A stretch of 64,000 nucleotides of DNA, taken from assembly GCF_048267785.1 (NCBI RefSeq), contig NZ_JBLWWU010000006.1, positions 11,942-75,941 of the forward strand, read 5' to 3'. Under the pieces are notes generated by a model, which had not been told where the DNA came from, searched no databases, and saw nothing but the letters and a program-made list of their open reading frames with translations. Positions 1-64,000 of this stretch are shown piece by piece; position 1 is the first letter of the stretch; each line of letters opens with the position of its first letter. The position numbers and the translations under genes were made by a program. This stretch comes from Parasphingorhabdus sp. (GTDB lineage Bacteria > Pseudomonadota > Alphaproteobacteria > Sphingomonadales > Sphingomonadaceae).

Positions 1-1202
1 AGCGGGTTGTAGTAAGCCGATGACAGCACGCCCAGTGGCACGGCAGTCAGGGGACCGCTTTGCTCACGAACGCGCGTCGACTTGGACCGATAAAAGGACC
101 CTTCGGCATAAAATTCTACTGCGTCGCTCAATTCATGATTGAAGAGCGCAGACACGTTGTAGCGATCCTTTTCGGAATACAGGCTCCGGTCCGTATTGGA
201 ATCATACCGGAGATCGGCATCCACGCTGGATCCGTTATCCGCACAAAGGCCGTTGCCGAGAGCAACAGACCTTGTATCCCCTGCCGACAAAAAGCTGCAG
301 GGCTGGATGTGGAAATCGTCATCGCGCACCGCCCAGATATTGCTGGAGGTCGCACCCGATCCCTGAATGTCAAACGTCGCCCAGGGCGTGTCCGAGGTTC
401 TGTTGTGAAAATTGGAATCGCCTTCAAAATCCGTGCCTTCTACAAGCCGACGGAGATCGCTGCTTGAGGAATAGTCGCGCATCGACGTCGGTGCGCCGTT
501 CTCATGATAATAATAGCCATAAAGAGTCAGGTTGCTGCGACCCTCATTAAAATCAAAACCATAGCCACCGCGAATGCTCGAATTATACAGGCTCGTACCC
601 ATCGATGCAGCATAGTTGGCGCGCAAAAAACCGCCATCGAGATTGTCCTTCAATATCGTGTTCACCACACCGGCGACGGCGTCGGCACCATAAAGCGCAG
701 AGGCTCCATCCCGTAAAACCTCAATGCGACGGACGGCACCGGGAGCGATCTCATTCGTGTCAGCTGACACCACCGGCACAAATAGTTCGGTCTGAAAACC
801 CGGGTTCAGAACCATCCGGCGCCCGTTAATCAGCAGCAATGTGTTACCCGTGCCCAACCCGCGCAAGTTGATTGATGCAATGTCGCCGCGCGCCGCATTT
901 GGACTGTTCGACTGGCTGCTCTGGTCATTGAATTCGACCGTGCCAGCTTGCGGGATGGCCCGAAACAGATCATCGCCAGAATCTGCGCCGGTGGCTTCGA
1001 TCGCCACTTCGTCAAGCACCGTTACCGGAAGGACATCATCGATTTTCGCACCTTTGATCTGCGAGCCGGTGACCACGATAACATTTTCACTATCTGTTGC
1101 GCCCTGTGCCGCCGCGTCTTGCGCCCATGCCGTGCTATTGGTTCCGGCGATCAACGCCGATGAGCATAACAGATGGCTAATTACTTTGTTTAATTTTGAC
1201 AT
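1..1202 (-). CDS. TonB-dependent receptor, 5' part (runs off the window start)
   Basis: Not in the ORF track because no stop falls in the window. Manual translation from ATG 1202 gives MSKLNKVISHLLCSSALIAGTNSTAWAQD (signal peptide), then VIVVTGSQI, NLRGLGTGNTLLLINGRR and IEVLRDGASALYGADAVAGVVN (plug motifs). GGAGG SD upstream. Confidence 0.9.
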   Translation of the reverse strand, partial: MSKLNKVISHLLCSSALIAGTNSTAWAQDAAAQGATDSENVIVVTGSQIKGAKIDDVLPVTVLDEVAIEATGADSGDDLFRAIPQAGTVEFNDQSSQSNSPNAARGDIASINLRGLGTGNTLLLINGRRMVLNPGFQTELFVPVVSADTNEIAPGAVRRIEVLRDGASALYGADAVAGVVNTILKDNLDGGFLRANYAASMGTSLYNSSIRGGYGFDFNEGRSNLTLYGYYYHENGAPTSMRDYSSSSDLRRLVEGTDFEGDSNFHNRTSDTPWATFDIQGSGATSSNIWAVRDDDFHIQPCSFLSAGDTRSVALGNGLCADNGSSVDADLRYDSNTDRSLYSEKDRYNVSALFNHELSDAVEFYAEGSFYRSKSTRVREQSGPLTAVPLGVLSSAYYNP

Positions 1203-1325
1203 GTTTGCCTCCCTGAAAGACCGTCAGTTTTTCATCTGGATTCGAAGATATTGTGCTTCGATTGTCCAAACCCCATCAGAATGTGACACCTTTAGCGGCG
1301 CAAAAGCAATATTCTGACCCTTACA

Positions 1326-1357
1326 TTATGGATAGAAGTGCATAAACGTAGGCTATG
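1326..1357. promoter_or_regulatory. Candidate LysR binding region upstream of the TBDR
   Basis: TTATG-N10-CATAA overlaps CATA-N9-TATG, which contains the T-N11-A LysR core (T1343/A1355). Lies between the lysR 3' end and the TBDR start. Confidence 0.4.
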
Positions 1358-1375
1358 ACCTCGCTCGGCCAACCG

Positions 1376-2281
1376 CTATGCAATATCGCCTGAGCTGATC
1401 TGCGACTGAATAAAATCGCTCGCCACGTCGACAAACGCTTCAATCAATTTTCCTTGCGGATGACCCTTTTGGACGACCGAAATAATAGAAAATCCCAGCG
1501 GCGGTGAAAATGGATATCGTTCCAGGCCTGCGCACAGCTGGGAACAGGCTGTGAACTGATCGGTCACCGTAACGCCCAACCCTTTGCGCACAAGCGACAA
1601 GGCCACATAATAAGTTTGGGCGGTAACGATTGTCTCGGGACAGACTTCCTGTTCTTCCAACTCGTGGGCCAATATCTCTGCCAGTGGGCCACTGTCTTTC
1701 AAATCGACAAATGGCCGCTCGTGCAGAGCCGAGAGCGGCACCGTTCCCTCGGAATCAATCGGTTGCTCATCATTCGCGACCAGCATCAACTGGCCTTCAG
1801 CAAGCTGCCGGATATCAAGTCTGTCGTCCGTGATCGCGCCATATCCCAAACAGAGATCGCACCGGTTCTCCAAGATAGCGGCCTTGATTTCATGCGAATG
1901 GAGCGTCGAAATTTCAAAGCTGAGCTCAGGTTGGGATCTGCGCATTTCAGCGATGCATTCCGGTACAATATCAAGACTCAGTGACGGCAGGACACCGAGG
2001 CGGATATGGCCGCCTTTGCGGTTTCTTATATTCTGCGCGGACCGGTCAAAAGCTGCGATCCGCTGGTATATGTCCTTGATATCGCCAAATAGTTCATCGG
2101 CAGCAGGGGTTGGATATAACCGGCCTTTTTCGCGCCTGAATAATAGAAACCCCAGTTGATCCTCGGCGTAGCGCAGCACCTTGCTCACTGATGGCTGCGA
2201 GACATGGAGCGTCCGCGCCGCGCCGGTGATCGAGCCTTCCCGATACACATGATAGAATATTTCGATCTGACGCAGCCGCAT
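1376..2281 (-). CDS. LysR-family transcriptional regulator
   Basis: N-terminal HTH GSITGAARTLHVSQPSVSKVL plus substrate-binding domain; 301 aa. Confidence 0.95.
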   Translation of the reverse strand: MRLRQIEIFYHVYREGSITGAARTLHVSQPSVSKVLRYAEDQLGFLLFRREKGRLYPTPAADELFGDIKDIYQRIAAFDRSAQNIRNRKGGHIRLGVLPSLSLDIVPECIAEMRRSQPELSFEISTLHSHEIKAAILENRCDLCLGYGAITDDRLDIRQLAEGQLMLVANDEQPIDSEGTVPLSALHERPFVDLKDSGPLAEILAHELEEQEVCPETIVTAQTYYVALSLVRKGLGVTVTDQFTACSQLCAGLERYPFSPPLGFSIISVVQKGHPQGKLIEAFVDVASDFIQSQISSGDIA

Positions 2282-2404
2282 GGATATCTCATGGCATCCG
2301 GTGCCACGATTGGCAATTTAATGATTGATTTGATCGTTCATGTTGCACCTGCGAACATAAAGGCGTTAGACTGTCTGAAGTCACTTCCGCAATCGGAGTC
2401 GCAG

Positions 2405-2986
2405 TTGCGTATTGCTGTTATCGATGAGAATCCCGTTCGCGCGGCCATAATTGAAGACGGGCTTGCCGATGTGGGTGAGCGCGATGTTTTCGTGATCTCT
2501 CAGCGTTCTGGCATGGCGCGTGCGATAGAGACGATCGATCCGGATGTTATACTGATCGACTTGGGCAATCCCTCCCGTGATATGCTGGAGGAATATTTTG
2601 CTGTCAGCCGCGCTGTATCGCGACCAATCGCCATGTTTGTCGAACAATCTGACGACGATACAATTGCAGCCGCGATAGATGCCGGAGTGTCAGCCTATAT
2701 CGTCGATGGCCTTTCCCAGCGCCGAATGAAGCCGATCCTTGATTTGGCAGTGAGGCGATTTCAGGCGTTTTCACGGTTGCAAACAGAATTGAAAGAGGCA
2801 CGTGATGCGCTTTCCGAGCGAACAATCGTCGACAATGCCAAGAAAATACTGATCCAGAAGCGGAATATCAGCGAGCCGGAAGCACACAAGCTGCTCCGTG
2901 ACCATGCCATGAACAGCAACAAGCGAATGGCGGAGGTGGCCGAAGCCATCGTCATGGCCGAAAAATTATTAGGGGGCGGCCTGTGA
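2405..2986 (+). CDS. nasT: ANTAR-domain antiterminator NasT
   Basis: REC-like N-terminus (LRIAVIDEN) and ANTAR C-terminus (AKKILI...ISEPEAHKLLRDHAM). Start placed at TTG 2405, 6 nt after GGAG and in frame with ORF 2204..2986. Confidence 0.9.
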   Translation: MRIAVIDENPVRAAIIEDGLADVGERDVFVISQRSGMARAIETIDPDVILIDLGNPSRDMLEEYFAVSRAVSRPIAMFVEQSDDDTIAAAIDAGVSAYIVDGLSQRRMKPILDLAVRRFQAFSRLQTELKEARDALSERTIVDNAKKILIQKRNISEPEAHKLLRDHAMNSNKRMAEVAEAIVMAEKLLGGGL

Positions 2987-4200
2987 GCATTGATCAAATG
3001 AATGTCGGTTTTCTGCCACTGGTGGATGCGGCCTTGCCGATTTTGGCCCAGGAGCACGGCTTTGCCGAAGAGCAGGGACTGCATTTAAACTTCATTCGGG
3101 ATGTAAGCTGGGCATCTGTGCTGGACAGGCTGCTCTATGGGCATACCGATGCAGCCCATTTGCTCGCACCGCTTGCGATCGCAACCACGCTGGGGAGGGG
3201 CCGTCCAGCCAAGGCACTGTCCGTGCCTTTCATCCTGGGGTTGAACGGCAACGCGATTACGATGTCCCACGCGTTGGCAGACAAGGTAGCACCGGGTGGC
3301 AAGCTCGGCGATCCCGTCTCCGTCGGAGAAAGGCTGAAAAGGGAAGTTGCGGAACGCGCTGTGGCAGGAAATCGTATTCGATTTGGTGTTGTGCATCGCT
3401 ATTCCGGTCACAATTACAAGCTACGCTATTGGTTGGCACAATGCGGCATTGTGCCTGATGCCGACGTTGATATCGTGACCATCGCGCCCCCGTTCGCCGC
3501 TGATGCTCTGGCGAATGCCGAAGTGGACGGAATATGTGTGGGCGAACCTTGGAATAGCGTCGCCGTCGAGCGTGGCGTCGGCCGGATCGTTCTTGTCACG
3601 GCGCAAATCTGGCGTCGCGGCGTCGAAAAGGTGCTGGCCATTCCCGCCGATAAGCTTGATGATGATCGGGACAAGTTTGAGCGTCTGGTTCGGGCACTGC
3701 ATTTCGCCGCCAAGCATTTTGTCGATCCAGAAAATTGGGATGCCAATGCCGAAATACTTGCCCGCAAGGATTATCTGGATGGCTCGGCGAAGCTGATAAA
3801 CCGGGCGATCTCGGACCGGATCATGCTGACCGCAGGCGCGCGCACAATTGATGTACCGGATTTCATGTTTCAATATCGGGAGGCGGCAAACTTCCCCTGG
3901 AAAAGTCAGGCGGCATGGCTCTATTCGCAAATGCTGCGCTGGGATCATCTGACCTATAATGCAGAGGATCAGTTGCGCGCCGAGGAAGTTTTTCGACCCA
4001 ATGTCTATCGTACGGCGTTGAAGGGACTGGACACCCCGATACCGGGTGCCAATGCCAAACTGGAAGGCAGCGTGACCGGCAGCTTGCCGGTCGGTTCGAC
4101 TCAGGGGCGATTGACACTGGGTGCCAATCCGTTTTTCGATGGCCGTATCTTTGATCCTATGGAAGTCGAAAACTATCTGGATTCATTGCCAAAAATCTAA
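2983..4200 (+). CDS. nasS: Nitrate sensor NasS (CmpA/NrtA family, no signal peptide)
   Basis: GFLPLVDAA and DGICVGEPWN motifs, no signal peptide, coupled to nasT by GTGA overlap. Confidence 0.88.
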   Translation: MSIDQMNVGFLPLVDAALPILAQEHGFAEEQGLHLNFIRDVSWASVLDRLLYGHTDAAHLLAPLAIATTLGRGRPAKALSVPFILGLNGNAITMSHALADKVAPGGKLGDPVSVGERLKREVAERAVAGNRIRFGVVHRYSGHNYKLRYWLAQCGIVPDADVDIVTIAPPFAADALANAEVDGICVGEPWNSVAVERGVGRIVLVTAQIWRRGVEKVLAIPADKLDDDRDKFERLVRALHFAAKHFVDPENWDANAEILARKDYLDGSAKLINRAISDRIMLTAGARTIDVPDFMFQYREAANFPWKSQAAWLYSQMLRWDHLTYNAEDQLRAEEVFRPNVYRTALKGLDTPIPGANAKLEGSVTGSLPVGSTQGRLTLGANPFFDGRIFDPMEVENYLDSLPKI

Positions 4201-4213
4201 AGTTTGCTGCAGC

Positions 4214-4230
4214 GCAATATTTTAACTTGC
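4214..4230. promoter_or_regulatory. Candidate NtrC-type enhancer site
   Basis: GCA-ATATTTTAACT-TGC (GCA-N11-TGC with AT-rich core) upstream of nrtA. Confidence 0.4.
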
Positions 4231-4276
4231 CTTTTTAGATCTGCTGATGTTATTTGATTCGGGTCGGGAAAATCCT

Positions 4277-4291
4277 CGGCACCATATTTAC
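4277..4291 (+). promoter_or_regulatory. Imperfect sigma54 -24/-12 promoter candidate
   Basis: CGGCAC-CATAT-TTAC versus consensus TGGCAC-N5-TTGC; the -12 GC is replaced by AC. Confidence 0.3.
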
Positions 4292-4294
4292 CGG

Positions 4295-4355
4295 TTTGTC
4301 CAATGGCGGGCAAACGCATGGTAGAACGAACTACATTCGAATAGGCAATGTCGCC
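4295..4355 (+). ncRNA. ANTAR-target leader RNA (tandem hexaloop hairpins)
   Basis: TTTGTCC-AATGGC-GGGCAAA (4295-4314), GTAG-AACGAA-CTAC (4321-4334) and GGC-AATGTC-GCC (4344-4355). Every loop is 6 nt with A1 and G4. Confidence 0.8.
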
Positions 4356-4398
4356 GCCCAAGCCAGTCTGAAGGACTGCTGCTTGAGGCGGTTTTTTT
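4354..4398 (+). terminator. Intrinsic terminator of the nrtA leader (attenuator)
   Basis: CCGCC-CAAG-C-CAGTC / GACTG..G-CTTG-A-GGCGG stem followed by T7. Its 5' arm overlaps the last ANTAR hairpin. Confidence 0.85.
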
Positions 4399-4453
4399 GT
4401 GTGTTTTTTCGTTCCATCCTTGCGTTGCCCGGCAATGAAAAAGGGATTGAGCA

Positions 4454-5866
4454 ATGAAATCGAACCGCCGCAATTTTCTTCTCATGGCTGCCTGTGCAGT
4501 GGCTTTGTCTGCATGCGGAAGCGGTGGCGACAACTCGTCAAATAGCGGCGGGTCAGCCAAGCCTTCGACCATCGACGGTGCGATTGAAAAGCCGTCCCTG
4601 AAACTCGGTTTCATCAAGCTCACCGATATGGCACCGCTGGCTATCGCCAAGGAAAAGGGGTTTTTCGCGGAAGAAGGGTTGAACGTCACTCTGGAACCGC
4701 AGGCGAACTGGAAAGTGTTGCTGGACGGTGTGATTGGCGGGCAGCTTGACGGTGCGCATATGCTGGCTGGCCAGCCACTCGCGGCAACGATCGGCTATGG
4801 CACGAAGGCTGACCTTATTGCTCCGCTCTCACTTGATCTCAATGGCAATGCGATCACCCTTTCCAACAGGGTCTGGGCCCAGATCGAGCCGGGCTTGAAG
4901 AAAAATGCCGATGGAAAGCCTCAGCATCCGATCAGTGCCTCCGTCCTGAAGCCGGTCATCGCAAGCTACAAGGAGCAGGGAAAGCAATTTAAAATGGGAA
5001 TGGTTTTCCCGGTTTCCACGCATAATTATGAATTGCGCTACTGGCTGGCGGCGGGCGGTATCGAACCGGGCTATTACACGCCCGGCGATGTCGGCGGTAC
5101 CGTTGGCGCGCAGGCGGCCTTGTCCGTCACGCCTCCGCCGCAGATGCCCGCCACGATGGAGGCCGGCACGATCGACGGCTATTGTGTGGGCGAGCCATGG
5201 AACCAGGCAGCGGTACAAAAGAAAATCGGCGTGCCGGTCATTACCGATGACGAAATCTGGAAAAAGAACCCGGAAAAAGTCCTCGGTCTACGCAAGGATT
5301 TTGCCGAGAAATATCCTGCCACCACAGCCGCCATGCTCCGCGCGATCATCAAGGCCCAGCAATGGCTGGACGTCGATGGCGGCAAGAACCGTGCGGAAGC
5401 CGTTAAAATTCTGGCACGATCCAATTATGTCGGCGCGGACGAAGCCGTAATCGGTGCCTCGATGACCGGGCAGTTCACTTTCCAGTCCGGAGACACGCGG
5501 CCGGCTCCCGATTTCAACATCTTCTTCAACGACTATGCCGGCTACCCCTTTTACTCGGACGCAATCTGGTATCTCACCCAGATGCGGCGCTGGGGACAGA
5601 TTGCCGATGACCAGACCGACCAATGGTATTTCGATACAGCGAAAGCGGTCTATCGGCCTGACCTCTATCTTGCCGCCGCGAAAAAGCTGGCGGACGAGGG
5701 AACCATTCCTGCGGAAAGCATCCCGGAAACCGACGGTTTCAAGAGCGAGCAATCCGGCTTTATCGATGGCCTCACCTACGACGGAAAAGCGCCCAATGCC
5801 TATCTCGCGAAATTCCCGATCGGTTTGAAAAAAGGGCAAAAAGTGACCGCTTCCGGCGTCAACTAA
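4454..5866 (+). CDS. nrtA: Nitrate ABC transporter substrate-binding protein
   Basis: [11 protein letters not shown] and [10 protein letters not shown] motifs; signal peptide with NRRNFL and LSAC lipobox. Confidence 0.93.
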
Positions 5867-5894
5867 GCTTCTGATGAATAAAGGAAACAAAGAC

Positions 5895-6962
5895 ATGGCG
5901 ACCGTCATTGTAGATAAGGTTCACAGCGATAATGGCGGGGCTTCTCCGGCAAAAGGGAAGGCTGGCGTTTCAGATGTTTCGGTCGATCCGGTAACATCCA
6001 CCAAGCCGAGCCCCAAGGCTGGAAAAAGCTGGCCGATTGAACCGAAGAAAATCCTCGCATGGCTGAAAGGTCTTGCGGCTCCGACTATAGGGATATTGGC
6101 TTTTCTTGCCTTATGGGCTGCACTGGCACCACAGGTGGATACATCGCTTGGTAGTCTTCCGGGGCCGGTCGAAGTTTCCGCTCAAGGGGTTTCGCTTTTC
6201 GAGGAATGGTCCGCCGCGCAAGACCAGAAAGCGGAATTTTATGCGGCGCAGGACACCAACAATGCAGCGGCACTTGCCAATGGCGGCGAAACACGGAATT
6301 TTGAATATAGTGGTCCGCCCACTTTTCTGGACCAGATCTGGACGTCCCTGGCGACGGTTGCCCTTGGCTTCGCTCTGGCCACAATAATCGCCGTGCCGCT
6401 CGGCCTGATCTGCGGTCTGTCCAGAACATTCAATGCCGCGATCAATCCGATCGTGCAGATTATGAAACCGGTCAGCCCGCTGGCATGGCTTCCGATTGTC
6501 ACCATGGTCATTTCGGCGACGATGACCGATCCCGATCCGAGCCTGCCAAAAAGCTTCGTGATCTCCGCAATCGTCGTGATGCTTTGCTCGCTCTGGTCTA
6601 CGCTGATCAATACCGCGATTGGAGCCGCCTCGATCGACAAGGATTTGATGAACGTCGGTAAGGTGCTTCGCCTCGGTTGGTTCGCCAAGCTGACCCGCCT
6701 CGTCCTGCCATCGGCTCTTCCCTATATTTTTACCGGCATGCGGCTGTCATTGGGTGTTGGCTGGATGGTTCTGATCGCGGCGGAAATGCTCGCGCAAAAC
6801 CCCGGACTTGGCAAATTCGTCTGGGATGAGTTTCAGAACGGATCGAGCCAGTCGCTCGCCCGGATAATGTTCGCGGTCATCGTGATCGGCCTGATCGGCT
6901 TCTTGCTCGACCGGATCATGATGCTTCTGCAAAATTTCGCCAGTCGCAATCGTACGGTTTGA
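5895..6962 (+). CDS. nrtB: Nitrate ABC transporter permease
   Basis: PVSPLAWLP and FTGMRLSLGVGWMVLIAAEML motifs; multiple TM segments. Confidence 0.92.
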   Translation: MATVIVDKVHSDNGGASPAKGKAGVSDVSVDPVTSTKPSPKAGKSWPIEPKKILAWLKGLAAPTIGILAFLALWAALAPQVDTSLGSLPGPVEVSAQGVSLFEEWSAAQDQKAEFYAAQDTNNAAALANGGETRNFEYSGPPTFLDQIWTSLATVALGFALATIIAVPLGLICGLSRTFNAAINPIVQIMKPVSPLAWLPIVTMVISATMTDPDPSLPKSFVISAIVVMLCSLWSTLINTAIGAASIDKDLMNVGKVLRLGWFAKLTRLVLPSALPYIFTGMRLSLGVGWMVLIAAEMLAQNPGLGKFVWDEFQNGSSQSLARIMFAVIVIGLIGFLLDRIMMLLQNFASRNRTV

Positions 6963-6972
6963 GGAGGATAGT

Positions 6973-8142
6973 ATGAGCAATAGCCTTCCCATCCTGTCCC
7001 TGAACAACGTCAGCAAATCTTTTGTCGACGGATCAGGAAACCGGACAGACGTACTCGACAATATCAGCCTCGATGTCGCCGAGGGAGAATTCATAGCCAT
7101 TCTCGGTTTTTCCGGTGCCGGCAAGACCACGTTGATAAATTGCATCGCCGGATTGGCGGAAGCCGATAGCGGTGATGTGCTGGTCAAAGGCGAACCTTGC
7201 AAAGGCCCGGGCAAGGACCGAGGCCTCGTTTTCCAAAGCTATTCGCTTTTCCCCTGGCTGAGCGTTGAAGCCAATGTCGCACTGGCGGTGGATGCGGTTC
7301 ATCAGGACAAGTGCAGGGAAGAGCGCGCGGAGCTGGTAAAACAGAAGATCGAACTGGTTGGCCTCGACCACGCGATGGACCGCAAGCCGGCCCAGCTGTC
7401 GGGAGGCATGCGGCAGCGTGTCGCGGTTGCGCGTGCCCTTGCAATGGAGCCTGAAATCCTGCTGATGGACGAGCCTTTGTCCGCGCTCGATGCACTGACC
7501 CGGGCAAAATTGCAGGACGAGATCGAGCGCATCCGCAAACACGAAAAGCGGACGATTGTTCTGGTGACCAACGATGTGGACGAAGCGCTGCTGCTTGCCG
7601 ACCGTGTGGCGATACTGACCCCGGCGCCATCTGCTACGATTGGCAAGATTTTCGATGTGAATATCGAGCGGCCCCGTGAACGCGAGGCAATGAATGAAAG
7701 TGCCGCATATAAAACGTTGCGGAACGAGATTGTTGGCTATCTGGACATATTGAGCAGCGATCAGAAAGCCGTTGCATCGGAATCGACCAGCCTACCAGAT
7801 ATCACGCCCCTCGACCTTTCAGGGGTACAGGACGGGAAGGATGCGGGTCTGCCGCAAGCCTATATTGATGCGGCACAGAGCCCGTTAACATCCCGCTATC
7901 TCGAGTTTTTCAAACTCAAGAAAATCTACCCAACGCCCAAAGGTCCGCTGACGGTGGTCGAGGATGTGAATATCCTGATGGACAAGGGCGAGTTTATTTC
8001 GCTGATCGGCCACTCCGGTTGCGGCAAGTCGACCGTGCTCACAATGGCTGCGGGACTGAACGAGATCAGCGATGGCGGGATCATTTTGGACGGACGGGAA
8101 ATTGATGTTGCCGGCCCCGACAATCCTCGCCCGCGACGCTGA
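6973..8142 (+). pseudogene. nrtC: Two-domain nitrate ABC ATPase (NrtC/D type), truncated early in the second ATPase domain
   Basis: Domain 1 is complete (GFSGAGKT, LSGGMRQR, LLMDE). Domain 2 begins (GHSGCGKST) but breaks after GPD into six unrelated residues and a stop. Confidence 0.75.
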
Positions 8143-10519
8143 CCGATACGCCATCACCATCTTCGGCGCCGAACCCCGGGTCAATTATGACCGGATCATG
8201 CTGTCTCCCGTTCTGGCGGGCGACAAGAGCTTCGAAGAAATCATCATCAATGATCAAAGCTGGTATGAGGATAACGGAATAGAATTGGTTAGCGGCGATG
8301 CTGTCATCGCGATCAAACGCGAAGCCAGAGAGGTGGTCAGTGCCTCGGGCCGGGTGACGCCTTATGATCGGCTGCTGATCGCCACAGGATCCGATCCGTT
8401 CATCATTCCGGTGCCAGGCCATAAATTGCCGGGCGTCATCACCTTTCGCGATCTCGATGACGTCGACAAGATGTTGACCGCAGCAGAATCCGGCGGGAAT
8501 GTCGTTGTCATTGGCGGCGGACTTCTGGGGCTGGAAGCGGCGCACGGTCTCTCCCTGCGCGGGATGAAGGTGACCGTCTTGCACCTTATGCCGACCCTGA
8601 TGGAGCGGCAGCTGGATGAAGCGGCAGGCTTTCTGTTGCGAAGCGAACTCGAACGGCGCGGACAAACGATCATTACCCAGGCCGATACTGCGGAAATATT
8701 GGGAGACAGCCATGTCACGGGCGTAAAGCTCAAGGACGGGACCGAAATTGAGGCCGACCTTGTTGTCATGGCGGTCGGGATAAAGCCGTCGACAGGTCTG
8801 GCCAAACTGGCGGAACTGGAGGTCGAGCGCGGCATAATCGTGGACGACAATATGGTAACCAGCGATCCGGTAATAGTCGCGGTCGGGGAATGCGTGCAGC
8901 ATCGCGGCGCCTGCTACGGGTTGGTCGCGCCCCTGTGGGAAATGTGCCGTGCCCTGGCCGATTTTATGACCGATGATCCTTCCGGATATGCCGGTTCGGT
9001 TACCGCAACCAAGCTGAAGGTGTCCGGCATCAACCTGTTCTCCGCCGGTGATTTCTCGGGCGGTGACGATACCGAAGACATCGTCATGCGCGACGCTTCC
9101 CGCGGCGTTTACAAACGCGTGGTGGTGCAGGGAAACCAGCTGATCGGAGCTGTGCTGTACGGAGATACGGCAGACGGCAGCTGGTATTTCGATCTTCTGA
9201 AGCGCCAGGAAGACATATCCGATATCCGCGAAGCGCTTATTTTCGGCCAGGCTTTTGCTTCGGGAGGGGCCACGCTGGACCCTGACAGCGCCGTTGCAGC
9301 ATTGTCCCTCGACGCAGAAATCTGCGGCTGCAACGGCGTAACCAAGGGACAGGTGGTCGCGTGCATCGATGGTGGAGCCAATGACCTCGATAGCGTTCGC
9401 GCCGGTTGCAAGGCATCCGCCAGTTGCGGTTCCTGCACCGGCCTGGTTGAAAGTCTGCTCAGCCTTTCGCTCGGTGAGGAATATGGCGGCGCGCGAACGG
9501 TTACGCCAATGTGCAAATGCACCAGTTTCACCCACGAAGATGTCCGGCGCAATATTCTAGAAAAAGAGCTGAAATCGATTCCGCAGGTGATGCAGGAGTT
9601 GCACTGGACCACGGCGGACGGCTGCGCCTCCTGCCGTCCGGCGCTCAACTATTATCTGCTGTGCGCCTGGCCCACGGAGCATGAGGAAGACCCGCAAAGC
9701 CGGTTCGTCAATGAACGGATGCATGCCAATATCCAGAAAGACGGTACTTATTCGGTGGTCCCCAGAATGTGGGGCGGGATAACGACGCCGAATGAGCTGC
9801 GCGCGATTGCCGATGCCGCCGATAAATATGAAGCGCGGCTGGTCAAGGTCACGGGCGGCCAAAGGCTGGATATTTTCGGTATCAAGAAAGAGGACCTGCC
9901 CGCTATCTGGGCAGACCTGAACGCCGCCGGGATGGTGTCCGGCCATGCTTATGGCAAGGCGCTGCGCACGGTCAAAACCTGCGTCGGCAGTGAATGGTGC
10001 CGCTTCGGTACGCAGGACTCGACCGGTCTTGGGATTAAGGCCGAACAGATGACCTGGGGCAGCTGGATGCCGCATAAATTCAAGATCGCCGTGTCAGGCT
10101 GTCCGCGCAATTGTGCAGAGGCATCGATCAAGGATCTCGGAATCATCTGTGTCGACAGCGGTTATGAGCTGAGCGTTGGCGGCAATGGCGGGATCCATCT
10201 GCGTGGCACCGACTTCCTGTGCAAGGTTGAGACCGAAGAGCAGGCGCTCGAATATATGGCCGCCTTCATCCAGCTCTACCGGGAGGAAGCGCGCTATCTC
10301 GATCGCACGGCACCGTGGGTAGAAAGGGTTGGCATGGACTATATCAAGGGCCGCATTGTCGAAGACGAGGCGGGTCGCAAGGAATTGCAGGAACGTTTTC
10401 TGTTTGCCCAGTCGGTGCATCAGAAAGACCCATGGGCGGAACGTGTCGCCGGGGCTGAAGGTCACCTGCACAAGCATATCGCCGAAATTCGGCCCTTTGC
10501 CGTTCTGGAGCCAGCATGA
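8122..10519 (+). pseudogene. nirB: NADH-nitrite reductase large subunit lacking its N-terminus
   Basis: NirB-like sequence starts abruptly at ILARDADRYAITIFGAEPRVNY. The first GxGxxG FAD motif, start codon and RBS are absent. The rest is intact (GGGLLGLE, CGCNGV, CVGSEWC, GCPRNC). Confidence 0.8.
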
Positions 10520-10860
10520 TGGTAGATGCAAAATGGATCGATATCGGCCCGGTCGAACAACTGCCTGCCATGGGCGCGCGGACGCTGCCGGTACAAGGCG
10601 GCCAGGAGATAGCGATATTCCGCACCGCTACGGGCAGCATTCATGCTCTGGCGAACAAATGCCCGCACAAGGCCGGGCCGCTGAGTCAGGGGATCGTTCA
10701 CGACACCAGCGTAACCTGTCCTCTACATAACTGGCGCATTTCCTTACTAACGGGCGAGGCATTGGGCGAGGACAAGGGGTGCGTGCCGGTGATCCCGGTC
10801 AAAATTGACGCGGGCCGGATTTATATCGAACGCGCTCCCGCCCTCGCTGGGGCCGTGTGA
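10516..10860 (+). CDS. nirD: Nitrite reductase small subunit (Rieske)
   Basis: CPHKAG and CPLHNW Rieske motifs. Confidence 0.93.
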   Translation: MMVDAKWIDIGPVEQLPAMGARTLPVQGGQEIAIFRTATGSIHALANKCPHKAGPLSQGIVHDTSVTCPLHNWRISLLTGEALGEDKGCVPVIPVKIDAGRIYIERAPALAGAV

Positions 10861-13451
10861 CTCCGGTTCGCACCACTTGTCCCTATTGCGGCGTCGGTTG
10901 CGGCATCAAAGCCGAAATCACCGGTGACCGCGATGTGATCATCGCGGGTGACGAGGAGCATCCAGCGAATCTCGGCCGGCTTTGTTCCAAGGGAACGCAT
11001 TTGGCGGAAACGGTCAATCTTGAAGGACGGCTGCTCCGTCCGGAAATAGACGGTGAGCCGGCGGAGTGGGACAAGGCGCTCGATCTGGTGGCCAATCGCT
11101 TTGCCGAGACAATCCGCGAGCATGGCCCGGACAGCGTCGCGTTCTACGTCTCCGGCCAGTTGCTGACCGAAGATTATTATGTCGCCAACAAGCTGATGAA
11201 GGGCTTTATCGGCAGCGCCAATATCGACACCAACAGCCGCCTGTGCATGGCCAGTGCGGTTGCCGCCCATGTGCGGGCGTTCGGCGAAGATGTCGTGCCC
11301 TGCAGCTATGATGATCTGGGAAATGCCGATCTCATCCTGCTCGTCGGGTCGAACACCGCCTGGTGTCATCCGGTGATCTGGCAGCGCATCGAAAAGGCGC
11401 GCAGCGAACGCGGGACGAAACTGGTGGTGATTGATCCGCGCCGCACCGAAACAGCCGAATGTGCCGATCTCCATTTACCCATCGCGCTCGACGGGGACGT
11501 CGCATTGTTCAACGTCTTGCTTGCCGAAATGATGACAAGGGGATTGCTGGATGAAGATTATTTGCGCGATCATGTGGCCGCACCGGCCGGATTCTGGAAC
11601 GGGCTGAACGGTGATCCGGCAGCAGTGGGTATCGATCCTGATGTATTCGATCAGCTTGCCGATCTGGTGGCCGCCCATCCAAAAATGGTCACCCTGTTCA
11701 GTCAGGGTACGAACCAGTCGGCGGGCGGCACCGACAAGGGCAATGCGATCATCAACCTGCACCTTGCAACTGGCAGGATTGGCAAGCCCGGCATGGGGCC
11801 ATTTTCGATCACCGGCCAGCCCAACGCCATGGGCGGGCGTGAGGTCGGAGGGCTCTCTTCGATGCTTGCTGCGCATATGGGTTTTTCTGATGCAGAATGC
11901 GAAGCCGCCCAAACATATTGGAGCAGTCCGACAATCGCTCGCAAACCAGGGCGCAAGGCTGTCGACATGTTCCGCGATGTCCATGATGGAAAAATCAAGG
12001 CGATCTGGGTCATGGCAACCAACCCGGCGGTCTCGATGCCGGATGCTGATTATGTCCGCGAGGCATTGAACCGCTGCGATTTTGTCGTGGTTTCCGATGT
12101 TATCGCCGAAACCGACACAACTGCCTATGCCGATGTGAAACTGCCGGCACTGGCCTGGGGTGAGAAAGATGGCACCGTCACGAACAGCGAACGTGTCATC
12201 AGTCGCCAGCGTCCGTTATTCGCTGCACCAGGAGAGGCCAAAGCCGATTGGTGGATCGTGCAGGAGGTTGCTCGCCGCATGGGATTTGGCAACGCATTTT
12301 CCTTCGACGGGCCGGCTGCTATCTTCCGCGAATATGCCGGGCAAACCGGATTTCGTAACGACGGCCAGCGCAAACTGGATATATCCGAATGGGCTGACAC
12401 CCGCGATAACGAATATGACGACTGGGTGCCGAAAGCCTGGGGTGGTGCATCACCTTTCGCGGAGGGGAAATTCACCTCTGCCGATGGCAAGGCAAGGCTG
12501 GTTGCCGTTGCTCCTTCTTCTCCGGCGCCGGTCGATCGTGCATTCCCGCTCCGTCTCAATACAGGCCGCTATCGGGATCAATGGCACACGATGAGCCGAA
12601 CGGGTCTCAGTCCGCGGCTGTCACAACATCGCCGCGAAGCGCTGGTCGAAATTCACCCGGATGATGCCAGCGAGCGCGCTATTGGAGACGGCAATCTGGC
12701 GCGTATTACCACCCCACAGGGTGACAGCATCTTTCGGGTGCAGATTACCGAGGCGCAACGCAAGGGCGAGATGTTCGTCCCGATGCACTGGACCGATCAG
12801 ATGAGCGGCGGCGGTCGTGCCAACCGCTTGCCCGATCAAACGGTCGACCCGGTATCGGGCCAACCCGCATATAAAAACAGTCCGTGTAATATCGAAACGG
12901 TCGAATCGGAATGGCGGGCCTTTCTGGTCAGCAGCAAGCGGCCGGCATTGCCAGCCCTGCTGTATTGGACGAGCGCAAAGATCGCGGGCGGTTGGCTCAC
13001 TGAAATGGCGGGCGCGGGCAATATTGACATGGACGGACTGCTGCCCGTTGGCGACCGTCTCGAGGCGGTAGACATGAAACGCGGGATGCGCCGTATCGCC
13101 GTGCGCGATAACGAAGGCAGGCTGGCGGCAGCACTTTTCCTAACGCGCAACGGTCAACTTCCATCACGGGAATGGATTGCGGCACAATTGGTCAGCGAGG
13201 AACAGGCGGATGCCCACTCCTTGCTCGCGGCGCGCCCGAAACTGGCCGGGCCGGACAAGGGCGCGATCCTGTGCGTGTGTTTCAACATCGGCGTTAAACA
13301 GATCATCAGCGCGATTGGCGAGCAATCGCTCACCAGTCTGGAAGATGTCGGAACGGCACTGAATGCGGGGACAAATTGCGGCAGTTGCCGACCCGCGCTT
13401 GCCAGATTGCTGGCGGAAACACTGGAACCGAAATTGGAGGCCGCCGAATGA
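10857..13451 (+). CDS. nasA: Assimilatory nitrate reductase catalytic subunit
   Basis: CPYCGVGC [4Fe-4S] motif, NIDTNSRLCMASA, TGQPNAMGGRE, C-terminal BFD-like CVCF...CGSC. Confidence 0.95.
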   Translation: MTPVRTTCPYCGVGCGIKAEITGDRDVIIAGDEEHPANLGRLCSKGTHLAETVNLEGRLLRPEIDGEPAEWDKALDLVANRFAETIREHGPDSVAFYVSGQLLTEDYYVANKLMKGFIGSANIDTNSRLCMASAVAAHVRAFGEDVVPCSYDDLGNADLILLVGSNTAWCHPVIWQRIEKARSERGTKLVVIDPRRTETAECADLHLPIALDGDVALFNVLLAEMMTRGLLDEDYLRDHVAAPAGFWNGLNGDPAAVGIDPDVFDQLADLVAAHPKMVTLFSQGTNQSAGGTDKGNAIINLHLATGRIGKPGMGPFSITGQPNAMGGREVGGLSSMLAAHMGFSDAECEAAQTYWSSPTIARKPGRKAVDMFRDVHDGKIKAIWVMATNPAVSMPDADYVREALNRCDFVVVSDVIAETDTTAYADVKLPALAWGEKDGTVTNSERVISRQRPLFAAPGEAKADWWIVQEVARRMGFGNAFSFDGPAAIFREYAGQTGFRNDGQRKLDISEWADTRDNEYDDWVPKAWGGASPFAEGKFTSADGKARLVAVAPSSPAPVDRAFPLRLNTGRYRDQWHTMSRTGLSPRLSQHRREALVEIHPDDASERAIGDGNLARITTPQGDSIFRVQITEAQRKGEMFVPMHWTDQMSGGGRANRLPDQTVDPVSGQPAYKNSPCNIETVESEWRAFLVSSKRPALPALLYWTSAKIAGGWLTEMAGAGNIDMDGLLPVGDRLEAVDMKRGMRRIAVRDNEGRLAAALFLTRNGQLPSREWIAAQLVSEEQADAHSLLAARPKLAGPDKGAILCVCFNIGVKQIISAIGEQSLTSLEDVGTALNAGTNCGSCRPALARLLAETLEPKLEAAE

Positions 13452-14251
13452 GTGATACTGTCATCCCGCCCGGAACCATATGGCTAGTCGGCGCAGGCCC
13501 CGGCGATCCGGACCTGTTGACCCGCAAGGCCGAGAAACTGATCCGCGCTGCCAGCGTCATTTTCTACGATGCGCTTGTCGGCAAGGGCGTGCTGGAACTG
13601 GCGCCACAATCCGCGCGGCTTGTTCCTGTCGGCAAGCGATCTGGCCGCCATTCCAAAGACCAGCGCAGCATCAACGACATGCTGGTTGACGCCGCATTGG
13701 CGGGAGAACGAGTGGTTCGCCTGAAAGGCGGCGATGTAGGAATTTTTGGCCGCGCAGCAGAGGAAATGGATGCGCTGGCGTCACATGGCATCGCCTGTCA
13801 TATCTGCCCCGGCATAACCGCCGCCTCAGCCGCCGCTGCAAGCGCCGGAATATCGCTGACCTTGCGCGGTCTCGCCCGCAAGCTGATATTTGTAACCGCT
13901 CACGCAAAAGCGGGTGAAGAGCTCGATCTAGATTGGCAGGCGCTGGCGGATCCCAAGGCAACGCTCGCAATCTATATGGGCAAGGCGGCCGCGGGAACCA
14001 TTTCACGGCAGCTTGTCGACGCCGGTTTGCCCGGAGACACACCCGTGCTTCTGACAGAAAACGCCAGCCTGCCCGAAAAGCGCCAGTTCAGCACGCGCCT
14101 TGATCTGTTGGCGCTTTCAGCGAAATCGGCCCTGGGAGATGGTCCCGCCCTGATGCTGATTGGCGAAGCGGTGCGACTAGGTCGAAGGGCAAGTGATTCA
14201 GGTTTCTCATATGCAGGGTTACCATCGCAAAGAGCAATATTCTGTCATTGA
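13448..14251 (+). CDS. cobA: Uroporphyrinogen-III C-methyltransferase (siroheme synthesis)
   Basis: LVGAGPGDPDLLT and VVRLKGGD motifs; ATGA overlap with nasA gives start 13448. Confidence 0.92.
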   Translation: MSDTVIPPGTIWLVGAGPGDPDLLTRKAEKLIRAASVIFYDALVGKGVLELAPQSARLVPVGKRSGRHSKDQRSINDMLVDAALAGERVVRLKGGDVGIFGRAAEEMDALASHGIACHICPGITAASAAAASAGISLTLRGLARKLIFVTAHAKAGEELDLDWQALADPKATLAIYMGKAAAGTISRQLVDAGLPGDTPVLLTENASLPEKRQFSTRLDLLALSAKSALGDGPALMLIGEAVRLGRRASDSGFSYAGLPSQRAIFCH

Positions 14252-14355
14252 CGACGGTGCGGTGAGCAACGTCCCGGTTGCAAGCAAAGTGCCGACAGCG
14301 CCATTTGTGCCAGTTGCGTTCATTTTAAACGGAACTCGTGGTGTTAATGATCGGT

Positions 14356-16017
14356 CTAAAGATCTTTCAGCATATGGCGAGGCACCTTGTTCATGGCCGA
14401 TCGTGGTAGCGCATCGACAATCTTGAGATATTCCGGCCTTTTGAATTTTGCGATACCGTGTTCATTCATAAAATCTGTAAGGTCTTTGAGGGTAATTGTC
14501 TCGCCGGACATCGGTACGACCACGGCACAGACTTTCTCGCCCAATATACTGTCCGGTTTACCATATACCGCTGCTTCGAGTATCCGGGGATGCGATTGCA
14601 GAATCCCATCAAGCTCTTCAGGCGAAATGTTCATGCCTCCGCGGATGATCAGATCTTTGCAGCGCCCGACAAACCGGTAATATTGATTTTTATCGCCGGT
14701 AATTTCAAACAGGTCTCCGCTTCTGAAATAGCCATCGGGCGTAAAGGCTTCTGCATTGTCTTCCGGTGATTGATAATATCCGTCGAACACCGTCGATCCG
14801 GCGATTTCCAGTTCGCCGGGGACGCCCGGCTCGGTGATTTCTGCACCGCTGTCCTTGTCGATCAAGCGGGTATCGATGCGATCACCAATGCCCGTCGACC
14901 AGCTGAATTCGGGTCTTCCAAATCGGGGGAAGCAGGTCGCGCGGTCGCTCGTATCGGGGACGTCGACGGGTGTCCCAATCAGGGCCATGCCCTCATTCGA
15001 TCCGAACAGATTGAAAATGTCGATCCCGAAAGTCTCGGTAAACCCTTGCACCATCGCAGGGTCCAGCGGCGCGCTACCGGAAGCAATCGTCTTTACGCTT
15101 TCGAGAAACCCGGCCGCCTTGATCATGTCTTTTTGCAGAAGAAGTTTGCTCAATATCGCCGGTGGAGCGATCGTATAAGCGCACTGCTCGTCTTTCAGCT
15201 GTTGCAGATATGCCGCCGGCTCAAACGGATGGTGCAGGATCATTTTTGCCTTTGACTGGAGCCAGAGGAAAAGGAAACCACCTATCGCAGCCATATTGAT
15301 GAACGGGAAAGGACAAAGCATTGCCGCGCCGGTCGGGAGCTCTACCGGCTTTCCGCACATGACGCTGGATGACAACCAGTGATTGTGGCTGCGCGGTACG
15401 CCCTTTGGTCGTCCGGTGGTGCCGGATGTCCAACAGATTGTCAGTATATCATCAGCCGAATGGGCGAGCCCGTTCCGGTAATCCTGATAGGCTTGCGTCA
15501 CGTCAGCCTTTGACCCTGTCGCATCGCTATCGGAAGTGAATAGCAGCGGTGTACAACTGTCTGGCAAAATATCCAGAATCGGTTCTGCGAATGGAGCGCC
15601 GCGAAAATCCGTGAACGCGATATAGGCGCTGGGATCAATGGTCTGGGTAATATGACTGACTTCAAATGTTCCGTATTGAACCGCCATTGGGCTGACAATC
15701 AGTCCAAGCCTAGCGGCGGCCAGATAGACAAGGATAATCTCGACCGTATTGGGCAAATGGACAGCGATGCGGTCCCCCTGGCGCAATCCGGCCTCGAAAT
15801 ATCGCGATGCCAGCCGGTCGGCCAACAAATCGATTTCGCGAAAGGTCAGGCGTCTCGGGTCGCCGTGAACCAGATCGCCACGGTTGCTCGGATCTATCAA
15901 TGCAAGATCGTCTGGATGGGAAGCCAGCGCGGCGGAAAATATCTGGTCGAGAGTCGTGTTGCCCCACCATCCGGCCTGCTTCATGGCAGTGATTTTCTCA
16001 CATGATGACGTCTGCAT
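14356..16017 (-). CDS. Acyl-CoA synthetase (class I adenylate-forming enzyme)
   Basis: WTSGTTGRPKG, FGSNEG, RSGDL, RCKDLIIRGG and final KVPR motifs. Start at 16017 follows a GAGGGG SD. Confidence 0.93.
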   Translation of the reverse strand: MQTSSCEKITAMKQAGWWGNTTLDQIFSAALASHPDDLALIDPSNRGDLVHGDPRRLTFREIDLLADRLASRYFEAGLRQGDRIAVHLPNTVEIILVYLAAARLGLIVSPMAVQYGTFEVSHITQTIDPSAYIAFTDFRGAPFAEPILDILPDSCTPLLFTSDSDATGSKADVTQAYQDYRNGLAHSADDILTICWTSGTTGRPKGVPRSHNHWLSSSVMCGKPVELPTGAAMLCPFPFINMAAIGGFLFLWLQSKAKMILHHPFEPAAYLQQLKDEQCAYTIAPPAILSKLLLQKDMIKAAGFLESVKTIASGSAPLDPAMVQGFTETFGIDIFNLFGSNEGMALIGTPVDVPDTSDRATCFPRFGRPEFSWSTGIGDRIDTRLIDKDSGAEITEPGVPGELEIAGSTVFDGYYQSPEDNAEAFTPDGYFRSGDLFEITGDKNQYYRFVGRCKDLIIRGGMNISPEELDGILQSHPRILEAAVYGKPDSILGEKVCAVVVPMSGETITLKDLTDFMNEHGIAKFKRPEYLKIVDALPRSAMNKVPRHMLKDL

Positions 16018-16025
16018 ATATCCCC

Positions 16026-16043
16026 TCACTTGTTTAATCATAC
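16026..16043. promoter_or_regulatory. Cluster operator motif copy (15/18)
   Basis: TCACTTGTTTAATCATAC directly upstream of the CoA ligase start. Confidence 0.7.
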
Positions 16044-16095
16044 TTGGTAGAATTGCTATGCGGGAGTGTCAAGTTATGGCGCGGCAGCCCAATTA

Positions 16096-16113
16096 TAACT
16101 TGTATAAACATAC
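16096..16113. promoter_or_regulatory. Cluster operator motif copy (reference)
   Basis: TAACTTGTATAAACATAC; overlaps a putative -35 TTGTAT with TATGAT 18 nt downstream, ahead of the oxygenase. Confidence 0.75.
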
Positions 16114-16180
16114 TATATGGGATTATGATCTAATCAGTCGGTTAAACGACTCTCAAACAGATTATGCTCAGGAGGCTAAA

Positions 16181-17632
16181 ATGAATGCACCCTTCAAGGA
16201 ACCCAAAGCACCGTTCGGCCATGCTTATGGTGAAATGATAACTGGTCCATTTGCCCCGGTTCCGGATGAATCCGTGCTCACCGATTTGCCGGTTGAAGGA
16301 GAAATCCCTGCTGACTTGAACGGTGTCTATCTCCGCAATGGGCCAAATCCGCGCTTTGAACCACAAGGGGCCTACCATCCGTTTGATGGTGACGGAATGC
16401 TCCATGCCGCGGAATTTAGAAATGGCAAGGTGGTCTATCGGAACAAATGGGTGCGGTCCGAAGGCTGGCTTGAAGATGATGCAGCCGGGGAAGAAACCCA
16501 CTGGGGCATTCGGCAGACGTTAAAAGGCCGGACCGATATGGTGCTGGCCGATGCTGCCAATACCGATGTTCTGGGGCATGCCGGCTATGCCGTGGCGACT
16601 TGGTATCTTTCGGGAAAGCCGCATATCATTGATCCGATTACGCTCGAAACAATCGAGGCTGCGGAATATACCAGCGCACCGGGCAACGGGATTTCGGCTC
16701 ATGGCAAGGTCGATGAATATACCGGTGAACTGATGTTTTTCGACTATTTTGATTATGCACCATTCATGACCTACAGCGTTGTAAACCGGGAAGGAAAGCT
16801 GGTTCATAATGTTCCGATAGAATTGCCTGGGGACCGTCTGCCGCACGATATGGGAATCACGGAACACTATTCTATTTTGCATGATCTGCCCGTCTATCAT
16901 GATGAAGAAGCATTGAAGGCCGGACGGCACAAGATTCGGTTCAACTCCAAAATACCAACGCGCTTCGGCGTTATTCCCCGGCACGGGGCATCCGATAGCA
17001 TCAAATGGTTCGAATTCACGCCATGCTTTCTCTATCATGTGGTCAATTGCTGGGAAGAGGGCGATGAAGTGGTCATGGTAGCCTGCCGCTTCATGCCGAC
17101 GATGAAGGAAAATGGCGAATATGACGAGGCGCGCACTGCGAGGATGATCGCCGAGCTTGGCATGTATAGCCGCTTGTGGCGGTATCGGATGAATATGAAA
17201 ACCGGCGAGACGCACGAAGAATGTCTGAATGCCGATCATAATGTAGAATTTCCCAGCTATCACACCGCTGAAACAGGGCGACATACAAGCTGGACCTATG
17301 TGGTTGATCATAATCCTAACACTCTGCACTGGACCGGTATTCGCAAGCTCAACACCGATACGGGGGAGAGCGCCGGAGAGTGGTCGGACGGACATGACGA
17401 TTGCTGGTATAGCGAGCCCTGGTTTGCGCCGGCCGATGATCCGCAAAGTGAAGATCATGGTTATGTAATTACCTTTGTGTGGAATGAGAAAACCAGTGTG
17501 CAGCAGCTACAGGTGTTCGATGCGCTGGATCTCAACAAGGGGCCGATTGCCCGCGTGACGCTTCCCCGGCATGTCCCGGTCGGTTTTCACGCGTGCTGGA
17601 TGAAGCCGAGTCAGATTGCCAACTGGAACTAA
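16181..17632 (+). CDS. Carotenoid oxygenase family dioxygenase (CCO / lignostilbene dioxygenase, RPE65 superfamily)
   Basis: YLRNGPNP and HPFDGDGM motifs; four candidate iron-ligand His in SAHGK, LPHDM, LYHVVN and GFHAC. GGAGG SD before ATG 16181. Confidence 0.93.
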   Translation: MNAPFKEPKAPFGHAYGEMITGPFAPVPDESVLTDLPVEGEIPADLNGVYLRNGPNPRFEPQGAYHPFDGDGMLHAAEFRNGKVVYRNKWVRSEGWLEDDAAGEETHWGIRQTLKGRTDMVLADAANTDVLGHAGYAVATWYLSGKPHIIDPITLETIEAAEYTSAPGNGISAHGKVDEYTGELMFFDYFDYAPFMTYSVVNREGKLVHNVPIELPGDRLPHDMGITEHYSILHDLPVYHDEEALKAGRHKIRFNSKIPTRFGVIPRHGASDSIKWFEFTPCFLYHVVNCWEEGDEVVMVACRFMPTMKENGEYDEARTARMIAELGMYSRLWRYRMNMKTGETHEECLNADHNVEFPSYHTAETGRHTSWTYVVDHNPNTLHWTGIRKLNTDTGESAGEWSDGHDDCWYSEPWFAPADDPQSEDHGYVITFVWNEKTSVQQLQVFDALDLNKGPIARVTLPRHVPVGFHACWMKPSQIANWN

Positions 17633-17724
17633 ATGCCGGTCCCGGTAGAGAGGTCGCGACATAGCGGCAAGATCGCTGGATAATCCAGGCTGTTCGAGAT
17701 TATTCTTGGCAGTCTCGAGCGCGC

Positions 17725-18960
17725 CTATCTGGAAAGAACGGTAACGACGGTCACGCCTTCTTCGACATGGAGAAAGCCTCCGCCGTTTTCTGCGACACCA
17801 AGTCTGGCCCCTTCAACTTGCCGTGCACCGGCCTCGCCGCGCAGTTGCAATACCAGTTCCTCGAGCTGCGCGATTCCGGTTGCGCCGACAGGGTGACCTT
17901 TTGACATCAAACCGCCGCACGGGTTCACCACCACGGATCCGCCCAGCTTTGTCGCGCCGCTGGCGGTGAAGGCACCGCCTTCGCCCATCGGGCAAAGCTG
18001 GAGGTTTTCAATCTGTTGTATCTCGGCAAAGGCGCTCGCGTCGTGCAGTTCCACGACGTCAATATCCGCCGGGTCCACACCGGCTTGCGCATAGGCTATC
18101 GTGGCAGCACGCCGGCCTGCATGCTGGGCATAATCGGTCATCTCGCGCTTTTGTGCGGACGCTATGCCGACCCCCTTGATCTCGACAGCCCGTTTTTTCT
18201 GGTCGTCGGTGAGGGCGCTGCCCCGCGCCAAAATGACAGCAGCGCCACCGTCGCTTATCGGTGCACACATCGCCCGCGTGAATGGCCAGACGATCTGTTT
18301 GTCCGCCAGCACCTCTTCAACCGACATGTCTTGTCGATATTGCGATTTGGGATTGAGCGTAGAATGAAAATGGGCCTTGGCTGCCGCTGCTGCCAAATGT
18401 TCCTGCGTGGTGCCGAAAGTTTTCATATGCTGACGGGCCATGGCTGCATAGACGTCCATGAAGAAGCTGCGTTCCGCTGAATTGTCAGCGCTCTCGGGAA
18501 TGATGTCCCTGCCGATGGCGGACATACGCTCCGCGGTCTCGTCTACGATTTCAATATCGGTGCCGCCCATGAAAGCGGCGAACATTTTTTCGCGCCGGTC
18601 GGTAAAATACATTTTCTCTACGCCAACCGCCATCGTAATATCCGCCTGACCCGCGCGAATATGGTTGGCAGCGTTAAACACCGCACTTGATCCACTGGCG
18701 CAGGCATTCTCGATATTGAATATCGGCACACTGGGGAGTCCAGCCGCGCCAAGCGCAATCTGGCCGCGGATGGTGTTTTGTCCCTCCAGCATAGGCTGGC
18801 GCGTGTTCGAAAACCAGGCGGCCTCGATCCGGTCGGCTTCCAGTCCGGCATCGCGCAGGGCATCTGATACGACTTCGGTGGCGAGCATTTTCACGGATTT
18901 TTCTGGCCATTTCCGGAATGGCGTTGTTGCAGCCCCGATTATGTAAATATTGTCTTTCAT
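17725..18960 (-). CDS. Thiolase-family protein (SCP2-type)
   Basis: ENACASGS, ELHDAS, GHPVGATG and ENGGG motifs. Confidence 0.9.
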   Translation of the reverse strand: MKDNIYIIGAATTPFRKWPEKSVKMLATEVVSDALRDAGLEADRIEAAWFSNTRQPMLEGQNTIRGQIALGAAGLPSVPIFNIENACASGSSAVFNAANHIRAGQADITMAVGVEKMYFTDRREKMFAAFMGGTDIEIVDETAERMSAIGRDIIPESADNSAERSFFMDVYAAMARQHMKTFGTTQEHLAAAAAKAHFHSTLNPKSQYRQDMSVEEVLADKQIVWPFTRAMCAPISDGGAAVILARGSALTDDQKKRAVEIKGVGIASAQKREMTDYAQHAGRRAATIAYAQAGVDPADIDVVELHDASAFAEIQQIENLQLCPMGEGGAFTASGATKLGGSVVVNPCGGLMSKGHPVGATGIAQLEELVLQLRGEAGARQVEGARLGVAENGGGFLHVEEGVTVVTVLSR

Positions 18961-18964
18961 GATC

Positions 18965-18982
18965 TAACTTGTATAAACATAC
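18965..18982. promoter_or_regulatory. Cluster operator motif copy (18/18 identical to 16096-16113)
   Basis: TAACTTGTATAAACATAC, 5 nt upstream of the thiolase ATG. Confidence 0.75.
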
Positions 18983-19134
18983 CATTGTATATGCAAATCC
19001 TATTTGGCTCTTTTTCTCTGGCAATTTCCGTATGCGGTAGATCCAGAGGCAGGGAATTGACTATTGGCAATTCGGAGCCTCGTCCCATATGGTATGGCTA
19101 CGAGAGCCAGTCGCTAAACTTTGAAATTGCCTCC

Positions 19135-19149
19135 CAATAACGGTTATTG
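19135..19149. promoter_or_regulatory. Perfect palindrome upstream of the regulator gene
   Basis: CAATAAC-G-GTTATTG, extendable to 19131-19153 with one mismatch. Confidence 0.4.
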
Positions 19150-19199
19150 AGAGACACTTAGGCAAGATCTGGATGTTTCGGCTCCGCCGACCGACAAGA

Positions 19200-20189
19200 A
19201 TGAAGGACAATGTAGCTTTGACACAAAAATTGGTTCCAGCTTGTTCCATTTGGCGCGCTCTGGAAGTGGTCGGGGATACACCGACACTTTTGATCATCCA
19301 GAGCTATTGGCTTGGTGCGCGTCGGTTCGAAGAGTTTAGAAAGCAAACGGGGTTGCTCAAGGCGCTGGTCAGCAACCGGCTGAAGAAACTTGTCGAGGAG
19401 GGCTGTTTCAAGAAAGTCGTCTATTCGGAGCGACCGCTGAGATACGAATATGTTGGAACCGAGAAATTACGTGACCAGTATAAGCTTTCTCTTGCGATGC
19501 TACACTGGGAACGGAAATGGTTTGACGGGACCAATGAGCACAAGGTCCACATCGAACTGCGGCACAAGAATTGTGGAAAGGTTACTGATCCAGCACCCGT
19601 ATGCAGTTGTTGCAGATCAAACGTCAAGGCGCGGGAAACCGACTGGCGCCTGGGGCCTGGTGGCGGCGAGATGGTCGCGGAATATGGTCGCCGGCGGCAG
19701 GACGCGTTCAATAAGGGGCGGCCACATACCGCTCTTTTCGACAATTTCAGCTATGTCATCGGAGACCGCTGGCGGTCGTTGATCATTCGCTCGATCTTTC
19801 GAAATCTGAACAAATATGACGAGATATTGGGCGACACCCAAATGGCGACGAATATTCTGACGGATCGCCTAAAAAGCCTTTGTGAAGAAGGGTTTCTGAA
19901 GAAGGAACAATATCAGTCGAATCCCAAGAGATTCTCCTACAAGCTGACCGACAAGGGGCTTGATGTCTATCCGGTGATGATGTTGATAATGGAGTGGGGT
20001 GATAAATGGTATCCCGATCCAAAAGGGCCGCCGCTGCTGTTGACCCATCGTCCGTGCAACCATCCGTTGCAGATCGATATGGCATGTTCTGCCTGCGGTG
20101 AATCGGTCGATCTGGGTGATCTGGACTATCAAATTCTCGAAGAAAAAGAGGGGACATCTGACAATATGTTAACCTCGGCAGCAGTTTGA
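19200..20189 (+). CDS. Tandem (fused double) HxlR/DUF24 winged-helix regulator
   Basis: Two HxlR repeats (CSIWRALEVVGDT...LVSNRLKKLVEEG and YVIGDRWRSLI...ILTDRLKSLCEEG), each followed by an HxxC...CxxC tail. Confidence 0.9.
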   Translation: MKDNVALTQKLVPACSIWRALEVVGDTPTLLIIQSYWLGARRFEEFRKQTGLLKALVSNRLKKLVEEGCFKKVVYSERPLRYEYVGTEKLRDQYKLSLAMLHWERKWFDGTNEHKVHIELRHKNCGKVTDPAPVCSCCRSNVKARETDWRLGPGGGEMVAEYGRRRQDAFNKGRPHTALFDNFSYVIGDRWRSLIIRSIFRNLNKYDEILGDTQMATNILTDRLKSLCEEGFLKKEQYQSNPKRFSYKLTDKGLDVYPVMMLIMEWGDKWYPDPKGPPLLLTHRPCNHPLQIDMACSACGESVDLGDLDYQILEEKEGTSDNMLTSAAV

Positions 20190-20287
20190 TGTTTGGGAAT
20201 AGCGGGAAAGAGATGTTTGTAATCTGTCACCGGCGAGCCCGGTAAACGGGCAGCGTCAGCTTTCAGCATCCTGACGACCTGCCGCCG

Positions 20288-21604
20288 CTATTCAGCCATC
20301 AGATGCTCGGCAATAGCCTGGTAGGCTGGCAGCGACGTTGCATCAAAACTTCCATTCGTGGCGACCGGGTGGGAGGCGAATCTGACAATCACCATTTCCG
20401 CTGCGGGATCGATATAGATGGTCTGGCCATGGATTCCCCGTGCCGTATAAGCGCCATGGGCATTTTGGGAAACCCACCATTGATTGCGGTAGCTCCAGCC
20501 AGGCAATGTGGCATATCCCGCCTTGGCAAAATCCGATTTGCTCGCCCCGGCCCGCATATCTTCAACAACCGACTTGGGCAGAATCTGTTGGCCATTGAAG
20601 AATCCGCCCCGTCGCATCATCTCGCCAAAGCGGGCCTGATCACGCAACACCGCGTTAAACCCGCCCGCTGCAAAACCAGTGCCGGCGGAATCAATCAGCA
20701 TATAGGCATCCATTTCTGTGCCCAGTTTGCGCCAGATATGCGTTTCCAGCGCCGCGACCGCCGTTTGTCCGGTTACACGCTGGATCAGCCAGCCCAGAAC
20801 TTCGCTATTGACCGATTTGTAAATAAATTGCCCGCCATGCTCGCCTTCCTTTTTCAGCGTCGGAAGATAATCGTAAAATGTCTTCTTTCCGTCATATCCA
20901 GGCGGTGGTGGCAGGATACCGCCTGCATAGGAAAATTCCCAGACATCGGAATTCGGGTCGGCATATTTTTCGGAATAGCTGATCCCGGTCGTCATATCGA
21001 GCACTTGTCTGACCGTTGCATCGGCAAAAGCAGAACCCCGCATTTCGGGGATATATTTTGTGACCAGTGCGTCTGGGTCAAGCTTCCCTTCGCTGATCAA
21101 CATCGCCGCAAGCGTTCCAAAATAGGATTTTGTTACGGAGAAGGACATGTGCGGCAAGTCGGGTTTCGCGGCACCGAAATAACGTTCGTAGACGATCCGT
21201 CCCTTGTGCAGCACGATGATCGAGTCGGTATAATTTACCTTGAGCGATTGTGCCCAGGTCATGCTCTGGTCACTGCCAAGCGGCAAAAACTGCACGTCAT
21301 CAAGATCAGATCGCTCTGCTCTCGGCAATAGCGATACCGCGCCATTGCCTCTCGCTACATTTTTGGTCGGCACCAGTTCGCGCATATGGGAAAATGACCA
21401 GCGCGACTTCGGGAATTGGTAAAACCCCATATCGCCATGACGGACGATCTTGTCGGGTGGAACCGGATCGCCTTGCATCCATCCCATGGTTACCGGATCG
21501 GAATCCTCCGGTCGCTGATCGGTAGATTGTGCAAAGCTGATTGTCGAGGCACATAATGCAAAAATGGCCATGCCCGAACTGATAATCCGTTTGGTCATGG
21601 CCAT
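20288..21604 (-). CDS. Periplasmic serine hydrolase (class C beta-lactamase / NylB-like esterase-amidase)
   Basis: SxxK (SVTK), YKS and RGIHGQ motifs; signal peptide; 23 bp downstream of the TBDR. Confidence 0.88.
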   Translation of the reverse strand: MAMTKRIISSGMAIFALCASTISFAQSTDQRPEDSDPVTMGWMQGDPVPPDKIVRHGDMGFYQFPKSRWSFSHMRELVPTKNVARGNGAVSLLPRAERSDLDDVQFLPLGSDQSMTWAQSLKVNYTDSIIVLHKGRIVYERYFGAAKPDLPHMSFSVTKSYFGTLAAMLISEGKLDPDALVTKYIPEMRGSAFADATVRQVLDMTTGISYSEKYADPNSDVWEFSYAGGILPPPPGYDGKKTFYDYLPTLKKEGEHGGQFIYKSVNSEVLGWLIQRVTGQTAVAALETHIWRKLGTEMDAYMLIDSAGTGFAAGGFNAVLRDQARFGEMMRRGGFFNGQQILPKSVVEDMRAGASKSDFAKAGYATLPGWSYRNQWWVSQNAHGAYTARGIHGQTIYIDPAAEMVIVRFASHPVATNGSFDATSLPAYQAIAEHLMAE

Positions 21605-21627
21605 TTCTCCTTACTGTTTTCGTGTCG

Positions 21628-23907
21628 TCAGAATTTGATATTGGCTTGCAAGGCGATACTGCGCGGGCGTTCGAATATACCATTATAGGCGACGCCGGTA
21701 CCCCCGGTAATCGTTGTCGAAAGTGGCAGGTTGCCAGCGGTGGTCAAGATTCGCTCGTTGGTCAGATTCTTGCCGATCAGGGCAAGGCTCCAATGATCAT
21801 CCACTTCACTGAGCGAAATTCGAGCACCCATTTTTACATAGCTTGCTTGGCGGGTCCGCGGATCCAGATTGGCCGCTGCTATAAAGCTGCTGGAAAAGTC
21901 AGCGTTTAAATTGATCCCCAGTTTGAGAGAGTCCGTCAATTCATGCCTGAAATCTCCGTTCAGATTGCCCGACCATTTGGGGGTCAACGCATTGCGCTGT
22001 CCAGAATAGTCGCAAAAGCCACCCGGTCCCGGGGTCTGTTGGAAATAACATTGGCCTTGGGGAAAGTTGGTGAATTCGAAATCGAGATAGGCGATTGCGC
22101 CGCTCAGCGTGAAATGTTTGTCGACGGCCCAGCGCATGTCCGCCTCAATGCCTTGCGTCGTCGCACCGGCGGCATTGCGAACGTTGAAACCCAATACACC
22201 ATCAAAGATATTTACCTGCAAATCTTTGTATTTGGTTCGATAAAGGGACAGATTTAGAGCAAAATTCCGCGTGTCATATTTGAGTCCCGCTTCGATATTG
22301 TCTGCCCGTTCATCTCCAAACTGAAATGCGCCCGGTGTCGCAACCGTTGTCGAGCCGGGAAGTGCGTTCGACCGGATATCGAATCCACCTGCCTTTGTCC
22401 CGCGTGCAAAGGATGCGTAGAACATCAGTTCGTTGGTGATATCATATTGGACATTCGCCATCGGGTTGAAGGAGTTTTCACTCAATGAACCGCTGATACT
22501 ATGCGCTTCGATATTCAAGGCCCGGAATGTGGCGGTCACGGCAGCAAGTGGTGAGGCGTTCAAAGGGCCGACGCTAATGGCAAGTTCCCGGTCGCCGCTT
22601 TTTTTCTCATGATTGAAGCGGGCGCCTGCGGTTAGCCGTAGCGAATCGGTTAGCGATATTTCACCCTGCGCAAAGGCGGAAATCAAATCCGACTTCTGCG
22701 AGTAAACCCGGTCATTGGACGTATCGCCGATCGCCGCAAAAGCCGTTGCCAGGAAAAAGGGAGAGAATTTGACCTGATCCGTCGCGTCGAGTTTGCTGTG
22801 CTGATAATAAACGCCTGCGATATAATTGAATGGATTGTCGCCCGGGGACGCGATCCGCAGTTCCTGGGAAAACTGGCTGTAATCTTCCGTCTGGTTGGTG
22901 CCATCGAGAAAGTTCAATTCAATAAAATCAACATCCAATAGCTCCCGGACGCTATAATCGAGATATCCGGTTGTCGAGGTCAACGTGTGATCGCCGATCT
23001 CGTAATCGACATTCAGCACCGCATTGAAAATCTTGTTGCGACTTTCATAGCCTCCGTCTGCCCGGACATTGTCAAGATCGGTTTCAACCGCAAGAGGTCC
23101 TGAAAAAATCGCAGAATAAGTTCCAACTGGACCAAATGCTTCCCGCGGCTGGCCTTTGGTCTTGAAGTCGGCATATTCCAATTTGACGTTGGCAGATAAC
23201 GGGCTGTCGCCTTCAAAGCTCAAGATTCCGCGAACAAATGCTTCACGCACATTCGGCTCGTTTCGATCTTGCAAGGTGTTAAAGACATAACCGTCCATAT
23301 CGCGATAATAGCCGACTACTCGCGCGCCGATGTTTTCCGATACCGGGCCGGATAATACGCCTGTTATCTGGGCTTCATTATGATTGAATTCGTATAACGC
23401 CTTGAGCGACCCTTCAAATTCATCGGAGGGTTTGCGGGTGGTTACGTTGACAGCGCCGGCGATGGCGTTTTTGCCGAATAAGGTCGGCTGAGGACCGCGC
23501 AGCACCTCGACCCGTTCCAGATCGACAAGTGGCAGACGACTGAGTTGGTCTCGTCCATAGTAGATATTGTCAACGAACATTGCGACTGATTGTTCGAAAC
23601 CCTTATTGTCACCCGATGCGATGCCGCGGATCGCGATGCGATTGGCAATTGCGGTCTGGGTTATCTTGAGATTGGGGATTGAAGAAGAGACTTCCTCGAG
23701 GCTGGTTTGCCCGTAGGAGTCAATCTTCTCGCCTGAGACTGCGCTGATCGAAATCGGGACGTCAGACAGGCCTTCGGCGCGTTTCTGTGCGGTAACGACA
23801 ATGACATCCAATCCCCCTTCCTCTTGCGTATCCTGTGCGAAAACCGGCGTGCTGCATAAAGCAAAGGACAAGGCTATGGCGGTGCTGTTTAATATATGTG
23901 ATTTCAT
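21628..23907 (-). CDS. TonB-dependent receptor
   Basis: Signal peptide, IVVTAQKR, ERVEVLRGPQPTLFG, C-terminal Phe (ANIKF). Confidence 0.95.
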   Translation of the reverse strand: MKSHILNSTAIALSFALCSTPVFAQDTQEEGGLDVIVVTAQKRAEGLSDVPISISAVSGEKIDSYGQTSLEEVSSSIPNLKITQTAIANRIAIRGIASGDNKGFEQSVAMFVDNIYYGRDQLSRLPLVDLERVEVLRGPQPTLFGKNAIAGAVNVTTRKPSDEFEGSLKALYEFNHNEAQITGVLSGPVSENIGARVVGYYRDMDGYVFNTLQDRNEPNVREAFVRGILSFEGDSPLSANVKLEYADFKTKGQPREAFGPVGTYSAIFSGPLAVETDLDNVRADGGYESRNKIFNAVLNVDYEIGDHTLTSTTGYLDYSVRELLDVDFIELNFLDGTNQTEDYSQFSQELRIASPGDNPFNYIAGVYYQHSKLDATDQVKFSPFFLATAFAAIGDTSNDRVYSQKSDLISAFAQGEISLTDSLRLTAGARFNHEKKSGDRELAISVGPLNASPLAAVTATFRALNIEAHSISGSLSENSFNPMANVQYDITNELMFYASFARGTKAGGFDIRSNALPGSTTVATPGAFQFGDERADNIEAGLKYDTRNFALNLSLYRTKYKDLQVNIFDGVLGFNVRNAAGATTQGIEADMRWAVDKHFTLSGAIAYLDFEFTNFPQGQCYFQQTPGPGGFCDYSGQRNALTPKWSGNLNGDFRHELTDSLKLGINLNADFSSSFIAAANLDPRTRQASYVKMGARISLSEVDDHWSLALIGKNLTNERILTTAGNLPLSTTITGGTGVAYNGIFERPRSIALQANIKF

Positions 23908-23942
23908 CAGAATCCCCTCCCAGGACATTTTCATTTAACGTT

Positions 23943-23960
23943 GTCTTTATATGCAAGTTA
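23943..23960. promoter_or_regulatory. Cluster operator motif copy (14/18, reverse strand)
   Basis: Reverse complement reads TAACTTGCATATAAAGAC; upstream of the TBDR. Confidence 0.55.
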
Positions 23961-24120
23961 CTTGTATCTGTATCGGTATTCCGAACATCCAGTTCATTAC
24001 ATCCACCCGATGCCATAAACTGTATTTCAACCAAAAACCCCGCAGACAAACTAACCTAATTCCCTTTGTTATCGCAATTTTCTCAAAAGGAGCTTGCCAT
24101 AACATATCACCGATTATAAG

Positions 24121-24138
24121 GTATGTTTAAACAAGTCA
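24121..24138. promoter_or_regulatory. Cluster operator motif copy (16/18, reverse strand)
   Basis: Reverse complement reads TGACTTGTTTAAACATAC; a weaker CTTG-N6-CATA copy lies at 24093-24106. Confidence 0.7.
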
Positions 24139-24183
24139 ATACTGCAAATTCAATGCGCATTGGCGATCACAAAAGGGGGGCAA

Positions 24184-25146
24184 ATGCACTTCGCATCCGA
24201 TCAAAATCTGACGCTGCCTGCAATCGCAGCGCCAATGTTTCTAATATCCGGACCGGAAATGGTGATTGCCGCATCCAAAGCCGGGATTATCGGGGCCTTT
24301 CCGACCCCCAATGCCCGCACATCTGAAATATTGGATGACTGGATGGCGCAGATCACAACAACTCTTGCGGCCGAGCCGAATGCTGCGCCTTGGGCCGCCA
24401 ATCTGGTTGTTCACCGATCCAATCCGCGTCTGGCGGAAGATGTTGCCTGCGTCGTCAAATATAAGCCGCCACTGGTCATCACGGCGTTGGGGAGCCCGGC
24501 CGAAATTATCGAACAGGTGCACAGCTATGGTGGTCTGGTTTATGCGGACGTCAATTCCGTTGCGTTTGCGCGCAAGGCCGCCGCAGCCGGTGTCGATGGA
24601 CTTGTTCTGGTAGGCGCTGGTGCGGGTGGCCATACCGGCCAGATTGCCGGTTTCGCCTTTGTCGAAGAGGTCAGAAAATTCTGGGATGGCGCAATTGTTC
24701 TGGGCGGCGCCATTTCCAGTGGTCACGCGATCCGAGCAGCCGAAGTGCTCGGCGCAGACCTTGCCTATCTGGGAACATCGCTAATTCCCTGCGAAGAAAG
24801 CCTGGCTGTGCAGGAATATAAGCAGATGGTGCTCGATGCCGGTGCCGAGGATATCATACCGTCCAACGCCATTACCGGCGTGACGGCCAACTGGCTGAAA
24901 CAAAGTCTGATCAATGCCGGACATGATCCCGACAATATGGGTGGTCCGGGCAAAATCAATTTTGCCGATCCCCAAAATGACAGAAAGGCCTGGAAGCACG
25001 TTTGGGCTGCGGGGCAGGGCGTCGGCGCGGTGACGCAAAACGCGCCGATCGCTGATATCATCAGCCGGATGGGGGCGGAATATGACGATGCGATAAAGCT
25101 TCCCGCTTTCGGTCGCAATGCAGGAGACGACAATGACCAAAGGTGA
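24184..25146 (+). CDS. Nitronate monooxygenase / FabK-like FMN oxidoreductase
   Basis: AAPMFLIS, GAGGHTG, GGAISSG and YLGT motifs. Confidence 0.88.
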   Translation: MHFASDQNLTLPAIAAPMFLISGPEMVIAASKAGIIGAFPTPNARTSEILDDWMAQITTTLAAEPNAAPWAANLVVHRSNPRLAEDVACVVKYKPPLVITALGSPAEIIEQVHSYGGLVYADVNSVAFARKAAAAGVDGLVLVGAGAGGHTGQIAGFAFVEEVRKFWDGAIVLGGAISSGHAIRAAEVLGADLAYLGTSLIPCEESLAVQEYKQMVLDAGAEDIIPSNAITGVTANWLKQSLINAGHDPDNMGGPGKINFADPQNDRKAWKHVWAAGQGVGAVTQNAPIADIISRMGAEYDDAIKLPAFGRNAGDDNDQR

Positions 25147-26365
25147 AGTTTTTATCCTCGGCGGTGCGCAGACTGATTTTGCGGCCAATTATGCGCGCGA
25201 AGGCAAAGGCATTTTTGACCTGTTCCGCGACGTCACCGAAGATGCATTTGAAGCATCCGGCATCGAACCCAAAGACGTCGAAGCGGCCCATGTCGGTAAT
25301 TTTGTTGCCGAACTGTTTGCCGGACAGGGGCAACTCGGTGGTTTTCTGGGTCATGTTCATCCCGATCTTTCCGGTGTCCCGGCATCGCGCCATGAGGCCG
25401 CTTGCGCATCGGGCAGCATCGCGATGCTGGCGGCGAGCGCGGAAATAGAGGCGGGGCGTTATGGGCTGGCCCTCGTTATCGGGCTGGAACTCATGCGCAA
25501 TGTACCGGGCCAACGGGCGGCAGAACATCTCGGCGCAGCCGCTTGGACGGGTCGTGAAGCGAATGAAGCGCGCTATTTGTGGCCCTATATGTTTTCCGAG
25601 CTGGCGGATGAATATGGCGAACGCTACGGTCTCGATGCGGCCCATTTGCGGGCGATTTCGGAAAATAATTTTTCCAATGCCAAGCGAAATTCCAGAGCAC
25701 AGACCCGCGATTGGAAAATCACTCCCGAGCATTTTGCGGATAATGATGAGTTTAATCCGCCGATCGAAGGATGCCTTCGCAAATCAGATTGCGGGCAGGT
25801 AACAGACGGAGCGGCGGCGATTTTCCTGGCCTCGCGCGAATATGCGGAAGCCTATGCCCGACGGCGCGGGATATCGCTCGACAGCATTCCCCGTATCAAG
25901 GGCTGGGGGCATAGTACTGCACCAATGCTATATCGGACAAAAATCGAGGAAAGCCGCGACAGCGCCTATGTCTTTCCGCATGTCCGCAGCGCGATGATGG
26001 ATTCCCTGAAACGCGCAGGAATGTCCGATATCTATCAAGTCGACGGGGTCGAAGTGCATGACTGCTTTTCGATCACCGAATATATGATCATCGACCATTT
26101 CGGTATTACTCCGCCGGGCGAAAGCTGGCGTGCGATCGAGGATGGTACGATCAAGCTTGGCGGCAAGCTGCCGGTCAATCCGTCCGGTGGGCTTATCGGT
26201 CTGGGGCATCCGGTTGGCGCTACTGGCATCCGTATGGCGCTGGACAGCGCCCGACAGGTCACCGGCGATGCGGGCGATTATCAGGTGGAAGGTGCACAGA
26301 ATTTTGCGACATTCAACGTCGGTGGCAGCGCGACGACTTCGGTCAGCTTTGTCATCGGGACATAG
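25133..26365 (+). CDS. Acetyl-CoA acetyltransferase (SCP2-type thiolase)
   Basis: EAACASG, VHDCF, GHPVGATG and FNVGG motifs. Confidence 0.9.
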   Translation: MTKGEVFILGGAQTDFAANYAREGKGIFDLFRDVTEDAFEASGIEPKDVEAAHVGNFVAELFAGQGQLGGFLGHVHPDLSGVPASRHEAACASGSIAMLAASAEIEAGRYGLALVIGLELMRNVPGQRAAEHLGAAAWTGREANEARYLWPYMFSELADEYGERYGLDAAHLRAISENNFSNAKRNSRAQTRDWKITPEHFADNDEFNPPIEGCLRKSDCGQVTDGAAAIFLASREYAEAYARRRGISLDSIPRIKGWGHSTAPMLYRTKIEESRDSAYVFPHVRSAMMDSLKRAGMSDIYQVDGVEVHDCFSITEYMIIDHFGITPPGESWRAIEDGTIKLGGKLPVNPSGGLIGLGHPVGATGIRMALDSARQVTGDAGDYQVEGAQNFATFNVGGSATTSVSFVIGT

Positions 26366-26391
26366 CGTCACAAGATCAGGATTTCAGGAGA

Positions 26392-27588
26392 TTGAGCAAT
26401 AGCATGAGCAATTCTACATATATTTATGATGCGGTGCGCACGCCACGCGGCAAAGCAAAGGCCGATGCGCCACTGGCACAGCTCTCTCCGCAGGAATTGA
26501 TCAGTCAACTGCACACGGCGTTGAAAGACCGTAATCAAGGCGCACTGGAAAACCCTGATTCCCTTCTTCTCGGTTGTGTTGGTCAATTTGGTAGCCAGGG
26601 CGGGAATATTGCGCTCGTGTCAAAATTGCATGCCGGCATTCCCGATAGTGCGTCGGCCAGCACCCTGAATAATTATTGCGCATCGGGACTGACGGCAATC
26701 GGCCAGGCGTTTGAATCCGTAGCCTCCGGCAATGCCAAAGCGGTTCTGGCTGGCGGTGTTGAAATGATGTCTCAGGTTCCCTTCATGGGCGACAAGGCCA
26801 GCTATTATGATGATGATCGTTTCCCCGCCAGAACCCGATATATCCCCGTTGTCCTGGCAGCTGATCGATTGGCGCAGAGGGAGGGGATCACAAGACAGCA
26901 GCTCGATGAAGCCGCGCTGACTTCACAGCAGAAAGCCGCCGTTGCCCAGGATTCCGGGGCGCTTCAGAAATCCAGAATAGCGATTAAAAATGCCAATGGG
27001 TCGGTTGTGCTGGATCGGGATGAATGCGTTCGCGGTAAAACCACTGCGGCATCGCTTGCATCCATGGCGCCTGGTTTCGGTGAACTGGCGACACATTATG
27101 CCGAGGCACTGGGTGACGAAACCTTTGATCCTATCCACACCATATCGCACGCACCACCCATATGTGACGGTGCGGGTCTCGCTTTGGTCGGTGGTGCCGG
27201 ACTGGGCGAGGGTGAGCCGCGCGCCCGGATTCTGGCCTATGCGGATTGCGGTGCCGATCCGGCGGCGGCACTCACAGCCGGCTTTGCATCCATGGAACGG
27301 GCGCTGGAACGCGCGGGGCTATCGCTGGAACAGATAGACCGGATCGAATTCATGGAAGCGTTCGGGGTCACTATCGCAAAATTTCTGCGGGATTATCCGG
27401 TCAATCCAGAAAAGGTCAACGTCAGCGGCGGTCATATCGCAAAAGGCCATCCTCTCGGAGCGAGCGGAGCGATATTGATTTCGTCACTGCTGGATTGCCT
27501 TGATGAGGCGGATCAGAAAATCGGAATGGTTGTGGTCAGCGGGGCGTCCGGATCCGGCGGCGCAATGATTGTAGAGCGTCTGAACTGA
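26392..27588 (+). CDS. Classical-fold thiolase-like protein with divergent active site
   Basis: YDAVRTPRGK, NNYCASG and GHPLGASG present; MEAF replaces NEAF and S-G-A replaces the C-terminal CxG. Confidence 0.85.
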   Translation: MSNSMSNSTYIYDAVRTPRGKAKADAPLAQLSPQELISQLHTALKDRNQGALENPDSLLLGCVGQFGSQGGNIALVSKLHAGIPDSASASTLNNYCASGLTAIGQAFESVASGNAKAVLAGGVEMMSQVPFMGDKASYYDDDRFPARTRYIPVVLAADRLAQREGITRQQLDEAALTSQQKAAVAQDSGALQKSRIAIKNANGSVVLDRDECVRGKTTAASLASMAPGFGELATHYAEALGDETFDPIHTISHAPPICDGAGLALVGGAGLGEGEPRARILAYADCGADPAAALTAGFASMERALERAGLSLEQIDRIEFMEAFGVTIAKFLRDYPVNPEKVNVSGGHIAKGHPLGASGAILISSLLDCLDEADQKIGMVVVSGASGSGGAMIVERLN

Positions 27589-27631
27589 CCGTCGGCCCCA
27601 CGTGATATTGAAACAGGAATAGGAATACGAA

Positions 27632-29347
27632 ATGACCAAATCGCTGTCAGAACTGGTGTCACAGCATCAAGAGCTGATTGAAAAGGCAGTGGATGCCGTC
27701 AACACGCGCCGCAACTGGAGTCCGTTCAAGGATTCTCCCAGCCGCAAATTTTATCCCGAAGGCAGGCCTGAAGAGGGCAAGGCTGCCTTTGAAGCAAGGA
27801 TCGGACAGAAATACGAAATTGATCAGCCTGGCATCACGGGTTGGACCGGGGCAGAAGTGTCACCCTATACCGGCAAACAACTCGGCATCACCTATCCCCT
27901 GAGTGATCCCGATATACTGGTGGACAGCGCGAAGACTGCGATGGCCAGCTGGGGCAGGACCACTGCTGAAGAGCGTATTGCCCTGTGTCTGGAGATGGCG
28001 CTGCGGATCTACGATCGCGGTTTTGAAATGGCGCACAGTATCATGCACGTGGCTGGGCAAAGCTTTACGCAAGCCTATAGCGGCAGCGGACCCAATGCGC
28101 TGGATCGCGGTATAGAAGCACTGGCCTATGCGGCAAAGGCGATGAAGGACGTAGCGCCGTCGGGGACCTGGGAACGGCGCTTCGGCGCAGATGACATTGT
28201 GCTGGAAAAAAAATACCGGATGGTGCCGCGCGGCATAGGCCTGGTCATTTGCTGCGCTTCATTTCCGACATGGAATGCCTATCCCGCGATGTTTGCCAGT
28301 CTTGCCACCGGAAATCCGGTGATCGTAAAACCGCATCCGATCGCAATTTTGCCGATTGCGATCGCCGTGGAAGAATGCCGTGCAGTTCTCGCTGATTTTG
28401 GTTTTGATCCCAATCTGGTAACGATGGCCGCGGATACGCCTGAAGAGCCTGTGGCCCAGAAATATATCGACAATCCGCATGTCCAGATCATCGATTTCAC
28501 CGGCAGCCCGCGCTATGGCGGCTATCTGGAAAAGACCGTCACCGAAAAACTGCTTTATACTGAAACGGCGGGGCTGAATTCGGTAGTGATCGACTCCACC
28601 GAAAACCTCGCTGAAACCGCGAAAGCCATAGCGCGTGGAACCTGCCTGTTCTCGGCGCAAATGTGTACCAGCCCGCAAAACATCCATATCCCGAAATCCG
28701 GTATCATGACGGCCGACGGGCATGCCAGCTTTGACGATGTTGCTGCGGCACTGGTTTCGGCGGTCGACGATATCGCTAACGCGCCTGCGGCTGCGGCCGG
28801 TGTGATGGGGACAGTGCAGGCTCAGAACAGCGTCGATCTCGTCTTGGATCTGATGGAGCGCCTGGACGGGCACGAGGGCGCGCAAGTCATTCGCAGAGCG
28901 TCGCCCTATGTACATCCTGATTTCCCGGATGCGCGCACCTTGACGCCGCTGATAGTGACACTTGAAGCAGGCAATGAGGAAATATACAGTGAAGAGCATT
29001 TCGGCCCTGTGCTGTTCATCATTGCCGCTGAAGATGCCGAGGGTGCCGTGAATGACGCGACCCGTCTGGCCCGCCAACATGGGGCTATTTCATCCTTTCT
29101 GTATTCAACCGATGCAGATTTTGTTGACTGGGCGGTTGAAGAATATGTCCGCAGCGGGATGAATCTCACCATCAACATGCACGGCGCGATGTGGATTAAC
29201 TTTGCCGCTGCTTATAGCGATTATCATGTCACCGGGCTGAACCCTGCCGGCAATGCCTGTCTTGCGGATCTCGCGTTTGTCGCCAGCCGGTTCCGCATTG
29301 TGCAATATCGCCAGCCTGCATCATCTGTCGCTTCAATCGCGGCTTGA
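27632..29347 (+). CDS. paaN: PaaN-like aldehyde dehydrogenase
   Basis: CASFPTWNAYPAMFASLATGNPVIVKPHP, DFTGS, QMCTSPQN and EEHFGP motifs. Confidence 0.85.
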   Translation: MTKSLSELVSQHQELIEKAVDAVNTRRNWSPFKDSPSRKFYPEGRPEEGKAAFEARIGQKYEIDQPGITGWTGAEVSPYTGKQLGITYPLSDPDILVDSAKTAMASWGRTTAEERIALCLEMALRIYDRGFEMAHSIMHVAGQSFTQAYSGSGPNALDRGIEALAYAAKAMKDVAPSGTWERRFGADDIVLEKKYRMVPRGIGLVICCASFPTWNAYPAMFASLATGNPVIVKPHPIAILPIAIAVEECRAVLADFGFDPNLVTMAADTPEEPVAQKYIDNPHVQIIDFTGSPRYGGYLEKTVTEKLLYTETAGLNSVVIDSTENLAETAKAIARGTCLFSAQMCTSPQNIHIPKSGIMTADGHASFDDVAAALVSAVDDIANAPAAAAGVMGTVQAQNSVDLVLDLMERLDGHEGAQVIRRASPYVHPDFPDARTLTPLIVTLEAGNEEIYSEEHFGPVLFIIAAEDAEGAVNDATRLARQHGAISSFLYSTDADFVDWAVEEYVRSGMNLTINMHGAMWINFAAAYSDYHVTGLNPAGNACLADLAFVASRFRIVQYRQPASSVASIAA

Positions 29348-29390
29348 TGGGTATGACAGGATCGGGATTTATTCTTAAGGAGCAGTTCTG

Positions 29391-30575
29391 ATGAGCGGCC
29401 TGCTAGAAGGCATCCGGGTCCTTGATTTCGGTCGCTATATCGCCGGCCCTTTTTGCGCGACGCTGCTCGCCGATCTGGGCGCCGATGTGATCCGCGTCGA
29501 AAGGCCGGAGGGGGGAGAGGACCGTTACACGGTGCCGGTCACTGCGGAAGGCGAGGGTGCCTATCATATGCAGATTGGCCGCAACAAGAAGGGCATGACG
29601 CTCAACCCGGCGAAGCCCGAGGGCCAGGAAATCCTTCGCCGTCTCGTCGCAACCGCCGATGTCGTCATCGTCAATCTGCCGCCACCTGCACTCAAGAAGC
29701 TCGGGTTGGACTATGATTCATTGCGGGCGATCAAACCGGATATCATTCTGACCATGGGGTCTGCCTTTGGTTCCACCGGGCCTTATACGTCGCGCGGCGG
29801 TTTTGATACGGTGGCGCAGGCTATGTCGGGCGCCATGTATCTCAGCGGCACGCCTGGCAAGCCATCGAAATCCTTCGCGCCTTATTGTGACTTCGGTACC
29901 GCTTCGCTCAGCGCCTTTGGCACGCTGGCTGCGATCATCCACAGGATGAAAACCGGGGAAGGACAAATAGTCGAGGCATCGCTGCTGAATACCGCACTGA
30001 CCTTCAACAATGCTGCGTTGATCGAGCAGTCTGAATTGCAGCTATGCCGTGAGGGCACGGGGACAAGGGGGCAATATAATGCACCGACTGATTCTTATCG
30101 GACGAAGGACGGCTGGATCATGGTCCAGATCGTTGGTGGCGGTTTGTTCAAGCGCTGGGCCGATATGATCGGGGAAGATCACTGGTTGTCGGACGAACGT
30201 TTCGCGACCGACCAGTCGCGGGGCGATCACGGTGAAATTATCGGCGACCGGATGCGTACATGGTGCGAGGACAGGACCAACGAGCAGGCCCTTGCTACAC
30301 TGGCCGGAGCGGGTATTCCGTGCGGGGAATTGTTGAGTCCGCAAGAAGTGCTTGAAAATGAGCATGTAGTTGGAAGCGAGGCTTTTCAGCCTGTTGACTA
30401 TCCGGGTCTGCCCTTACCGGCTCCCTTGGCCCGGCATCCGGTGCGATATTCCGAAACGCCAGTGGATGATTTTGCCCGCGCACCACTGCTCGGTGAACAT
30501 ACGGATGCGATAATGGCAGAACTGGGATTTGGCGCGGAAGAGATTGCCAAGCTGCGAGGATTGCGAATTATCTAG
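29391..30575 (+). CDS. CaiB/BaiF family (class III) CoA transferase
   Basis: LEGIRVLDF, LADLGADVIRVE, RNKKG and catalytic Asp region PYCDF. Confidence 0.93.
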   Translation: MSGLLEGIRVLDFGRYIAGPFCATLLADLGADVIRVERPEGGEDRYTVPVTAEGEGAYHMQIGRNKKGMTLNPAKPEGQEILRRLVATADVVIVNLPPPALKKLGLDYDSLRAIKPDIILTMGSAFGSTGPYTSRGGFDTVAQAMSGAMYLSGTPGKPSKSFAPYCDFGTASLSAFGTLAAIIHRMKTGEGQIVEASLLNTALTFNNAALIEQSELQLCREGTGTRGQYNAPTDSYRTKDGWIMVQIVGGGLFKRWADMIGEDHWLSDERFATDQSRGDHGEIIGDRMRTWCEDRTNEQALATLAGAGIPCGELLSPQEVLENEHVVGSEAFQPVDYPGLPLPAPLARHPVRYSETPVDDFARAPLLGEHTDAIMAELGFGAEEIAKLRGLRII

Positions 30576-30715
30576 TCAGCCAGAAAGCGCACCGGAAGCG
30601 ATAAGCGAAATTCTGGCCACGAACTCATGAGGTCATGACCTGGTTAAAAAGCGCTGGAATTCCACGTGGTACTGACACGGGAAGTGAAAGTGATTGTAGG
30701 TGACAGCATGGGAGT

Positions 30716-31375
30716 TCACGAATCGTTCAATGAATCCATCAGGGAAATAATCTCGCGATCTTCTGTCTGGGTGAAGTCCCTATAAAAGGCTCCGACAGCG
30801 CCAAAATCGGCGGGAACATACAAGCACATGATTTCGTCACACTGGCTTTCTAATTCGTCCAGCGTCGATTGCGGCGCAACGGGAACGGCAAGGATGATCC
30901 GTCGGGGCCGGTTTCTACGGACACCTTTGAGCGCTGCCTTGATCGTGCCTCCCGTCGCTATCCCGTCATCGACGATAATGACGGTTCTGCCAGCAAGATT
31001 GACCGGTTTCCGGTCGCCGCAGTATATGTGTCGGCGACGTTCGATTTCCTTGAGTTGCCGTTGCAATTCAGCACGGATATATTCAGGACTTGGTGCAATC
31101 TGCCGGACAATATCGTCATTCATAACCAGATGGGGATCGGCTCCGTCAACAACCGCACCAATGCCATATTCTGGCCATCCCGGCGCACCGATTTTGCGAA
31201 CCATGAGCAAATCCAGTTCAGCATCCAACGCTTTGGCGATTTCATAGGCAACAGGAACGCCGCCGCGGGGCAGGGCCAATATTACCGGGTTCTCGGCGAC
31301 CTTATCTGTCAGCCTGGCCGCCAATTGCCGACCGGCATCCCGCCGATCTGCGAACAATCTGGTCATCTGTTCCAT
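30716..31375 (-). CDS. Type I phosphoribosyltransferase-like protein
   Basis: FADRRDAG, LPRGGVPVA and PRPP loop VDDGIATG. Confidence 0.9.
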   Translation of the reverse strand: MEQMTRLFADRRDAGRQLAARLTDKVAENPVILALPRGGVPVAYEIAKALDAELDLLMVRKIGAPGWPEYGIGAVVDGADPHLVMNDDIVRQIAPSPEYIRAELQRQLKEIERRRHIYCGDRKPVNLAGRTVIIVDDGIATGGTIKAALKGVRRNRPRRIILAVPVAPQSTLDELESQCDEIMCLYVPADFGAVGAFYRDFTQTEDREIISLMDSLNDS

Positions 31376-31394
31376 TGTTATTCCTTTGATGGGA

Positions 31395-32045
31395 TCATTT
31401 GAAATATGCGCCAAACCATGCGCTGGCGTGGACAATCACTTCTTCCAGCGTTCCCGGTTCTTCAAACAAATGGCCCGCACCGTTGATGATTGTCATCCGC
31501 TTCGGTGCCGGGATTGCATCGAAAGCCTGTTTGTTCAGTCCGATTACCGGTCCATCGCGACTTCCCACCAGAAGCAGAGTGGGCGTCTGGACATTGCTGA
31601 GCCATGCGCCGGCAAGATCGGGGCGACCGCCGCGCGAGACGATCGCCGCCACTTCCGGTTCATCACGGGCAGCAGAGACCAGAGCGGCACCGGCCCCAGT
31701 ACTGGCTCCGAAATATCCGATCGGCATCTCCGCAGCAGACCACTGCTCCCGCACCCACTGGGCCGCCATGGACAGGCGCGAGGCGAGCAGGCCGATATCG
31801 AAAACATTGGCCCGGTCCTGTTCCTCTTCTGGCGTCAGCAGGTCCAGCAGCAATGTCCCGAAACCATCGTCGCGCAGCGCGGAGGCAACATAATTATTAC
31901 GAGGACTGAGTCGCCCACTGCCGCTGCCATGGGCAAAAATGACCATACCGCTTGCGTTGGGCGGAACTCCAAAAATTGCCTGCAGTCCGATTGGCGTAAT
32001 ATCTATTTCCGTCGGTTTGATTTCTTCAAGAACATGCTCGGTCAT
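31395..32045 (-). CDS. Dienelactone hydrolase-like alpha/beta hydrolase
   Basis: FAHGSGSGRLSPRN, nucleophile elbow GASTG, GSRD and GAGHLF. Start at ATG 32045. Confidence 0.88.
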   Translation of the reverse strand: MTEHVLEEIKPTEIDITPIGLQAIFGVPPNASGMVIFAHGSGSGRLSPRNNYVASALRDDGFGTLLLDLLTPEEEQDRANVFDIGLLASRLSMAAQWVREQWSAAEMPIGYFGASTGAGAALVSAARDEPEVAAIVSRGGRPDLAGAWLSNVQTPTLLLVGSRDGPVIGLNKQAFDAIPAPKRMTIINGAGHLFEEPGTLEEVIVHASAWFGAYFK

Positions 32046-32055
32046 ATTGCTTTCC

Positions 32056-33399
32056 TTACAGGCCGAATGGATAGGTTTCGGGGGCACCATGTGGCTTTTC
32101 GCGGCCAAGCGGCGTGACGGCTTTGGTGGTTTCAAACCAGACATAGGCGTCAAACTGGTCTGCCAGAATCGCTTCAAAATAGTGGCTGGCAAGTTCGGTG
32201 TCCGGGCGATAGACGACGCCGATTGCGCGTTCGAGCAGGGGCTCGCGCAACATATGGGCAAATTTCTGTTTTTCCCGTCCGCGCCAGTCGGTGAGCGAGC
32301 GGGCATAACCGGTCAGGCGAAAGGCATGCTCATAGCTGTCGGGCCTGGCCGGACGGACTGTCTTGATCTGCATATCAGCGCCCCAGTCGCTGGCAGCAGC
32401 GACCGTACCGTTATCAGTGCCAAAGCCGATACAGACAGCGTCATCACCATAGGCGATCCGGGCGAGCTGTCCGATGTTAAATTCGCCGCGCCAGCCCATT
32501 GCGGTTGCCGATGCATCGCCAATATGAGAATTATGGGCCCAGACAACGGCCTTGGTGCCAACGCCGCGATGGGCAATAATAGCCTGCAGCGTTTCAAACA
32601 TATGCCGATCACGCAGATTCCAGGATTCTGGGCCGCCTTGATAAATGGCACGATAATAACGTTCGACCGCGGCCACGATTTTTGCATTTTGTGCGGCATC
32701 AAACCATTTCTCGCCATCATTTTCGATATATTTCAAGCGCTTGAAAAAGAGCTGATGTATTTGTTCGACCGCTGCATCTTCGCAGGGATGCTGTTGGCCA
32801 TGGATCACGGCTTTGCCATATTCTGTCGGATGATCCTGCCAAGGCGTCAGACAGCCATAGCGCCAACGGGCCCGGGCGGCTTCGTCCGGATCGACGGCAT
32901 CAAGATATTCCAGAACCGCCGCGATCGACTCACTCAGGCTGTAAACGTCCAGACCGTGAAACGATGCTTGGGCAAAATCTTTCTTGTCTTCGTTATAATG
33001 ACGGAGCCAGTCGGCGAACGCCAGAACCTCCTGATTGCGCCACATCCATGTCGGAAAGCGCACGAAACTCTCTCCGCTGCGCGGTCGGGGGGCATGGTGG
33101 CGGACATAGCCGTCAATTCTTGCGGCATCGGGCCAATCTGCTTCGACCGCGACAACGGTAAATCCGTGTTTTTCGATCAACCGCCGGGTTATCGCCGCGC
33201 GGGCATTATAAAATTCCGATGTACCGTGCGTGGCTTCACCGAGCAGAACCACTTGCGCGTCGGCGAACCGGTCAAAAAATTCTCCAAATTCGTCATATTT
33301 TTCGGGTGGCGGGAGGATTTCCGCATGGTCTCGTAATGCTGCTATCAGTTCGTCCGAAGCGACGCGAGATTCCTGGCGCAATTTGGTCGGTTTGTTCAT
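32056..33399 (-). CDS. Erythromycin esterase family protein
   Basis: LGEATHG, VEADWPD, WNLRDRHM and WAHNSH motifs. Alternative start at 33438. Confidence 0.9.
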   Translation of the reverse strand: MNKPTKLRQESRVASDELIAALRDHAEILPPPEKYDEFGEFFDRFADAQVVLLGEATHGTSEFYNARAAITRRLIEKHGFTVVAVEADWPDAARIDGYVRHHAPRPRSGESFVRFPTWMWRNQEVLAFADWLRHYNEDKKDFAQASFHGLDVYSLSESIAAVLEYLDAVDPDEAARARWRYGCLTPWQDHPTEYGKAVIHGQQHPCEDAAVEQIHQLFFKRLKYIENDGEKWFDAAQNAKIVAAVERYYRAIYQGGPESWNLRDRHMFETLQAIIAHRGVGTKAVVWAHNSHIGDASATAMGWRGEFNIGQLARIAYGDDAVCIGFGTDNGTVAAASDWGADMQIKTVRPARPDSYEHAFRLTGYARSLTDWRGREKQKFAHMLREPLLERAIGVVYRPDTELASHYFEAILADQFDAYVWFETTKAVTPLGREKPHGAPETYPFGL

Positions 33400-33491
33400 C
33401 AGTCCGTCCTTGGTTCTGGATTTGGTGATGGTGGCCATTCGGCAATGGGCTGCCAGTTCTAGTCCCGCATGATCGGTCTTTCATGCAGAAT

Positions 33492-33515
33492 TGAAGAACA
33501 TTGCGCTGTTCTTCA
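33492..33515. repeat. 9-bp perfect inverted repeat
   Basis: TGAAGAACA-TTGCGC-TGTTCTTCA in the ere/pgm divergent region. Confidence 0.6.
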
Positions 33516-33916
33516 GTAACGATATTTGATGGATACAGATGTTTTCCGGACGCTGCATTCGTGGATTCTAAGTAATGGAGGAGCCATGTCCGCGGCCAGA
33601 AATGCTGTTGCCATGACTATCTGATCGTCCGCAATCTCAGCGCTGACTCCCGGTTTCAAGCCACCGAACGGATCCATTCTCTTGTAGAAAAATATTATGA
33701 TTTCATCAGTTTAGCGTTACTGACGACCCTGAATCGTGCCGTGAAGAATATGGGGATCATGTCTCTGATATTGGAACTCGTACGCTGGACGAGGATAGTA
33801 TGGTAGAGGTCTGCAAGATGTCTGATATTAGTATTTTCCCGTGCTTGCGCGCGCTACCGTTCGATGTGACAATATCATCAGATTCCAGTCCTTCCCGATG
33901 CACAATCTCAGGATAA

Positions 33917-35551
<1,635 letters not shown>

Positions 35552-35805
35552 GCACGGCGTCCGGGCCGATATTGTAATATGCCGGACAGAGCCTGATAAT
35601 GTCGCAGAGCGGGCCAACTAAGCAATTGCCCTTATTGATATCCCGGCCAGATTTCCCTCAATTACACCTTATGGCAAGTTGAACCGATCCGGATATTTCG
35701 AGCTGTGCGGTCGCACCGCCCCCGAGCCAGAGCTTGTAATATGGTTATGGCATCGGTTGAGGCAGATGTGATCCAGGTCTTTGGTTAGCGTAAAGGGAAT
35801 ATCAA

Positions 35806-36402
35806 ATGAGCAGCAAGACCCAGGAAATAGTGAGTCGTATCCGCGATCTGGAGGTGGAGCTGGAAAAACAGATCAATCTGGAAAAAGAGCGACTCAACCA
35901 ACGCATCGCGAAAGGCGGACATGAATTTGATCGGGACATGCTTCGTTTTCAGAAGTCATTGCGCGTCGGAATTTTCCGATATTTGAAGCGGGCGCAAATT
36001 CTCAATATTTTGACCGCTCCGTTCATATATGCGCTGATCTTCCCTTTTATATTTTTGGATCTTTCCGTCACAATTTATCAAGCGGTCTGTTTCCGGGCCT
36101 ATAAAATCGATCGTGTCCGGCGTTCCGATTATCTGATTTTTGATCGCCAGAAGCTTCCCTATTTGAATCTGATAGAGAAGATCAATTGCACCTACTGCAG
36201 CTATGCAAACGGGGTGATTGCCTATGTCCGGGAAGTGGCGGCACGGACGGAACAATATTGGTGCCCGATCAAACATGCGCGACGCAGGCAAGGCGCGCAT
36301 GCGCGATATCGTCTGTTTGAGGAATATGGGGATGGTGATAATTACCGGTCGGGGCTGGCGGAACACCGGGATGCACTGAACCACGACCAGAAAACCGAGT
36401 AG
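35806..36402 (+). CDS. Hypothetical membrane protein with Cys motifs
   Basis: N-terminal coiled coil, hydrophobic segment (PFIYALIFPFIFLD), NCTYCSYANG and YWCPIKH. Confidence 0.75.
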   Translation: MSSKTQEIVSRIRDLEVELEKQINLEKERLNQRIAKGGHEFDRDMLRFQKSLRVGIFRYLKRAQILNILTAPFIYALIFPFIFLDLSVTIYQAVCFRAYKIDRVRRSDYLIFDRQKLPYLNLIEKINCTYCSYANGVIAYVREVAARTEQYWCPIKHARRRQGAHARYRLFEEYGDGDNYRSGLAEHRDALNHDQKTE

Positions 36403-36452
36403 AATCGACCGTCGGCAACCGGCTTGTCGCAAATCGGTGCCATTGCAATAAC

Positions 36453-36890
36453 CTAATGCAGAGCGGTCGTCGCCCATTGGACAATGGCAGACGTTGGCAT
36501 TGCTCCTGCGGTTCTGGATAGTTCCCTGCCCTTGGAAAACAATATAAGCGATGGTATCGAACGGATATGGAATCTTGCGGCAATCGCCTGCTCGGCTTCG
36601 GTATCCAGCTTGCCCAACCTTACCCTCGGCTCAAGCTGTTTCGCGGCGGCGGCAAATGCTGGCGCCATCTGACGGCATGGCCCGCACCAGCTCGCCCAGA
36701 AGTCCACCAGCAACGGTATGTCGCTCGCCGCTGAATGCTTGTCAAAATTGGCGGAGGTCAAGGTCACGGGTTGGCCCAGAAAAAGCGCCTTGCCACATCT
36801 CCCGCATTTGCCGTGATCATTCAATTTGCTGGACGGAACACGATTTGCTGTGTTGCAGGTGGGACATATGATTTTCATGGTTTCGGTCAT
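36453..36890 (-). CDS. trxC: Thioredoxin 2 (Zn-finger thioredoxin)
   Basis: CPTC...CGRC Zn finger plus WCGPC active site. Confidence 0.95.
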   Translation of the reverse strand: MTETMKIICPTCNTANRVPSSKLNDHGKCGRCGKALFLGQPVTLTSANFDKHSAASDIPLLVDFWASWCGPCRQMAPAFAAAAKQLEPRVRLGKLDTEAEQAIAARFHIRSIPSLILFSKGRELSRTAGAMPTSAIVQWATTALH

Positions 36891-37015
36891 ATCGTTGCCT
36901 TTCCTCTACCGCGTGATCGTACCTGAGATAAATATGTATTGTACCTGATCGGCCCTTCTTCGCCTGCACGATGTCATTGCCTGTTCGCATCCCGCCAGAA
37001 ATTCGCGACGGAGGA

Positions 37016-37029
37016 TTGAACGGCGTCAA
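37016..37029. promoter_or_regulatory. Candidate FNR/FixK box
   Basis: TTGAA-CGGC-GTCAA (TTGA-N6-TCAA) between the divergent trxC and exporter genes. Confidence 0.4.
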
Positions 37030-37324
37030 AATGATGAGACGGGATTGCAACAATTCTGCAATTTTTCTGTGACCCGAACTCGTGGAAATTACGTAATTAC
37101 AAGATGCTGACCTTGTTGTCTGGAGACTGTATCCTCAGTGATGAACGCAATGCTATCCCTCCAAGGAGTTCAGGTCTTGAAAAATCAATATCAATGCTTG
37201 GTGCTTCGGCAGCGGCAATAGCGGCACGGATGAATAAAATATGATGCCGCAACTCGATAAGCTGGAAGGGGACATGTCTGCCGTCAAGCGACGGTTTTTG
37301 GGTTCAACGCCGGTGCAAGGATAT

Positions 37325-38767
37325 ATGCGCAGCGCAATCCGTTGGAACGCGATGATCATTACAGCGGTGCCGCTGATCGGTTGTGCCTCACCGGGATATG
37401 ATAACGTCGCTATGAAAGCGGCGATGGTGCTCCCCGAAGCCTATTTCGCTCAGGACGATTCCTATATGGAGCCCGAAGCGCTGGCCAGCTGGTGGCAGAA
37501 TTTTGACGATCCGATACTGGGCGATTTGATCGAACGGACGCTGGTTGCCAATAATGACCTTGCCGAAGCGCGGGCGCGGCTGGCTGCGGCGCGCGCCGGC
37601 GTTCGCGTAGCCCGCGGTGCTCGTTTGCCGAGCTTGTCAGCAGGGGGATCGGTCAATCGGCAGGAGATGATCAGGGGAGATGGTGTCGAATCGACCGGTT
37701 TCCAGATTGGTCTTGATGCTGCATGGGAAGCAGATGTTTTTGCCGGATTGCGGGCATCGGAAACCGCGGCGCGCGCCAGCGCCCAAAGCAGCGAGGCATC
37801 GCTTTACAATGTTCAACGCACAATCCTGGCGGAAGTCGCGCTTAATTATATTGATCTCCGCGAAGCGCAGGCCCAATCGACGGTTACGAAAAACAATCTG
37901 GCGATCCAGAATGATAATCTGCAAATTGGGCAATGGCGATACCAGGCGGGACTGGTCAGTGCGCTTGATGTGGAGCAAGCCCGTTCGCTGCGCGATCAAA
38001 CAGCGGCACGGGTGCCCGTTATTGAGCAGGCGATTGCAGCCGCGATAAATAATATCGATGTCCTTGCCGGCCAAAATCCGGGCAGTAGCATCGCTGAACT
38101 CACCCCAGTGCGCCCGATCGCCATCGGGCCCGATGATATTGGTACAGGCCTTCCCGCCGGGTTGCTGCAAAGGCGTCCTGATATCATTATGGCAGAACGA
38201 AATCTGGCCGCCGAAAGCGCGCTGATCGGTGTGGCTGAAGCGGATCTATATCCCCAATTGCGACTGACAGGGTCGTTGAACAGCAGCAGCCTTTCTCTTG
38301 GCGGGCTGATGGATAGTGTGATTGGCAATCTGATCGGCAGTGTTACCGCGCCGATTTTTCAGGGGGGACAGATACGCGCCCGGATCGACCAGCAAAAAGC
38401 CGATGCAGCGGCGGCGCTGGCAATCTATCGCGGAACAGTGCTGACTGCTCTCGGTGATGTTGAAAATAGTCTGGTGGCTGTCAAACGATCACGGGAAAGG
38501 GAAGCATCGCTGAAAACGGCTGAGCAGGCCGCACGGGAAACTGTGCGAATGTCCGAGATCAACTATCGCAATGGTTTGAGCGACTTCACCGTCCTGCTCA
38601 GTGCGCAACGCGATCTGCTCACAGTCCAGGACAGCCTTACATCTGCCACTGCTGCGCGTGCCACTGCTGCAATTCAGCTCTACAAGGCTCTTGGCGGGGG
38701 CTGGAATATGCCGGGCGTCGAGCCAAGTCCTGACCAATTCTCCGATAATGAACGGATCAAGCCATGA
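37325..38767 (+). CDS. Outer-membrane efflux lipoprotein (NodT/TolC family)
   Basis: Lipobox LIGC, WWQNFDDPIL and LLQRRPDI motifs. Start at ATG 37325. Confidence 0.92.
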   Translation: MRSAIRWNAMIITAVPLIGCASPGYDNVAMKAAMVLPEAYFAQDDSYMEPEALASWWQNFDDPILGDLIERTLVANNDLAEARARLAAARAGVRVARGARLPSLSAGGSVNRQEMIRGDGVESTGFQIGLDAAWEADVFAGLRASETAARASAQSSEASLYNVQRTILAEVALNYIDLREAQAQSTVTKNNLAIQNDNLQIGQWRYQAGLVSALDVEQARSLRDQTAARVPVIEQAIAAAINNIDVLAGQNPGSSIAELTPVRPIAIGPDDIGTGLPAGLLQRRPDIIMAERNLAAESALIGVAEADLYPQLRLTGSLNSSSLSLGGLMDSVIGNLIGSVTAPIFQGGQIRARIDQQKADAAAALAIYRGTVLTALGDVENSLVAVKRSREREASLKTAEQAARETVRMSEINYRNGLSDFTVLLSAQRDLLTVQDSLTSATAARATAAIQLYKALGGGWNMPGVEPSPDQFSDNERIKP

Positions 38768-40074
38768 CAGACGAACCAAGTGACCCCCAGGAAACCGGGG
38801 CAACCGAAAGTCTGGATGAATTCCTCGGCGACAGCCAGGCAGGTGGAATCAGCAAATGGTGGCGCTGGACGCTGATCTCTCTGGTGATGTTGGCGGGTGC
38901 GCTTTTTATCTGGTGGTTGAGTAGCGGAGATAGCGGTCCACGTTACGCAACGGCAACGCTGGAACGCGGCGATATTCAGGTTGAAGTAACCGCCACCGGC
39001 AATCTTGCACCGATCAATGAAGTGTCCGTTGGTTCCGAATTGTCCGGACTGATTACCGAAGTCTTTGTAGACGTGAACGACCGTGTTGCCAAAGGCCAAC
39101 CACTGGCACAAATAGACATGGTCAAGTTGCGGGACGCAATCCAGATCAGTCAGGCGGCTCTTGATTCTGCCCGGGCCAGTGTTCAGCAATCCCGTGCTAC
39201 TGTTGCCCAAACCCGGCAGACATTGGACCGGCAGGAAGAAGTATGGCGGCTGTCCGGCGGCAAAGTTCCGTCGCGCACAGAGCTCGACACTGCCCGCGCT
39301 GAATATGCGCGCGCGCTTGCCAGCCTCGCGTCCGCCAAGGCAAGCGTAAGCAGCGCCGCGGCACAGCTATCGTCGGATCGCAACAATCTGAGCAAGGCGA
39401 CAATCCGCTCATCCGTCAATGGGGTTATATTGTCGCGCGAGATTGAACCGGGACAAACCGTGGCCGCATCTTTCAGTACGCCAACGCTTTTCAACATCGC
39501 CGAGGACCTTTCCGTGATGGAGCTGGAAGTCAAGGTTGACGAGGCCGATGTCGGTCAGGTCAAGGAGGGGCAGAAAGCAACTTTCACGGTCGATGCCTGG
39601 CCCGGAGAGGTCTTCCCGGCGACCATCAAACGGGTAAACCTCGGTTCCAATTCCGCGACATCAACATCCTCTACCTCTACCGTAATATCTTATGGTGCGG
39701 TCCTGTCGGTGCGGAATGATGACCTGATATTGCGGCCTGGCATGACGGCAACCGCGACCATTGTCACCAGCGAAGAGAAAAATGTATTCCTTGTACCCAA
39801 TGCGGCACTGCGTTTCACGCCGACGGCAGACTCAGAAACGGAAAGCGGTGGCGGAATATCGATGTTGCCCCAGCGGCCCCGAGGGCAATCAACCCAGGAA
39901 AGCACGATCGGGCGCGGGTCCACCCAGATGCTCTACATTCTCGGCCCGGATGACCAGCTTGAAAAGATTTCCGTAACCGCCGGGGCAAGCGACGGCACCC
40001 GAACCATCGTTACCGGTTCCAAACTGCAGGAAGGTGCGAAGATTGTTACGGGCGCACTCGCGCAAAGCGAATGA
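38764..40074 (+). CDS. Periplasmic adaptor subunit (MacA-like)
   Basis: VSVGSELSG, IRSSVNGVILSR and VDEADVGQV motifs. Confidence 0.92.
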   Translation: MTDEPSDPQETGATESLDEFLGDSQAGGISKWWRWTLISLVMLAGALFIWWLSSGDSGPRYATATLERGDIQVEVTATGNLAPINEVSVGSELSGLITEVFVDVNDRVAKGQPLAQIDMVKLRDAIQISQAALDSARASVQQSRATVAQTRQTLDRQEEVWRLSGGKVPSRTELDTARAEYARALASLASAKASVSSAAAQLSSDRNNLSKATIRSSVNGVILSREIEPGQTVAASFSTPTLFNIAEDLSVMELEVKVDEADVGQVKEGQKATFTVDAWPGEVFPATIKRVNLGSNSATSTSSTSTVISYGAVLSVRNDDLILRPGMTATATIVTSEEKNVFLVPNAALRFTPTADSETESGGGISMLPQRPRGQSTQESTIGRGSTQMLYILGPDDQLEKISVTAGASDGTRTIVTGSKLQEGAKIVTGALAQSE

Positions 40075-40769
40075 CGCGGCTCATTGAACTCCGCGGGATT
40101 ACCAAGGTTTTCGGCCAAGGGCCGAACGCTTTTCAGGCCCTTCGCGGTGTTGATCTTGATGTGGACAGGGGCGATTTTATCGCTGTGATGGGCCCCTCGG
40201 GTTCCGGCAAATCCACAATGATGAATATTGTCGGATGTCTGGATGTCGCAACCACGGGTAGCTATCGTTTCCATGGCCATCAGGTTGGAAGCCTCAATAA
40301 TGATCAGCGCGCACATTTACGCCGTCGGTATATCGGTTTTATCTTTCAAGGGTTTAACTTGCTTGCGCGTACGAGCGCGCTGGAAAATGTTGAATTGCCG
40401 TTGCTCTATCGCGGTGAGAAACGTGCGGTCCGGCGTGCGGCGGCTATGGCAGCGCTTGAAAAGGTGGGGCTGGCGCCTTGGGCCACCCATACATCGGGAG
40501 AATTGTCCGGCGGGCAGCAGCAGCGCGTGGCTATTGCCCGTGCCATTGTGACCGAACCTGAAGTGTTACTGGCTGACGAACCCACTGGTAATCTCGACAG
40601 CGAAACGTCGATAGAGATTATGGAACTGCTTGCTGATTTCAACAGCAACGCCGGGATCACGATCATGATGGTGACGCATGAACCCGAAATGGCCGAATAT
40701 GCCCACAGGATCATCCGCTTTCGGGATGGTCTGGTAGACAATGTCAGCGACAAAGCGGATCGGGTGTAA
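40071..40769 (+). CDS. ABC ATP-binding protein (MacB/LolD-like)
   Basis: GPSGSGKST, LSGGQQQRV, LADEPTGNLD and VTHE motifs. Confidence 0.95.
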   Translation: MTRLIELRGITKVFGQGPNAFQALRGVDLDVDRGDFIAVMGPSGSGKSTMMNIVGCLDVATTGSYRFHGHQVGSLNNDQRAHLRRRYIGFIFQGFNLLARTSALENVELPLLYRGEKRAVRRAAAMAALEKVGLAPWATHTSGELSGGQQQRVAIARAIVTEPEVLLADEPTGNLDSETSIEIMELLADFNSNAGITIMMVTHEPEMAEYAHRIIRFRDGLVDNVSDKADRV

Positions 40770-41974
40770 TGCTGGGAACAACTTTTCTGCTCGCGCTCAA
40801 GGAAATTCGCCGGCATCTAATGCGTTCATTTCTGACGACGCTGGGCGTGATTATCGGGGTGGCCTCGGTCGTAACAATGGTGTCGCTCGGCAACGGCGCG
40901 ACCGCCTCCATCGAAGCGCAGATTTCGAGCCTTGGGACAAATTTGCTTACCGTACGACCCGGCCAGGGCATGGGCCGCGGCGGCGGTGATTCACCGGCAC
41001 AATTCAAGGAAGACGATGTCGATGCCGTCCGGACACAGATTGGCGGTGTTGAATATGTTGCGCCGCAGACGACAGCGTCGGTAACCGCCATCTATGAAGC
41101 ACAGAACTGGTCAACAACGGTAACCGGTACAACCAATGATTATTTTGCGGCTTCGCAACTGGAACTTGCCGAAGGACGTATCTTCAGCGAGGCTGAAGAA
41201 ACGGCTGGCAAGTCCGTTTGTGTTATCGGTGAAACCGTCCGTTCCAGCCTGTTTCGCGATGATGAGGCGATCGGCCGCAAAATCCGTCTGAATGATATCA
41301 GCTGTCAGGTGATCGGCCTGCTGACAAAAAGAGGACAGTCCGGCTTTGGGCTTGACCCGGACGATCAGGTCATCATGCCGATCAAGACGGTGATGCGGCG
41401 GCTAACAGGCAATCAGGATGTGATTGCATTCCAGGTTGCCGTTGACCCTGCATATGACAGCACGGCGGTAAGCGCGGCGATTGCAAAATTGCTGCGCGAA
41501 CGACGCAACCTTACGTCCGGCTCTGAAGATGATTTCAATATTCTCGATTCCAAGCAGTTGTCGGACACGCTGTCCGGAACCACCCGGACATTGACCTTGT
41601 TGCTCGGGGCGGTCGCAGCGGTAAGCCTGATTGTTGGCGGTGTCGGGATTATGAATATCATGCTGGTCTCGGTGACCGAGCGCACCCATGAAATTGGTAT
41701 CCGGCTTGCCATCGGCGCGGTGCAGCGAGAAGTGCTGTTGCAATTTCTGGTAGAAGCCGTGGTCTTGTCTTGCCTTGGTGGGATCATAGGGCTGATCCTG
41801 GCCCTGATTGCCACAATAGGCTTATCCTCACTATTTGGCCTGCCATTCATATTCAACGTGCAAATCAACCTTCTCGCCTTCGCCTTCGCCGCTCTTATCG
41901 GTGTTGTATTCGGCTATTTTCCGGCCAGGCGCGCCGCTTCACTCAATCCGATCGATGCCTTGCGGCATGAATGA
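40769..41974 (+). CDS. ABC permease (MacB/FtsX family)
   Basis: RSFLTTLGVIIGV, NIMLVSVTERTHEIGIR and PARRAASLNPIDALRHE motifs. Confidence 0.95.
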   Translation: MLGTTFLLALKEIRRHLMRSFLTTLGVIIGVASVVTMVSLGNGATASIEAQISSLGTNLLTVRPGQGMGRGGGDSPAQFKEDDVDAVRTQIGGVEYVAPQTTASVTAIYEAQNWSTTVTGTTNDYFAASQLELAEGRIFSEAEETAGKSVCVIGETVRSSLFRDDEAIGRKIRLNDISCQVIGLLTKRGQSGFGLDPDDQVIMPIKTVMRRLTGNQDVIAFQVAVDPAYDSTAVSAAIAKLLRERRNLTSGSEDDFNILDSKQLSDTLSGTTRTLTLLLGAVAAVSLIVGGVGIMNIMLVSVTERTHEIGIRLAIGAVQREVLLQFLVEAVVLSCLGGIIGLILALIATIGLSSLFGLPFIFNVQINLLAFAFAALIGVVFGYFPARRAASLNPIDALRHE

Positions 41975-42014
41975 ATGACATGTGATGATCGGCTAGGCCC
42001 GAAACACCGGCGTC

Positions 42015-42043
42015 GAAAATATTGACGTCAGCCCAATATTTTC
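42015..42043 (+). terminator. Hairpin downstream of the exporter operon
   Basis: GAAAATATTG-N9-CAATATTTTC, 10-bp stem. Confidence 0.5.
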
Positions 42044-42168
42044 ATCATTTCCGGAGTCCTTACTCAAGCCATTTTGCTGCCGTGCGGGCACGGCAAATTT
42101 TCGCGGACTAAGGGGCTTTACGGATATCGGTCGGCCAGCCCCTTTCACTATAGACAAGGTTCAAACTG

Positions 42169-42783
42169 ATGAAAGGACTTCCCGTGGCCCAAAGTGAAAG
42201 CCTCAGTTCAAATCCTGCACCTGTAGAGCCGATAAAGCCGGACCACGCCGTTGTTGTCAGCGATGCTGTTCCACTTATCACGCGCTCCGGATTCGAGTTT
42301 CATGTACGGTCGGTAAAGCCTTCCGACAAGGAAGCGCTGGCAGAATTTTTTACCCATGTATCAAAAGAGGATCTGCGTTTCCGCTTTCTCTCCGCTGTAC
42401 AGGAAGTGCCCGGATCCCTGCTGGACATGCTGGTGAATGTAGATCATGAAAACAAGGAAGATTATATCGCGTTTGATATTGATGACAAAACGATCATCGC
42501 CAGTGCTATGGTCGGTGCAAAAAATGACAAATCGGAAGCCGAAGTCGCGATTGTCGTGCGTAGCGACTACAAACATCGCGGGCTGAGCTGGACGTTCCTG
42601 AAATATGTTATCGAAGAAGCGCGCCGGCGCGGCATCAAGAAGTTGCAGTCTCTGGAAAGTCGCGACAATTACGCGGCGATCGAACTGGAAAAGGAAATGG
42701 GTTTTTCCGCCCGTACTTGTCCGGGAGATTCAACGCTTATGCTGTTGGAGTTCGACCTGACCGTCAACCAGCCAAAGTCGTGA
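42169..42783 (+). CDS. Stand-alone GNAT acetyltransferase (similar to the GNAT domain of Pat protein acetyltransferases)
   Basis: RFRFLSA, EAEVAIVVRSDYKHRGL and LEKEMGF motifs. Confidence 0.85.
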   Translation: MKGLPVAQSESLSSNPAPVEPIKPDHAVVVSDAVPLITRSGFEFHVRSVKPSDKEALAEFFTHVSKEDLRFRFLSAVQEVPGSLLDMLVNVDHENKEDYIAFDIDDKTIIASAMVGAKNDKSEAEVAIVVRSDYKHRGLSWTFLKYVIEEARRRGIKKLQSLESRDNYAAIELEKEMGFSARTCPGDSTLMLLEFDLTVNQPKS

Positions 42784-43026
42784 TCTGAAAGCTATCGCTC
42801 AGTCGGCTCTTGTTCCGAACCGTGCGAAGACCGCCGGTGTCATATGAACATAGCGAGCAATATTTGGCGCTGGTGAGCTAGCTGCAATCGATAAAGCCAA
42901 TCGCGTTGGACCGCCATCTCAGTGTGGCTCACCCTCTCTCTTCGTGATTTTCCCGAAGGGGAGGTGAGTCCAGGCGTTGCATTTGATGTCACGAGATGAC
43001 GGTCGGCAGATTAATTCATTCGGGAA

Positions 43027-43440
43027 TTATTTCGCAATCGCGGCGACCTGGAATTCATCGGTATCGAAGCCGTCCTCACCAAATTGGACAGAAAGCGCCC
43101 GCGTCTGAATTTTTGGTCCCGTTGCTCCCCGGATCGCTGCAAAGCCGGAACCATCGAGGGTTACCCGCTCATTCCCGATATTGACGGTAACCCCGCGCAA
43201 GCTGTTGGGACTATAGCGCACTTCCAGATCATAACCGTTGGGGGCATTGCAATATTCGCGCAATTCACCCAGGCGGACCGTATCATTGGTAAATGATATC
43301 CCGGTCGGATTATAACCCACCGTACAGGCTACGGGAACAAATGCCCTTAGATTGAAGCTCATTGAATCGCTTGCGATTGCTGCGGATGCGGATGCTACAG
43401 CTACCGTTGCTGCGACCATCCCAGTCAGTTTCTTGACCAT
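43027..43440 (-). CDS. Small secreted pilin-like protein
   Basis: Signal peptide, donor-strand-like SFNLRAFVPVAC and a second Cys (EYCN); adjacent to the usher cluster. Confidence 0.65.
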   Translation of the reverse strand: MVKKLTGMVAATVAVASASAAIASDSMSFNLRAFVPVACTVGYNPTGISFTNDTVRLGELREYCNAPNGYDLEVRYSPNSLRGVTVNIGNERVTLDGSGFAAIRGATGPKIQTRALSVQFGEDGFDTDEFQVAAIAK

Positions 43441-43513
43441 TGCTTTGCCTAACTTTCGTTTTTGATAAACGTGTTTTGGCAGAAGCAGTTGAAAGTTACG
43501 TCAATGGTTAGAG

Positions 43514-43529
43514 TTAACAAACCCTTCAC
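43514..43529. promoter_or_regulatory. CtrA-like box (1 mismatch)
   Basis: TTAA-CAAACCC-TTCAC upstream of the 43027..43440 gene. Confidence 0.5.
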
Positions 43530-43660
43530 CATTTGAAAGCGGCAGCGGAATCCCGGTATCAACCGTGTTGGGCGTGGTATCGCGATTCAATAAACAGAAA
43601 ATCGACAAGCCTTCGGGTTTGTGAAGTGGCCCGGCAAGCGATCAGTCGTTCGTTCGGGTT

Positions 43661-44581
43661 TCAGCGTGCGGTAATCGAAACCGAAATGACATCGCTGTAC
43701 ACCCCGGCGCGTTTATTCGAGACATCACCGATGATGAAGCGAAATGGCAAGGAATCACGGCTGCCGCGGGATCTCTCTGGCTCAATCGTCCCGGAAACCG
43801 TACGGGTTCCACTGAGGTTGAAGCTCTCGTTACCGATCGCGACAGAATAGGGGACGAACCATTGCGTTGAACCCAGACGGAGTTGTCCGGAATTGGCTGA
43901 TGTCACGCTGATATCATATTCACCCGTGCTGTTGACGCGAAGCTGTAGCGGTACCGGTGCGATACCTTGTTTCAGTTCGCCGAGATTGACGACGGCTTGT
44001 CCGTCGCTCATCCGGTAGGCGCCGGCCAGACCGATGCGCGCGGACGGCAATACGGTGATACCCAATACCAGCGAGGAGCCTCCCAGCGACCGGAAATCAC
44101 GATCCTGGGCTTCCAGCGTCACATCTTGCGTGAATGTTCCCGCCGCGCGTACATCGGTGGGGTCCACGATAAGCTTGTACATGATGGAGCGCGATTCTTT
44201 GGGCTGGACCACGATTTCACGCCGCGCAGCCAGGCGCTGGGACCGGCCCGAACGTGGTGTCACGTCGTGCGTGTCGGTCAGGTTCAAAAGCGCGTAGCGG
44301 ACCGGCTTGCCCATGCCTTTTGACAACCCGAATGGCGGTTGTCTCAGCTCGAATGTTGGTGTGAACCGGCATTCGGCGCCTCCTTCATTGACAAAGGTAA
44401 CGCCGAACGTGCCTTCGGGCATCGCGTCAGCGAAAGGGTCGAAGCCGGTGATGATCCAGCTTGCCGGTGTCGGATTGATGCGGAGCTGGCAGTCTGTGGA
44501 TTGCGCAGCCGCGCCAGAAGTCTGTGCCAGGGCCGGTGCGGCCACGGAAGCGGCAACAAAAGTCAAAAATGGGCGCAGCAT
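43661..44581 (-). CDS. Putative two-domain tip adhesin of a chaperone-usher pilus
   Basis: Signal peptide, Cys pair in the N-domain, two pilin-type last strands (GTFTQDVTLE and GVYSDVISVSI). Confidence 0.65.
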   Translation of the reverse strand: MLRPFLTFVAASVAAPALAQTSGAAAQSTDCQLRINPTPASWIITGFDPFADAMPEGTFGVTFVNEGGAECRFTPTFELRQPPFGLSKGMGKPVRYALLNLTDTHDVTPRSGRSQRLAARREIVVQPKESRSIMYKLIVDPTDVRAAGTFTQDVTLEAQDRDFRSLGGSSLVLGITVLPSARIGLAGAYRMSDGQAVVNLGELKQGIAPVPLQLRVNSTGEYDISVTSANSGQLRLGSTQWFVPYSVAIGNESFNLSGTRTVSGTIEPERSRGSRDSLPFRFIIGDVSNKRAGVYSDVISVSITAR

Positions 44582-44590
44582 GAGAGTCTC

Positions 44591-47263
44591 CTATTTTTTC
44601 ATACCCGGCTTGACGATGCCAAGATTGACAAGTCCATCCGTGTCAGCCGGTACAGTAAATTCAAAACTCTTATCGATCGTACCATTCGGGCCATATGTTT
44701 CAACCAGATAGCGGCGACCGGGGAGCAGGTTCGCAATCGCAAAGCGGCCAACCGAATTGGTGAAGAAGGAAAGCGGTTGCGGATTCTCGCCTTCTTCCAC
44801 GTCGAGCAGGGTCGTTCGTCCGCCTATTAACGAGACGGGCTTGTCCGCAGTCAACATTAAAGTACCCATTGCGGTGACAAATGCATCGGTTCCGATGCGC
44901 GCTGCATAGCCGCTCTTGTAAGATGGATAGACGCGGAATACGCCCGAACCAACATCATAGCCGGTCGGTGGATCTTCGACGTCATACTGTACGGACTGGG
45001 TGGAATAGGAACCGAGGAAGTTGTTGACGGCTGCCCCCAACGCGCCGCTACGGCTGATATAATTATTTTCGGCGAGCGACTGTCCGGCAACGACCGCGCG
45101 GTCGCCCAGATTTTCGTGGGCGGAAAGCAGCATGAAGCTGTCATTGATTCGCCGACCGACGCCAAACATGCCGTCAGCAAAGGCCAGCGTGGTGCCGACG
45201 CGGACGGATGTGGCATTGACCGCCCCGAAATCGGAAAGGCTCGGACCAAAGCTGGCGTGACTGACCGACGCATCGAACCGGTTTGCCGCATAAGCCGCAT
45301 AGCCTTGGGCGCGCGCGCTGTCGTTCTCATGCGCGACGATCGCGCCGAAGCCAAGGCTGTTCAACTGATTCAGACCTGACTGATTGTAGGATACTTCCTT
45401 GAGATCATTACGGCTTTCATATCGTGCTTCGGCCCGGCGGCGATAATCCGGCTGGAATACCAAGCCGATGCTGACGCTGAACCCATTGGCGTTCGATAGT
45501 CCCGAAAATTTCGCGTAATCAACCCCGGCCCGGAAAGTCCACTCTCGATTCAGGCGATAATAGCCGGTCGTACCAAGCCGATAGCTATCACCCCTGCCAT
45601 CCCTGCCTTTGAGATAGGTGGCGGTCGTAGTCGTCAAAAATTTCATCGAGAATTGACGGGTATATTGGCCTGACACGGAATAGGCCGTGGTATTGATTCC
45701 CTCGACATTGTTCAATGTCGCAAACTGGGGTGATATATAATCCGCCCGGAGGGTAAAACTGTCGGACAACCCGCTGCGGTCAAAGAAATGCTCATAGCTG
45801 ATGCCGCCCGCAAATCCTTCCCCGGCTATCTTGGAATGGCTCCCACCGGCATCCAGCAATATGCGTCCACCGTTGCCCAGTACGAACTGAGTCTGGCCCG
45901 TCAGCGTTTGTACATCCTTGCTCGCCTGAAGCCCAATTCCGACGGCCGGAGCGTTTATGAAAGCCTTGCGGAAAAAACCGGTAAAGGCGGCATCACCCCG
46001 ATAATCGGGCGCACGCCCAAAGGTCTCGCTCTGGATACCGAAATAGCCACCATATTCAAAATCACCGGGATCAAGATCAATGGGATCGAGATATTGCTGA
46101 TAGGAAAGATTCTGAATCGCGCCGCTATTGTCGATGACCTGAATATCGATGTCATTGCTGCCGGCGATCAGCGGCAGCGAACTGAAATCATAGCTGCCGG
46201 GCTGCAACCGGAGTTCCCGGTAGAGCGAACCGTTGCGCAGGAAGCGGACGGTCGAATCGCGCTGGATGATCAACTGCCGGTTTGATTGCAGTATCGCTGA
46301 CCGAAAGGAGTTGAAGCGCCGTTTTTGCCGCACAACGCCGATACCACCCATCGACACGAACGACTGCTGACCCCGTGTTTCCGGGTCCAGATCGCCCAAA
46401 AACCACCGGCGAAACTGCTCGGGTTGGTCATAAACCAGACGCGCATAATTGCGCGAGAATTCGTAGGAATCCTCCCCGATGCCAAAACTTTGGCCGAGTT
46501 GTGCATCGCCTTCGAACACCACCGGACCGACACGCACCGCTCCGTCAAAATTGATGGTCGGTGGATCCATCTGGCTGCCTTCCCAGATATAGGTTCCGGA
46601 CGCACTCAGGTTCAGATAAGCGGAAAAACCGGCGGGATCCATAGTAATATCATTGGTGTCATCACGCGGCGGCGCAAACAAATCTTCTACCGCCCGTTGT
46701 TCCGGCGAGACGTCGACGACCACCACGGCCAAGCTGCTTGGATCATAGGTTAGCTTTACGCCCGTCATTTCGAGGTCTTCAGGTCCAAAATAAGGCATTG
46801 CGCTCAATTTGGATGAAAGATCTCCATGGGCTTCCTCATTGAGGATGGGCGACATCAGGGAAAGGAATGATTCCGATTCGATCTGGAACCGGTCGTCTGC
46901 TGTCAAAATTAATGGCACATCGCCCAGACTGCGGTTCTGGAAGGTCAGAGGCACCGTCATTTCGATGTCGCGGTCATAAGGGTTGATATCGGGACGACCA
47001 TGAGGCCCGACAGGATATTGCGGCTGCGCCGGCGTTGCAGGATCGGCCGGTTTCGGGTCTTGCGGGCCTGTATCGGGCAGCGGTATGGTTACGGGCGGGC
47101 TGCCCGGTGCTGTCTGCGGCGGAGCATCAGGCCTTTTCGGCAACGGGATCGATACCTGCGCAAGCAGACCGGCCGACCACAAGGGGATTGATGTCTGGGC
47201 ATCAGCGGCGCTCGACAACATGGTCATCGGCGCAACGGAGCAGAGAAGGACCCTTGTTTTCAC
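44591..47263 (-). CDS. Fimbrial outer-membrane usher
   Basis: 890 aa, beta-rich; FLGDL..., GGIGVVR, LQPGSYD, LIAGSNDI and FTNSVGRF usher-like motifs. Confidence 0.85.
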   Translation of the reverse strand: MKTRVLLCSVAPMTMLSSAADAQTSIPLWSAGLLAQVSIPLPKRPDAPPQTAPGSPPVTIPLPDTGPQDPKPADPATPAQPQYPVGPHGRPDINPYDRDIEMTVPLTFQNRSLGDVPLILTADDRFQIESESFLSLMSPILNEEAHGDLSSKLSAMPYFGPEDLEMTGVKLTYDPSSLAVVVVDVSPEQRAVEDLFAPPRDDTNDITMDPAGFSAYLNLSASGTYIWEGSQMDPPTINFDGAVRVGPVVFEGDAQLGQSFGIGEDSYEFSRNYARLVYDQPEQFRRWFLGDLDPETRGQQSFVSMGGIGVVRQKRRFNSFRSAILQSNRQLIIQRDSTVRFLRNGSLYRELRLQPGSYDFSSLPLIAGSNDIDIQVIDNSGAIQNLSYQQYLDPIDLDPGDFEYGGYFGIQSETFGRAPDYRGDAAFTGFFRKAFINAPAVGIGLQASKDVQTLTGQTQFVLGNGGRILLDAGGSHSKIAGEGFAGGISYEHFFDRSGLSDSFTLRADYISPQFATLNNVEGINTTAYSVSGQYTRQFSMKFLTTTTATYLKGRDGRGDSYRLGTTGYYRLNREWTFRAGVDYAKFSGLSNANGFSVSIGLVFQPDYRRRAEARYESRNDLKEVSYNQSGLNQLNSLGFGAIVAHENDSARAQGYAAYAANRFDASVSHASFGPSLSDFGAVNATSVRVGTTLAFADGMFGVGRRINDSFMLLSAHENLGDRAVVAGQSLAENNYISRSGALGAAVNNFLGSYSTQSVQYDVEDPPTGYDVGSGVFRVYPSYKSGYAARIGTDAFVTAMGTLMLTADKPVSLIGGRTTLLDVEEGENPQPLSFFTNSVGRFAIANLLPGRRYLVETYGPNGTIDKSFEFTVPADTDGLVNLGIVKPGMKK

Positions 47264-48063
47264 TGTTTGAACGACAGTTTGATTGGACCGGGGCCAAAGC
47301 CGGGGACCGCCACTCGGAAAATGCGCGAACCCTGGGCAGGGACATAGCCTGTGCCGATCGCACGGTTCAGTTCATCGGGGGAAATATCCACCCGCAAGAA
47401 GTTGCCTTCTGTGTCGGTGCCCACCAGTTGCCAGGTGAAATTCGCCATCATCGCATGGCGACGACCTTCGTTGGTCAGCGTGATGGCCAGCCCTTCCACC
47501 ATGGGTGGTTCTTCGGCCGCGCCGGGCAGAGGGGGAGGCCGGAAAAATGTTGGTTCTACGACCGTCGCCTTGACATCGGGCTTCGCGCCGGGAGGGGCCA
47601 CTACGACCAGTGCCCGCATATTGTAGAGCACCTGGACCTGAGCGCCAATGGCATCAGCGGCACCGGGCTCCAGTTGAACGGGCAATTGTTCCACAGACAC
47701 ATAATATGCCTGTGATGTATCCGGTTCGGCAGCGCCGAGCCATTGCAGGCGCACCACCTGACGGCCGCCTGCGGGTAATATGCCCTGTGGCGGGAACATC
47801 AGAAAATCTTCGTCAGCGGGCGTTTCGGTAATTGTTCCTTCCGCATCAATTTCCATGCGGAAAACGCGGGTTTCAAATGCCAGATTGCCAGGGTTTATAT
47901 TCTGGACCTCGATGCGGGCGGTGGCATTGGTGCCACGTGTTTCCATCTCGACCACCATCGGGGAGACGCGCATTGCAAGGGCTGGTGCAGTCAAGGCCGT
48001 CAGTGCGGCAAATAATGCCAACAGAGCGTATCCACTTCGCCTCAACATCTTTAAAAGCGTCAT
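47260..48063 (-). CDS. Periplasmic pilus chaperone (PapD superfamily)
   Basis: MRVSPM after the signal peptide, FLMFPPQGILPAGGRQVVRL and AYYVSVEQLPV. GTGA overlap with the usher. Confidence 0.88.
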   Translation of the reverse strand: MTLLKMLRRSGYALLALFAALTALTAPALAMRVSPMVVEMETRGTNATARIEVQNINPGNLAFETRVFRMEIDAEGTITETPADEDFLMFPPQGILPAGGRQVVRLQWLGAAEPDTSQAYYVSVEQLPVQLEPGAADAIGAQVQVLYNMRALVVVAPPGAKPDVKATVVEPTFFRPPPLPGAAEEPPMVEGLAITLTNEGRRHAMMANFTWQLVGTDTEGNFLRVDISPDELNRAIGTGYVPAQGSRIFRVAVPGFGPGPIKLSFKQ

Positions 48064-48112
48064 ATTTTGCCCCCTCAACTCATACAATCAGACATTACGC
48101 ATAATATAGTAA

Positions 48113-48144
48113 AGAAAGGGGAAAGATTACTCCTCCCCCTTTCT
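48113..48144 (-). terminator. Hairpin after the major pilin gene
   Basis: AGAAAGGGG / CCCCTTTCT stem, followed by TT on the minus strand. Confidence 0.65.
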
Positions 48145-48163
48145 CGATCAGTTCATTTACGAT

Positions 48164-48916
48164 TTAGAGCGCACGAAGCGTCAGGGTCGTGGTACCGCTA
48201 TAATCGCCAGCGACCAGGCCTTTGCCGGTTACGACTGGAGCAGTGATGTCGATGTCCATACGCGAACGCCATGCACCCTGCTGTTTCGTACCAGCATTTG
48301 CAGAGGTTCCGACGGTCAGCGACTGAGGCGATCCAGCAACCTGAGCGTTAAGCGCAACGCCGGTCCAGCTTGCAGCAACTTCGTAAGGAATGTTTGCCTG
48401 GAATTCGTTCGTGTCATAGCCACCTGGAGCAGTGTTTACGAGACCACGAATGTCGTCCTTGGCGATTTCAACATTGTTGTTGAAGTTGCAGCCAGCGGTC
48501 AACGTATCGATGTTGGCGACTGCAGGGCCGACCATTTCGAATGCATTGTTGACGTTTTCGTTGTCGCCGGTGCGAACGCCGATAACACCAAAGTCGATGT
48601 TACGTGCGTTTGAGTTGTTGCCCGAGTAGAAGGAGCAATCCTTGTTGACCGAGCCACTCAGCGTGAACACGACATCAACGACTGGTGTCGCGGTTTCGGT
48701 GTCGCTAGGTGCATCAGCTTGAGCGCGATAGCGTGTGCCAACCTGCGTAGCTACGCCGAGTTCACCAGCGAGAGTGCCGAAAAAGCCAGGATTGGTGATG
48801 GTGTAGCCACCAAAAGCCGTACCGGCATAGTGACGTTCACTTGTCTGTGCCGAAGCAGGTGCCGCAGCGACGGCAAGAGCGAGAGCGGCAGCTGCGCCGC
48901 AAAGGATATTTTTCAT
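48164..48916 (-). CDS. Probable major pilin subunit with long N-terminal extension
   Basis: Ala-rich signal peptide, VVFTLSGSVNKDC...GCNF Cys pair, terminal GDYSGTTTLTL; codons (GCT, GGT, AAC) suggest high expression. Confidence 0.72.
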   Translation of the reverse strand: MKNILCGAAAALALAVAAAPASAQTSERHYAGTAFGGYTITNPGFFGTLAGELGVATQVGTRYRAQADAPSDTETATPVVDVVFTLSGSVNKDCSFYSGNNSNARNIDFGVIGVRTGDNENVNNAFEMVGPAVANIDTLTAGCNFNNNVEIAKDDIRGLVNTAPGGYDTNEFQANIPYEVAASWTGVALNAQVAGSPQSLTVGTSANAGTKQQGAWRSRMDIDITAPVVTGKGLVAGDYSGTTTLTLRAL

Positions 48917-49058
48917 AATCATACTTCCTTTTGTTAAACCGTCCCCCATTAAGCGGAATACGGTCTCAAGTTCGCATCGGTTGGGTCATGAACCAGAGGA
49001 GCATCGATGCCTGCTCTCCCGGCGTAAATCCGTCCGCGGCCCACGCCGCAAACGAAGC

Positions 49059-49583
49059 TCAGATCGGAGAAACCGTGATCGTGATCATCTCCGAATAATC
49101 TCCAGCCAGCAATCCGGCCTCACCCGAAGGTATGCCGAGCTCGACGCCCAGAACCATACCGTCCGTGGCGATGCCGCCGTTGCTGGAAATCACGCCACCA
49201 GCCATAAGCTGACGGCTTGAAAAAGTTTGGCTGAGCATTTGCGTGGCCGGGTGGCGCACGGGCATCTCAACAACAAGGGAATAGGGAAGCTGGCCGCTAA
49301 AGGGGCCCTGACCACCTGGCATCGTGCTGTGGGTCAACGCACCCCGCTCGCCGTTGATGGTCATTGTGAATGGCAGGTTGCAATTGAAGGCGACTTGCGC
49401 TGTGCGGTTTAGGCCGCGTCGTTCGAGATTGCCGAAATCCATGTTCGCGATGCCGCCCATGGAACAATATTCTTTGATCGAACCGCTGACGGCGATATCG
49501 ATGGATTTTGCGTTGTCGATTTCATGGGCGCCAGCAGGCGTGGCCAATGCCATTGCAGCTAATATGGAAAATATGACTCGCAT
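49059..49583 (-). CDS. Minor pilin, spore coat protein U-like
   Basis: Signal peptide, IDIAVSGSIKEYC...FNCN, terminal GDYSEMITITV. Confidence 0.75.
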   Translation of the reverse strand: MRVIFSILAAMALATPAGAHEIDNAKSIDIAVSGSIKEYCSMGGIANMDFGNLERRGLNRTAQVAFNCNLPFTMTINGERGALTHSTMPGGQGPFSGQLPYSLVVEMPVRHPATQMLSQTFSSRQLMAGGVISSNGGIATDGMVLGVELGIPSGEAGLLAGDYSEMITITVSPI

Positions 49584-49694
49584 AATCTTGCCCCTAAAAA
49601 CCCAACCTGCGCGAACGGATTTCTAACCCCTAGAAATCCGTTGACATGTTGCGTTCTCGTTCTGGAAGCCGCGACCCGACTCACTCCCGATTTC

Positions 49695-49710
49695 GTTAAT
49701 AAGGAGTTAA
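49695..49710 (-). promoter_or_regulatory. CtrA box (perfect)
   Basis: Minus strand reads TTAA-CTCCTTA-TTAAC, about 110 bp upstream of the pilus operon; TTAACCAT variant at 49908-49915. Confidence 0.7.
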
Positions 49711-50118
49711 TACACTTTGCTTCCGCGCCTGACAAATGGGAAAGTTACGAATATCACAATATTTTCACTTGTAAAATAAGCGCTTGCCCTCTGTAAGCCG
49801 TTATTTTCTCACGCTTCCGATGGTAAACGGCGGCATTTCAAGCCACGTTCCGATCCAATGCAGTGTCTATAATTGGGACGCGGAGATGCCAAATCTTACC
49901 GGTTTTCTTAACCATATCGAGCATTCTCCGCCGGAAAATACACCATTTTGGGGCCATTTTTCGTTGTGTGACGGCCTGTAGGCGATCAGAATCACTTCTT
50001 GCGATATTATAAATGGGTTCTTTCCGCCGAACATGGTTCGCGGCAGAAGCAATAGCGCGCCCGTTGGCTACCGGGGCAAAACGCGTAAAGCGCTCCGGCC
50101 CCCGCCAAGCCGATCAGA

Positions 50119-53100
50119 TCATGCCAGCAGCGAAACATTCCCGCCGGCGGCGGTTGTATCGATGCAGACATGGCGTTCGATTACGCAACGGTCCGCAAAA
50201 TCCCGTTCGGAAATCAACGGGATCAGCGCTCCATCACGCGCGGCGAGGGCTTTGCGAATTGCCCGTTGGTCTTCGCTATCGCTCCAGCACACCACGGCAT
50301 CGAATCCCTGCAATTCGCCCAGCTGCTCACGAGGCAACCATCCGTCCAGTGCCTGTTCGCCCGAAGCAAGCGGCGCGACAACAAGGGGCTGACAACCCGA
50401 TTTGCGTGCCACCTCTGCCTGCTGCCGCGCTTCGGCCGCACTGGGGCCGAGACACAGGACAACGCCCCGGGGGAAAGTTGACAATATATTGGACTCGCCC
50501 GTGGGTCCCGGCATTTCGGTCGCCGAGAGCGCTGCGCTGCCGACCGCAGGCAATGCGTCCAGGGCCGATTGCACGTCACCATTTGTCAGATACGTGCCGC
50601 TCGCGATCGGCGACGAGGGATTGTCGCTGGCATAAAAACGCGGCAGATAATGGGGGCCGCCGGCCTTCGGGCCCGTCCCGGACAGTCCTTCTCCGCCAAA
50701 GGGTTGGGACCCGACTACCGCCCCGACCTGGTTGCGGTTCACATAGATATTGCCAACGTGCAGCGCGGCGGTGAGTTTGTCGATCCGGCGTTCGATCCGG
50801 GTTTGGAGACCAAAGGTCAGGCCATAGCCGCGCCCGTTAATATCATGCACAATCTGTGGCAAATCATCATTGCTGAACGTCGCGACGTGCAGGACGGGGC
50901 CGAAAATCTCTTCCTCGAGATCATTGATGCCCTTGACCTTGATCACCGCTGGTCCGACAAAATAGCCGCCGTCCGGTACCCCGAGCTGCTTGACCAACCG
51001 GCCGTCCAGCCGGGCTTTGTCGATATGCGCGCTAATTTTGTCATGCGCGGCTTGATCAATAACGGGACCAATATCGGTCGATAGCCACCACGGGCTGCCC
51101 AGTTCGAGCGCATCCATCGCACCGCCCAGCATTTTCAGGAACGGTTCGGCAATATCCTCATGTATATAGAGCATGCGCAATGCGGAGCAGCGCTGCCCCG
51201 CGGACTGGAATGCCGAAGTCACAATATCACGCACTGATTGTTCGGGGAGAGCGGTTGAATCGACGATCATACAGTTGAGGCCGCCTGTTTCGGCGATCAT
51301 CATCGCATCGGGCTGGCCCTTTTCCGCCATCGCCCGATTGATCGCCTGTGCTGTTGCCGTCGAGCCGGTAAAACAAACGCCGCTGATCCGGGGATCGCTG
51401 GTCAGCGCGGCGCCTACGGTTGCGCCTGCGCCCGGGAGCAACTGGAGTGCAGAGACAGGTACGCCTGCCTCGTGCAGCAAATTGGTCGCCAGTGCCGCAA
51501 TCAGCGGTGTCGGGTCGGCGGGTTTTGCGAGTACCGCGTTGCCCGCAGCCAGAGCCGCGGCGACCTGCCCGGTGAAGATGGCCAGCGGGAAGTTCCAGGG
51601 CGAAATGCAGGTGATGATGCCGCGTGGTCTTGCGTCGCCATATTGTTCAGATTGCACCGCGTAGTAGCGCAGGAAATCGACCGCTTCGCGCAATTCGGCA
51701 ATCGTATCAAACTGGGTCTTGCCCGCTTCGCGTGCCAATAGTGCGAAAATTTCACCATGATGGTTTTCAAACAGGTCGGATGCGCGGCGCAGGACGTCCG
51801 CGCGCTTTTTCGCTGGCGCGTCCCATATCTGCGCATCTTCGATTGCAGCCACGGCCTGAGCGGCATCTGCCTCGATAACTTCGCCCACCTGATTCTCAAT
51901 GATCGCCGGGTTGAAGATCTTGTGCGATTCACCGCTGATAATCTCGCGCACGGTCAGTGCCGATGATCGCCATAATTTCTCGGCAAACGGCGCACGCTGC
52001 GACGTATAGTCGTTCAAATCCTGACGATTGGCCAAATCCCATCCGCGTGAGTTTACGCGCTCCGGTGCGTAAAGCTTGATCGGGTTACGGATTTTTTCCC
52101 GGTTTGCTGCCTGATCGGCGGCCAAGGCATCAAAGGGATCGGTTGCGATATCCTCCGCCGCAACCGCATGATTGGCCAACTGGTTCACAAATGATGAGTT
52201 TGCGCCATTTTCGAGCAGACGGCGCACCAGATAGGCCAGCAATTCGCGATGTTTTCCGACCGGCGCATAGATTCTCGAACGCACTTGCTCCTTGCGGAGA
52301 AGCGCTTCGTGGAGCGTCTCGCCCATGCCGTGAAGGCGCTGGAATTCATAATCCTGCGCGTTGCCCGCCATCTCCAGTATCGCGGCAACGCTATGGGCGT
52401 TGTGAGTGGCAAATTGCGGATAGATGCGGTCGGTCATTTTCAACAATTGCGCCGCACAGCAGATATAGCTGATATCGGTCGCCGATTTGGTGGTGAATAC
52501 GGGAAAATCGGGCACTCCGTCCATCTGTGCGCGCTTGATCTCGCTGTCCCAATAGGCGCCCTTGACCAACCGCACCATGATCTTGCGATCGAGCTGGTTG
52601 GCCAGCGTATAGAGCCAGTCGATGACATTGCTGGCGCGTTTCCCGAACGCTTGCACGACCACTCCGAAACCGTCCCATCCTGCCAGCCGCGGGTCGCTCA
52701 GGACCATTTCGATCATATCGAGCGACAGGCCAAGGCGATAGGCTTCTTCGGCATCGATATTGAGTCCGATATTGGCATCGCGAGCCGCTCGCGCGAGTTC
52801 ACCGACGCGATCGGCCAGAGCCGGTATCGCCTTGGCCTGCTGGCTCATTTCATAGCGGGGATAGAGCGCCGACAATTTGATAGATAGCCCCGGATTGTCA
52901 CGCATGTCTCCGGGTTTGGCAACTTTCGCGATGGTATCGATTGCATCGGAATAGGCGGCAAAATAACGATCGGAATCCTCCTGTGTAATCGCTGCTTCGC
53001 CGAGCATGTCATAGGAGAATGTCGCGCCTTGGGCCTTCCATTTGTCGGCCCGTTTGAGCGCCAGTTCCATATTTTCACCCAGTACAAACTGGTTGCCCAA

Positions 53101-53598
53101 TTCTTTCATCGCCCGGCGGACAGCCGCTCGGATAACCGGTTCGCCAAGCCGCTTGATGGCACCGCGAATGGCTTCCAATGGCCCGCGCGTTTCCGGCTCG
53201 TGGATCACGCTGTGGGTCATATTGAGCGCATAGGTCGAAGCGTTGACCAGCGCGCTGTCCGATTTACGGATATGGTCGCGCCAGTTCGATGATCCAATCT
53301 TGTCTTCGATCAGATCGTCGATCGTTTCATTGTCCGGCACCCGCAAGAGAGCCTCGGCCAATGTCATCAAGGCAAGGCCCTCATCGGTCGACAGCCCGTA
53401 TTCGCTCAGAAAACTTTCGGTCAGTGTCGGGCCGGATTTACTGCGAACCTCCTTGACAACCTGAATGGCGCGTTCCCTGATACGGACCCGCATTTCATCG
53501 CTGGGAGCATATTCGGCAATAAGATAATTGAGCGTTTCCGTTTCATCAGCGCGGTGTTGGTCACGGATTCTGTCGCGGTGGTTGATCAGTGCGTTCAT
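50119..53598 (-). CDS. putA: Bifunctional proline dehydrogenase / P5C dehydrogenase
   Basis: SYDMLGEAA, IDAEE, RLVKGAYWD, RRLLENGANSSF, ISPWNFPLAIF, AGQRCSALR and IDTTAAGGN motifs. Confidence 0.97.
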   Translation of the reverse strand: MNALINHRDRIRDQHRADETETLNYLIAEYAPSDEMRVRIRERAIQVVKEVRSKSGPTLTESFLSEYGLSTDEGLALMTLAEALLRVPDNETIDDLIEDKIGSSNWRDHIRKSDSALVNASTYALNMTHSVIHEPETRGPLEAIRGAIKRLGEPVIRAAVRRAMKELGNQFVLGENMELALKRADKWKAQGATFSYDMLGEAAITQEDSDRYFAAYSDAIDTIAKVAKPGDMRDNPGLSIKLSALYPRYEMSQQAKAIPALADRVGELARAARDANIGLNIDAEEAYRLGLSLDMIEMVLSDPRLAGWDGFGVVVQAFGKRASNVIDWLYTLANQLDRKIMVRLVKGAYWDSEIKRAQMDGVPDFPVFTTKSATDISYICCAAQLLKMTDRIYPQFATHNAHSVAAILEMAGNAQDYEFQRLHGMGETLHEALLRKEQVRSRIYAPVGKHRELLAYLVRRLLENGANSSFVNQLANHAVAAEDIATDPFDALAADQAANREKIRNPIKLYAPERVNSRGWDLANRQDLNDYTSQRAPFAEKLWRSSALTVREIISGESHKIFNPAIIENQVGEVIEADAAQAVAAIEDAQIWDAPAKKRADVLRRASDLFENHHGEIFALLAREAGKTQFDTIAELREAVDFLRYYAVQSEQYGDARPRGIITCISPWNFPLAIFTGQVAAALAAGNAVLAKPADPTPLIAALATNLLHEAGVPVSALQLLPGAGATVGAALTSDPRISGVCFTGSTATAQAINRAMAEKGQPDAMMIAETGGLNCMIVDSTALPEQSVRDIVTSAFQSAGQRCSALRMLYIHEDIAEPFLKMLGGAMDALELGSPWWLSTDIGPVIDQAAHDKISAHIDKARLDGRLVKQLGVPDGGYFVGPAVIKVKGINDLEEEIFGPVLHVATFSNDDLPQIVHDINGRGYGLTFGLQTRIERRIDKLTAALHVGNIYVNRNQVGAVVGSQPFGGEGLSGTGPKAGGPHYLPRFYASDNPSSPIASGTYLTNGDVQSALDALPAVGSAALSATEMPGPTGESNILSTFPRGVVLCLGPSAAEARQQAEVARKSGCQPLVVAPLASGEQALDGWLPREQLGELQGFDAVVCWSDSEDQRAIRKALAARDGALIPLISERDFADRCVIERHVCIDTTAAGGNVSLLA

Positions 53599-53737
53599 GA
53601 GCGGGTTTTTCTACATTAGGGGTGTGAGGAAACGAACAAACGGGTGGCAAAGGCTATCGTTCCGGCTCTTTCGGTTATGCCGATTTATCGTCTTGGGTCA
53701 ATGACACGCAACGCCAGATTCTGGGGAACGCAAAGAC

Positions 53738-53753
53738 GCAATTTGCTTGCCGA
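53738..53753 (-). promoter_or_regulatory. Sigma54 promoter candidate for putA
   Basis: Minus strand TCGGCAAG-CAAA-TTGC (GG-N10-GC); GCA-N11-TGC site at 53811-53827. Confidence 0.55.
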
Positions 53754-54024
53754 ATTTGGCATCATTTTGAAGGATTAGGTTTTCATATATTATCGGGACG
53801 CAATGCTGTTGCAGGAAACGGATTTGCCTCACTGCAATCGTCGCCAACAGAATCTGCTTCGCGAGAAATCATATGTCCGGTGCTACCGATTCTGTATGCC
53901 GCGGCTCATCCATTCTAGATATATTTTCACATACCCGAAGCAATATCCATAATAGACAGGGTCATCGGAGACGGTCACGGATCATGTCCCGCTGGCCAAT
54001 CAGGCAGGGCCGTCGCTGTTTATC

Positions 54025-54040
54025 TTAACCGTTCATCAAC
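54025..54040 (+). promoter_or_regulatory. CtrA-like box (1 mismatch)
   Basis: TTAA-CCGTTCA-TCAAC, 46 bp before cheA. Confidence 0.55.
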
Positions 54041-54085
54041 CATCATCGTGCAATTGGTGGCAGTATATCTTCGAGGTGGGGGAAT

Positions 54086-56443
54086 ATGGACGATTTGCTG
54101 GCAGAATTCATAGCGGAAACGCGAGAAATGCTGGAAGCCATGCAAGGCGAACTGGTTACCTGGGAGGCTGATCCCACGGACCGCGCCCGACTGGATACTA
54201 TTTTCCGCTTCGTCCATACTGTCAAAGGGAGCAGCGGCTTTTTTGACCTGCCACGCATTGAAAAGCTCGGCCATGCCGCCGAAGGCGCGCTGGCGCAGGT
54301 TCGCGCCGGCCAGCGCACACCCGATGACCGTCTGATCAATGCCGTCCTGGCAGCCATCGACCGGATTGTCGCGATGGTTGATGCGATTGATGCTGGTGAA
54401 GAGTTCCCGGCTGATGGCGATGAAGAATTTATTCAGGCCCTTGAACCGGACGGAGAAAAAAGCATCGATGCAGATGTCCTGGTCGCGGCACAGCTAATCG
54501 ATGACAAAAAGAAAAACGCGGTCAGGCCAGCCCGGTCGATCCGTCTGCCGGTGTCGTTGCTCGATCGGGTGATGTCGGGGATATCTGACATTGTTCTCGT
54601 CCGCAATGAACTGGCCCGCGCTCTTCGCGACACGGATGTCGATCCGATTGTCAGCACTACGTTCGAACGACTCTCCACAATAGTCGATGATGCGCGCGAG
54701 GATATTTCCAGGATGCGCATGCAGCGGCTGGAAAATCTCTTCGCTACCCTGCCTCGTCTTGTTCGCGATCTTTCGGCGGAACTGGGCAAACAGGTGATGA
54801 TCGACGTTGAGGGGGGGCAGGTGGAGCTCGATCGCGAACTGATCGAGTTGCTGCGCGACCCGTTGATGCATATTTTGCGCAACGCGATCGATCATGGAAT
54901 CGAAACGCCCGCCGAGCGGCTTGCCGCAGGGAAAAACAAACATGGTATGATCCATGTGACGGCACGTCAGACTGGCAATAGCATCTTTATATCAATTACC
55001 GATGATGGCGCGGGTATAGATACGGAGAAACTGTCCGGTCGGGCTGTCGCTGCTGGCATAGCCACGGCTGAAGAATGCGCGAGCATGGCGGAAGATGATC
55101 GCATCGGGCTAATCTTTCAGCCGGGCATTTCAACGGCAGAAAATGTCACGTCAATTTCCGGCCGCGGCGTCGGGATGGATGTCGTGCGCGCCAATATTGA
55201 AAGTCTGGGCGGCAGTATTCGCGTCAGCAGCAAGCCGGGCGAAGGAACACGACTGGTCGTGCTGCTGCCCGCGACACTCAGTATCATTCCAGCCCTGACC
55301 GTAAAAGTCGGCGATCAGAACTTCGGTATTCCGCGCTCCTATGTGGAAGAGATTGTCAGTGTCAAATCGCAGTCTCTGGAATTTGATCAGGCGGGCGACA
55401 CTCTGCTGGTGACATTTCTCGGACAGCGTTTGCGATGCTGTTCTCTCGCGCGGATTCTGGATATTGAAACATGTGATGATCCACAGAATTCCGTGTTGTT
55501 GATGATCAGACTGGCCGGTGGCGACTTGTTCGGACTGGCAGTGGATGAGGTGATCGACCATCAGGAACTGGTGATCAAGCCTTTACCACCCGCGATTACC
55601 GCAACCAAGCTATATACAGGCAGCTCTTTGCTTGATGACGGAAGTTTGGTGTTGATGCTTTATATTGGTGCGATTGCCGACCGGGAGGGTCTGGTCAGCG
55701 ACGTCAGCAAGAGCAGTCGAAGGTCAGCACTGGCGGAGCGACAGAAAACCGTTGAAGCAGAAGCGGTCTCCGCATTGCTCATTCTGGGGCTGGACGGGAA
55801 ACGTTATATCGTCCGGATGGACCCGGTTAGCCGGATTGAAACGGTCGACAGCGACGCGATTCGTATTTCAGACGACAGTGCCCGTGTGGTCATTGACGGA
55901 GAAATCTATCCGCTCGCCGGGACGAGCCGTGGAGCCCTTGGCGAAGGTGAGACCAATCTGTTGATATTCAGTGATGGCACAAACCAGATCGCCTACGCCA
56001 TACAGAATGTCATTGATACAATTCACATTGCCAACGCGGTGATGCCGGAAGAGAAAAAAGGCGAAATTGAAGGTGTTACCTTATATGATGGCGAGGCGGT
56101 AGAAGTGCTGGATTGTCATTGGCTGTTCGCACAGCATGCGGGCCATAGCCACAAGACAATATCGAAAACCTGCCAAATTGATGACGATGATCCGTGGGTG
56201 CGGTCGATCCTGCGGCCGATGGTCGAGGCGGCGGGTTACACAATAGTGGGCGCAGATAGCAACGAGGCTGTCGATGTCGCGATAACCATGAGTGCGCAAC
56301 CGTCCGCAGCCCGGCACGCCGGTCAGGTGATTACTCTTACCAACGATCCAGAAGCAGCCGATCACAAGGGTGGCGTCATCTATCGCTATGATCGCGGCAC
56401 CCTGTTGGCTTCCTTGAACGAAACGCGGAGGAAAGCCTCATGA
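54086..56443 (+). CDS. cheA: Chemotaxis histidine kinase
   Basis: Hpt VHTVKG, HILRNAIDHG, ITDDGAG, SGRGVGMDVV and CheW-like domains. Confidence 0.95.
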   Translation: MDDLLAEFIAETREMLEAMQGELVTWEADPTDRARLDTIFRFVHTVKGSSGFFDLPRIEKLGHAAEGALAQVRAGQRTPDDRLINAVLAAIDRIVAMVDAIDAGEEFPADGDEEFIQALEPDGEKSIDADVLVAAQLIDDKKKNAVRPARSIRLPVSLLDRVMSGISDIVLVRNELARALRDTDVDPIVSTTFERLSTIVDDAREDISRMRMQRLENLFATLPRLVRDLSAELGKQVMIDVEGGQVELDRELIELLRDPLMHILRNAIDHGIETPAERLAAGKNKHGMIHVTARQTGNSIFISITDDGAGIDTEKLSGRAVAAGIATAEECASMAEDDRIGLIFQPGISTAENVTSISGRGVGMDVVRANIESLGGSIRVSSKPGEGTRLVVLLPATLSIIPALTVKVGDQNFGIPRSYVEEIVSVKSQSLEFDQAGDTLLVTFLGQRLRCCSLARILDIETCDDPQNSVLLMIRLAGGDLFGLAVDEVIDHQELVIKPLPPAITATKLYTGSSLLDDGSLVLMLYIGAIADREGLVSDVSKSSRRSALAERQKTVEAEAVSALLILGLDGKRYIVRMDPVSRIETVDSDAIRISDDSARVVIDGEIYPLAGTSRGALGEGETNLLIFSDGTNQIAYAIQNVIDTIHIANAVMPEEKKGEIEGVTLYDGEAVEVLDCHWLFAQHAGHSHKTISKTCQIDDDDPWVRSILRPMVEAAGYTIVGADSNEAVDVAITMSAQPSAARHAGQVITLTNDPEAADHKGGVIYRYDRGTLLASLNETRRKAS

Positions 56444-56862
56444 ACATGTCGGTTTTGCTGGTCCAGCTTGCAGGGCAACGTATCGCGATGCCTGCGCTTG
56501 AAGTCGACTCGGTTATCGAACTGGACAAGATCACACCCGTTCCGGGAGCGCCTTCCCATATTGTCGGAATCAGTTCGTTGCGCAGCCGGCCATTGACGGT
56601 AATCGACTGTGCAAAGGTGATTGAGGAAAATGATATCTATCGCAACGGCAAAAAGACCGCTGCGGTGCTCAATTTCGAGGGCCATGATTATGCACTGCTT
56701 GTCGATTCCGTTGAAGATGTCGTGGAAGCCTTCGTCGAGCCGCTGCCGGTTCCAGGCGGAGCGGGAGAAATATGGTCGAAAATTTCCGATGGCTTGATCG
56801 AAACGGATATCGGTCCGGCAATGCTGATCGACATTGATGCGGTCATCAATAATCTGCAATAA
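56440..56862 (+). CDS. cheW: CheW coupling protein
   Basis: ITPVPGAPSHIVGISSLR and LLVDSVEDV motifs. Confidence 0.92.
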   Translation: MNMSVLLVQLAGQRIAMPALEVDSVIELDKITPVPGAPSHIVGISSLRSRPLTVIDCAKVIEENDIYRNGKKTAAVLNFEGHDYALLVDSVEDVVEAFVEPLPVPGGAGEIWSKISDGLIETDIGPAMLIDIDAVINNLQ

Positions 56863-56884
56863 TTTACATTTAAAAAGGCATTAA
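56859..56884. promoter_or_regulatory. CtrA box (perfect, with an extra phased half-site)
   Basis: ATAA-N7-TTAA-AAAGGCA-TTAA upstream of cheY. Confidence 0.7.
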
Positions 56885-56936
56885 GGCTTTGGTCAGGCTT
56901 AGTGGATAACTTGTTACGATAATTGAGAGAAGCGAA

Positions 56937-57305
56937 ATGACTAAAACCTGTTTGATCGTAGATGATGCGAGTGTGATCCGGAAGGTCTCTCGCCATATTT
57001 TGGAGTCGCTCGGTTTCGAGGTTAGCGATGCTGAAAATGGCCTTGTCGGTCTCGAAAAATGTCAAGAGACGGTCTATGATCTGATCCTGCTGGACTGGAA
57101 CATGCCGGTTATGACGGGCATTGAATTCATCAAGGAACTGCGTTCCCGGCCAAAAGGCCATATTCCCAAGATTGTTTTTTGTACGACCGAAAGCGATGTC
57201 AGTCACATTCGTGAGGCGATGACTGCCGGTGCGGATGAATATGTCATGAAACCCTTTGATCACGAAACCTTGCAAATAAAGCTTCAAATCGTCGGGTTTG
57301 ACTAA
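56937..57305 (+). CDS. cheY: CheY response regulator
   Basis: VDD, LLDWNMP, CTTE and KPF motifs. Confidence 0.93.
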   Translation: MTKTCLIVDDASVIRKVSRHILESLGFEVSDAENGLVGLEKCQETVYDLILLDWNMPVMTGIEFIKELRSRPKGHIPKIVFCTTESDVSHIREAMTAGADEYVMKPFDHETLQIKLQIVGFD

Positions 57306-57315
57306 GGGCCAGGAC

Positions 57316-58422
57316 ATGACAGGGGCCGACATCAATCAAGCTGGTAAAGGGCAGGGCGATCACAAACAGGCAGGAATGATTCGTGTCATGATTGTGGATG
57401 ACTCGCTGATTGCTCGCACGGTACTGCACAAGATGATCGAACAAACCGGCGATCTTGTCCTTTCAGCAATGGCAAATTGCGCAGAGGAGGCGATTGAAAA
57501 ACTGTCGCAGGTCGAGGTTGATGTCATTCTGCTTGACCTGGAAATGCCGGGCATGGGTGGTCTGGCTGCATTGCCGGAAATTCTGGCGCGCGCTGGTGGC
57601 GCGCGGGTGATTGTCATTTCTTCGCTTACGACAACGGGGGCAGAAGCTACCGTGGCGGCTCTTTCCATGGGCGCTGCCGACACTATTCTCAAGCCGCGGC
57701 CGAGCGAATTTACGGCCGATTATCGCAGTGAACTTGCCGCACGTGTCCGCGCTATCGGCATCTCGTCGTCCGAGATTAACCGGCCCGGCGCCGTTCGCAG
57801 CGATGAGGTGCGCGCAAAAGTCAACAGGATGTCAAAGCCGGCAAGAGCAATTGCCATTGGCGCGTCTACCGGTGGCATCCATTCGATGAATCAGATGCTG
57901 ACTGATCTCCCCAAATATATCGACCAGCCGATATTCATCTCCCAACATCTGCCGAGCAGCTTTATTCCCGTCTTCGCACGCCAGATCGAAATCGCATCTT
58001 CCCGGACAGCACGAATTGCAAAAGACGGCATGCCGGTGACTGCGGGCGAGATTCTGATTGCACCCGGTGACGGGCACCTCATCGTTGAATTGAAGCAGGG
58101 GAAACCGGTCGTACGTATCGCGCGGTATCAGGTGCCCAACGGCTGTTGTCCGTCGGTCGATCCGATGCTGGAATCGCTGGCGAAATGTTTCGAAGGGGCC
58201 GTTCTCGGCATCATTCTGTCTGGCATGGGGCGCGATGGTGTGCTCGGCGCCCGGTGCGTTGTCGATGCGGGCGGAACGATCTTGGTGCAGAATAGAGAAA
58301 CTTCGTCTGTTTGGGGGATGCCGCGTGCCGTGGCCGAAGCCGGATTGGCGTCGGCGATGCTTTCTCCCGAAGAACTCGCAATCCGTATTCTTTCCAGTCG
58401 GGTGGCTGCCAAATGGGCATGA
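57316..58422 (+). CDS. cheB: Chemotaxis methylesterase
   Basis: REC domain plus GASTGG, QHLP and GMGRDG triad. Confidence 0.94.
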   Translation: MTGADINQAGKGQGDHKQAGMIRVMIVDDSLIARTVLHKMIEQTGDLVLSAMANCAEEAIEKLSQVEVDVILLDLEMPGMGGLAALPEILARAGGARVIVISSLTTTGAEATVAALSMGAADTILKPRPSEFTADYRSELAARVRAIGISSSEINRPGAVRSDEVRAKVNRMSKPARAIAIGASTGGIHSMNQMLTDLPKYIDQPIFISQHLPSSFIPVFARQIEIASSRTARIAKDGMPVTAGEILIAPGDGHLIVELKQGKPVVRIARYQVPNGCCPSVDPMLESLAKCFEGAVLGIILSGMGRDGVLGARCVVDAGGTILVQNRETSSVWGMPRAVAEAGLASAMLSPEELAIRILSSRVAAKWA

Positions 58423-59267
58423 ACGCCGGATCACAAAAAATCATTGCCGATCTGCTGGCTGCCCGAACGGGGCAGCAGCTTACGGAAGACCGTAGCTGGC
58501 GAATCGGTACTGCGCTCTCAGGTATTTTCCGGCAAATCGGCATATCCAATGTCGATCAGTTGGTGTGCCTGCTCGACCAGCCTGCTTATTCGAACTTGGC
58601 CCAACAAGTGGTGGAAGCCCTGCTTAATAACGAGACCTATTTTTTTCGTGATCGGGCGATGTTTGACCAACTGTCCCGCCACGTGCTGCCGCAGATTGCG
58701 AAGCAGCGCAAAGACGAGAGAACGTTATCTATATTATGTGCGGGATGTTCGACAGGACAAGAAGCGCTGTCACTGGGCATGATGTTGCTGGAACAAAAGA
58801 CGCGCTGGGCCGGTTGGAAACTGGACATCACCGGAATAGATATATCCCACGAAGCCATAGCGACCGCCCGCGCCAGCACCTATTCGCAATTCGAGATACA
58901 ACGAGGTCTGCCCGTCTCGCAAATGCTGGCCCATTTCAATGAAACGCCGATGGGTTGGGAAGCCAATGAAGATTTGCGGGCGCTGATGCGGTTCCGGGTC
59001 CATAATCTGCTTGATCCGATGTCTACAATCAGACCGTTCGATCTCATCTTGTGCCGGAACGTGCTCCTGTATTTTGATTCAGAGACCCGTCAGCGCGCCT
59101 TTGCACGGCTGATGGAGGTTTTGCATCCTGATGGCTGGATCATGCTTGGTGCCGGCGAAACGATTATCGGTCACACCGATGAACTGGCGTTGGTCAAGGG
59201 AGGGATCGGACTCTATCGCCCGGTCAAGTCCGATTTGGCAGACCAATATGAAGTTTGCGTTCGTTAG
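58419..59267 (+). CDS. cheR: Chemotaxis methyltransferase
   Basis: NETYFFRD, AGCSTGQE and ILCRNVLLYF motifs; ATGA overlap with cheB. Confidence 0.94.
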   Translation: MNAGSQKIIADLLAARTGQQLTEDRSWRIGTALSGIFRQIGISNVDQLVCLLDQPAYSNLAQQVVEALLNNETYFFRDRAMFDQLSRHVLPQIAKQRKDERTLSILCAGCSTGQEALSLGMMLLEQKTRWAGWKLDITGIDISHEAIATARASTYSQFEIQRGLPVSQMLAHFNETPMGWEANEDLRALMRFRVHNLLDPMSTIRPFDLILCRNVLLYFDSETRQRAFARLMEVLHPDGWIMLGAGETIIGHTDELALVKGGIGLYRPVKSDLADQYEVCVR

Positions 59268-59295
59268 CAGTGGACCGGAAATATTGTAAATGAAT

Positions 59296-59321
59296 GTAAA
59301 ATAACATTAATCAATCCTTAG
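59296..59321. promoter_or_regulatory. Tandem CtrA-like boxes
   Basis: GTAA-N7-TTAA-N7-TTAG upstream of the GGDEF-EAL gene. Confidence 0.55.
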
Positions 59322-59370
59322 CTATAACGATGTAAAGCACTGTCAACTATCCCTTAAAGAGGATATTGGA

Positions 59371-60891
59371 GTGAGGAAATACCTGAAGCAATTGGGTGGG
59401 AGCACCCAAAGCCTGGTTTTTACGCCGCTGATCGTGCTTACGTTGATCTTTGGCGCATTGGCTCTGTTGCTTGTAATTAACGATGCGATTTCAATACCGT
59501 TGACGTCGCCGCTGATCTTGGGCGGCACCTTGGCCTTTGTCATTGCAGCGCTGGTTTTCGCGCGCTTGGGCGCTGTCTATGTCGGCCATCTTGAACGCCT
59601 TGTGATGACCGACAGTTTAAGTCTCTTACCGAACCGGCGCGCGTTACATATTGATGTTCAACGCCATGGTACAAAAGATTCGGAATTGGCCATTGCGCTG
59701 ATCGATCTTGACGGTTTCAAGCTGGTTAATGACCAATATGGTCATAATGTTGGCGATCAGGTGATCAAAAATTGTGCAGCCATGCTCGCAGATTTATGCG
59801 GCGATGACGCCCGTTGCTATCGCCTGGGTGGCGACGAATTTGCGATTGCGATGACCGGATCGCTCGCCGGTACGATCGTCGAAGGCATCTCGCGCAGCTT
59901 TATCGATCTGTTTAAAAAACCGATCATCGTGGATGATCGCCGCATTGTGATCGGGGCAAGTATCGGCATTTCATGCAGCAGGGGCGAAGACCGGCAAAAT
60001 TCCTCGGAACTCCTCCGCCGTTCAGATGTCGCGATGTATACGTCCAAGCGCAACGGTAAGATGCGATGCACCTGGTATCAACCTGAATTCGACCGCAACC
60101 GCGAGGTCGCTCAGAAAATTGACGGCGAGATGCGTCGAGCCTTGTCCAATGACGAGTTTTACGTGCATTATCAACCTCTTGTCTGTGCCAAGACCTCCAA
60201 AATTGTTGCAGTGGAATCCTTGTTGCGCTGGGCGCGTCCGGACGGTCAGTCAATGGGCCCCGATGTTTTTATTCCGATTGCTGAAGAATCCGGTTTGATC
60301 AATCCCATAGGATTGAAGGTTTTGCGCCAGGCTTGCAATGATGCGCTGGCCTGGGACGATATCACGCTCTCGGTGAATATTTCCCCGGCGCAGTTGCGTG
60401 ATGTCGAATTTCCGATCCAGCTTGGACAGATTCTGGAGGAAACCGGCTTTCCGGCCGAGCGGCTGGAACTGGAAATAACCGAAACCTGTCTCGTGCTGGA
60501 TCCGGTACTGGCCGAACGTACCCTCGACGTCATCAGGGGCTTTGGTGTCAATATCGCGCTGGATGATTTTGGCACAGGCTATGCTTCCATCGGTTTTCTG
60601 CGGATGTTCCGTTTTGAAAAACTGAAACTGGATCGTTCTCTGGTGGTCGATGCGGGAGAAGATGAAGGCTCCCGTGCAATGATGATCTCCAGCATCAGCG
60701 TCGCGCGCGCGCTCAATATGGCGGTTACCGCCGAGGGCGTTGAAACCCAGCAGCAGGCGGATTTGGCTAGAATCGCCGGCTGCGACCATATTCAGGGCTG
60801 GCTATTTTTTAAGGCAATGCCGCCCGATGAAATTACCCATCACCTTAATCAGCAAAATGCGCAAAACGATCAAACAAAGTTAATCGGATAG
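59371..60891 (+). CDS. Membrane-anchored GGDEF-EAL protein
   Basis: Two TM helices, DLDGFK, GGDEF, ESL, ELEITE, DDFGTGY, EGVET and QGW motifs. Confidence 0.93.
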
Positions 60892-60901
60892 GATAGATAA
60901 G

Positions 60902-62374
60902 ATGACCGCAGCTTCGACCGCTTCAACGGAAAAGCCAGATCTTAGGTCGGCCCATAATGAAACCAACGAGATGCTGTTGTCGCTGTCGAGCCAGCGAGCG
61001 AATTCCCTTTGGAACAAATATCTTGATTGTTCGGTCGCGACCAAGCTCAATATCTATCATGGCGTGAATTCGCTTTTCGGTGTCGCGTTGCTCGGTGTTG
61101 GCTGGTTGTCGCTGAACGCGATTCAGGCGGATTTGGTGAAGCAGGGCATCAACGCGCCGTCTATCTCGGCCATTGTTGATCGTGCTGAAATGATGTTCGG
61201 CCTGATTTTGGTCTTGACCATGGGTTGGGGTATCTTTGCAATTGTTCGCGTTAGCAGAGATATCTCCGGTGCCATCAAAAAGCTCGTGCCCATGTTGTGG
61301 GATGTTATCGAGGGCAAGATGGATATGGAAATCCCCTATGTCGAACGCAAAGACGATATTGGAGACATGGCGCGCTCGATTGAAGTGTTCCGCCGTGCAT
61401 CCGTACAGCTCCAGAAGGTTCGCAGCGAGCGTGAGCAAGCCTATGAACGGGAAAAGGAAAATGAAGCGAAGCAGGACCGTCTGCGGGACGCACAAAGCAA
61501 AAAAATCCGGATCATGGCCGACAAGTTCGAAAATACGATCAGCGATGTGGTCAGCAGCGTAGCCGCTGCATCGGCCCAGTTGCAGTCAACCGCGACGTCG
61601 ATGGCGTCCTCTGCGGAACTTTCCTCTACCCAGACCCGCAATGTTGCAAAGGCAATGGAAGACGCGTCCAAGGGTGTCACCGCCGCCGCCGCGGCCAGCG
61701 ATGAATTTGCCATGTCTATTGGCGAGATCAGCCGCCAGGCGTCCAGTTCCGCCGAGTTGGCGCGCAAGGCGGCAGACGCCGCCGGAGAGGCCGACATGAC
61801 GATGACGGCGCTTGCAGTCTCCGCCGAACAGGTCGGCCAGATTGTGGAACTCATCCAGACCATTGCTCACCGGACCAATTTGCTGGCGCTCAATGCCTCA
61901 ATCGAAGCGGCGCGTGGCGGAGAAGCAGGACGTGGTTTCGCGGTCGTCGCCTCCGAGGTCAAGGAACTGGCCTCACAGACCAGCAAGGCCACCCAGGATG
62001 TCGCTCATCAGATCGGCACCATGCAGGAATCGACCAGTGCCAGCGTGGAAGCGCTTCGATCCATCGGTTCGCAAATCCAGAAACTCGAAACAACAGCCGT
62101 TTCGATAGCCGCCGCAGTGGACCAACAGGCCGTCGCAGGACAGGATCTGGCGCGCAGCATTGACGCGACCGCACAGGGAACAGAGGAAGTCTCAAACAAT
62201 ATTGCCCAAGTGAGAGAAACGTCGCGTGCAACCGGTGAATCGGCCACCCAGGTACTGGGGTCTGCAACGGAACTGGAAAAACAGGCCGCCAAACTCAACC
62301 AGCATGTCGATCAGTTCCTCGGTTACGTCCGCGAGTGGGATTTCTTCTCGCCGTCGAACGGCACAACCGATTAA
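60902..62374 (+). CDS. Methyl-accepting chemotaxis protein
   Basis: Two TM helices, HAMP ([10 protein letters not shown]) and the signalling hairpin [33 protein letters not shown]. Confidence 0.95.
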
Positions 62375-62418
62375 CCGGCCTGGCCAAGGATGCTAAGGCA
62401 CCCCGGCGTGCAATAATA

Positions 62419-63075
62419 TTATTCCCTTACCGCGCTCAGCGCCGCTCCGGCGGCGAAGGGGGTGATGGCGACGAGCAATAGCGAAATCGCGGCTAGGAAA
62501 AGCAAGGCGCTGTTCCCCGGGGTAGAAAGGCTCCCGGCCCCGAATATCAGCAGCGGAATAGCCAGTGGAACCAGTAACAATCCGCCCAGCGCACCAGCCC
62601 CTTTAAGGCCAGCGGTCAGCGCCGCGATCATTACCGCGAGACCCGCGAGAGCCGGTGTCGCAATCGTCAGGCTTGCCAGCAGCGTGCAAAGAGCCGGACC
62701 TTCCAGTCCCATCAGCCCGCTGGCGAGAAAGGCTGCAAGCAGCAGCGGGGGACCAAAGGAGAGCCAGTGCGACACCATTCTCGCTGCCGCGATTATTTCA
62801 TCAGACAAACCGCGTACAATCATCTGATCATAAACCCCGTTTTCGAGATCGGGCTGGATGAGCCGGTCCAGCGGTAGCAAGGTCGCCAATAATGCCGCGA
62901 TCCACAAAATCCCACCGCCGGTCTGCAATAGCAGCGCACGGTCCGGTCCCACGGCAAAGGGGAATAATGTCGCAGCAGAGAGGTAAAATATTACCGGTAA
63001 CCAGGTCCCCCCGCTGGCATAGCTTTGCCGCAGGTCACGCCAGATGATCGTGGCGATGCTGCCGATCACAAACAT
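62419..63075 (-). CDS. ccmB: Heme exporter permease
   Basis: LPLDRLIQPDLENG and LLLVPLAIPLLIFG motifs; alternative GTG start at 63069. Confidence 0.92.
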   Translation of the reverse strand: MFVIGSIATIIWRDLRQSYASGGTWLPVIFYLSAATLFPFAVGPDRALLLQTGGGILWIAALLATLLPLDRLIQPDLENGVYDQMIVRGLSDEIIAAARMVSHWLSFGPPLLLAAFLASGLMGLEGPALCTLLASLTIATPALAGLAVMIAALTAGLKGAGALGGLLLVPLAIPLLIFGAGSLSTPGNSALLFLAAISLLLVAITPFAAGAALSAVRE

Positions 63076-63692
63076 GCTTCCATATCTTCCAATGGCGCGA
63101 GCTTCAGGTTGAAATCAAAGGTGATTGGCAAGGCTATGTGACTGGCGGCAAGAATGATCCCGCCATCATCCAGATGGCTTTGCAGCACCGTCCCTAATTG
63201 ATCGACCGAGTCGCTGTCGAGTCCATTGGCAGGCTCGTCGAGCAGCCACAATCTTGCCTCTGTGAGATAAGTTCGGGCAAGCCGGGCCCGCTGTCTCTGC
63301 CCGGTCGAGAAATAGCGCACCGGCACTTCTGCGAGATGGCCCAAGCCTGCTCGTACCATGGCTGATGCAACATCGTCCTGTCCGCAACCGTCCAGTCTGG
63401 CCCAGAAGCGCAATGCCTGTTCCAGCGGCAGTTGTTCATCCAGCGCCAGCCTGTCGTCACATAAAGCTTTGGTCACCGGCACGGAACAAGATCCTGCCGA
63501 GGGCTGGAGCAGACCGGCGAGCAAACGCAACAGGCTGGATTTGCCAACACCATTGGGGCCGGTGAGCAATCCTGCCTGTCCCGGCTCAAGAGAAAAGGTC
63601 AGGTCGCGGAACAATGTCCGACCGCCGCGCTTACAACTTATCGCTTCGGCCAAGAGCCGTTCCTTGCTTCCGGTTGACTGTCCATCGTTCAT
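63066..63692 (-). CDS. ccmA: Heme exporter ATPase
   Basis: GPNGVGKSS, FSTGQRQR and WLLDEPANGLD motifs. Confidence 0.92.
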   Translation of the reverse strand: MNDGQSTGSKERLLAEAISCKRGGRTLFRDLTFSLEPGQAGLLTGPNGVGKSSLLRLLAGLLQPSAGSCSVPVTKALCDDRLALDEQLPLEQALRFWARLDGCGQDDVASAMVRAGLGHLAEVPVRYFSTGQRQRARLARTYLTEARLWLLDEPANGLDSDSVDQLGTVLQSHLDDGGIILAASHIALPITFDFNLKLAPLEDMEACL

Positions 63693-63745
63693 CGCACAGA
63701 CTTAAGACATGATTTGGCGCGAAAGCCAAGCAAGGAGCAATAAAT

Positions 63746-64000
63746 ATGGTGGCACAACTGAACGATGATGAACGCAAGGTGGCTCTCGCGAAGCTCCCGG
63801 ACTGGGAATATGACGCAAAGCGTGATGCGATCAGCCGGTCGTTCAAATTTTCCGATTTCACGGAAGCTTTTGCGTTCATGACCCGCGTAGCCCTGCATGC
63901 GGAAAAGGCCGATCATCACCCGGAATGGTTCAATGTCTACAACCGCGTGGATATCACGCTCACCACCCACGACGCGGGGGAAAAGGGCGGATTATCGCAG
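63746..64000 (+). CDS. phhB: Pterin-4a-carbinolamine dehydratase (partial, runs off the window end)
   Basis: Manual translation [10 protein letters not shown]...[44 protein letters not shown]; AGGAG SD. Confidence 0.92.

What the first reader, a model, noticed from the sequence alone, without database searches (positions are those of the whole stretch)
14356..30575. Uncharacterised catabolic pathway built around a C=C-cleaving oxygenase
Seen: eleven contiguous genes in divergent units encode a TBDR with a periplasmic serine hydrolase, a CCO/LSD dioxygenase with four candidate His ligands, a PaaN-like ALDH, an acyl-CoA ligase, three thiolase-fold proteins, an NMO/FabK-like flavoenzyme, a class III CoA transferase and a regulator. 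Known: CCO/LSD enzymes cleave alkenes of carotenoids, stilbenes or isoeugenol to aldehydes. Inference: import, periplasmic de-esterification, alkene cleavage, oxidation to acid, CoA activation and thiolytic shortening of an unknown polyene, terpenoid or aryl-alkene. No paaABCDE/paaK, enoyl-CoA hydratase or hydroxyacyl-CoA dehydrogenase lies in the cluster, so this is neither the phenylacetate pathway nor plain beta-oxidation. I do not recognise this arrangement as a described pathway.
Basis: partly seen in the sequence, partly recalled or inferred. Interest (0 to 1): 0.8.

Follow-up and report, generated by a model that had tools for sequence, protein, structure and literature searches.

The report
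Conserved alkene-cleaving oxygenase catabolic regulon
Eleven neighbouring genes in this marine alphaproteobacterium share one control site and recur together in many marine and freshwater bacteria; they probably import a fatty, esterified polyene (most plausibly carotenoid-derived), cut a double bond and break the pieces down as CoA esters, a pathway I found described nowhere.

Summary
In detail: all eleven genes are there, and 14356-30575 are the exact cluster limits. They form a regulon. A 17-bp operator (AACTTGTATAAACATAC) has 4 sites in the window, all in the cluster's three divergent promoter regions. It has only 6 sites in the 3.48-Mb genome. The same motif lies 35-120 bp upstream of the oxygenase gene in many Alpha- and Gammaproteobacteria.

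The oxygenase has 58-80% identical orthologues at 548 places in species-representative genomes. In 30 of 46 fully flanked loci it sits with at least 3 core partners: ligase, two thiolase types, FMN reductase, tandem HxlR, PaaN-like ALDH or CoA-transferase. The receptor and esterase are lineage-specific. Exported esterases of unrelated folds replace each other.

The oxygenase is not a lignostilbene dioxygenase: the phenol-binding Tyr101 and Lys134 are Ile and Trp. Its nearest solved relative is plant CCD1. The "PaaN" belongs to an oxygenase-linked sister group of true PaaN, and the genome has no paaA/paaC. The CoA-transferase resembles dicarboxylate transferases, not racemases. Two of the three thiolase-fold proteins lack a canonical catalytic Cys.

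Best reading: uptake and CoA-dependent breakdown of a non-phenolic lipophilic polyene, most plausibly carotenoid or apocarotenoid esters. The substrate is unproven. I found no published description.

The parts
14356..16041 (-). Acyl-CoA ligase (AMP-binding). The true start is possibly an internal Met at 16017.
   Evidence: PF00501 196 bits plus PF13193. No NCBIfam equivalog reaches its cut-off; the best hits are long/medium-chain and cyclohexanecarboxylate-CoA ligases. Orthologues (37-57% id) lie near the CCO in 22/46 full loci.
16027..16043 (+). Operator copy (CACTTGTTTAATCATAC, 3 mismatches) overlapping the annotated ligase start
16097..16113 (+). Operator copy (AACTTGTATAAACATAC, exact), 68 bp upstream of the CCO start
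   Evidence: A site at the same relative position is conserved in many orthologous loci.
16181..17632 (+). Carotenoid-cleavage-type non-haem iron oxygenase (CCO), 483 aa, no signal peptide
   Evidence: PF03055 399 bits. Start ATG at 16181 after AGGAGG. 4 His and 3 Glu invariant. Nearest PDB entry is CCD1 at 240 bits, ahead of LsdA at 178. LSD Tyr101/Lys134 align to Ile109/Trp141. AF2 model pLDDT 82.6, TM 0.83 to CCD1.
17725..18960 (-). thlA: SCP2-type thiolase-fold protein with the nucleophile Cys but HDAS in place of HDCF
   Evidence: PF22691/PF00108. Nearest structure is SCP2-thiolase type-1 6hsj, 210 bits. HDA(S/T) in 10/10 orthologues.
18966..18982 (+). Operator copy (exact) between thlA and the regulator gene
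19173..20189 (+). Tandem (two-domain) HxlR-family regulator, the presumed binder of the operator
   Evidence: PF01638, two stretches. Orthologues (30-54% id) lie next to the CCO in 22/46 loci.
20288..21604 (-). Exported beta-lactamase-fold serine hydrolase (family VIII esterase-like)
   Evidence: PF00144 127 bits. N-terminal signal peptide ...SFAQS and an SVTK motif. 23-bp gap to the TBDR gene upstream on the same strand. Conserved in the cluster only here and, weakly, in Pseudovibrio.
21628..23934 (-). TonB-dependent outer-membrane receptor
   Evidence: Plug plus barrel domains, signal peptide. Orthologues 42-49% id in Litorimonas, Hellea and other loci. Operator-like sites precede the TBDR in L011 and L039.
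24121..24137 (-). Operator copy (GACTTGTTTAAACATAC, 2 mismatches) in the TBDR/NMO divergent region
24160..25146 (+). NMO/FabK-like FMN enzyme, predicted enoyl-(CoA) reductase. The likely real start is the ATG at 24184 behind GGGGGG.
   Evidence: PF03060 66 bits. FabK TIGR03151 87 bits, below its cut-off. Nearest structures are FabK enoyl-ACP reductases. Orthologues 45-59% id in 21/46 loci.
25118..26365 (+). thlB: SCP2-type thiolase with a complete catalytic set (Cys, HDCF, GHP)
   Evidence: NF004936 660 bits against a cut-off of 375. Nearest structure is T. brucei SCP2-thiolase 4bi9. Motifs invariant in 41 sequences. Present in 26/46 loci.
26392..27588 (+). thlC: thiolase homologue with the nucleophile Cys and His, but MEAF for NEAF and Ser for the second catalytic Cys
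   Evidence: PF00108/PF02803. Nearest structures are 3svk and M. tuberculosis FadA Rv0859; the alignment shows Cys->Ser and Asn->Met. S/A/Q at that site in 45 orthologues. Two subtypes with different neighbours.
27632..29347 (+). PaaN_2-like NAD(P)-dependent aldehyde dehydrogenase of the CCO-linked subgroup
   Evidence: TIGR02288 618 bits against a cut-off of 578.75. 5uju 508 bits. CCO-linked orthologues score 522-615 bits and paa-linked ones 778-907 bits. No PaaA/C in the genome.
29391..30575 (+). Family III CoA-transferase, dicarboxylate-transferase-like
   Evidence: PF02515 366 bits. Nearest are 4ed9 and SUGCT 9br6; MCR scores only 73 bits. Best NCBIfam hits are succinate-glutarate and succinyl-CoA:mesaconate CoA-transferases, all below their cut-offs.

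Best explanation
This is a dedicated regulon, controlled through a 17-bp operator that the tandem HxlR regulator presumably binds. It takes up and degrades a lipophilic, non-phenolic alkene or polyene. The most plausible substrate is carotenoid-derived: xanthophyll or apocarotenoid esters from algal or bacterial biomass.

Proposed route:
1. The TonB-dependent receptor imports the compound.
2. The exported beta-lactamase-fold esterase removes an acyl or alcohol group in the periplasm.
3. The cytoplasmic CCD1-like oxygenase cleaves a C=C bond into two carbonyl fragments.
4. The PaaN-like ALDH oxidises aldehyde ends to acids.
5. Mono-acids are activated by the ATP-dependent ligase, and di-acids by the SUGCT-like CoA-transferase.
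6. The FabK-like FMN enzyme reduces conjugated enoyl-CoA bonds.
7. The SCP2-type thiolase-fold proteins (a type suited to 2-methyl-branched substrates), paired with the Cys-less thiolase homologue, split off acetyl- or propionyl-CoA.

Shown here: gene identities, co-regulation signal, cross-class synteny, absence of LSD specificity residues, and separation from true PaaN. Inferred: the order of steps, every substrate, and the regulator-operator pairing.
For: - Operator: 4 sites in the window, all in the three divergent promoter regions, against 0.03 expected. Only 6 sites in the whole genome. The same motif lies 35-120 bp upstream of the CCO in many alpha- and gammaproteobacterial loci, including loci where the CCO stands alone.
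- Distribution: 548 relatives in species-representative genomes. 30/46 fully flanked loci carry at least 3 core partners.
- CCO specificity: nearest to plant CCD1 (240 bits; 31% id, TM 0.83) rather than LSD. The best NCBIfam hit is the apo-carotenoid 13,14-dioxygenase model. The LSD catalytic Tyr101/Lys134 (PMC8191317) are Ile/Trp here, and the Trp is invariant.
- Accessory genes recruited elsewhere fit a hydrophobic, isoprenoid-like ester: exported tannase-family and alpha/beta esterases, lipocalin-like proteins, CrtI-like FAD oxidoreductases, DUF1295 (steroid-reductase-like), SDRs, ACADs and HMG-CoA reductase. Halieaceae clusters carry 2-3 CCO paralogues.
- The ALDH subgroup is CCO-linked, not paa-linked.
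- The CoA-transferase is dicarboxylate-type, which would suit a dialdehyde-derived diacid.
Against: - There is no experimental or expression data: no RNA runs hold this sequence.
- There is no hydratase or hydroxyacyl-CoA dehydrogenase in the cluster, so thiolysis needs help from elsewhere or a different chemistry.
- thlA and thlC lack canonical catalytic residues, so 'thiolytic shortening' may be wrong in detail.
- Characterised tannase-family esterases act on aromatic esters (my own knowledge, not checked here), which points away from carotenoids.
- There is no inner-membrane transporter in this cluster.
- Identity to CCD1 is only 31%, and structural similarity does not separate CCD1 from LSD.
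- The host makes its own carotenoids: crtY, crtI and crtB are present. Endogenous turnover is therefore not excluded.
Confidence: 0.5

Rival explanations
1. The same regulon logic holds, but the substrate is another lipophilic alkene or polyene rather than a carotenoid. Candidates are aryl-polyene or flexirubin-type bacterial pigment esters, retinoid-unrelated polyenoic acids, isoprenoid quinone side chains, or oxidised polyunsaturated lipids.
For: Nothing in the sequence fixes the substrate. Tannase-family esterases (7 loci) are known for aromatic esters (my own knowledge) and flexirubins are aryl esters (my own knowledge). The ligase, enoyl reductase and thiolases would suit an unbranched polyenoic acid. 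The CCO is equally far from all characterised equivalogs: 235, 215 and 181 bits against cut-offs of 650-800.
Against: The best sequence and profile matches are to carotenoid and apocarotenoid enzymes. SCP2-type thiolases, CrtI-like oxidoreductases, HMG-CoA reductase and multiple CCO paralogues fit methyl-branched isoprenoid polyenes better. No CCO is known to cut isolated, non-conjugated alkenes (my own knowledge).
Confidence: 0.25
2. A lignin- or plant-phenolic pathway: the oxygenase is a lignostilbene, isoeugenol or resveratrol-type dioxygenase acting on 4-hydroxy-aryl alkenes released from aromatic esters.
For: Public annotations call several orthologues lignostilbene dioxygenase. LsdA and NOV1 match at TM 0.82-0.83. 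Tannase-family esterases and a DsbA/HCCA-isomerase-like gene occur in some loci.
Against: The phenol-activating Tyr101 and Lys134, conserved and catalytic in LSDs, are Ile and an invariant Trp here. The LSD equivalog models score 215 and 181 bits against cut-offs of 800 and 650. No vanillin, protocatechuate or other ring-cleavage genes were seen in the window cluster or among the recurrent neighbour families of the related loci that I annotated.
Confidence: 0.07
3. Endogenous role: turnover of the cell's own carotenoids, or production of an apocarotenoid signal or retinal, rather than nutrition.
For: The host encodes crtY, crtI and crtB and a second CCO paralogue. The HxlR family often senses aldehydes or electrophiles (my own knowledge).
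Against: A TonB receptor and an exported esterase belong to the same operator-controlled unit. Transporters (TBDR, MFS, ABC, BCCT) recur in related loci. Ligase, CoA-transferase and thiolases indicate mineralisation, not signal synthesis.
Confidence: 0.08
4. An aldehyde or electrophile detoxification island, for example for algal polyunsaturated aldehydes, in which the oxygenase is incidental.
For: An HxlR-type regulator, an ALDH and an ene-reductase-like flavoenzyme are typical detoxification parts (my own knowledge).
Against: The oxygenase is the most conserved member, and the operator sits directly upstream of it in most lineages. The ALDH is present in only 24% of loci.
Confidence: 0.05

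Closest known systems
Plant CCD1 carotenoid 9,10(9',10')-dioxygenase (Osmanthus fragrans, PDB 7vud/9m6z), and biochemically tested bacterial carotenoid oxygenases (NACOX1, MtCCO Rv0654, SaCCO; review PMC5133782)
   Same: Same fold and the same 4-His/3-Glu iron site. It is the best sequence match (240 bits, 31% id, TM 0.83). The best NCBIfam model is the apo-carotenoid 13,14-dioxygenase. Like them it lacks the phenol-binding pair of LSDs.
   Different: Only about 31% identical, and below every equivalog cut-off. It is shorter in the dome region, where CCD1 carries insertions. It is embedded in a CoA-dependent catabolic regulon, whereas those enzymes are known as isolated activities or as makers of volatiles and signals.
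Lignostilbene-alpha,beta-dioxygenase pathways of sphingomonads (LsdA, LSD4, NOV1) in lignin-dimer catabolism
   Same: A CCO-family enzyme opens a catabolic route by cleaving an alkene into aldehydes that are then oxidised. TonB-dependent uptake of the substrate is used in sphingomonads (my own knowledge).
   Different: Tyr101 and Lys134 are missing. The downstream genes are CoA ligase, CoA-transferase, thiolase and FMN reductase, not vanillin or protocatechuate funnelling.
PaaN (TIGR02288, PaaN_2) of the phenylacetate catabolon
   Same: Same ALDH subfamily architecture (about 570 aa). The score is just over the model cut-off (618 against 578.75). It is 508 bits to Burkholderia 5uju.
   Different: There is no PaaA/PaaC in the genome. 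CCO-linked members score 522-615 bits, whereas the six sampled genomes with 778-907-bit members all carry paaA/paaC, and in three of them on the same contig within 1-20 kb. It is therefore a sister group with another substrate.
Steroid and bile-acid side-chain and ring C/D catabolism (FadD3, IpdC, FadA5/6, Ltp2-type proteins)
   Same: The same toolbox: an acyl-CoA ligase, an NMO-family enoyl-CoA reductase (IpdC), SCP2-type thiolase-fold proteins including catalytically repurposed ones (Ltp2), and CoA-transferase-fold enzymes. This comparison rests on my own knowledge of those systems.
   Different: There are no steroid ring oxygenases (KshA, HsaC and the like). A CCO initiates instead. The FadD3 and CasG models are far below their cut-offs.

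Membership tests
Carotenoid cleavage oxygenase / RPE65 superfamily (PF03055) | Pfam model over the gathering score | tested here: met
   399 bits against 27
Carotenoid cleavage oxygenase / RPE65 superfamily (PF03055) | Four iron-ligating His and three second-shell acidic residues | tested here: met
   H174, H222, H286, H470 and E179, E356, E412 are invariant in 19 orthologues and align with the His motifs of CCD1 and LsdA.
Carotenoid cleavage oxygenase / RPE65 superfamily (PF03055) | Seven-bladed beta-propeller fold | tested here: met
   AF2 model pLDDT 82.6; TM 0.77-0.83 to CCD1, LsdA, NOV1 and ACO
Lignostilbene dioxygenase (LSD/NOV1 type) | Tyr-101 and Lys-134, which hydrogen-bond the substrate's 4-hydroxyl | tested here: not met
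   They align to Ile109 and Trp141. Trp141 is invariant in the orthologues. The role of the residues is taken from PMC8191317.
Lignostilbene dioxygenase (LSD/NOV1 type) | NCBIfam equivalog score | tested here: not met
   NF053778 215 bits against 800; NF053780 181 bits against 650
Apo-carotenoid 13,14-dioxygenase / CCD1-type carotenoid dioxygenase | Equivalog-level sequence membership | tested here: not met
   NF052295 is the best hit, but at 235 bits against a cut-off of 675. 31% id to CCD1.
Apo-carotenoid 13,14-dioxygenase / CCD1-type carotenoid dioxygenase | Cleavage of carotenoid or apocarotenoid double bonds | not testable with these tools
   Needs an enzyme assay.
PaaN (TIGR02288) of phenylacetate degradation | Score over the curated cut-off | tested here: met
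   618 bits against 578.75, but CCO-linked orthologues range 522-615 bits and straddle the cut-off.
PaaN (TIGR02288) of phenylacetate degradation | Occurs together with the PaaABCDE oxygenase | tested here: not met
   No PF05138 match in the 91%-complete genome. All six sampled genomes with 778-907-bit members have PaaA/C.
SCP2-type thiolase (thlB) | Nucleophile Cys, HDCF-loop Cys, GHP His | tested here: met
   All invariant in 41 sequences. NF004936 660 bits against 375.
SCP2-type thiolase (thlA) | HDCF-loop catalytic Cys | tested here: not met
   HDA(S/T) in 10/10 sequences; the nucleophile Cys and GHP are kept.
Canonical degradative/biosynthetic thiolase (thlC) | NEAF Asn and the CxGGG acid/base Cys | tested here: not met
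   MEAF, and Ser in place of Cys, against 3svk and Rv0859. M/H/N and S/A/Q across 45 orthologues.
Family III CoA-transferase versus alpha-methylacyl-CoA racemase | Closer to transferases than to racemases | tested here: met
   PF02515 366 bits. SUGCT 180 bits and 4ed9 190 bits against MCR 73 bits. The best NCBIfam hits are succinate-glutarate and mesaconate CoA-transferases, none over its cut-off.
Classical beta-oxidation cluster | Enoyl-CoA hydratase and 3-hydroxyacyl-CoA dehydrogenase present | tested here: not met
   None among the ORFs of 14.2-30.8 kb. SDRs and ACADs occur only in some related loci.

The most novel reading that the evidence does not exclude
This is the first recognisable bacterial pathway for mineralising carotenoid-derived polyenes. 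It is an HxlR-controlled regulon present in hundreds of marine and freshwater proteobacterial species. CCD1-like oxygenases cut the polyene. Two parallel CoA modules then process the two fragments: ligase, SCP2-thiolase and Cys-less thiolase in one, and ALDH, CoA-transferase and an HDCF-less thiolase-fold protein in the other. Both use unconventional thiolase-fold C-C cleavage. This would give a genetic handle on how algal pigments enter, or escape, the marine dissolved organic carbon pool.
Probability: 0.4. Interest if true: 0.85.

Novelty: new variant of a known kind. Interest (0 to 1): 0.7.

Why it matters
Carotenoids are made on a vast scale by phytoplankton, and their breakdown products have been proposed as precursors of refractory marine dissolved organic matter (my own knowledge). 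Yet I found no described bacterial gene set for consuming them.

A widespread regulon with a recognisable operator and culturable carriers makes the question directly testable. Carriers include Litorimonas cladophorae, Hyphomonas beringensis, Congregibacter brevis, Halioglobus japonicus, Thalassotalea profundi, Pseudovibrio axinellae and Curvibacter.

The finding also flags three things:
- A systematic mis-annotation: 'PaaN' and 'lignostilbene dioxygenase' names on these genes.
- Two thiolase-fold families with missing catalytic residues whose chemistry is unknown.
- A source of soluble bacterial CCD1-like enzymes of possible use in apocarotenoid biocatalysis.

Tried and rejected
- The CoA_transf_3 gene as an alpha-methylacyl-CoA racemase: rejected (MCR 73 bits against 180-190 bits for transferases).
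- A DUF35 partner or a hydratase hidden in small ORFs of the cluster: none.
- Phenylacetate pathway: no paaA/paaC in the genome.
- LSD-type specificity: the catalytic pair is absent.
- Fold search to separate CCD1 from LSD: not discriminating, TM 0.82-0.83 for both.
- Expression evidence: only DNA and metagenome runs hold the sequence, no RNA.
- Literature: nine full-text searches combining carotenoid cleavage or oxygenase with TonB, thiolase, CoA ligase, HxlR, ionone, catabolism, marine or regulon. One was used only to confirm the LSD residues. None of the others gave a description of this cluster.
- A proper phylogeny against ACO, LSD, Ado, NACOX1 and SaCCO could not be built, because characterised sequences cannot be imported. 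Profile and PDB bit-score ranking was used instead.
- The context of the second CCO paralogue (contig C28) showed no link to this regulon.


Full report
**1. What is there**

ORF listing and Pfam/NCBIfam scans confirm eleven genes that fill 14356-30575 with almost no spare DNA:
- ligase (-)
- CCO (+)
- thlA (-)
- tandem HxlR (+)
- beta-lactamase-fold hydrolase (-) and TonB-dependent receptor (-), 23 bp apart on one strand
- a five-gene plus-strand unit: NMO/FabK-like, thlB, thlC, ALDH and family III CoA-transferase

The long ORF 15884-17632 is the oxygenase. Its real start is the ATG at 16181, behind AGGAGG, giving 483 aa. The esterase and the receptor carry signal peptides; the oxygenase does not. 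Small-ORF listing shows no hidden DUF35, hydratase or dehydrogenase gene.

**2. It is one regulon**

An earlier first-reader note on this same stretch mentioned an operator at every promoter, so I read the three divergent intergenic regions.

- I found AACTTGTATAAACATAC twice exactly, at 16097 and 18966.
- Two near copies lie at 16027 (3 mismatches) and at 24121 on the minus strand (2 mismatches).
- At up to 3 mismatches these are the only four matches in 64 kb, against 0.03 expected.
- They are four of only six matches in the whole 3.48-Mb assembly.
- In the related loci the same motif, consensus AACTTG(C/T)ATAAACATAC, lies 35-120 bp upstream of the oxygenase start. This holds in Hellea, Litorimonas, Henriciella, Parvibaculaceae, Parvularcula, Congregibacter, Pseudohalioglobus, Pseudovibrio and several uncultured Gammaproteobacteria. 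It also holds where the oxygenase stands without partners (L042, L044, L046).
- Similar sites lie upstream of the receptor gene in Litorimonas (L011) and Thalassotalea (L039).

That the tandem HxlR protein binds the site is an inference from its constant adjacency.

**3. Conservation**

The oxygenase has more than 120 cluster representatives at 62-80% identity. They come from marine Alphaproteobacteria (Hyphomonas, Hellea, Erythrobacter, Pseudovibrio) and Gammaproteobacteria (Halioglobus, Congregibacter, Cellvibrionaceae, Thalassotalea).

A scan of one genome per species found 548 relatives. The 80 best include freshwater Burkholderiales at 58-60% identity.

Among the 46 loci with full 10-kb flanks:

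| Partner | Share of loci |
|---|---|
| thlC | 65% |
| thlB | 57% |
| ligase | 48% |
| HxlR | 48% |
| NMO | 46% |
| ALDH | 24% |
| thlA | 20% |
| CoA-transferase | 20% |
| receptor | 22% |
| beta-lactamase-fold esterase | 2% |

- 30 loci have at least three core partners and 10 have none.
- Gene-order maps and neighbour statistics show two recurrent modules.
  - M1 is ligase, thlC type 1, thlB and NMO. Type-1 thlC is adjacent to thlB in 25 of 32 cases.
  - M2 is thlC type 2, ALDH, thlA, sometimes NMO, and CoA-transferase. Type-2 thlC is adjacent to the ALDH in 6 of 7 cases.
- The window has a merged form with a single type-2 thlC between thlB and the ALDH.
- Each module holds one CoA-activating enzyme, one SCP2-type thiolase-fold protein and one Cys-less thiolase homologue. 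This suggests two parallel branches for the two cleavage fragments (inference).

**4. Accessory genes elsewhere**

De novo clustering of all ORFs in the 80 loci, with Pfam/NCBIfam on representatives, shows recurrent recruits:
- exported or lipoprotein tannase-family esterases (7 loci; N-termini) and alpha/beta hydrolases
- Lipocalin_5 proteins (9 loci)
- CrtI/HpnE-like FAD oxidoreductases (8 loci)
- DUF1295, steroid-5-alpha-reductase-like membrane proteins (7 loci)
- SDRs, ACADs, APH-type kinases, MFS, ABC and BCCT transporters, DUF3604 lipoproteins, and a DsbA/HCCA-isomerase-like protein
- a class II HMG-CoA reductase (2 loci)

Halieaceae and Luminiphilus clusters (L049, L063, L074) contain two or three CCO paralogues and two ligases.

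Unrelated esterase folds are recruited again and again, exported for the beta-lactamase-fold and tannase-family ones. This argues for an esterified external substrate. Multiple oxygenases and isoprenoid-flavoured helpers argue for a polyene with several cleavable bonds.

**5. The oxygenase**

- Solved structures, by sequence: plant CCD1 240 bits, LsdA 178, NOV1 173, VP14 171, ACO 141.
- NCBIfam: apo-carotenoid 13,14-dioxygenase 235 bits, LSD 215, NOV2 181. All are far below their cut-offs.
- The AF2 model (pLDDT 82.6) matches CCD1 at TM 0.83 and 31% identity, and LsdA and NOV1 at TM 0.82-0.83 and 26-27% identity. Structure alone therefore does not discriminate.
- Residues do discriminate. [quoted passage not shown]
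- In the HMMER alignment to LsdA, the Phe is kept as part of the FDGDG stretch; that this stretch is general to CCOs is my own knowledge.
- Tyr-101 aligns to Ile109 and Lys-134 to Trp141. Trp141 is invariant in 19 orthologues.
- The enzyme is therefore not an LSD-type phenol-dependent dioxygenase. Bacterial carotenoid-cleaving CCOs are known only as isolated activities (PMC5133782).

**6. The other enzymes**

- *ALDH.* TIGR02288 gives 618 bits against a cut-off of 578.75. Ten CCO-linked orthologues score 522-615 bits. In a 301-genome sample of the phylum, the six other genomes with a match score 778-907 bits. All six carry PaaA/PaaC, in three on the same contig as the PaaN-type gene, 1-20 kb away. 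The present genome has none.
- *CoA-transferase.* It is closest to a Brucella CaiB/BaiF protein, to SUGCT, and to the succinate-glutarate and mesaconate CoA-transferase models. It is not close to racemases. That fits diacid intermediates, such as oxidised dialdehydes from double cleavage of a polyene (inference).
- *NMO-like protein.* It is nearest to FabK enoyl reductases. Established members of this family include the steroid enoyl-CoA reductase IpdC (my own knowledge).
- *thlB.* It is a complete SCP2-type thiolase. That type handles 2-methyl-branched 3-oxoacyl-CoAs (my own knowledge).
- *thlA.* It keeps the nucleophile Cys but has HDA(S/T) instead of HDCF.
- *thlC.* It resembles M. tuberculosis FadA but has MEAF for NEAF and Ser (S/A/Q in orthologues) for the acid/base Cys. 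Their chemistry (thiolase, retro-aldolase as in Ltp2, or non-catalytic partner) is open.

**7. Host context**

The assembly is an alphaproteobacterium whose best oxygenase relatives are in Hyphomonadaceae and Erythrobacter.
- It is rich in TonB receptors, SCP2-type thiolases, ACADs and CoA-transferases.
- It makes carotenoids: crtY, crtI and crtB are present.
- It has a second CCO (31% identical) on contig C28, next to a fatty-acid-desaturase-family gene.
- The sequence occurs in seawater metagenomes, but no RNA data hold it.

**8. Verdict**

It is a conserved, operator-controlled catabolic regulon built around a non-phenolic CCD1-like oxygenase. The uptake and esterase parts are lineage-specific and the thiolase-fold components are unconventional.

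The substrate is most plausibly carotenoid-derived, about 0.5. Another lipophilic polyene stands at about 0.25. Phenolic alkenes are unlikely, below 0.1.

Nine full-text searches found no description of it. Earlier notes of this scan flagged what appears to be the same regulon in Brevundimonas, Phenylobacterium and others. I treat those as leads, and tested two of them here: the operator and the PaaN branch.

Noticed in passing
window 26392-27588 (thlC) and 17725-18960 (thlA): Two thiolase-fold families lack canonical catalytic residues throughout their orthologous groups. thlC has Asn->Met/His and Cys->Ser/Ala/Gln. thlA has HDCF->HDA(S/T). thlC comes in two subtypes, each tied to a different neighbour (thlB or the ALDH).
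   Followed up: partly
L049, L063, L074 (Halieaceae/Luminiphilus loci): Clusters with two or three CCO paralogues, two ligases, a CrtI-like FAD oxidoreductase, a DUF1295 reductase-like membrane protein and an MFS transporter around the same HxlR/NMO/thlB core.
   Followed up: partly
G000 contig C16, L105:1069-3144 (+): A 691-aa bacterial lipoxygenase homologue (PF00305, 218 bits) lies about 4 kb from the crtB, crtI and crtY genes (L105:7267-10958).
   Followed up: no
G000 contig C28, L102:3098-4540 (+): A second CCO paralogue (31% identical, PF03055 364 bits) sits back-to-back with a fatty-acid-desaturase-family gene (L102:4546-5505). No operator or core partners are nearby.
   Followed up: partly
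G000 contig C2:255814-257094: A 55%-identical paralogue of the exported beta-lactamase-fold esterase exists elsewhere in the genome. Its context was not examined.
   Followed up: no
L040:14270-15394: A class II HMG-CoA reductase gene lies inside a two-CCO locus of an uncultured Pseudomonadales genome. This hints at a link to 3-methyl-branched (isoprenoid) acyl-CoA metabolism.
   Followed up: no
window 30716-33438: Directly downstream and convergent is a PRTase, alpha/beta-hydrolase and erythromycin-esterase-family gene trio. It has no operator and is not conserved with the regulon.
   Followed up: no
window 16027-16043 and 18966-18982: Two operator copies overlap or abut the annotated start codons of the ligase and thlA. 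Either repression acts at the ribosome-binding site or the ligase start is an internal Met (16017).
   Followed up: no
tool control: The PF05138 (PaaA/PaaC) control set did not ring in Escherichia coli, although K-12 carries paa genes (my own knowledge). Either the control strain lacks them or the first-look filter can miss them. This is a small caveat on the 'no paaA/C' result.
   Followed up: no

What the first reader, a model, noticed from the sequence alone, without database searches (positions are those of the whole stretch)
16026..24138. Asymmetric 18-bp operator at every promoter of the catabolic cluster
Seen: TAACTTGTATAAACATAC occurs identically at 16096-16113 and 18965-18982. Variants lie at 16026-16043 (15/18), 24121-24138 (reverse, 16/18) and 23943-23960 (reverse, 14/18), with a weak CTTG-N6-CATA at 24093-24106. 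All are intergenic and within about 100 bp of the ligase, oxygenase, thiolase, TBDR or NMO starts. Orientation relative to the gene is mixed, which argues for an operator rather than a sigma element. The core TGT-W4-ACA is palindromic but the flanks differ (ACT versus TAC). Inference: this defines a regulon, and an asymmetric site fits a fused pseudo-heterodimeric regulator.
Basis: partly seen in the sequence, partly recalled or inferred. Interest (0 to 1): 0.75.

Follow-up and report, generated by a model that had tools for sequence, protein, structure and literature searches.

The report
Operator of a double-headed HxlR regulator
A non-palindromic 18-21 base DNA signal marks every promoter region of a carotenoid-oxygenase breakdown gene cluster and travels, in many marine bacteria, with an unusual regulator made of two fused, unlike HxlR DNA-binding modules, so it is very probably that regulator's docking site.

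Summary
TAACTTGTATAAACATAC occurs exactly at 16096 and 18965. Close variants lie at 16026 and 24121(-), and a weak one at 23943(-). In the 3.48-Mb genome the four strong copies occur nowhere else.

The motif is conserved next to orthologues of the tandem HxlR gene (19200-20189) in all 28 alpha- and gammaproteobacterial loci examined. Those loci hold the same genes: acyl-CoA ligase, RPE65-type oxygenase, NMO, thiolases, PaaN-like ALDH and a TonB-dependent receptor. The family consensus is TnACTTKCATAAWnATACYWA, which is asymmetric.

Orientation is not mixed. It is fixed gene by gene: ligase and NMO always lie on the TnACTT side, 5-34 bp from the start codon, and TBDR, thiolB, oxygenase and ALDH lie on the ATAC side.

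Best reading: this is the operator of a single-chain pseudo-heterodimeric HxlR regulator that acts as a local repressor. The site would cover the -10/start of one promoter and the -35 region of the divergent one. No binding was tested and no transcript data exist.

This is a new variant of a known kind (HxlR/MarR regulator and operator). I found no published description. Earlier agents of this scan noted the same system in other genomes.

The parts
16026..16046 (+). Operator copy at the ligase promoter (TCACTTGTTTAATCATAC+ttg). Its TnACTT edge is 8 bp from the ligase ATG (16017) and overlaps the GAGGGG Shine-Dalgarno sequence.
   Evidence: 26.2 bits with the 18-bp PWM, 23.1 with the 21-bp PWM
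16096..16116 (+). Operator copy pointing at the oxygenase gene (exact 18-mer), 67 bp before the ATG at 16181. TTGTAT inside it, an 18-nt spacer and TATGAT (16124-16129) form a plausible promoter.
   Evidence: 30.1/32.1 bits; the promoter reading is my inspection
18965..18985 (+). Operator copy (exact 18-mer) 4 bp from the ATG of the SCPx-type thiolase (18960, minus strand) and 217 bp before the regulator start at 19200.
24118..24138 (-). Operator copy at the promoter of the NMO-thiolase-thiolase-ALDH-CoA-transferase operon (TGACTTGTTTAAACATAC+ctt). NMO lies on its TnACTT side, as in all orthologues.
   Evidence: 27.7/26.1 bits
23940..23960 (-). Weak operator-like copy (TAACTTGCATATAAAGAC) pointing at the TBDR gene. 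It overlaps a head-to-head pair of left half-sites, ATGCAAGT-T-ACTTGTAT (23950-23967).
   Evidence: 16.7/12.9 bits; at genome background by score, but placed and oriented as in orthologous TBDR promoters
24093..24098 (+). -35-like CTTGCC box of the NMO operon promoter.
19200..20189 (+). Tandem HxlR regulator. It has two HxlR winged-helix modules (about residues 15-110 and 180-270 counted from 19200), each followed by an H-x2-C...C-x2-C knuckle. An alternative start is at 19173.
14356..16017 (-). Acyl-CoA ligase (AMP-binding), a regulated gene.
16181..17632 (+). RPE65/carotenoid-cleavage-type oxygenase, a regulated gene.
17725..18960 (-). SCPx-type thiolase/lipid-transfer protein, a regulated gene.
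20288..23907 (-). TBDR (21628-23907) and a beta-lactamase-family hydrolase (20288-21604). They probably form one transcription unit.
   Evidence: start codon
24184..30575 (+). Operon of NMO-like oxidoreductase, two thiolases, PaaN_2-type ALDH and family III CoA-transferase.

Best explanation
The motif is the cognate operator of the tandem HxlR protein encoded at 19200-20189.

One polypeptide carries two diverged HxlR winged-helix modules that pack into a covalent pseudo-dimer. Each module reads a different half of a 16-21 bp site: ACTT(K)CAT on one side and ATAC(YWA) on the other. The site is therefore polar.

The operator sits in the core promoters of all five catabolic transcription units: ligase, oxygenase, thiolase, TBDR-hydrolase and the NMO...CoA-transferase operon. 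For genes on the TnACTT side (ligase, NMO, and here thiolA) it covers the likely -10/start region. For genes on the ATAC side (oxygenase, TBDR, thiolB, ALDH) it covers the -35 region, because TTGCAT/TTGTAT is embedded in the site. The free protein would thus repress the cluster and an inducer would release it.

What is shown: the sites, their uniqueness, their conservation, their linkage to the regulator gene, their fixed polarity, and the two-module protein.

What is inferred: binding, repression rather than activation, which module reads which half, and the inducer. For the inducer I suggest an electrophilic pathway intermediate, such as an unsaturated aldehyde made by the oxygenase, acting on the invariant Cys15 that aligns with the sensor Cys14 of HypR.
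For: Uniqueness: the four sites of 26-30 bits all lie in the cluster and the rest of the genome is at background.

Conservation: 61 distinct sites >=17 bits were found in 26 sources (the window plus 25 orthologous loci), always beside orthologues of the same genes and of the regulator (43-58% identity). Three further loci, at least one of them gammaproteobacterial, also carry the motif. In one genus the whole system is two divergent operons sharing a single site, with the regulator gene inside one of them (L048-L052).

Seed-free check: strand-specific 7-mer enrichment recovers TTATGCAAGT upstream of ligase/NMO and ACTTGCATAA upstream of TBDR/thiolB/oxygenase. These occur in 8-11 sequences against a maximum of 4-5 in shuffles.

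Linkage: the regulator is in 55/401 genomes of the order. The exact pattern is in 14/55 of those against 17/346 of the rest (p=7.5e-6), and in 12 genomes it lies within 10 kb of the regulator. Two same-genus genomes lack both. No other regulator gene lies within 14-31 kb of the window.

Polarity: ligase is 'away' in 17/17 loci, NMO 'away' in 15/15, TBDR 'toward' in 8/9, thiolB 5/6, oxygenase 4/5, and ALDH 2/2.

Repressor geometry: the site edge is 5-34 bp from the ligase/NMO start codons. A TTGnnn -35-like box lies 16-21 nt beyond the ATAC end in 16/28 such sites, including perfect TTGACA.

Protein: Pfam finds two HxlR stretches. The halves are 29% identical. The AF2 model has pLDDT 89.6 and pTM 0.86. 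Each half resembles PA1607, YodB and HypR. The recognition helices differ (N module LLKtvVSdRL, C module IATNILSERL) and each is conserved across 61 homologues.

Operator size: the A3-C18 span is 16 bp, the same as the footprinted HypR box GTATCAAAATTGATAC, and it shares that box's ATAC end (PMC3351151).
Against: There is no binding, footprint, transcript or mutant evidence, and no RNA runs exist for this organism.

The model coordinates could not be inspected, so the pseudo-two-fold packing rests on pTM and on analogy.

Part of the conservation and polarity could come from promoter elements embedded in the site, namely the -35-like TTGCAT and the -10-like TAGTAT.

HxlR and HypR, two characterised family members, are activators (PDB names; PMC3351151).

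In this window the regulator's own candidate promoter (19064-19093) lies about 80 bp beyond the site, so autoregulation here is doubtful.

The TBDR site is weak.

ACTT (positions 3-6) and ACYW (positions 17-20) could also be read as a 14-bp direct repeat, which would imply head-to-tail rather than pseudo-symmetric binding.
Confidence: 0.68

Rival explanations
1. The protein and site are as above, but the tandem HxlR acts as an activator, or as a dual regulator. The fixed polarity would serve to place one module next to RNA polymerase at the 'toward' promoters.
For: HxlR and HypR of the same family activate transcription (PDB names; PMC3351151). Polarity is strictly conserved. At 'toward' genes the site lies 40-90 bp before the ATG, so it would overlap -35 as at class II activator sites.
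Against: At ligase, NMO and thiolA the site is 4-34 bp from the start codon and would cover -10/+1. Several of these promoters carry a perfect TTGACA and so would not need an activator. HypR itself is thought to repress from a downstream box.
Confidence: 0.14
2. The regulator binds a smaller, roughly symmetric core. The conserved asymmetric flanks and the polarity come from promoter elements that overlap it: a -35 TTGCAT for one direction and a -10 TAGTAT for the other.
For: TTGCAT/TTGTAT (positions 5-10) and TWRGTAT (positions 21-15, read on the opposite strand) resemble sigma-70 hexamers. A -35-like box lies at the right distance from the latter. In this genome the core TGTWTAAACA is nearly palindromic.
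Against: A3, C4, A12, A17 and C18 are nearly invariant (1.5-1.9 bits), far above what promoter hexamers show. The full motif is kept at sites with a gene on one side only, such as L002 TBDR, L003/L004 oxygenase and window 16096. The palindromic core is not conserved across the family.
Confidence: 0.1
3. The motif is bound by some other factor, either a regulator encoded elsewhere or an alternative sigma factor, and the tandem HxlR is only a neighbour.
For: No direct binding data exist. Operator assignment by neighbourhood can be wrong.
Against: The motif is confined to this cluster. It tracks the regulator gene across two proteobacterial classes and through gene-order rearrangements. It is one contiguous 18-21 bp block used in both orientations, not a split -35/-10 pair. 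No sigma factor or second regulator is conserved in the loci.
Confidence: 0.06

Closest known systems
HypR (YybR) of Bacillus subtilis and its box GTATCAAAATTGATAC (HxlR/DUF24 family; PDB 4a5n/4a5m; PMC3351151)
   Same: It has the same Pfam domain. The operator spans 16 bp and ends in ATAC. The sensor Cys14 aligns with the invariant Cys15 of the N-terminal module. Boxes occur at target promoters and at the regulator's own promoter.
   Different: HypR is a homodimer of 131-residue chains and reads a 7-2-7 palindrome. Here one 329-residue chain carries two modules that are only 29% identical, and the left half-site is ACTT instead of GTAT.
PA1607 (2f2e) and PA1374 (4gcv) of Pseudomonas aeruginosa, 'long' HxlR proteins of unknown function
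   Same: They are the best sequence and fold matches for each module, including the extension after the last helix.
   Different: They are single-module chains without the H-x2-C...C-x2-C motif. No operator or regulon is known for them.
SarS (1p4x), SarU and SarY of Staphylococcus aureus: two-domain SarA/MarR-type proteins (that each half mimics a SarA monomer is from my own knowledge)
   Same: It is a natural single chain with two homologous, non-identical winged-helix modules that stands in for a dimer.
   Different: It belongs to a different family (SarA, not HxlR). The fold match over both modules is poor (TM 0.21-0.26). It has no Zn-type knuckles and no comparably defined asymmetric operator.
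YodB/QsrR/CatR quinone- and electrophile-sensing HxlR repressors
   Same: They are local repressors released by modification of the N-terminal Cys. The fold is similar.
   Different: They are homodimers with two sensor cysteines per dimer. Here only one module keeps the Cys, and the regulon is a catabolic pathway, not a detoxification set.

Membership tests
HxlR/DUF24 family (PF01638) transcription regulators | HxlR-type winged helix-turn-helix domain | tested here: met
   Pfam PF01638, E=4e-30, two stretches. PDB profile hits to PA1607, YodB, HxlR, HypR and QsrR. Foldseek matches with TM 0.7-0.8 per module.
HxlR/DUF24 family (PF01638) transcription regulators | Homodimer of roughly 105-170-residue single-domain chains | tested here: not met
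   One 329-338-residue chain holds two modules that are 29% identical. The architecture is conserved among the 120 closest of 871 homologues (300-395 residues) and in the 61 aligned. The oligomeric state of the chain itself could not be tested.
HxlR/DUF24 family (PF01638) transcription regulators | Palindromic operator of about 15-16 bp | tested here: not met
   The span is 16 bp, but the halves are ACTT and GTAT (the complement of ATAC). No site scores >=11 bits on both strands.
HxlR/DUF24 family (PF01638) transcription regulators | Conserved sensor Cys at the start of helix alpha1 | tested here: met
   C15 is invariant in 61 sequences and aligns with HypR Cys14. It is present only in the N-terminal module.
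Local MarR-type repressor with operator in the core promoter | Operator overlaps -35, -10 or the transcription start | tested here: inconclusive
   The position relative to start codons and to -35-like boxes fits. No transcription starts are known and there are no RNA runs.
Local MarR-type repressor with operator in the core promoter | Protein binds the operator and a ligand releases it | not testable with these tools
   This needs EMSA or footprinting and a candidate inducer.
Local MarR-type repressor with operator in the core promoter | Autoregulation: a site at the regulator's own promoter | tested here: inconclusive
   In orthologues a site lies 22-183 bp before the regulator start and is shared with ligase, or the regulator is co-transcribed with the TBDR. 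In this window the site is 217 bp upstream, and a candidate promoter lies beyond it.
Single-chain two-domain winged-helix regulators (SarS type) | Two homologous winged-helix modules in one chain, packed as a pseudo-dimer | tested here: inconclusive
   Two modules are present and pTM is 0.86, but the coordinates could not be inspected. The match to SarS 1p4x is poor, so this is an analogue, not a member of the SarA family.

The most novel reading that the evidence does not exclude
Tandem HxlR proteins are a large undescribed class of natural covalent pseudo-heterodimers. Their two modules read unlike half-sites, so each operator has a direction. That direction would be used to shut two back-to-back promoters with one molecule, covering the -10/start of one and the -35 of the other. 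A single sensor cysteine, together with two His-Cys3 knuckles, would respond to electrophilic aldehydes produced by the pathway's own alkene-cleaving oxygenase.
Probability: 0.3. Interest if true: 0.7.

Novelty: new variant of a known kind. Interest (0 to 1): 0.55.

Why it matters
It gives a sequence-defined operator and a compact, testable regulon to a large family of regulators that so far carries only generic names. The search found 871 homologues, and no NCBIfam model covers them.

It offers a natural example of asymmetric DNA recognition by a fused winged-helix pair. That is of interest for understanding how homodimeric regulators evolve new specificity, and for building single-chain, orientation-specific repressors or biosensors.

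The motif is also a practical marker. It can delimit the genes of an uncharacterised, widespread marine pathway built around a carotenoid-cleavage-type oxygenase.

Tried and rejected
- Sigma-54 promoter: CTTGCAT resembles a -12 element, but no TGGCAC lies upstream in the flanks. Rejected.
- Split sigma-70 or ECF promoter as the whole motif: the conserved block is only 18-21 bp, contiguous, and used in both directions. Rejected.
- RNA element in a leader: the motif occurs in both orientations relative to transcription. Rejected.
- Recent duplication or mobile repeat as the cause of the two identical copies: there is no similarity beyond the 18-mer and the motif is conserved in distant genomes. 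Rejected.
- Global regulon: the PWM finds nothing above background elsewhere in the genome. The 48907 hit (17.1 bits) is at background level.
- Transcript evidence: only DNA runs were found.
- Literature: searches for tandem or two-domain HxlR, and for bacterial carotenoid-cleavage catabolic clusters, gave nothing relevant.
- A clear -10 box downstream of 'toward' sites: it is convincing for the window's oxygenase promoter but not general across orthologues.
- The exact IUPAC pattern was too strict for many orthologues and picks up AT-rich chance hits in low-GC families. The PWM on fetched loci was more informative.


Full report
**Observation.** The 18-mer TAACTTGTATAAACATAC occurs exactly at 16096-16113 and 18965-18982. 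It occurs with 3 mismatches at 16026-16043 and with 2 mismatches on the minus strand at 24121-24138. None of 100 dinucleotide-preserving shuffles gave a match at <=3 mismatches. The fifth copy, 23943-23960 (-), is TAACTTGCATATAAAGAC, 14/18. In the whole 3.48-Mb assembly every match with <=3 mismatches lies in this cluster. A position weight matrix gives 26-30 bits for the four strong sites. The next best hit in the genome scores 17.3 bits. The number of hits >=12 bits (35) equals that in shuffled genomes (34-56). So the motif is real, rare and local.

**Genes.** Pfam and NCBIfam annotate the following:
- an acyl-CoA ligase (14356-16017, -)
- an RPE65/carotenoid-cleavage-type oxygenase (16181-17632, +), whose closest solved relative is carotenoid 9,10-dioxygenase
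- an SCPx-type thiolase (17725-18960, -)
- a protein with two HxlR domains (19200-20189, +)
- a beta-lactamase-family hydrolase and a TonB-dependent receptor (20288-23907, -)
- an operon of NMO-like oxidoreductase, two thiolases, a PaaN_2-type aldehyde dehydrogenase and a family III CoA-transferase (24184-30575, +)

No other regulator gene lies in this stretch. Each of the five catabolic transcription units has a site in its upstream gap. The TBDR site is the weak one.

**Conservation.** Orthologues of the two-domain HxlR protein (43-58% identical) were fetched from five named genomes: Maricaulaceae, Litorimonas, Parvibaculaceae, Hellea and a Caulobacterales MAG.

In all 28 loci the regulator sits beside orthologues of the same ligase, oxygenase, NMO, thiolase, ALDH and TBDR genes. 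In all of them the motif is present in the intergenic gaps. The window and the 25 loci of the order gave 61 distinct sites. Their consensus is T-n-A-C-T-T-K-C-A-T-A-A-W-n-A-T-A-C-Y-W-A, with near-invariant A3 C4 T5 T6, A12, A17 and C18.

In one genus the system is reduced to two divergent operons that share a single site, and the regulator is the last gene of one of them (L048-L052).

A seed-free test used strand-specific 7-mer counts in the 120 bp upstream of each orthologous gene. It recovered the same words: TTATGCAAGT or TTATGAAAGT before ligase and NMO, and ACTTGCATAA or ACTTTCATAA before TBDR, thiolB and the oxygenase. These occur in 8-11 sequences, against at most 4-5 in shuffles.

**Linkage to the regulator.** In 401 genomes of the order, 55 carry the two-domain protein. 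A strict IUPAC form of the motif is present in 14 of these 55 and in 17 of the other 346 (Fisher p=7.5e-6). In 12 genomes the hit lies within 10 kb of the regulator gene, where about 0.7% of random hits would fall. Two genomes of the same genus lack both the regulator and the motif, so the cluster is an accessory block.

**Asymmetry.** Family-wide those positions are TKC and WnA. The conserved blocks are ACTT (positions 3-6), CATAA (8-12) and ATAC (15-18), plus YWA. The left block and the complement of the right block (GTAT) agree at one position in four. No site scores on both strands.

The A3-C18 span is 16 bp. That is the length of the footprinted 7-2-7 box of the family member HypR, GTATCAAAATTGATAC, with which it shares the ATAC end (PMC3351151). 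The site therefore looks like a canonical HxlR-family operator in which one half has been replaced.

**Polarity.** Orientation is fixed gene by gene:
- Ligase lies on the TnACTT side in 17 of 17 loci, with the site edge 8-34 bp from the start codon.
- NMO lies on that side in 15 of 15 loci, at 5-22 bp.
- TBDR (8/9), thiolB (5/6), oxygenase (4/5), ALDH (2/2) and the regulator (5/5) lie on the ATAC side. Most are 20-90 bp away; the regulator can be up to 217 bp away.

The window follows this rule at every site.

Reading towards ligase or NMO, a TTGnnn box (often TTGACA or CTTGCC) lies 16-21 nt beyond the ATAC end in 16 of 28 sites. That would place a -10 hexamer (TAGTAT, TATCGT) on the ATAC end, and the transcription start inside the site.

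Reading the other way, TTGCAT/TTGTAT inside the site can serve as a -35. For the window's oxygenase gene it is followed after 18 nt by TATGAT.

These promoter assignments are inferences. The generic promoter scan was not significant and no RNA data exist.

**The protein.**
- The two halves are 29% identical over the winged helix and the following H-x2-C...C-x2-C motif.
- In an alignment of 61 homologues the recognition helices differ between the halves (LLKtvVSdRLkkL against IATNILSERL), and each is conserved in its own right.
- H122, C125, C135 and C138, and H283, C286, C296 and C299, are invariant or nearly so.
- Cys15 is invariant and aligns with the sensor Cys14 of HypR. The second module has no such Cys.
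- The C-terminal module is closer to canonical family members than the N-terminal one: HypR E=4e-7 against 1e-3, and YodB 4e-7 against 0.05. I therefore guess that the C-terminal module reads the canonical ATAC half.
- AlphaFold2 with this alignment gives pLDDT 89.6 and pTM 0.86, which implies a defined mutual arrangement. Each half matches PA1607, YodB and HypR.
- I could not inspect the coordinates, so the pseudo-two-fold packing is inferred. An alternative reading of the site, ACTT...ACYW as a 14-bp direct repeat, cannot be excluded.
- An engineered HxlR-cpYFP-HxlR fusion shows that joining two HxlR subunits in one chain is tolerated (PMC7835342).

**Mechanism proposed.** One chain binds one polar operator and represses the promoters on both sides. 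An inducer linked to the pathway releases it. My suggestion for the inducer is an electrophilic unsaturated aldehyde from the oxygenase reaction, acting at Cys15. Repression is favoured because the site lies next to start codons, the promoters look strong, and there are the YodB/QsrR precedents. Activation remains possible because HxlR and HypR activate.

**Comparison and novelty.** The domain family is HxlR/DUF24. Two of its usual features, the homodimer and the palindromic operator, were tested and are not met. The nearest analogue in architecture is the two-domain SarS type of the SarA family, which is not homologous at this level.

I found no paper on tandem HxlR proteins or on this cluster. 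No NCBIfam model covers the protein. The few source names shown for the 120 closest homologues are all generic.

Earlier agents of this scan reported the same regulator and motif pairing in other genomes. Those notes agree with my results, but they are not independent evidence.

I class the finding as a new variant of a known kind. It is solid as comparative genomics and untested biochemically.

Noticed in passing
window 18987-18998 and 23950-23967: There are extra inverted pairs of the left half-site only. TTGTATATGCAA (10/12 palindrome) lies 5 bp after site 18965-18982. ATGCAAGT-T-ACTTGTAT overlaps the weak TBDR site. They could be auxiliary binding places for one module, or chance.
   Followed up: no
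L056:1546-2487 and L056:10001-10987 (Aliiglaciecola sp.): Two paralogous tandem-HxlR genes sit in one cluster with TBDR, ligase, oxygenase, thiolases, NMO, ALDH and CoA-transferase. Several motif copies lie before the TBDR, the second regulator and the thiolase operon.
   Followed up: partly
window 14356-30575: The whole cluster, the regulator and the motif are absent from two genomes of the same genus (G309, G366), although similar clusters occur in other families and in Gammaproteobacteria. This suggests an accessory, horizontally moving block.
   Followed up: partly
window 27632-29347: The aldehyde dehydrogenase passes the NCBIfam equivalog cut-off for PaaN_2, 'phenylacetic acid degradation protein PaaN' (618 against 578.75 bits). 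It does so in a cluster that has no other paa genes.
   Followed up: no
window 16026-16113; L005:3998-4077; L039:14486-14589; L040:5625-5711: Pairs of sites 62-86 bp apart, centre to centre, recur in several loci. This could allow cooperative binding or looping by two regulator molecules.
   Followed up: no
window 48907-48927: TATTTTTCATAATCATACTTC scores 16-17 bits with the operator matrix. It lies just inside the 5' end of the 48164-48949 (-) ORF of the pilus cluster. The score is at genome background, so it is probably chance.
   Followed up: partly
window 23907-23934 and 24160-24184: The first in-frame start codons given by the ORF list are probably not the real starts. The TBDR more likely starts at 23907 (GGAGGGG 7 nt upstream) and NMO at 24184 (AAAGGGGGG upstream).
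   Followed up: partly

What the first reader, a model, noticed from the sequence alone, without database searches (positions are those of the whole stretch)
48683..48847. Major pilin has about 55 extra residues before its donor strand
Seen: after the signal peptide (ASA/Q) comes QTSERHYAGTAFGGYTITNPGFFGTLAGELGVATQVGTRYRAQADAPSDTETATP, and only then the donor-strand-like VVDVVFTLSGSVNKDC. In the neighbouring minor pilin the equivalent strand follows the signal almost directly. Known: CU donor strands normally lie at the mature N-terminus. Inference: a cleaved pro-peptide, a surface coat, or a clamp that bundles or stiffens filaments, which would be a new pilus architecture.
Basis: partly seen in the sequence, partly recalled or inferred. 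Interest (0 to 1): 0.65.

Follow-up and report, generated by a model that had tools for sequence, protein, structure and literature searches.

The report
Pilus subunit with extra variable head
The main building block of a chaperone-usher pilus in this marine sphingomonad carries, ahead of the strand that links subunits, a 55-residue add-on predicted to fold on its own into a small, fast-evolving "head", which would decorate every subunit of the fibre, something not described for this kind of pilus.

Summary
Window 48683-48847 (minus strand) encodes exactly 55 residues (Q24-P78). They lie between an ASA|Q signal-peptide site and a Csu-like donor strand (V79-V90) that runs into the conserved Cys94.

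The gene is the best candidate for the major subunit of a six-gene archaic (SCPU-type) chaperone-usher operon. That operon keeps its order in about 75 Sphingomonadales and Brevundimonas loci.

The extension lies outside the SCPU domain and has two parts:
- Residues 24-67 form a "head". AlphaFold2 folds it the same way alone and in the full protein (beta-beta-alpha-beta, pLDDT about 83), and it resembles no solved fold.
- Residues 68-78 form a linker whose D/N...T-A motif is conserved across the family.

The head's stem motifs (QT..HYA, TNP, GTRY) are under purifying selection. Its loops take nearly all the indels: the extension is 49-83 aa long against 171-174 aa for the core.

Four genomes carry tandem pilin genes that are 97-100% identical from GTRY (or the linker just after it) to the stop codon but unrelated in the head.

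I read the extension as a retained, surface-displayed, swappable module near the subunit junction, not a part of the Ig fold. A cleaved propeptide is unlikely but not excluded. Any clamp or stiffening role is untested. This is a new variant of a known kind.

The parts
48848..48916 (-). Signal peptide, residues 1-23 (MKNILCGAAAALALAVAAAPASA), predicted cleavage ASA|Q
   Evidence: ORF and sequence. A21 and A23 are conserved in orthologues. The cleavage site was placed by the -3/-1 rule only.
48683..48847 (-). The 55-residue extension (Q24-P78) named in the finding
   Evidence: Translation. Present in 255 of 258 distinct family members. Lies outside the SCPU model.
48716..48847 (-). Predicted autonomous head mini-domain, residues 24-67: strand 25-32 (QT..HYA), strand 38-41 (before TNP), helix 45-56, strand 60-67 (GTRY.A.A)
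   Evidence: AF2 full-length model and AF2 of the extension alone (mean pLDDT 83.1, five models 76.6-83.1) give the same elements. No fold match in PDB or BFVD. The sequence occurs only in this pilin family.
48740..48823 (-). Hypervariable part of the head, residues 32-59 (two loops and the helix)
   Evidence: Mean pairwise identity 26%, dN/dS 0.51, with indel columns concentrated after residues 34 and 45-46. This is the only coding divergence hot spot against L017, which has a 69-nt insertion here. GRAVY +0.60 and 6% charged residues.
48716..48739 (-). Conserved 'pre-donor' strand G60-A67 (GTRYRAQA). It is the last strand of the head, and the recombination boundary of tandem paralogues lies here.
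   Evidence: G60, R62 and Y63 are invariant in 52 orthologues. A family-wide pattern G-S/T-x-Y/I/W-x-A/I-x-G sits at -24..-17 from the donor Phe. The identity boundary falls at GTRY in L012, L016 and L045.
48683..48715 (-). Linker D68-P78 (DAPSDTETATP) with the family-wide motif [GND]-[ND]-x-[GE]-T-A
   Evidence: Position -12 is N or D in 52 of 64 representatives and position -8 is Ala in 41 of 65. Coil in both AF2 models. dN/dS 0.15 for residues 60-78.
48647..48682 (-). Csu-like donor strand V79-V90 (VVDVVFTLSGSV)
   Evidence: F84, L86, G88 and V90 are conserved. Homologous to SIDIAVSGSIK of the 174-aa subunit. Covered by the N-terminal positions of Pfam SCPU in relatives.
48167..48646 (-). 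SCPU-like pilin core, residues 91-250, with the conserved Cys pair C94/C143
   Evidence: 13 of 122 family members hit PF05229 (best E 1.2e-6). BLASTP to the 174-aa SCPU-like subunit gives E 1e-6. Weak Foldseek hits go only to donor-strand pilins, including CsuA/B 7zl4 and 6fqa. The length from donor strand to C-terminus (residues 79-250) is 171-174 aa in 52 orthologues.
48115..48141 (-). Terminator-like hairpin just after the pilin gene
   Evidence: Consensus scan. This arrangement is typical of attenuation after a major subunit gene (inference).
49059..49583 (-). First operon gene: 174-aa SCPU-like subunit without an extension
   Evidence: PF05229 E 0.006. Conserved upstream of the pilin in 70 of 75 related loci (absent only from five loci with truncated flanks). 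CAI at the 28th percentile.
47260..48087 (-). PapD-like periplasmic chaperone
   Evidence: PF00345 at 23.9 bits, above the cut-off of 23.0. Conserved position.
44591..47263 (-). Outer-membrane usher (890 aa) with a Pro-rich N-terminal region
   Evidence: PF00577 E 5e-5, covering 444 of 549 model positions, below the curated cut-off. Conserved position.
43661..44581 (-). 306-aa secreted protein, putative two-domain tip subunit
   Evidence: Conserved position after the usher. No Pfam hit. The role is inferred from the CsuE/CupE6 position.
43027..43440 (-). 137-aa small subunit-like protein (SFNLRAFVPVAC...)
   Evidence: ORF. Conserved, but placed either after the 306-aa gene or upstream on the opposite strand in Sphingomonas loci.

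Best explanation
The 250-aa protein is the major subunit of an archaic (Csu/CupE-like, SCPU-type) chaperone-usher pilus. It polymerises by inserting its strand V79-V90 into the groove of the previously assembled subunit. The 55 residues ahead of that strand stay on the mature pilin. Residues 24-67 fold on their own into a small beta-beta-alpha-beta 'head'. Its conserved stem (QT..HYA paired with GTRY.A.A) carries hypervariable, hydrophobic, Gly-rich loops. Residues 68-78 are a short conserved tether. The tether is only about 11 residues long and leaves the distal end of the donor strand, so each head must sit on the outside of the fibre. Its place is at the far end of the neighbouring subunit, next to the junction with the subunit beyond, which is the zigzag corner in Csu-type rods. 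The pilus shaft would thus carry one head per subunit. The head is the diversity-bearing module, exchanged like a cassette while the polymerising body is kept constant. It most likely sets surface properties: adhesion to hydrophobic substrates, pilus-pilus contacts, or escape from phages and grazers. Shown here: the sequence anatomy, the conservation pattern, the operon context, the cassette behaviour and the predicted autonomous fold. Inferred: retention after export, position in the polymer, and function.
For: Anatomy and homology:
- The donor strand plus Cys pattern matches the 174-aa SCPU-like neighbour.
- 13 of 122 family members hit Pfam SCPU, and the model begins at the donor strand.
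- A PapD-like chaperone and an usher follow the gene.
- The six-gene order is conserved in about 75 loci.

Major-subunit status: CAI at the 88th percentile against the 12th-39th for the other operon genes, a strong Shine-Dalgarno sequence, and a hairpin after the gene.

Autonomous fold:
- AF2 gives the same four elements in the full protein and in the isolated 55 residues.
- For the isolated segment the mean pLDDT is 83.1 and all five models fall between 76.6 and 83.1.

Selection: dN/dS is 0.15 for residues 60-78, 0.51 for residues 32-59 and 0.20 for the core. Extension length is 49-83 aa against 171-174 aa from donor strand to C-terminus.

Cassette behaviour:
- L012, L016, L045 and L048 carry tandem pilin genes whose 3' 534-564 nt are 97-100% identical, while signal peptide and head are at 20-50% identity.
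- L042 shows a weaker version of the same pattern; in L076 only about 120 nt at the 3' end are alike.
- Among 1,242 pairs with bodies >=85% identical, mean head identity is 44%.
- The head is the only coding divergence hot spot between the window and L017.

Two genes that differ only in a discarded peptide would be hard to explain. The conserved operon encodes no protease. In Csu rods, the N-terminal end of the donor strand reaches the next-but-one subunit at the clinch (PMC9452303).
Against: - No experiment or multimer model shows that the segment survives in assembled pili.
Four of the five full-length models were clearly less confident (62-72 against 84.5).
- Extension-less relatives exist, one in the same operon slot, so the head is not needed for assembly as such.
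- A folded 45-residue head travelling ahead of the donor strand has to pass the usher pore together with the preceding subunit. That is sterically demanding and has no precedent.
- Heads of distant clades (for example Brevundimonas) cannot be aligned with this one, so a common fold is assumed there, not shown.
- The fold similarity of the core to CsuA/B is weak (Foldseek E about 1e-2).
Confidence: 0.55

Rival explanations
1. Extended clinch or clamp. The extension does not stand free. It docks tightly on the subunit two positions ahead, enlarging the Csu-type clinch in which the N-terminal end of the donor strand binds the next-but-one subunit. This would stiffen the rod, lock its geometry or act as a fold-on-exit ratchet that drives secretion.
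For: In Csu pili the protruding N-terminal part of the donor strand binds strands A'' and B of subunit N, and clinch formation drives secretion (PMC9452303). The 25 residues upstream of the donor strand (strand plus D/N..T-A linker) are conserved family-wide, even in short forms that have no head. That fits a conserved trans contact. The stem motifs are as constrained as the core. The variable part is unusually hydrophobic for an exposed element (GRAVY +0.60).
Against: AF2 folds the segment without any partner, and the pre-donor strand is part of that small sheet. The loops and the helix, which form most of its surface, are hypervariable and indel-rich, while the body they would have to dock on is nearly constant. 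Tandem genes with identical bodies carry unrelated heads, which is unexpected for a shape-complementary clamp.
Confidence: 0.2
2. Cleaved pro-peptide. The extension works only in the periplasm, for example as an intramolecular cap that prevents premature donor-strand insertion, or as a targeting tag. It would be removed before or during assembly, leaving a Csu-like mature N-terminus.
For: It sits exactly between the signal peptide and a complete Csu-like donor strand. The linker motif D-x-E-T-A-T-P is conserved and could be a processing site. Extension-less relatives assemble with the same gene set. Other pilus types, such as type V, do use pro-peptide removal (PMC4789730, listed).
Against: No chaperone-usher pilin is known to be processed in this way (from my own knowledge), and the conserved six-gene operon has no protease. 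Tandem genes would then encode identical mature pilins, yet they keep radically different heads with conserved stems. The pattern of fast, indel-rich change in the loops with conserved stems looks like that of an exposed module.
Confidence: 0.12
3. No defined structure. The segment is a flexible, low-constraint spacer, and the AF2 fold is an artefact of a shallow alignment.
For: The alignment for the isolated segment had only 48 sequences. The middle part is Gly-rich with many indels. Distant clades have unalignable sequences, and some have low-complexity poly-Thr or poly-Gly versions.
Against: Y30, G60, R62 and Y63 are invariant, and Q24, T25, H29, N42 and P43 are nearly so, across 52 orthologues, with dN/dS as low as in the core. 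All five AF2 models agree, and the same elements appear in the full-length run. Only 6-9% of residues are charged and about 10% are aromatic, which is atypical of disordered linkers.
Confidence: 0.08

Closest known systems
CsuA/B of the Acinetobacter baumannii Csu pilus and CupE1 of the Pseudomonas aeruginosa CupE pilus (archaic/sigma chaperone-usher, Pfam SCPU)
   Same: Both have a chaperone, an usher, several SCPU-type subunits and a putative two-domain tip protein. Both have an N-terminal donor strand of about 12-13 residues that runs into a strand carrying a conserved disulfide Cys (CupE1 C41-C85, PMC10104325; here C94/C143). In Csu the N-terminal end of the donor strand already contacts the next-but-one subunit (PMC9452303).
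   Different: Csu and CupE major pilins start their mature chain at the donor strand. Here 55 residues, a predicted separate mini-domain plus tether, come first. The pilin itself does not reach any Pfam threshold, and its core is about 20-30 residues longer. The gene is second in the operon, not first.
Two-domain tip adhesins of chaperone-usher pili (FimH, PapG, CsuE, CupE6)
   Same: An extra N-terminal domain is carried on a pilin domain and shown on the outside of the fibre.
   Different: Tip adhesins have no donor strand of their own and occur once per pilus. Here the extra domain lies upstream of a donor strand on the polymerising subunit, so it would repeat along the whole shaft. It is also much smaller (about 45 aa) and resembles no known lectin fold.
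N-terminal 'staple' of PapA and the N-terminal tails of classical rod pilins
   Same: Residues N-terminal to the donor strand make extra inter-subunit contacts that shape the quaternary structure. This is discussed as an evolutionary route in PMC9452303, Extended Data Fig. 9 legend.
   Different: Those tails are a few residues long and unstructured on their own. This one has 55 residues, a predicted fold of its own, and cassette-like variation.
TLP-1a/b environmental fibrils (CryoSeek, PDB 9ikj) and archaeal cannulae CanA (7uii, 9h8b)
   Same: They are donor-strand-linked fibres of uncharacterised microbes, and they appear among the weak Foldseek hits of the full-length model.
   Different: There is no sequence relationship (the profile search of PDB was empty). 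TM-scores are only about 0.3-0.4, the assembly mode differs (n+4 donor, or chaperone-free with Ca2+), and neither has a head domain ahead of the donor strand.

Membership tests
Archaic (sigma, Csu/CupE-type) chaperone-usher pilus system | PapD-like periplasmic chaperone encoded beside the subunit genes | tested here: met
   Window 47260-48087: PF00345 PapD_N at 23.9 bits (cut-off 23.0), E 4.5e-5. The position is conserved in the related loci.
Archaic (sigma, Csu/CupE-type) chaperone-usher pilus system | Outer-membrane usher | tested here: inconclusive
   Window 44591-47263: PF00577 E 5e-5, matching model positions 97-540 of 549, but at 22.8 bits this is below the curated 27.1. The size (890 aa) and conserved position fit an usher.
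Archaic (sigma, Csu/CupE-type) chaperone-usher pilus system | Subunits with the SCPU domain (PF05229) | tested here: inconclusive
   The pilin itself has no Pfam hit. 13 of 122 family members hit SCPU (best 1.2e-6), and two of the ten relatives tested pass the cut-off: P0171 at 29.4 bits and P0188 at 23.7 bits. The neighbouring 174-aa subunit scores 17.3 bits, below the cut-off, and is related to the pilin (BLASTP E 1e-6). Membership therefore rests on transitive homology.
Archaic (sigma, Csu/CupE-type) chaperone-usher pilus system | N-terminal donor strand leading into a strand with a conserved disulfide Cys | tested here: met
   F84, L86, G88, V90 and C94 are 72-100% conserved in 67 representatives (C94 in all 67) and C143 in at least 90% of the 122 sequences of alignment A2. 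The SCPU model aligns from 2-3 residues before the Phe. Disulfide formation itself was not tested.
Archaic (sigma, Csu/CupE-type) chaperone-usher pilus system | Mature major pilin begins at the donor strand | tested here: not met
   55 residues precede the donor strand. This is the point of departure from Csu and CupE.
Archaic (sigma, Csu/CupE-type) chaperone-usher pilus system | Pilin fold like CsuA/B; zigzag rod with clinch contacts | tested here: inconclusive
   Foldseek of the AF2 model gives CsuA/B chains 7zl4_B, 6fq0_B and 6fqa_D at E 0.011-0.063 with target-normalised TM 0.33-0.53, among other donor-strand pilins and with no hit below 1e-3. Rod geometry cannot be tested with these tools.
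Pro-pilins processed by proteolysis (type V pili, FimA/Mfa1 of Bacteroidia) | Lipoprotein signal peptide with a lipobox Cys, removal of an N-terminal strand by a dedicated protease, C-terminal donor strand | tested here: not met
   The signal peptide is type I (ASA|Q, with no Cys at +1). The donor-like strand is N-terminal, the assembly genes are chaperone and usher, and the operon has no protease.
Two-domain chaperone-usher tip adhesins (FimH/PapG/CsuE type) | N-terminal receptor-binding domain joined directly to a pilin domain that lacks its own donor strand | tested here: not met
   A conserved donor strand (V79-V90) lies between the head and the pilin core. The high CAI and the hairpin point to a polymerising major subunit.
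Outer-membrane beta-barrel/opacity-type proteins (one JGI homologue is annotated this way) | Match to OMP_b-brl or related models over the barrel | tested here: not met
   Only a sub-threshold hit (PF13505 E 0.72; NF004860 E 0.0017) covers the signal peptide plus extension. Nine extensions without their signal peptides give no Pfam hit even at E <= 10.

The most novel reading that the evidence does not exclude
These are 'decorated' archaic pili, a shaft architecture not yet described. Every subunit would place an autonomously folding, cassette-exchangeable head at the zigzag corner. That is the site where Csu rods make lateral antiparallel junctions (PMC12996565). The heads could then act as allele-specific pilus-pilus or surface recognition modules, deciding which cells' pili stack together. 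Genomes with tandem isoforms would build mosaic or switchable shafts. Because the head precedes the donor strand, it would have to cross the usher unfolded and fold on exit, which could add a ratchet to secretion.
Probability: 0.2. Interest if true: 0.8.

Novelty: new variant of a known kind. Interest (0 to 1): 0.6.

Why it matters
Chaperone-usher pilins are textbook single-domain subunits whose mature N-terminus is the donor strand. A major subunit with a folded, variable module ahead of that strand raises three concrete questions.
- How does donor-strand exchange tolerate an N-terminal cargo?
- How does that cargo pass the usher pore?
- What does a per-subunit display module add to an ultrathin zigzag fibre: adhesion, lateral stacking or antigenic variation?

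The tandem genes with identical bodies and unrelated heads are a natural experiment. They show that body and head are separable, which also suggests a scaffold for displaying small domains along a pilus. The carriers are harmless, cultivable environmental alphaproteobacteria, so the questions can be tested directly.

Tried and rejected
1. **Second donor strand.** I tested whether G60-A67 is a duplicated donor strand. A leave-one-out PSSM of donor strands was scanned over the extensions against shuffles. It was significant only in a few lineages (P0131/L048-type 'SFSITGNAP', P0170 'TFTTSGSAA'). In the window protein z was -1.1. Best hits do cluster 20-24 residues upstream of the donor strand (my count: 15 of about 57). 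After AF2 placed this strand inside the head's own sheet, I dropped the 'double donor' reading as the main explanation.

2. **OMP/opacity-like N-terminus.** The weak Pfam and NCBIfam hits depend on the signal peptide. Extensions without their signal peptides hit nothing.

3. **Relation to TLP-1 pond fibrils.** I read the CryoSeek paper. There is no sequence link, only a weak fold hit.

4. **Head found in other protein contexts.** A search with residues 24-70 alone found only this pilin family.

5. **Fold neighbours of the head.** PDB and BFVD gave nothing below E 0.6.

6. **Profile search of PDB sequences** with the family alignment gave nothing meaningful.

   - AF2 coordinates are not exposed, so I could not see whether the head touches the core, or which strand, if any, fills the groove in the monomer model.
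   - Covariation analysis was not attempted, because the stem residues are invariant and the heads of other clades cannot be aligned.
   - The ribosomal-protein operon is missing from this 91%-complete assembly. The CAI reference was therefore five housekeeping genes (eno, atpA, atpD, dnaK, gap), which is a small set.

8. **Literature searches** for this family in sphingomonads or Brevundimonas found nothing relevant.

Full report
**Observation**

The finding lies in a 250-aa ORF on the minus strand. The ORF spans 48164-48949, and the likely start is the ATG at 48916, preceded by AGGAAG.

- Residues 1-23 are a type I signal peptide ending APASA|Q. I placed the cleavage site by the -3/-1 rule.
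- VVDVVFTLSGSVNKDC follows.
- The neighbouring 174-aa gene (49059-49583) has only HEIDNAK between its signal peptide and the homologous SIDIAVSGSIKEYC.

**Context**

The gene is second in a six-gene minus-strand cluster:

| Order | Product | Evidence |
|---|---|---|
| 1 | 174-aa SCPU-like subunit | PF05229 E 0.006 |
| 2 | this pilin | no Pfam hit |
| (after 2) | terminator-like hairpin, 48141-48115 | consensus scan |
| 3 | PapD-like chaperone | PF00345 23.9 bits, above cut-off |
| 4 | 890-aa usher | PF00577 E 5e-5, below cut-off |
| 5 | 306-aa secreted protein | no Pfam hit |
| 6 | 137-aa small subunit-like protein | ORF only |

tblastn of the six proteins on 75 related loci shows the same genes. 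The loci come from Sphingopyxis, Parasphingorhabdus, Sphingorhabdus, Novosphingobium, Erythrobacter, Sphingosinicella, Sphingomonas, Brevundimonas and others. The order is the same except that the 137-aa gene is sometimes upstream. The system is patchy: 3 of 25 genomes of the genus and 2 of 401 sampled genomes of the class carry it.

The pilin's codon adaptation index, measured against five housekeeping genes, is at the 88th genome percentile. The other five operon genes lie at the 12th-39th. Together with the Shine-Dalgarno sequence and the hairpin, this supports 'major subunit' indirectly.

**Family and domain limits**

The pilin has no Pfam hit. However, 13 of 122 relatives hit SCPU, two of those tested are above the curated cut-off, and there the model begins 2-3 residues before the donor Phe.

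Anchoring 67 representatives (<=50% identity) on that Phe shows near-invariant F-x-L/I-x-G-x-V-x-x-D-C. The three shortest relatives (P0205, P0210, P0214) start their mature chain 4-9 residues before the Phe, similar to what I recall of CsuA/B. One of them, P0214, sits between a 174-aa-type gene and a chaperone-like start, the same operon slot.

The 55 residues are therefore an add-on to a complete Csu-type subunit, not part of its Ig-like fold. Foldseek of the full-length AF2 model gives only weak hits (E >= 4e-3). The top hits are mostly to donor-strand fibre subunits, including CsuA/B. The profile search of PDB sequences is empty.

**Anatomy of the extension**

In 52 distinct orthologues of the 'GTRY' clade:

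- The extension is 49-83 aa long, while the rest of the protein (donor strand to C-terminus, residues 79-250) is 171-174 aa.
- Indel columns concentrate after residues 34 and 45-46.
- Y30, G60, R62 and Y63 are invariant. Q24, T25, H29, N42, P43, A65, A67 and A69 are nearly so.
- dN/dS is 0.15 for residues 60-78, 0.51 for residues 32-59 and 0.20 for the core.

Family-wide, the 25 residues upstream of the donor strand keep a pattern even in short forms. It consists of a strand G-S/T-x-Y/I/W-x-A/I-x-G at -24..-17 and a linker motif [GND]-[ND]-x-[GE]-T-A at -13..-8.

**Structure prediction**

The best full-length AF2 model (pLDDT 84.5; the other four scored 62-72) shows strands 24-32 and 38-41, helix 45-56 and strand 60-68. 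The linker and donor strand are coil.

Coordinates are not exposed, so I folded the 55 residues alone with a 48-sequence alignment. The same four elements reappeared (residues 25-32, 38-41, 45-56 and 60-67). Mean pLDDT was 83.1 and all five models fell between 76.6 and 83.1. Residues 68-78 were coil.

This predicts an autonomous beta-beta-alpha-beta mini-domain plus tether. It has no fold neighbour in PDB or BFVD. Its sequence occurs only in this pilin family. The variable part is hydrophobic (GRAVY +0.60), 6% charged and 19% Gly.

**Cassette behaviour**

Seven of about 72 loci carry two tandem pilin genes.

- The four clearest cases are L012, L016 (a Sphingopyxis isolate), L045 (an Erythrobacter chromosome) and L048 (a Tsuneonella isolate). 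In these, the 3' 534-564 nt are 97-100% identical, from GTRY or the linker to the stop codon. The signal peptide and head are at 20-50% identity.
- L042 shows a weaker form of the same pattern; in L076 only about 120 nt at the 3' end are alike.
- Among 1,242 pairs with bodies >=85% identical, mean head identity is 44%, and 60% of pairs fall below 40%.
- Against L017 (78% DNA identity over the operon), the head is the only coding divergence hot spot in the first 5 kb, and it carries a 69-nt insertion.

Body and head therefore evolve as separate modules, with the boundary at the conserved pre-donor strand.

**Interpretation**

If V79-V90 complements the neighbouring subunit, as in Csu and CupE, an 11-residue tether cannot return across a donor strand about 40 Å long. 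This is a geometric inference. The head must then lie at the distal end of the acceptor subunit, near the next junction.

The conserved stems, the hypervariable loops and the tandem alleles that differ only in the head all fit a retained, displayed module best. A clamp that docks on the constant body fits poorly with unrelated heads on identical bodies, but it is not excluded. The family-wide pre-donor and linker motif may well make a conserved trans contact.

A cleaved pro-peptide is disfavoured by the tandem alleles and by the lack of a protease in the operon. Only protein chemistry can exclude it.

How a head ahead of the donor strand passes the usher remains unexplained. Folding on exit is a possibility. 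Csu rods stack laterally through junctions at their zigzag corners (PMC12996565), which is where these heads should sit. That gives a testable functional lead.

**Verdict**

The feature is real and conserved. As far as I could find, it has not been described. It is a new variant of the archaic chaperone-usher pilin.

Noticed in passing
L012:2061-3740, L016:7001-8670, L045:7001-8616, L048:4203-5959 (also L042, L076): Tandem pairs of major-pilin genes. Their 3' 534-564 nt are 97-100% identical, but their signal peptides and heads are unrelated. This looks like gene conversion of the body or cassette exchange of the head. The window's own genome has a single copy.
   Followed up: yes
L048:4203-5039 and L068 (Tsuneonella, Aurantiacibacter): A head variant with two poly-Thr runs (PVTTTTTT) flanking a Cys pair. 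Its pre-donor strand TQFTITGSA closely copies the donor strand SFTLTGTV. This is the clearest case of a duplicated donor-like strand. The poly-Thr runs could be O-glycosylation sites.
   Followed up: partly
window 46930-47263 (usher residues 1-110) and chaperone residues about 190-210 (window about 47460-47520): The usher starts with a Pro-rich region of about 100 residues (PLPKRPDAPPQTAPGSPPVTIPLPDTGPQDPKPADPATPAQPQYP). The chaperone carries a Pro-rich insert (FFRPPPLPGAAEEPP). Neither is typical of Csu or CupE machinery. Whether they relate to handling the pilin head is unknown.
   Followed up: no
window 43027-43440: The 137-aa subunit-like gene changes place between lineages. It lies after the 306-aa gene in Sphingopyxis and Parasphingorhabdus, and upstream on the opposite strand in Sphingomonas loci. 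It is the least conserved operon member (about 43% identity where the others are 65-75%).
   Followed up: partly
whole genome G000 (35 contigs): Motif scans found no EF-Tu, S12, L2 or RpoB. The str/S10/spc ribosomal-protein region therefore seems to be missing from this 91%-complete assembly.
   Followed up: partly
window 49696-49710: TTAA-N7-TTAA (TTAACTCCTTATTAA on the minus strand) lies about 115 nt upstream of the first pilus gene. Another reader noted it as a possible CtrA box. I saw it in the sequence but did not test it.
   Followed up: no
L060:7829-8848: The second pilin-like gene in this Sphingomonas locus is 339 aa, with an internal repeat and an N in the record. This is probably an assembly problem, so I left it out of the tandem-pair analysis.
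   Followed up: no
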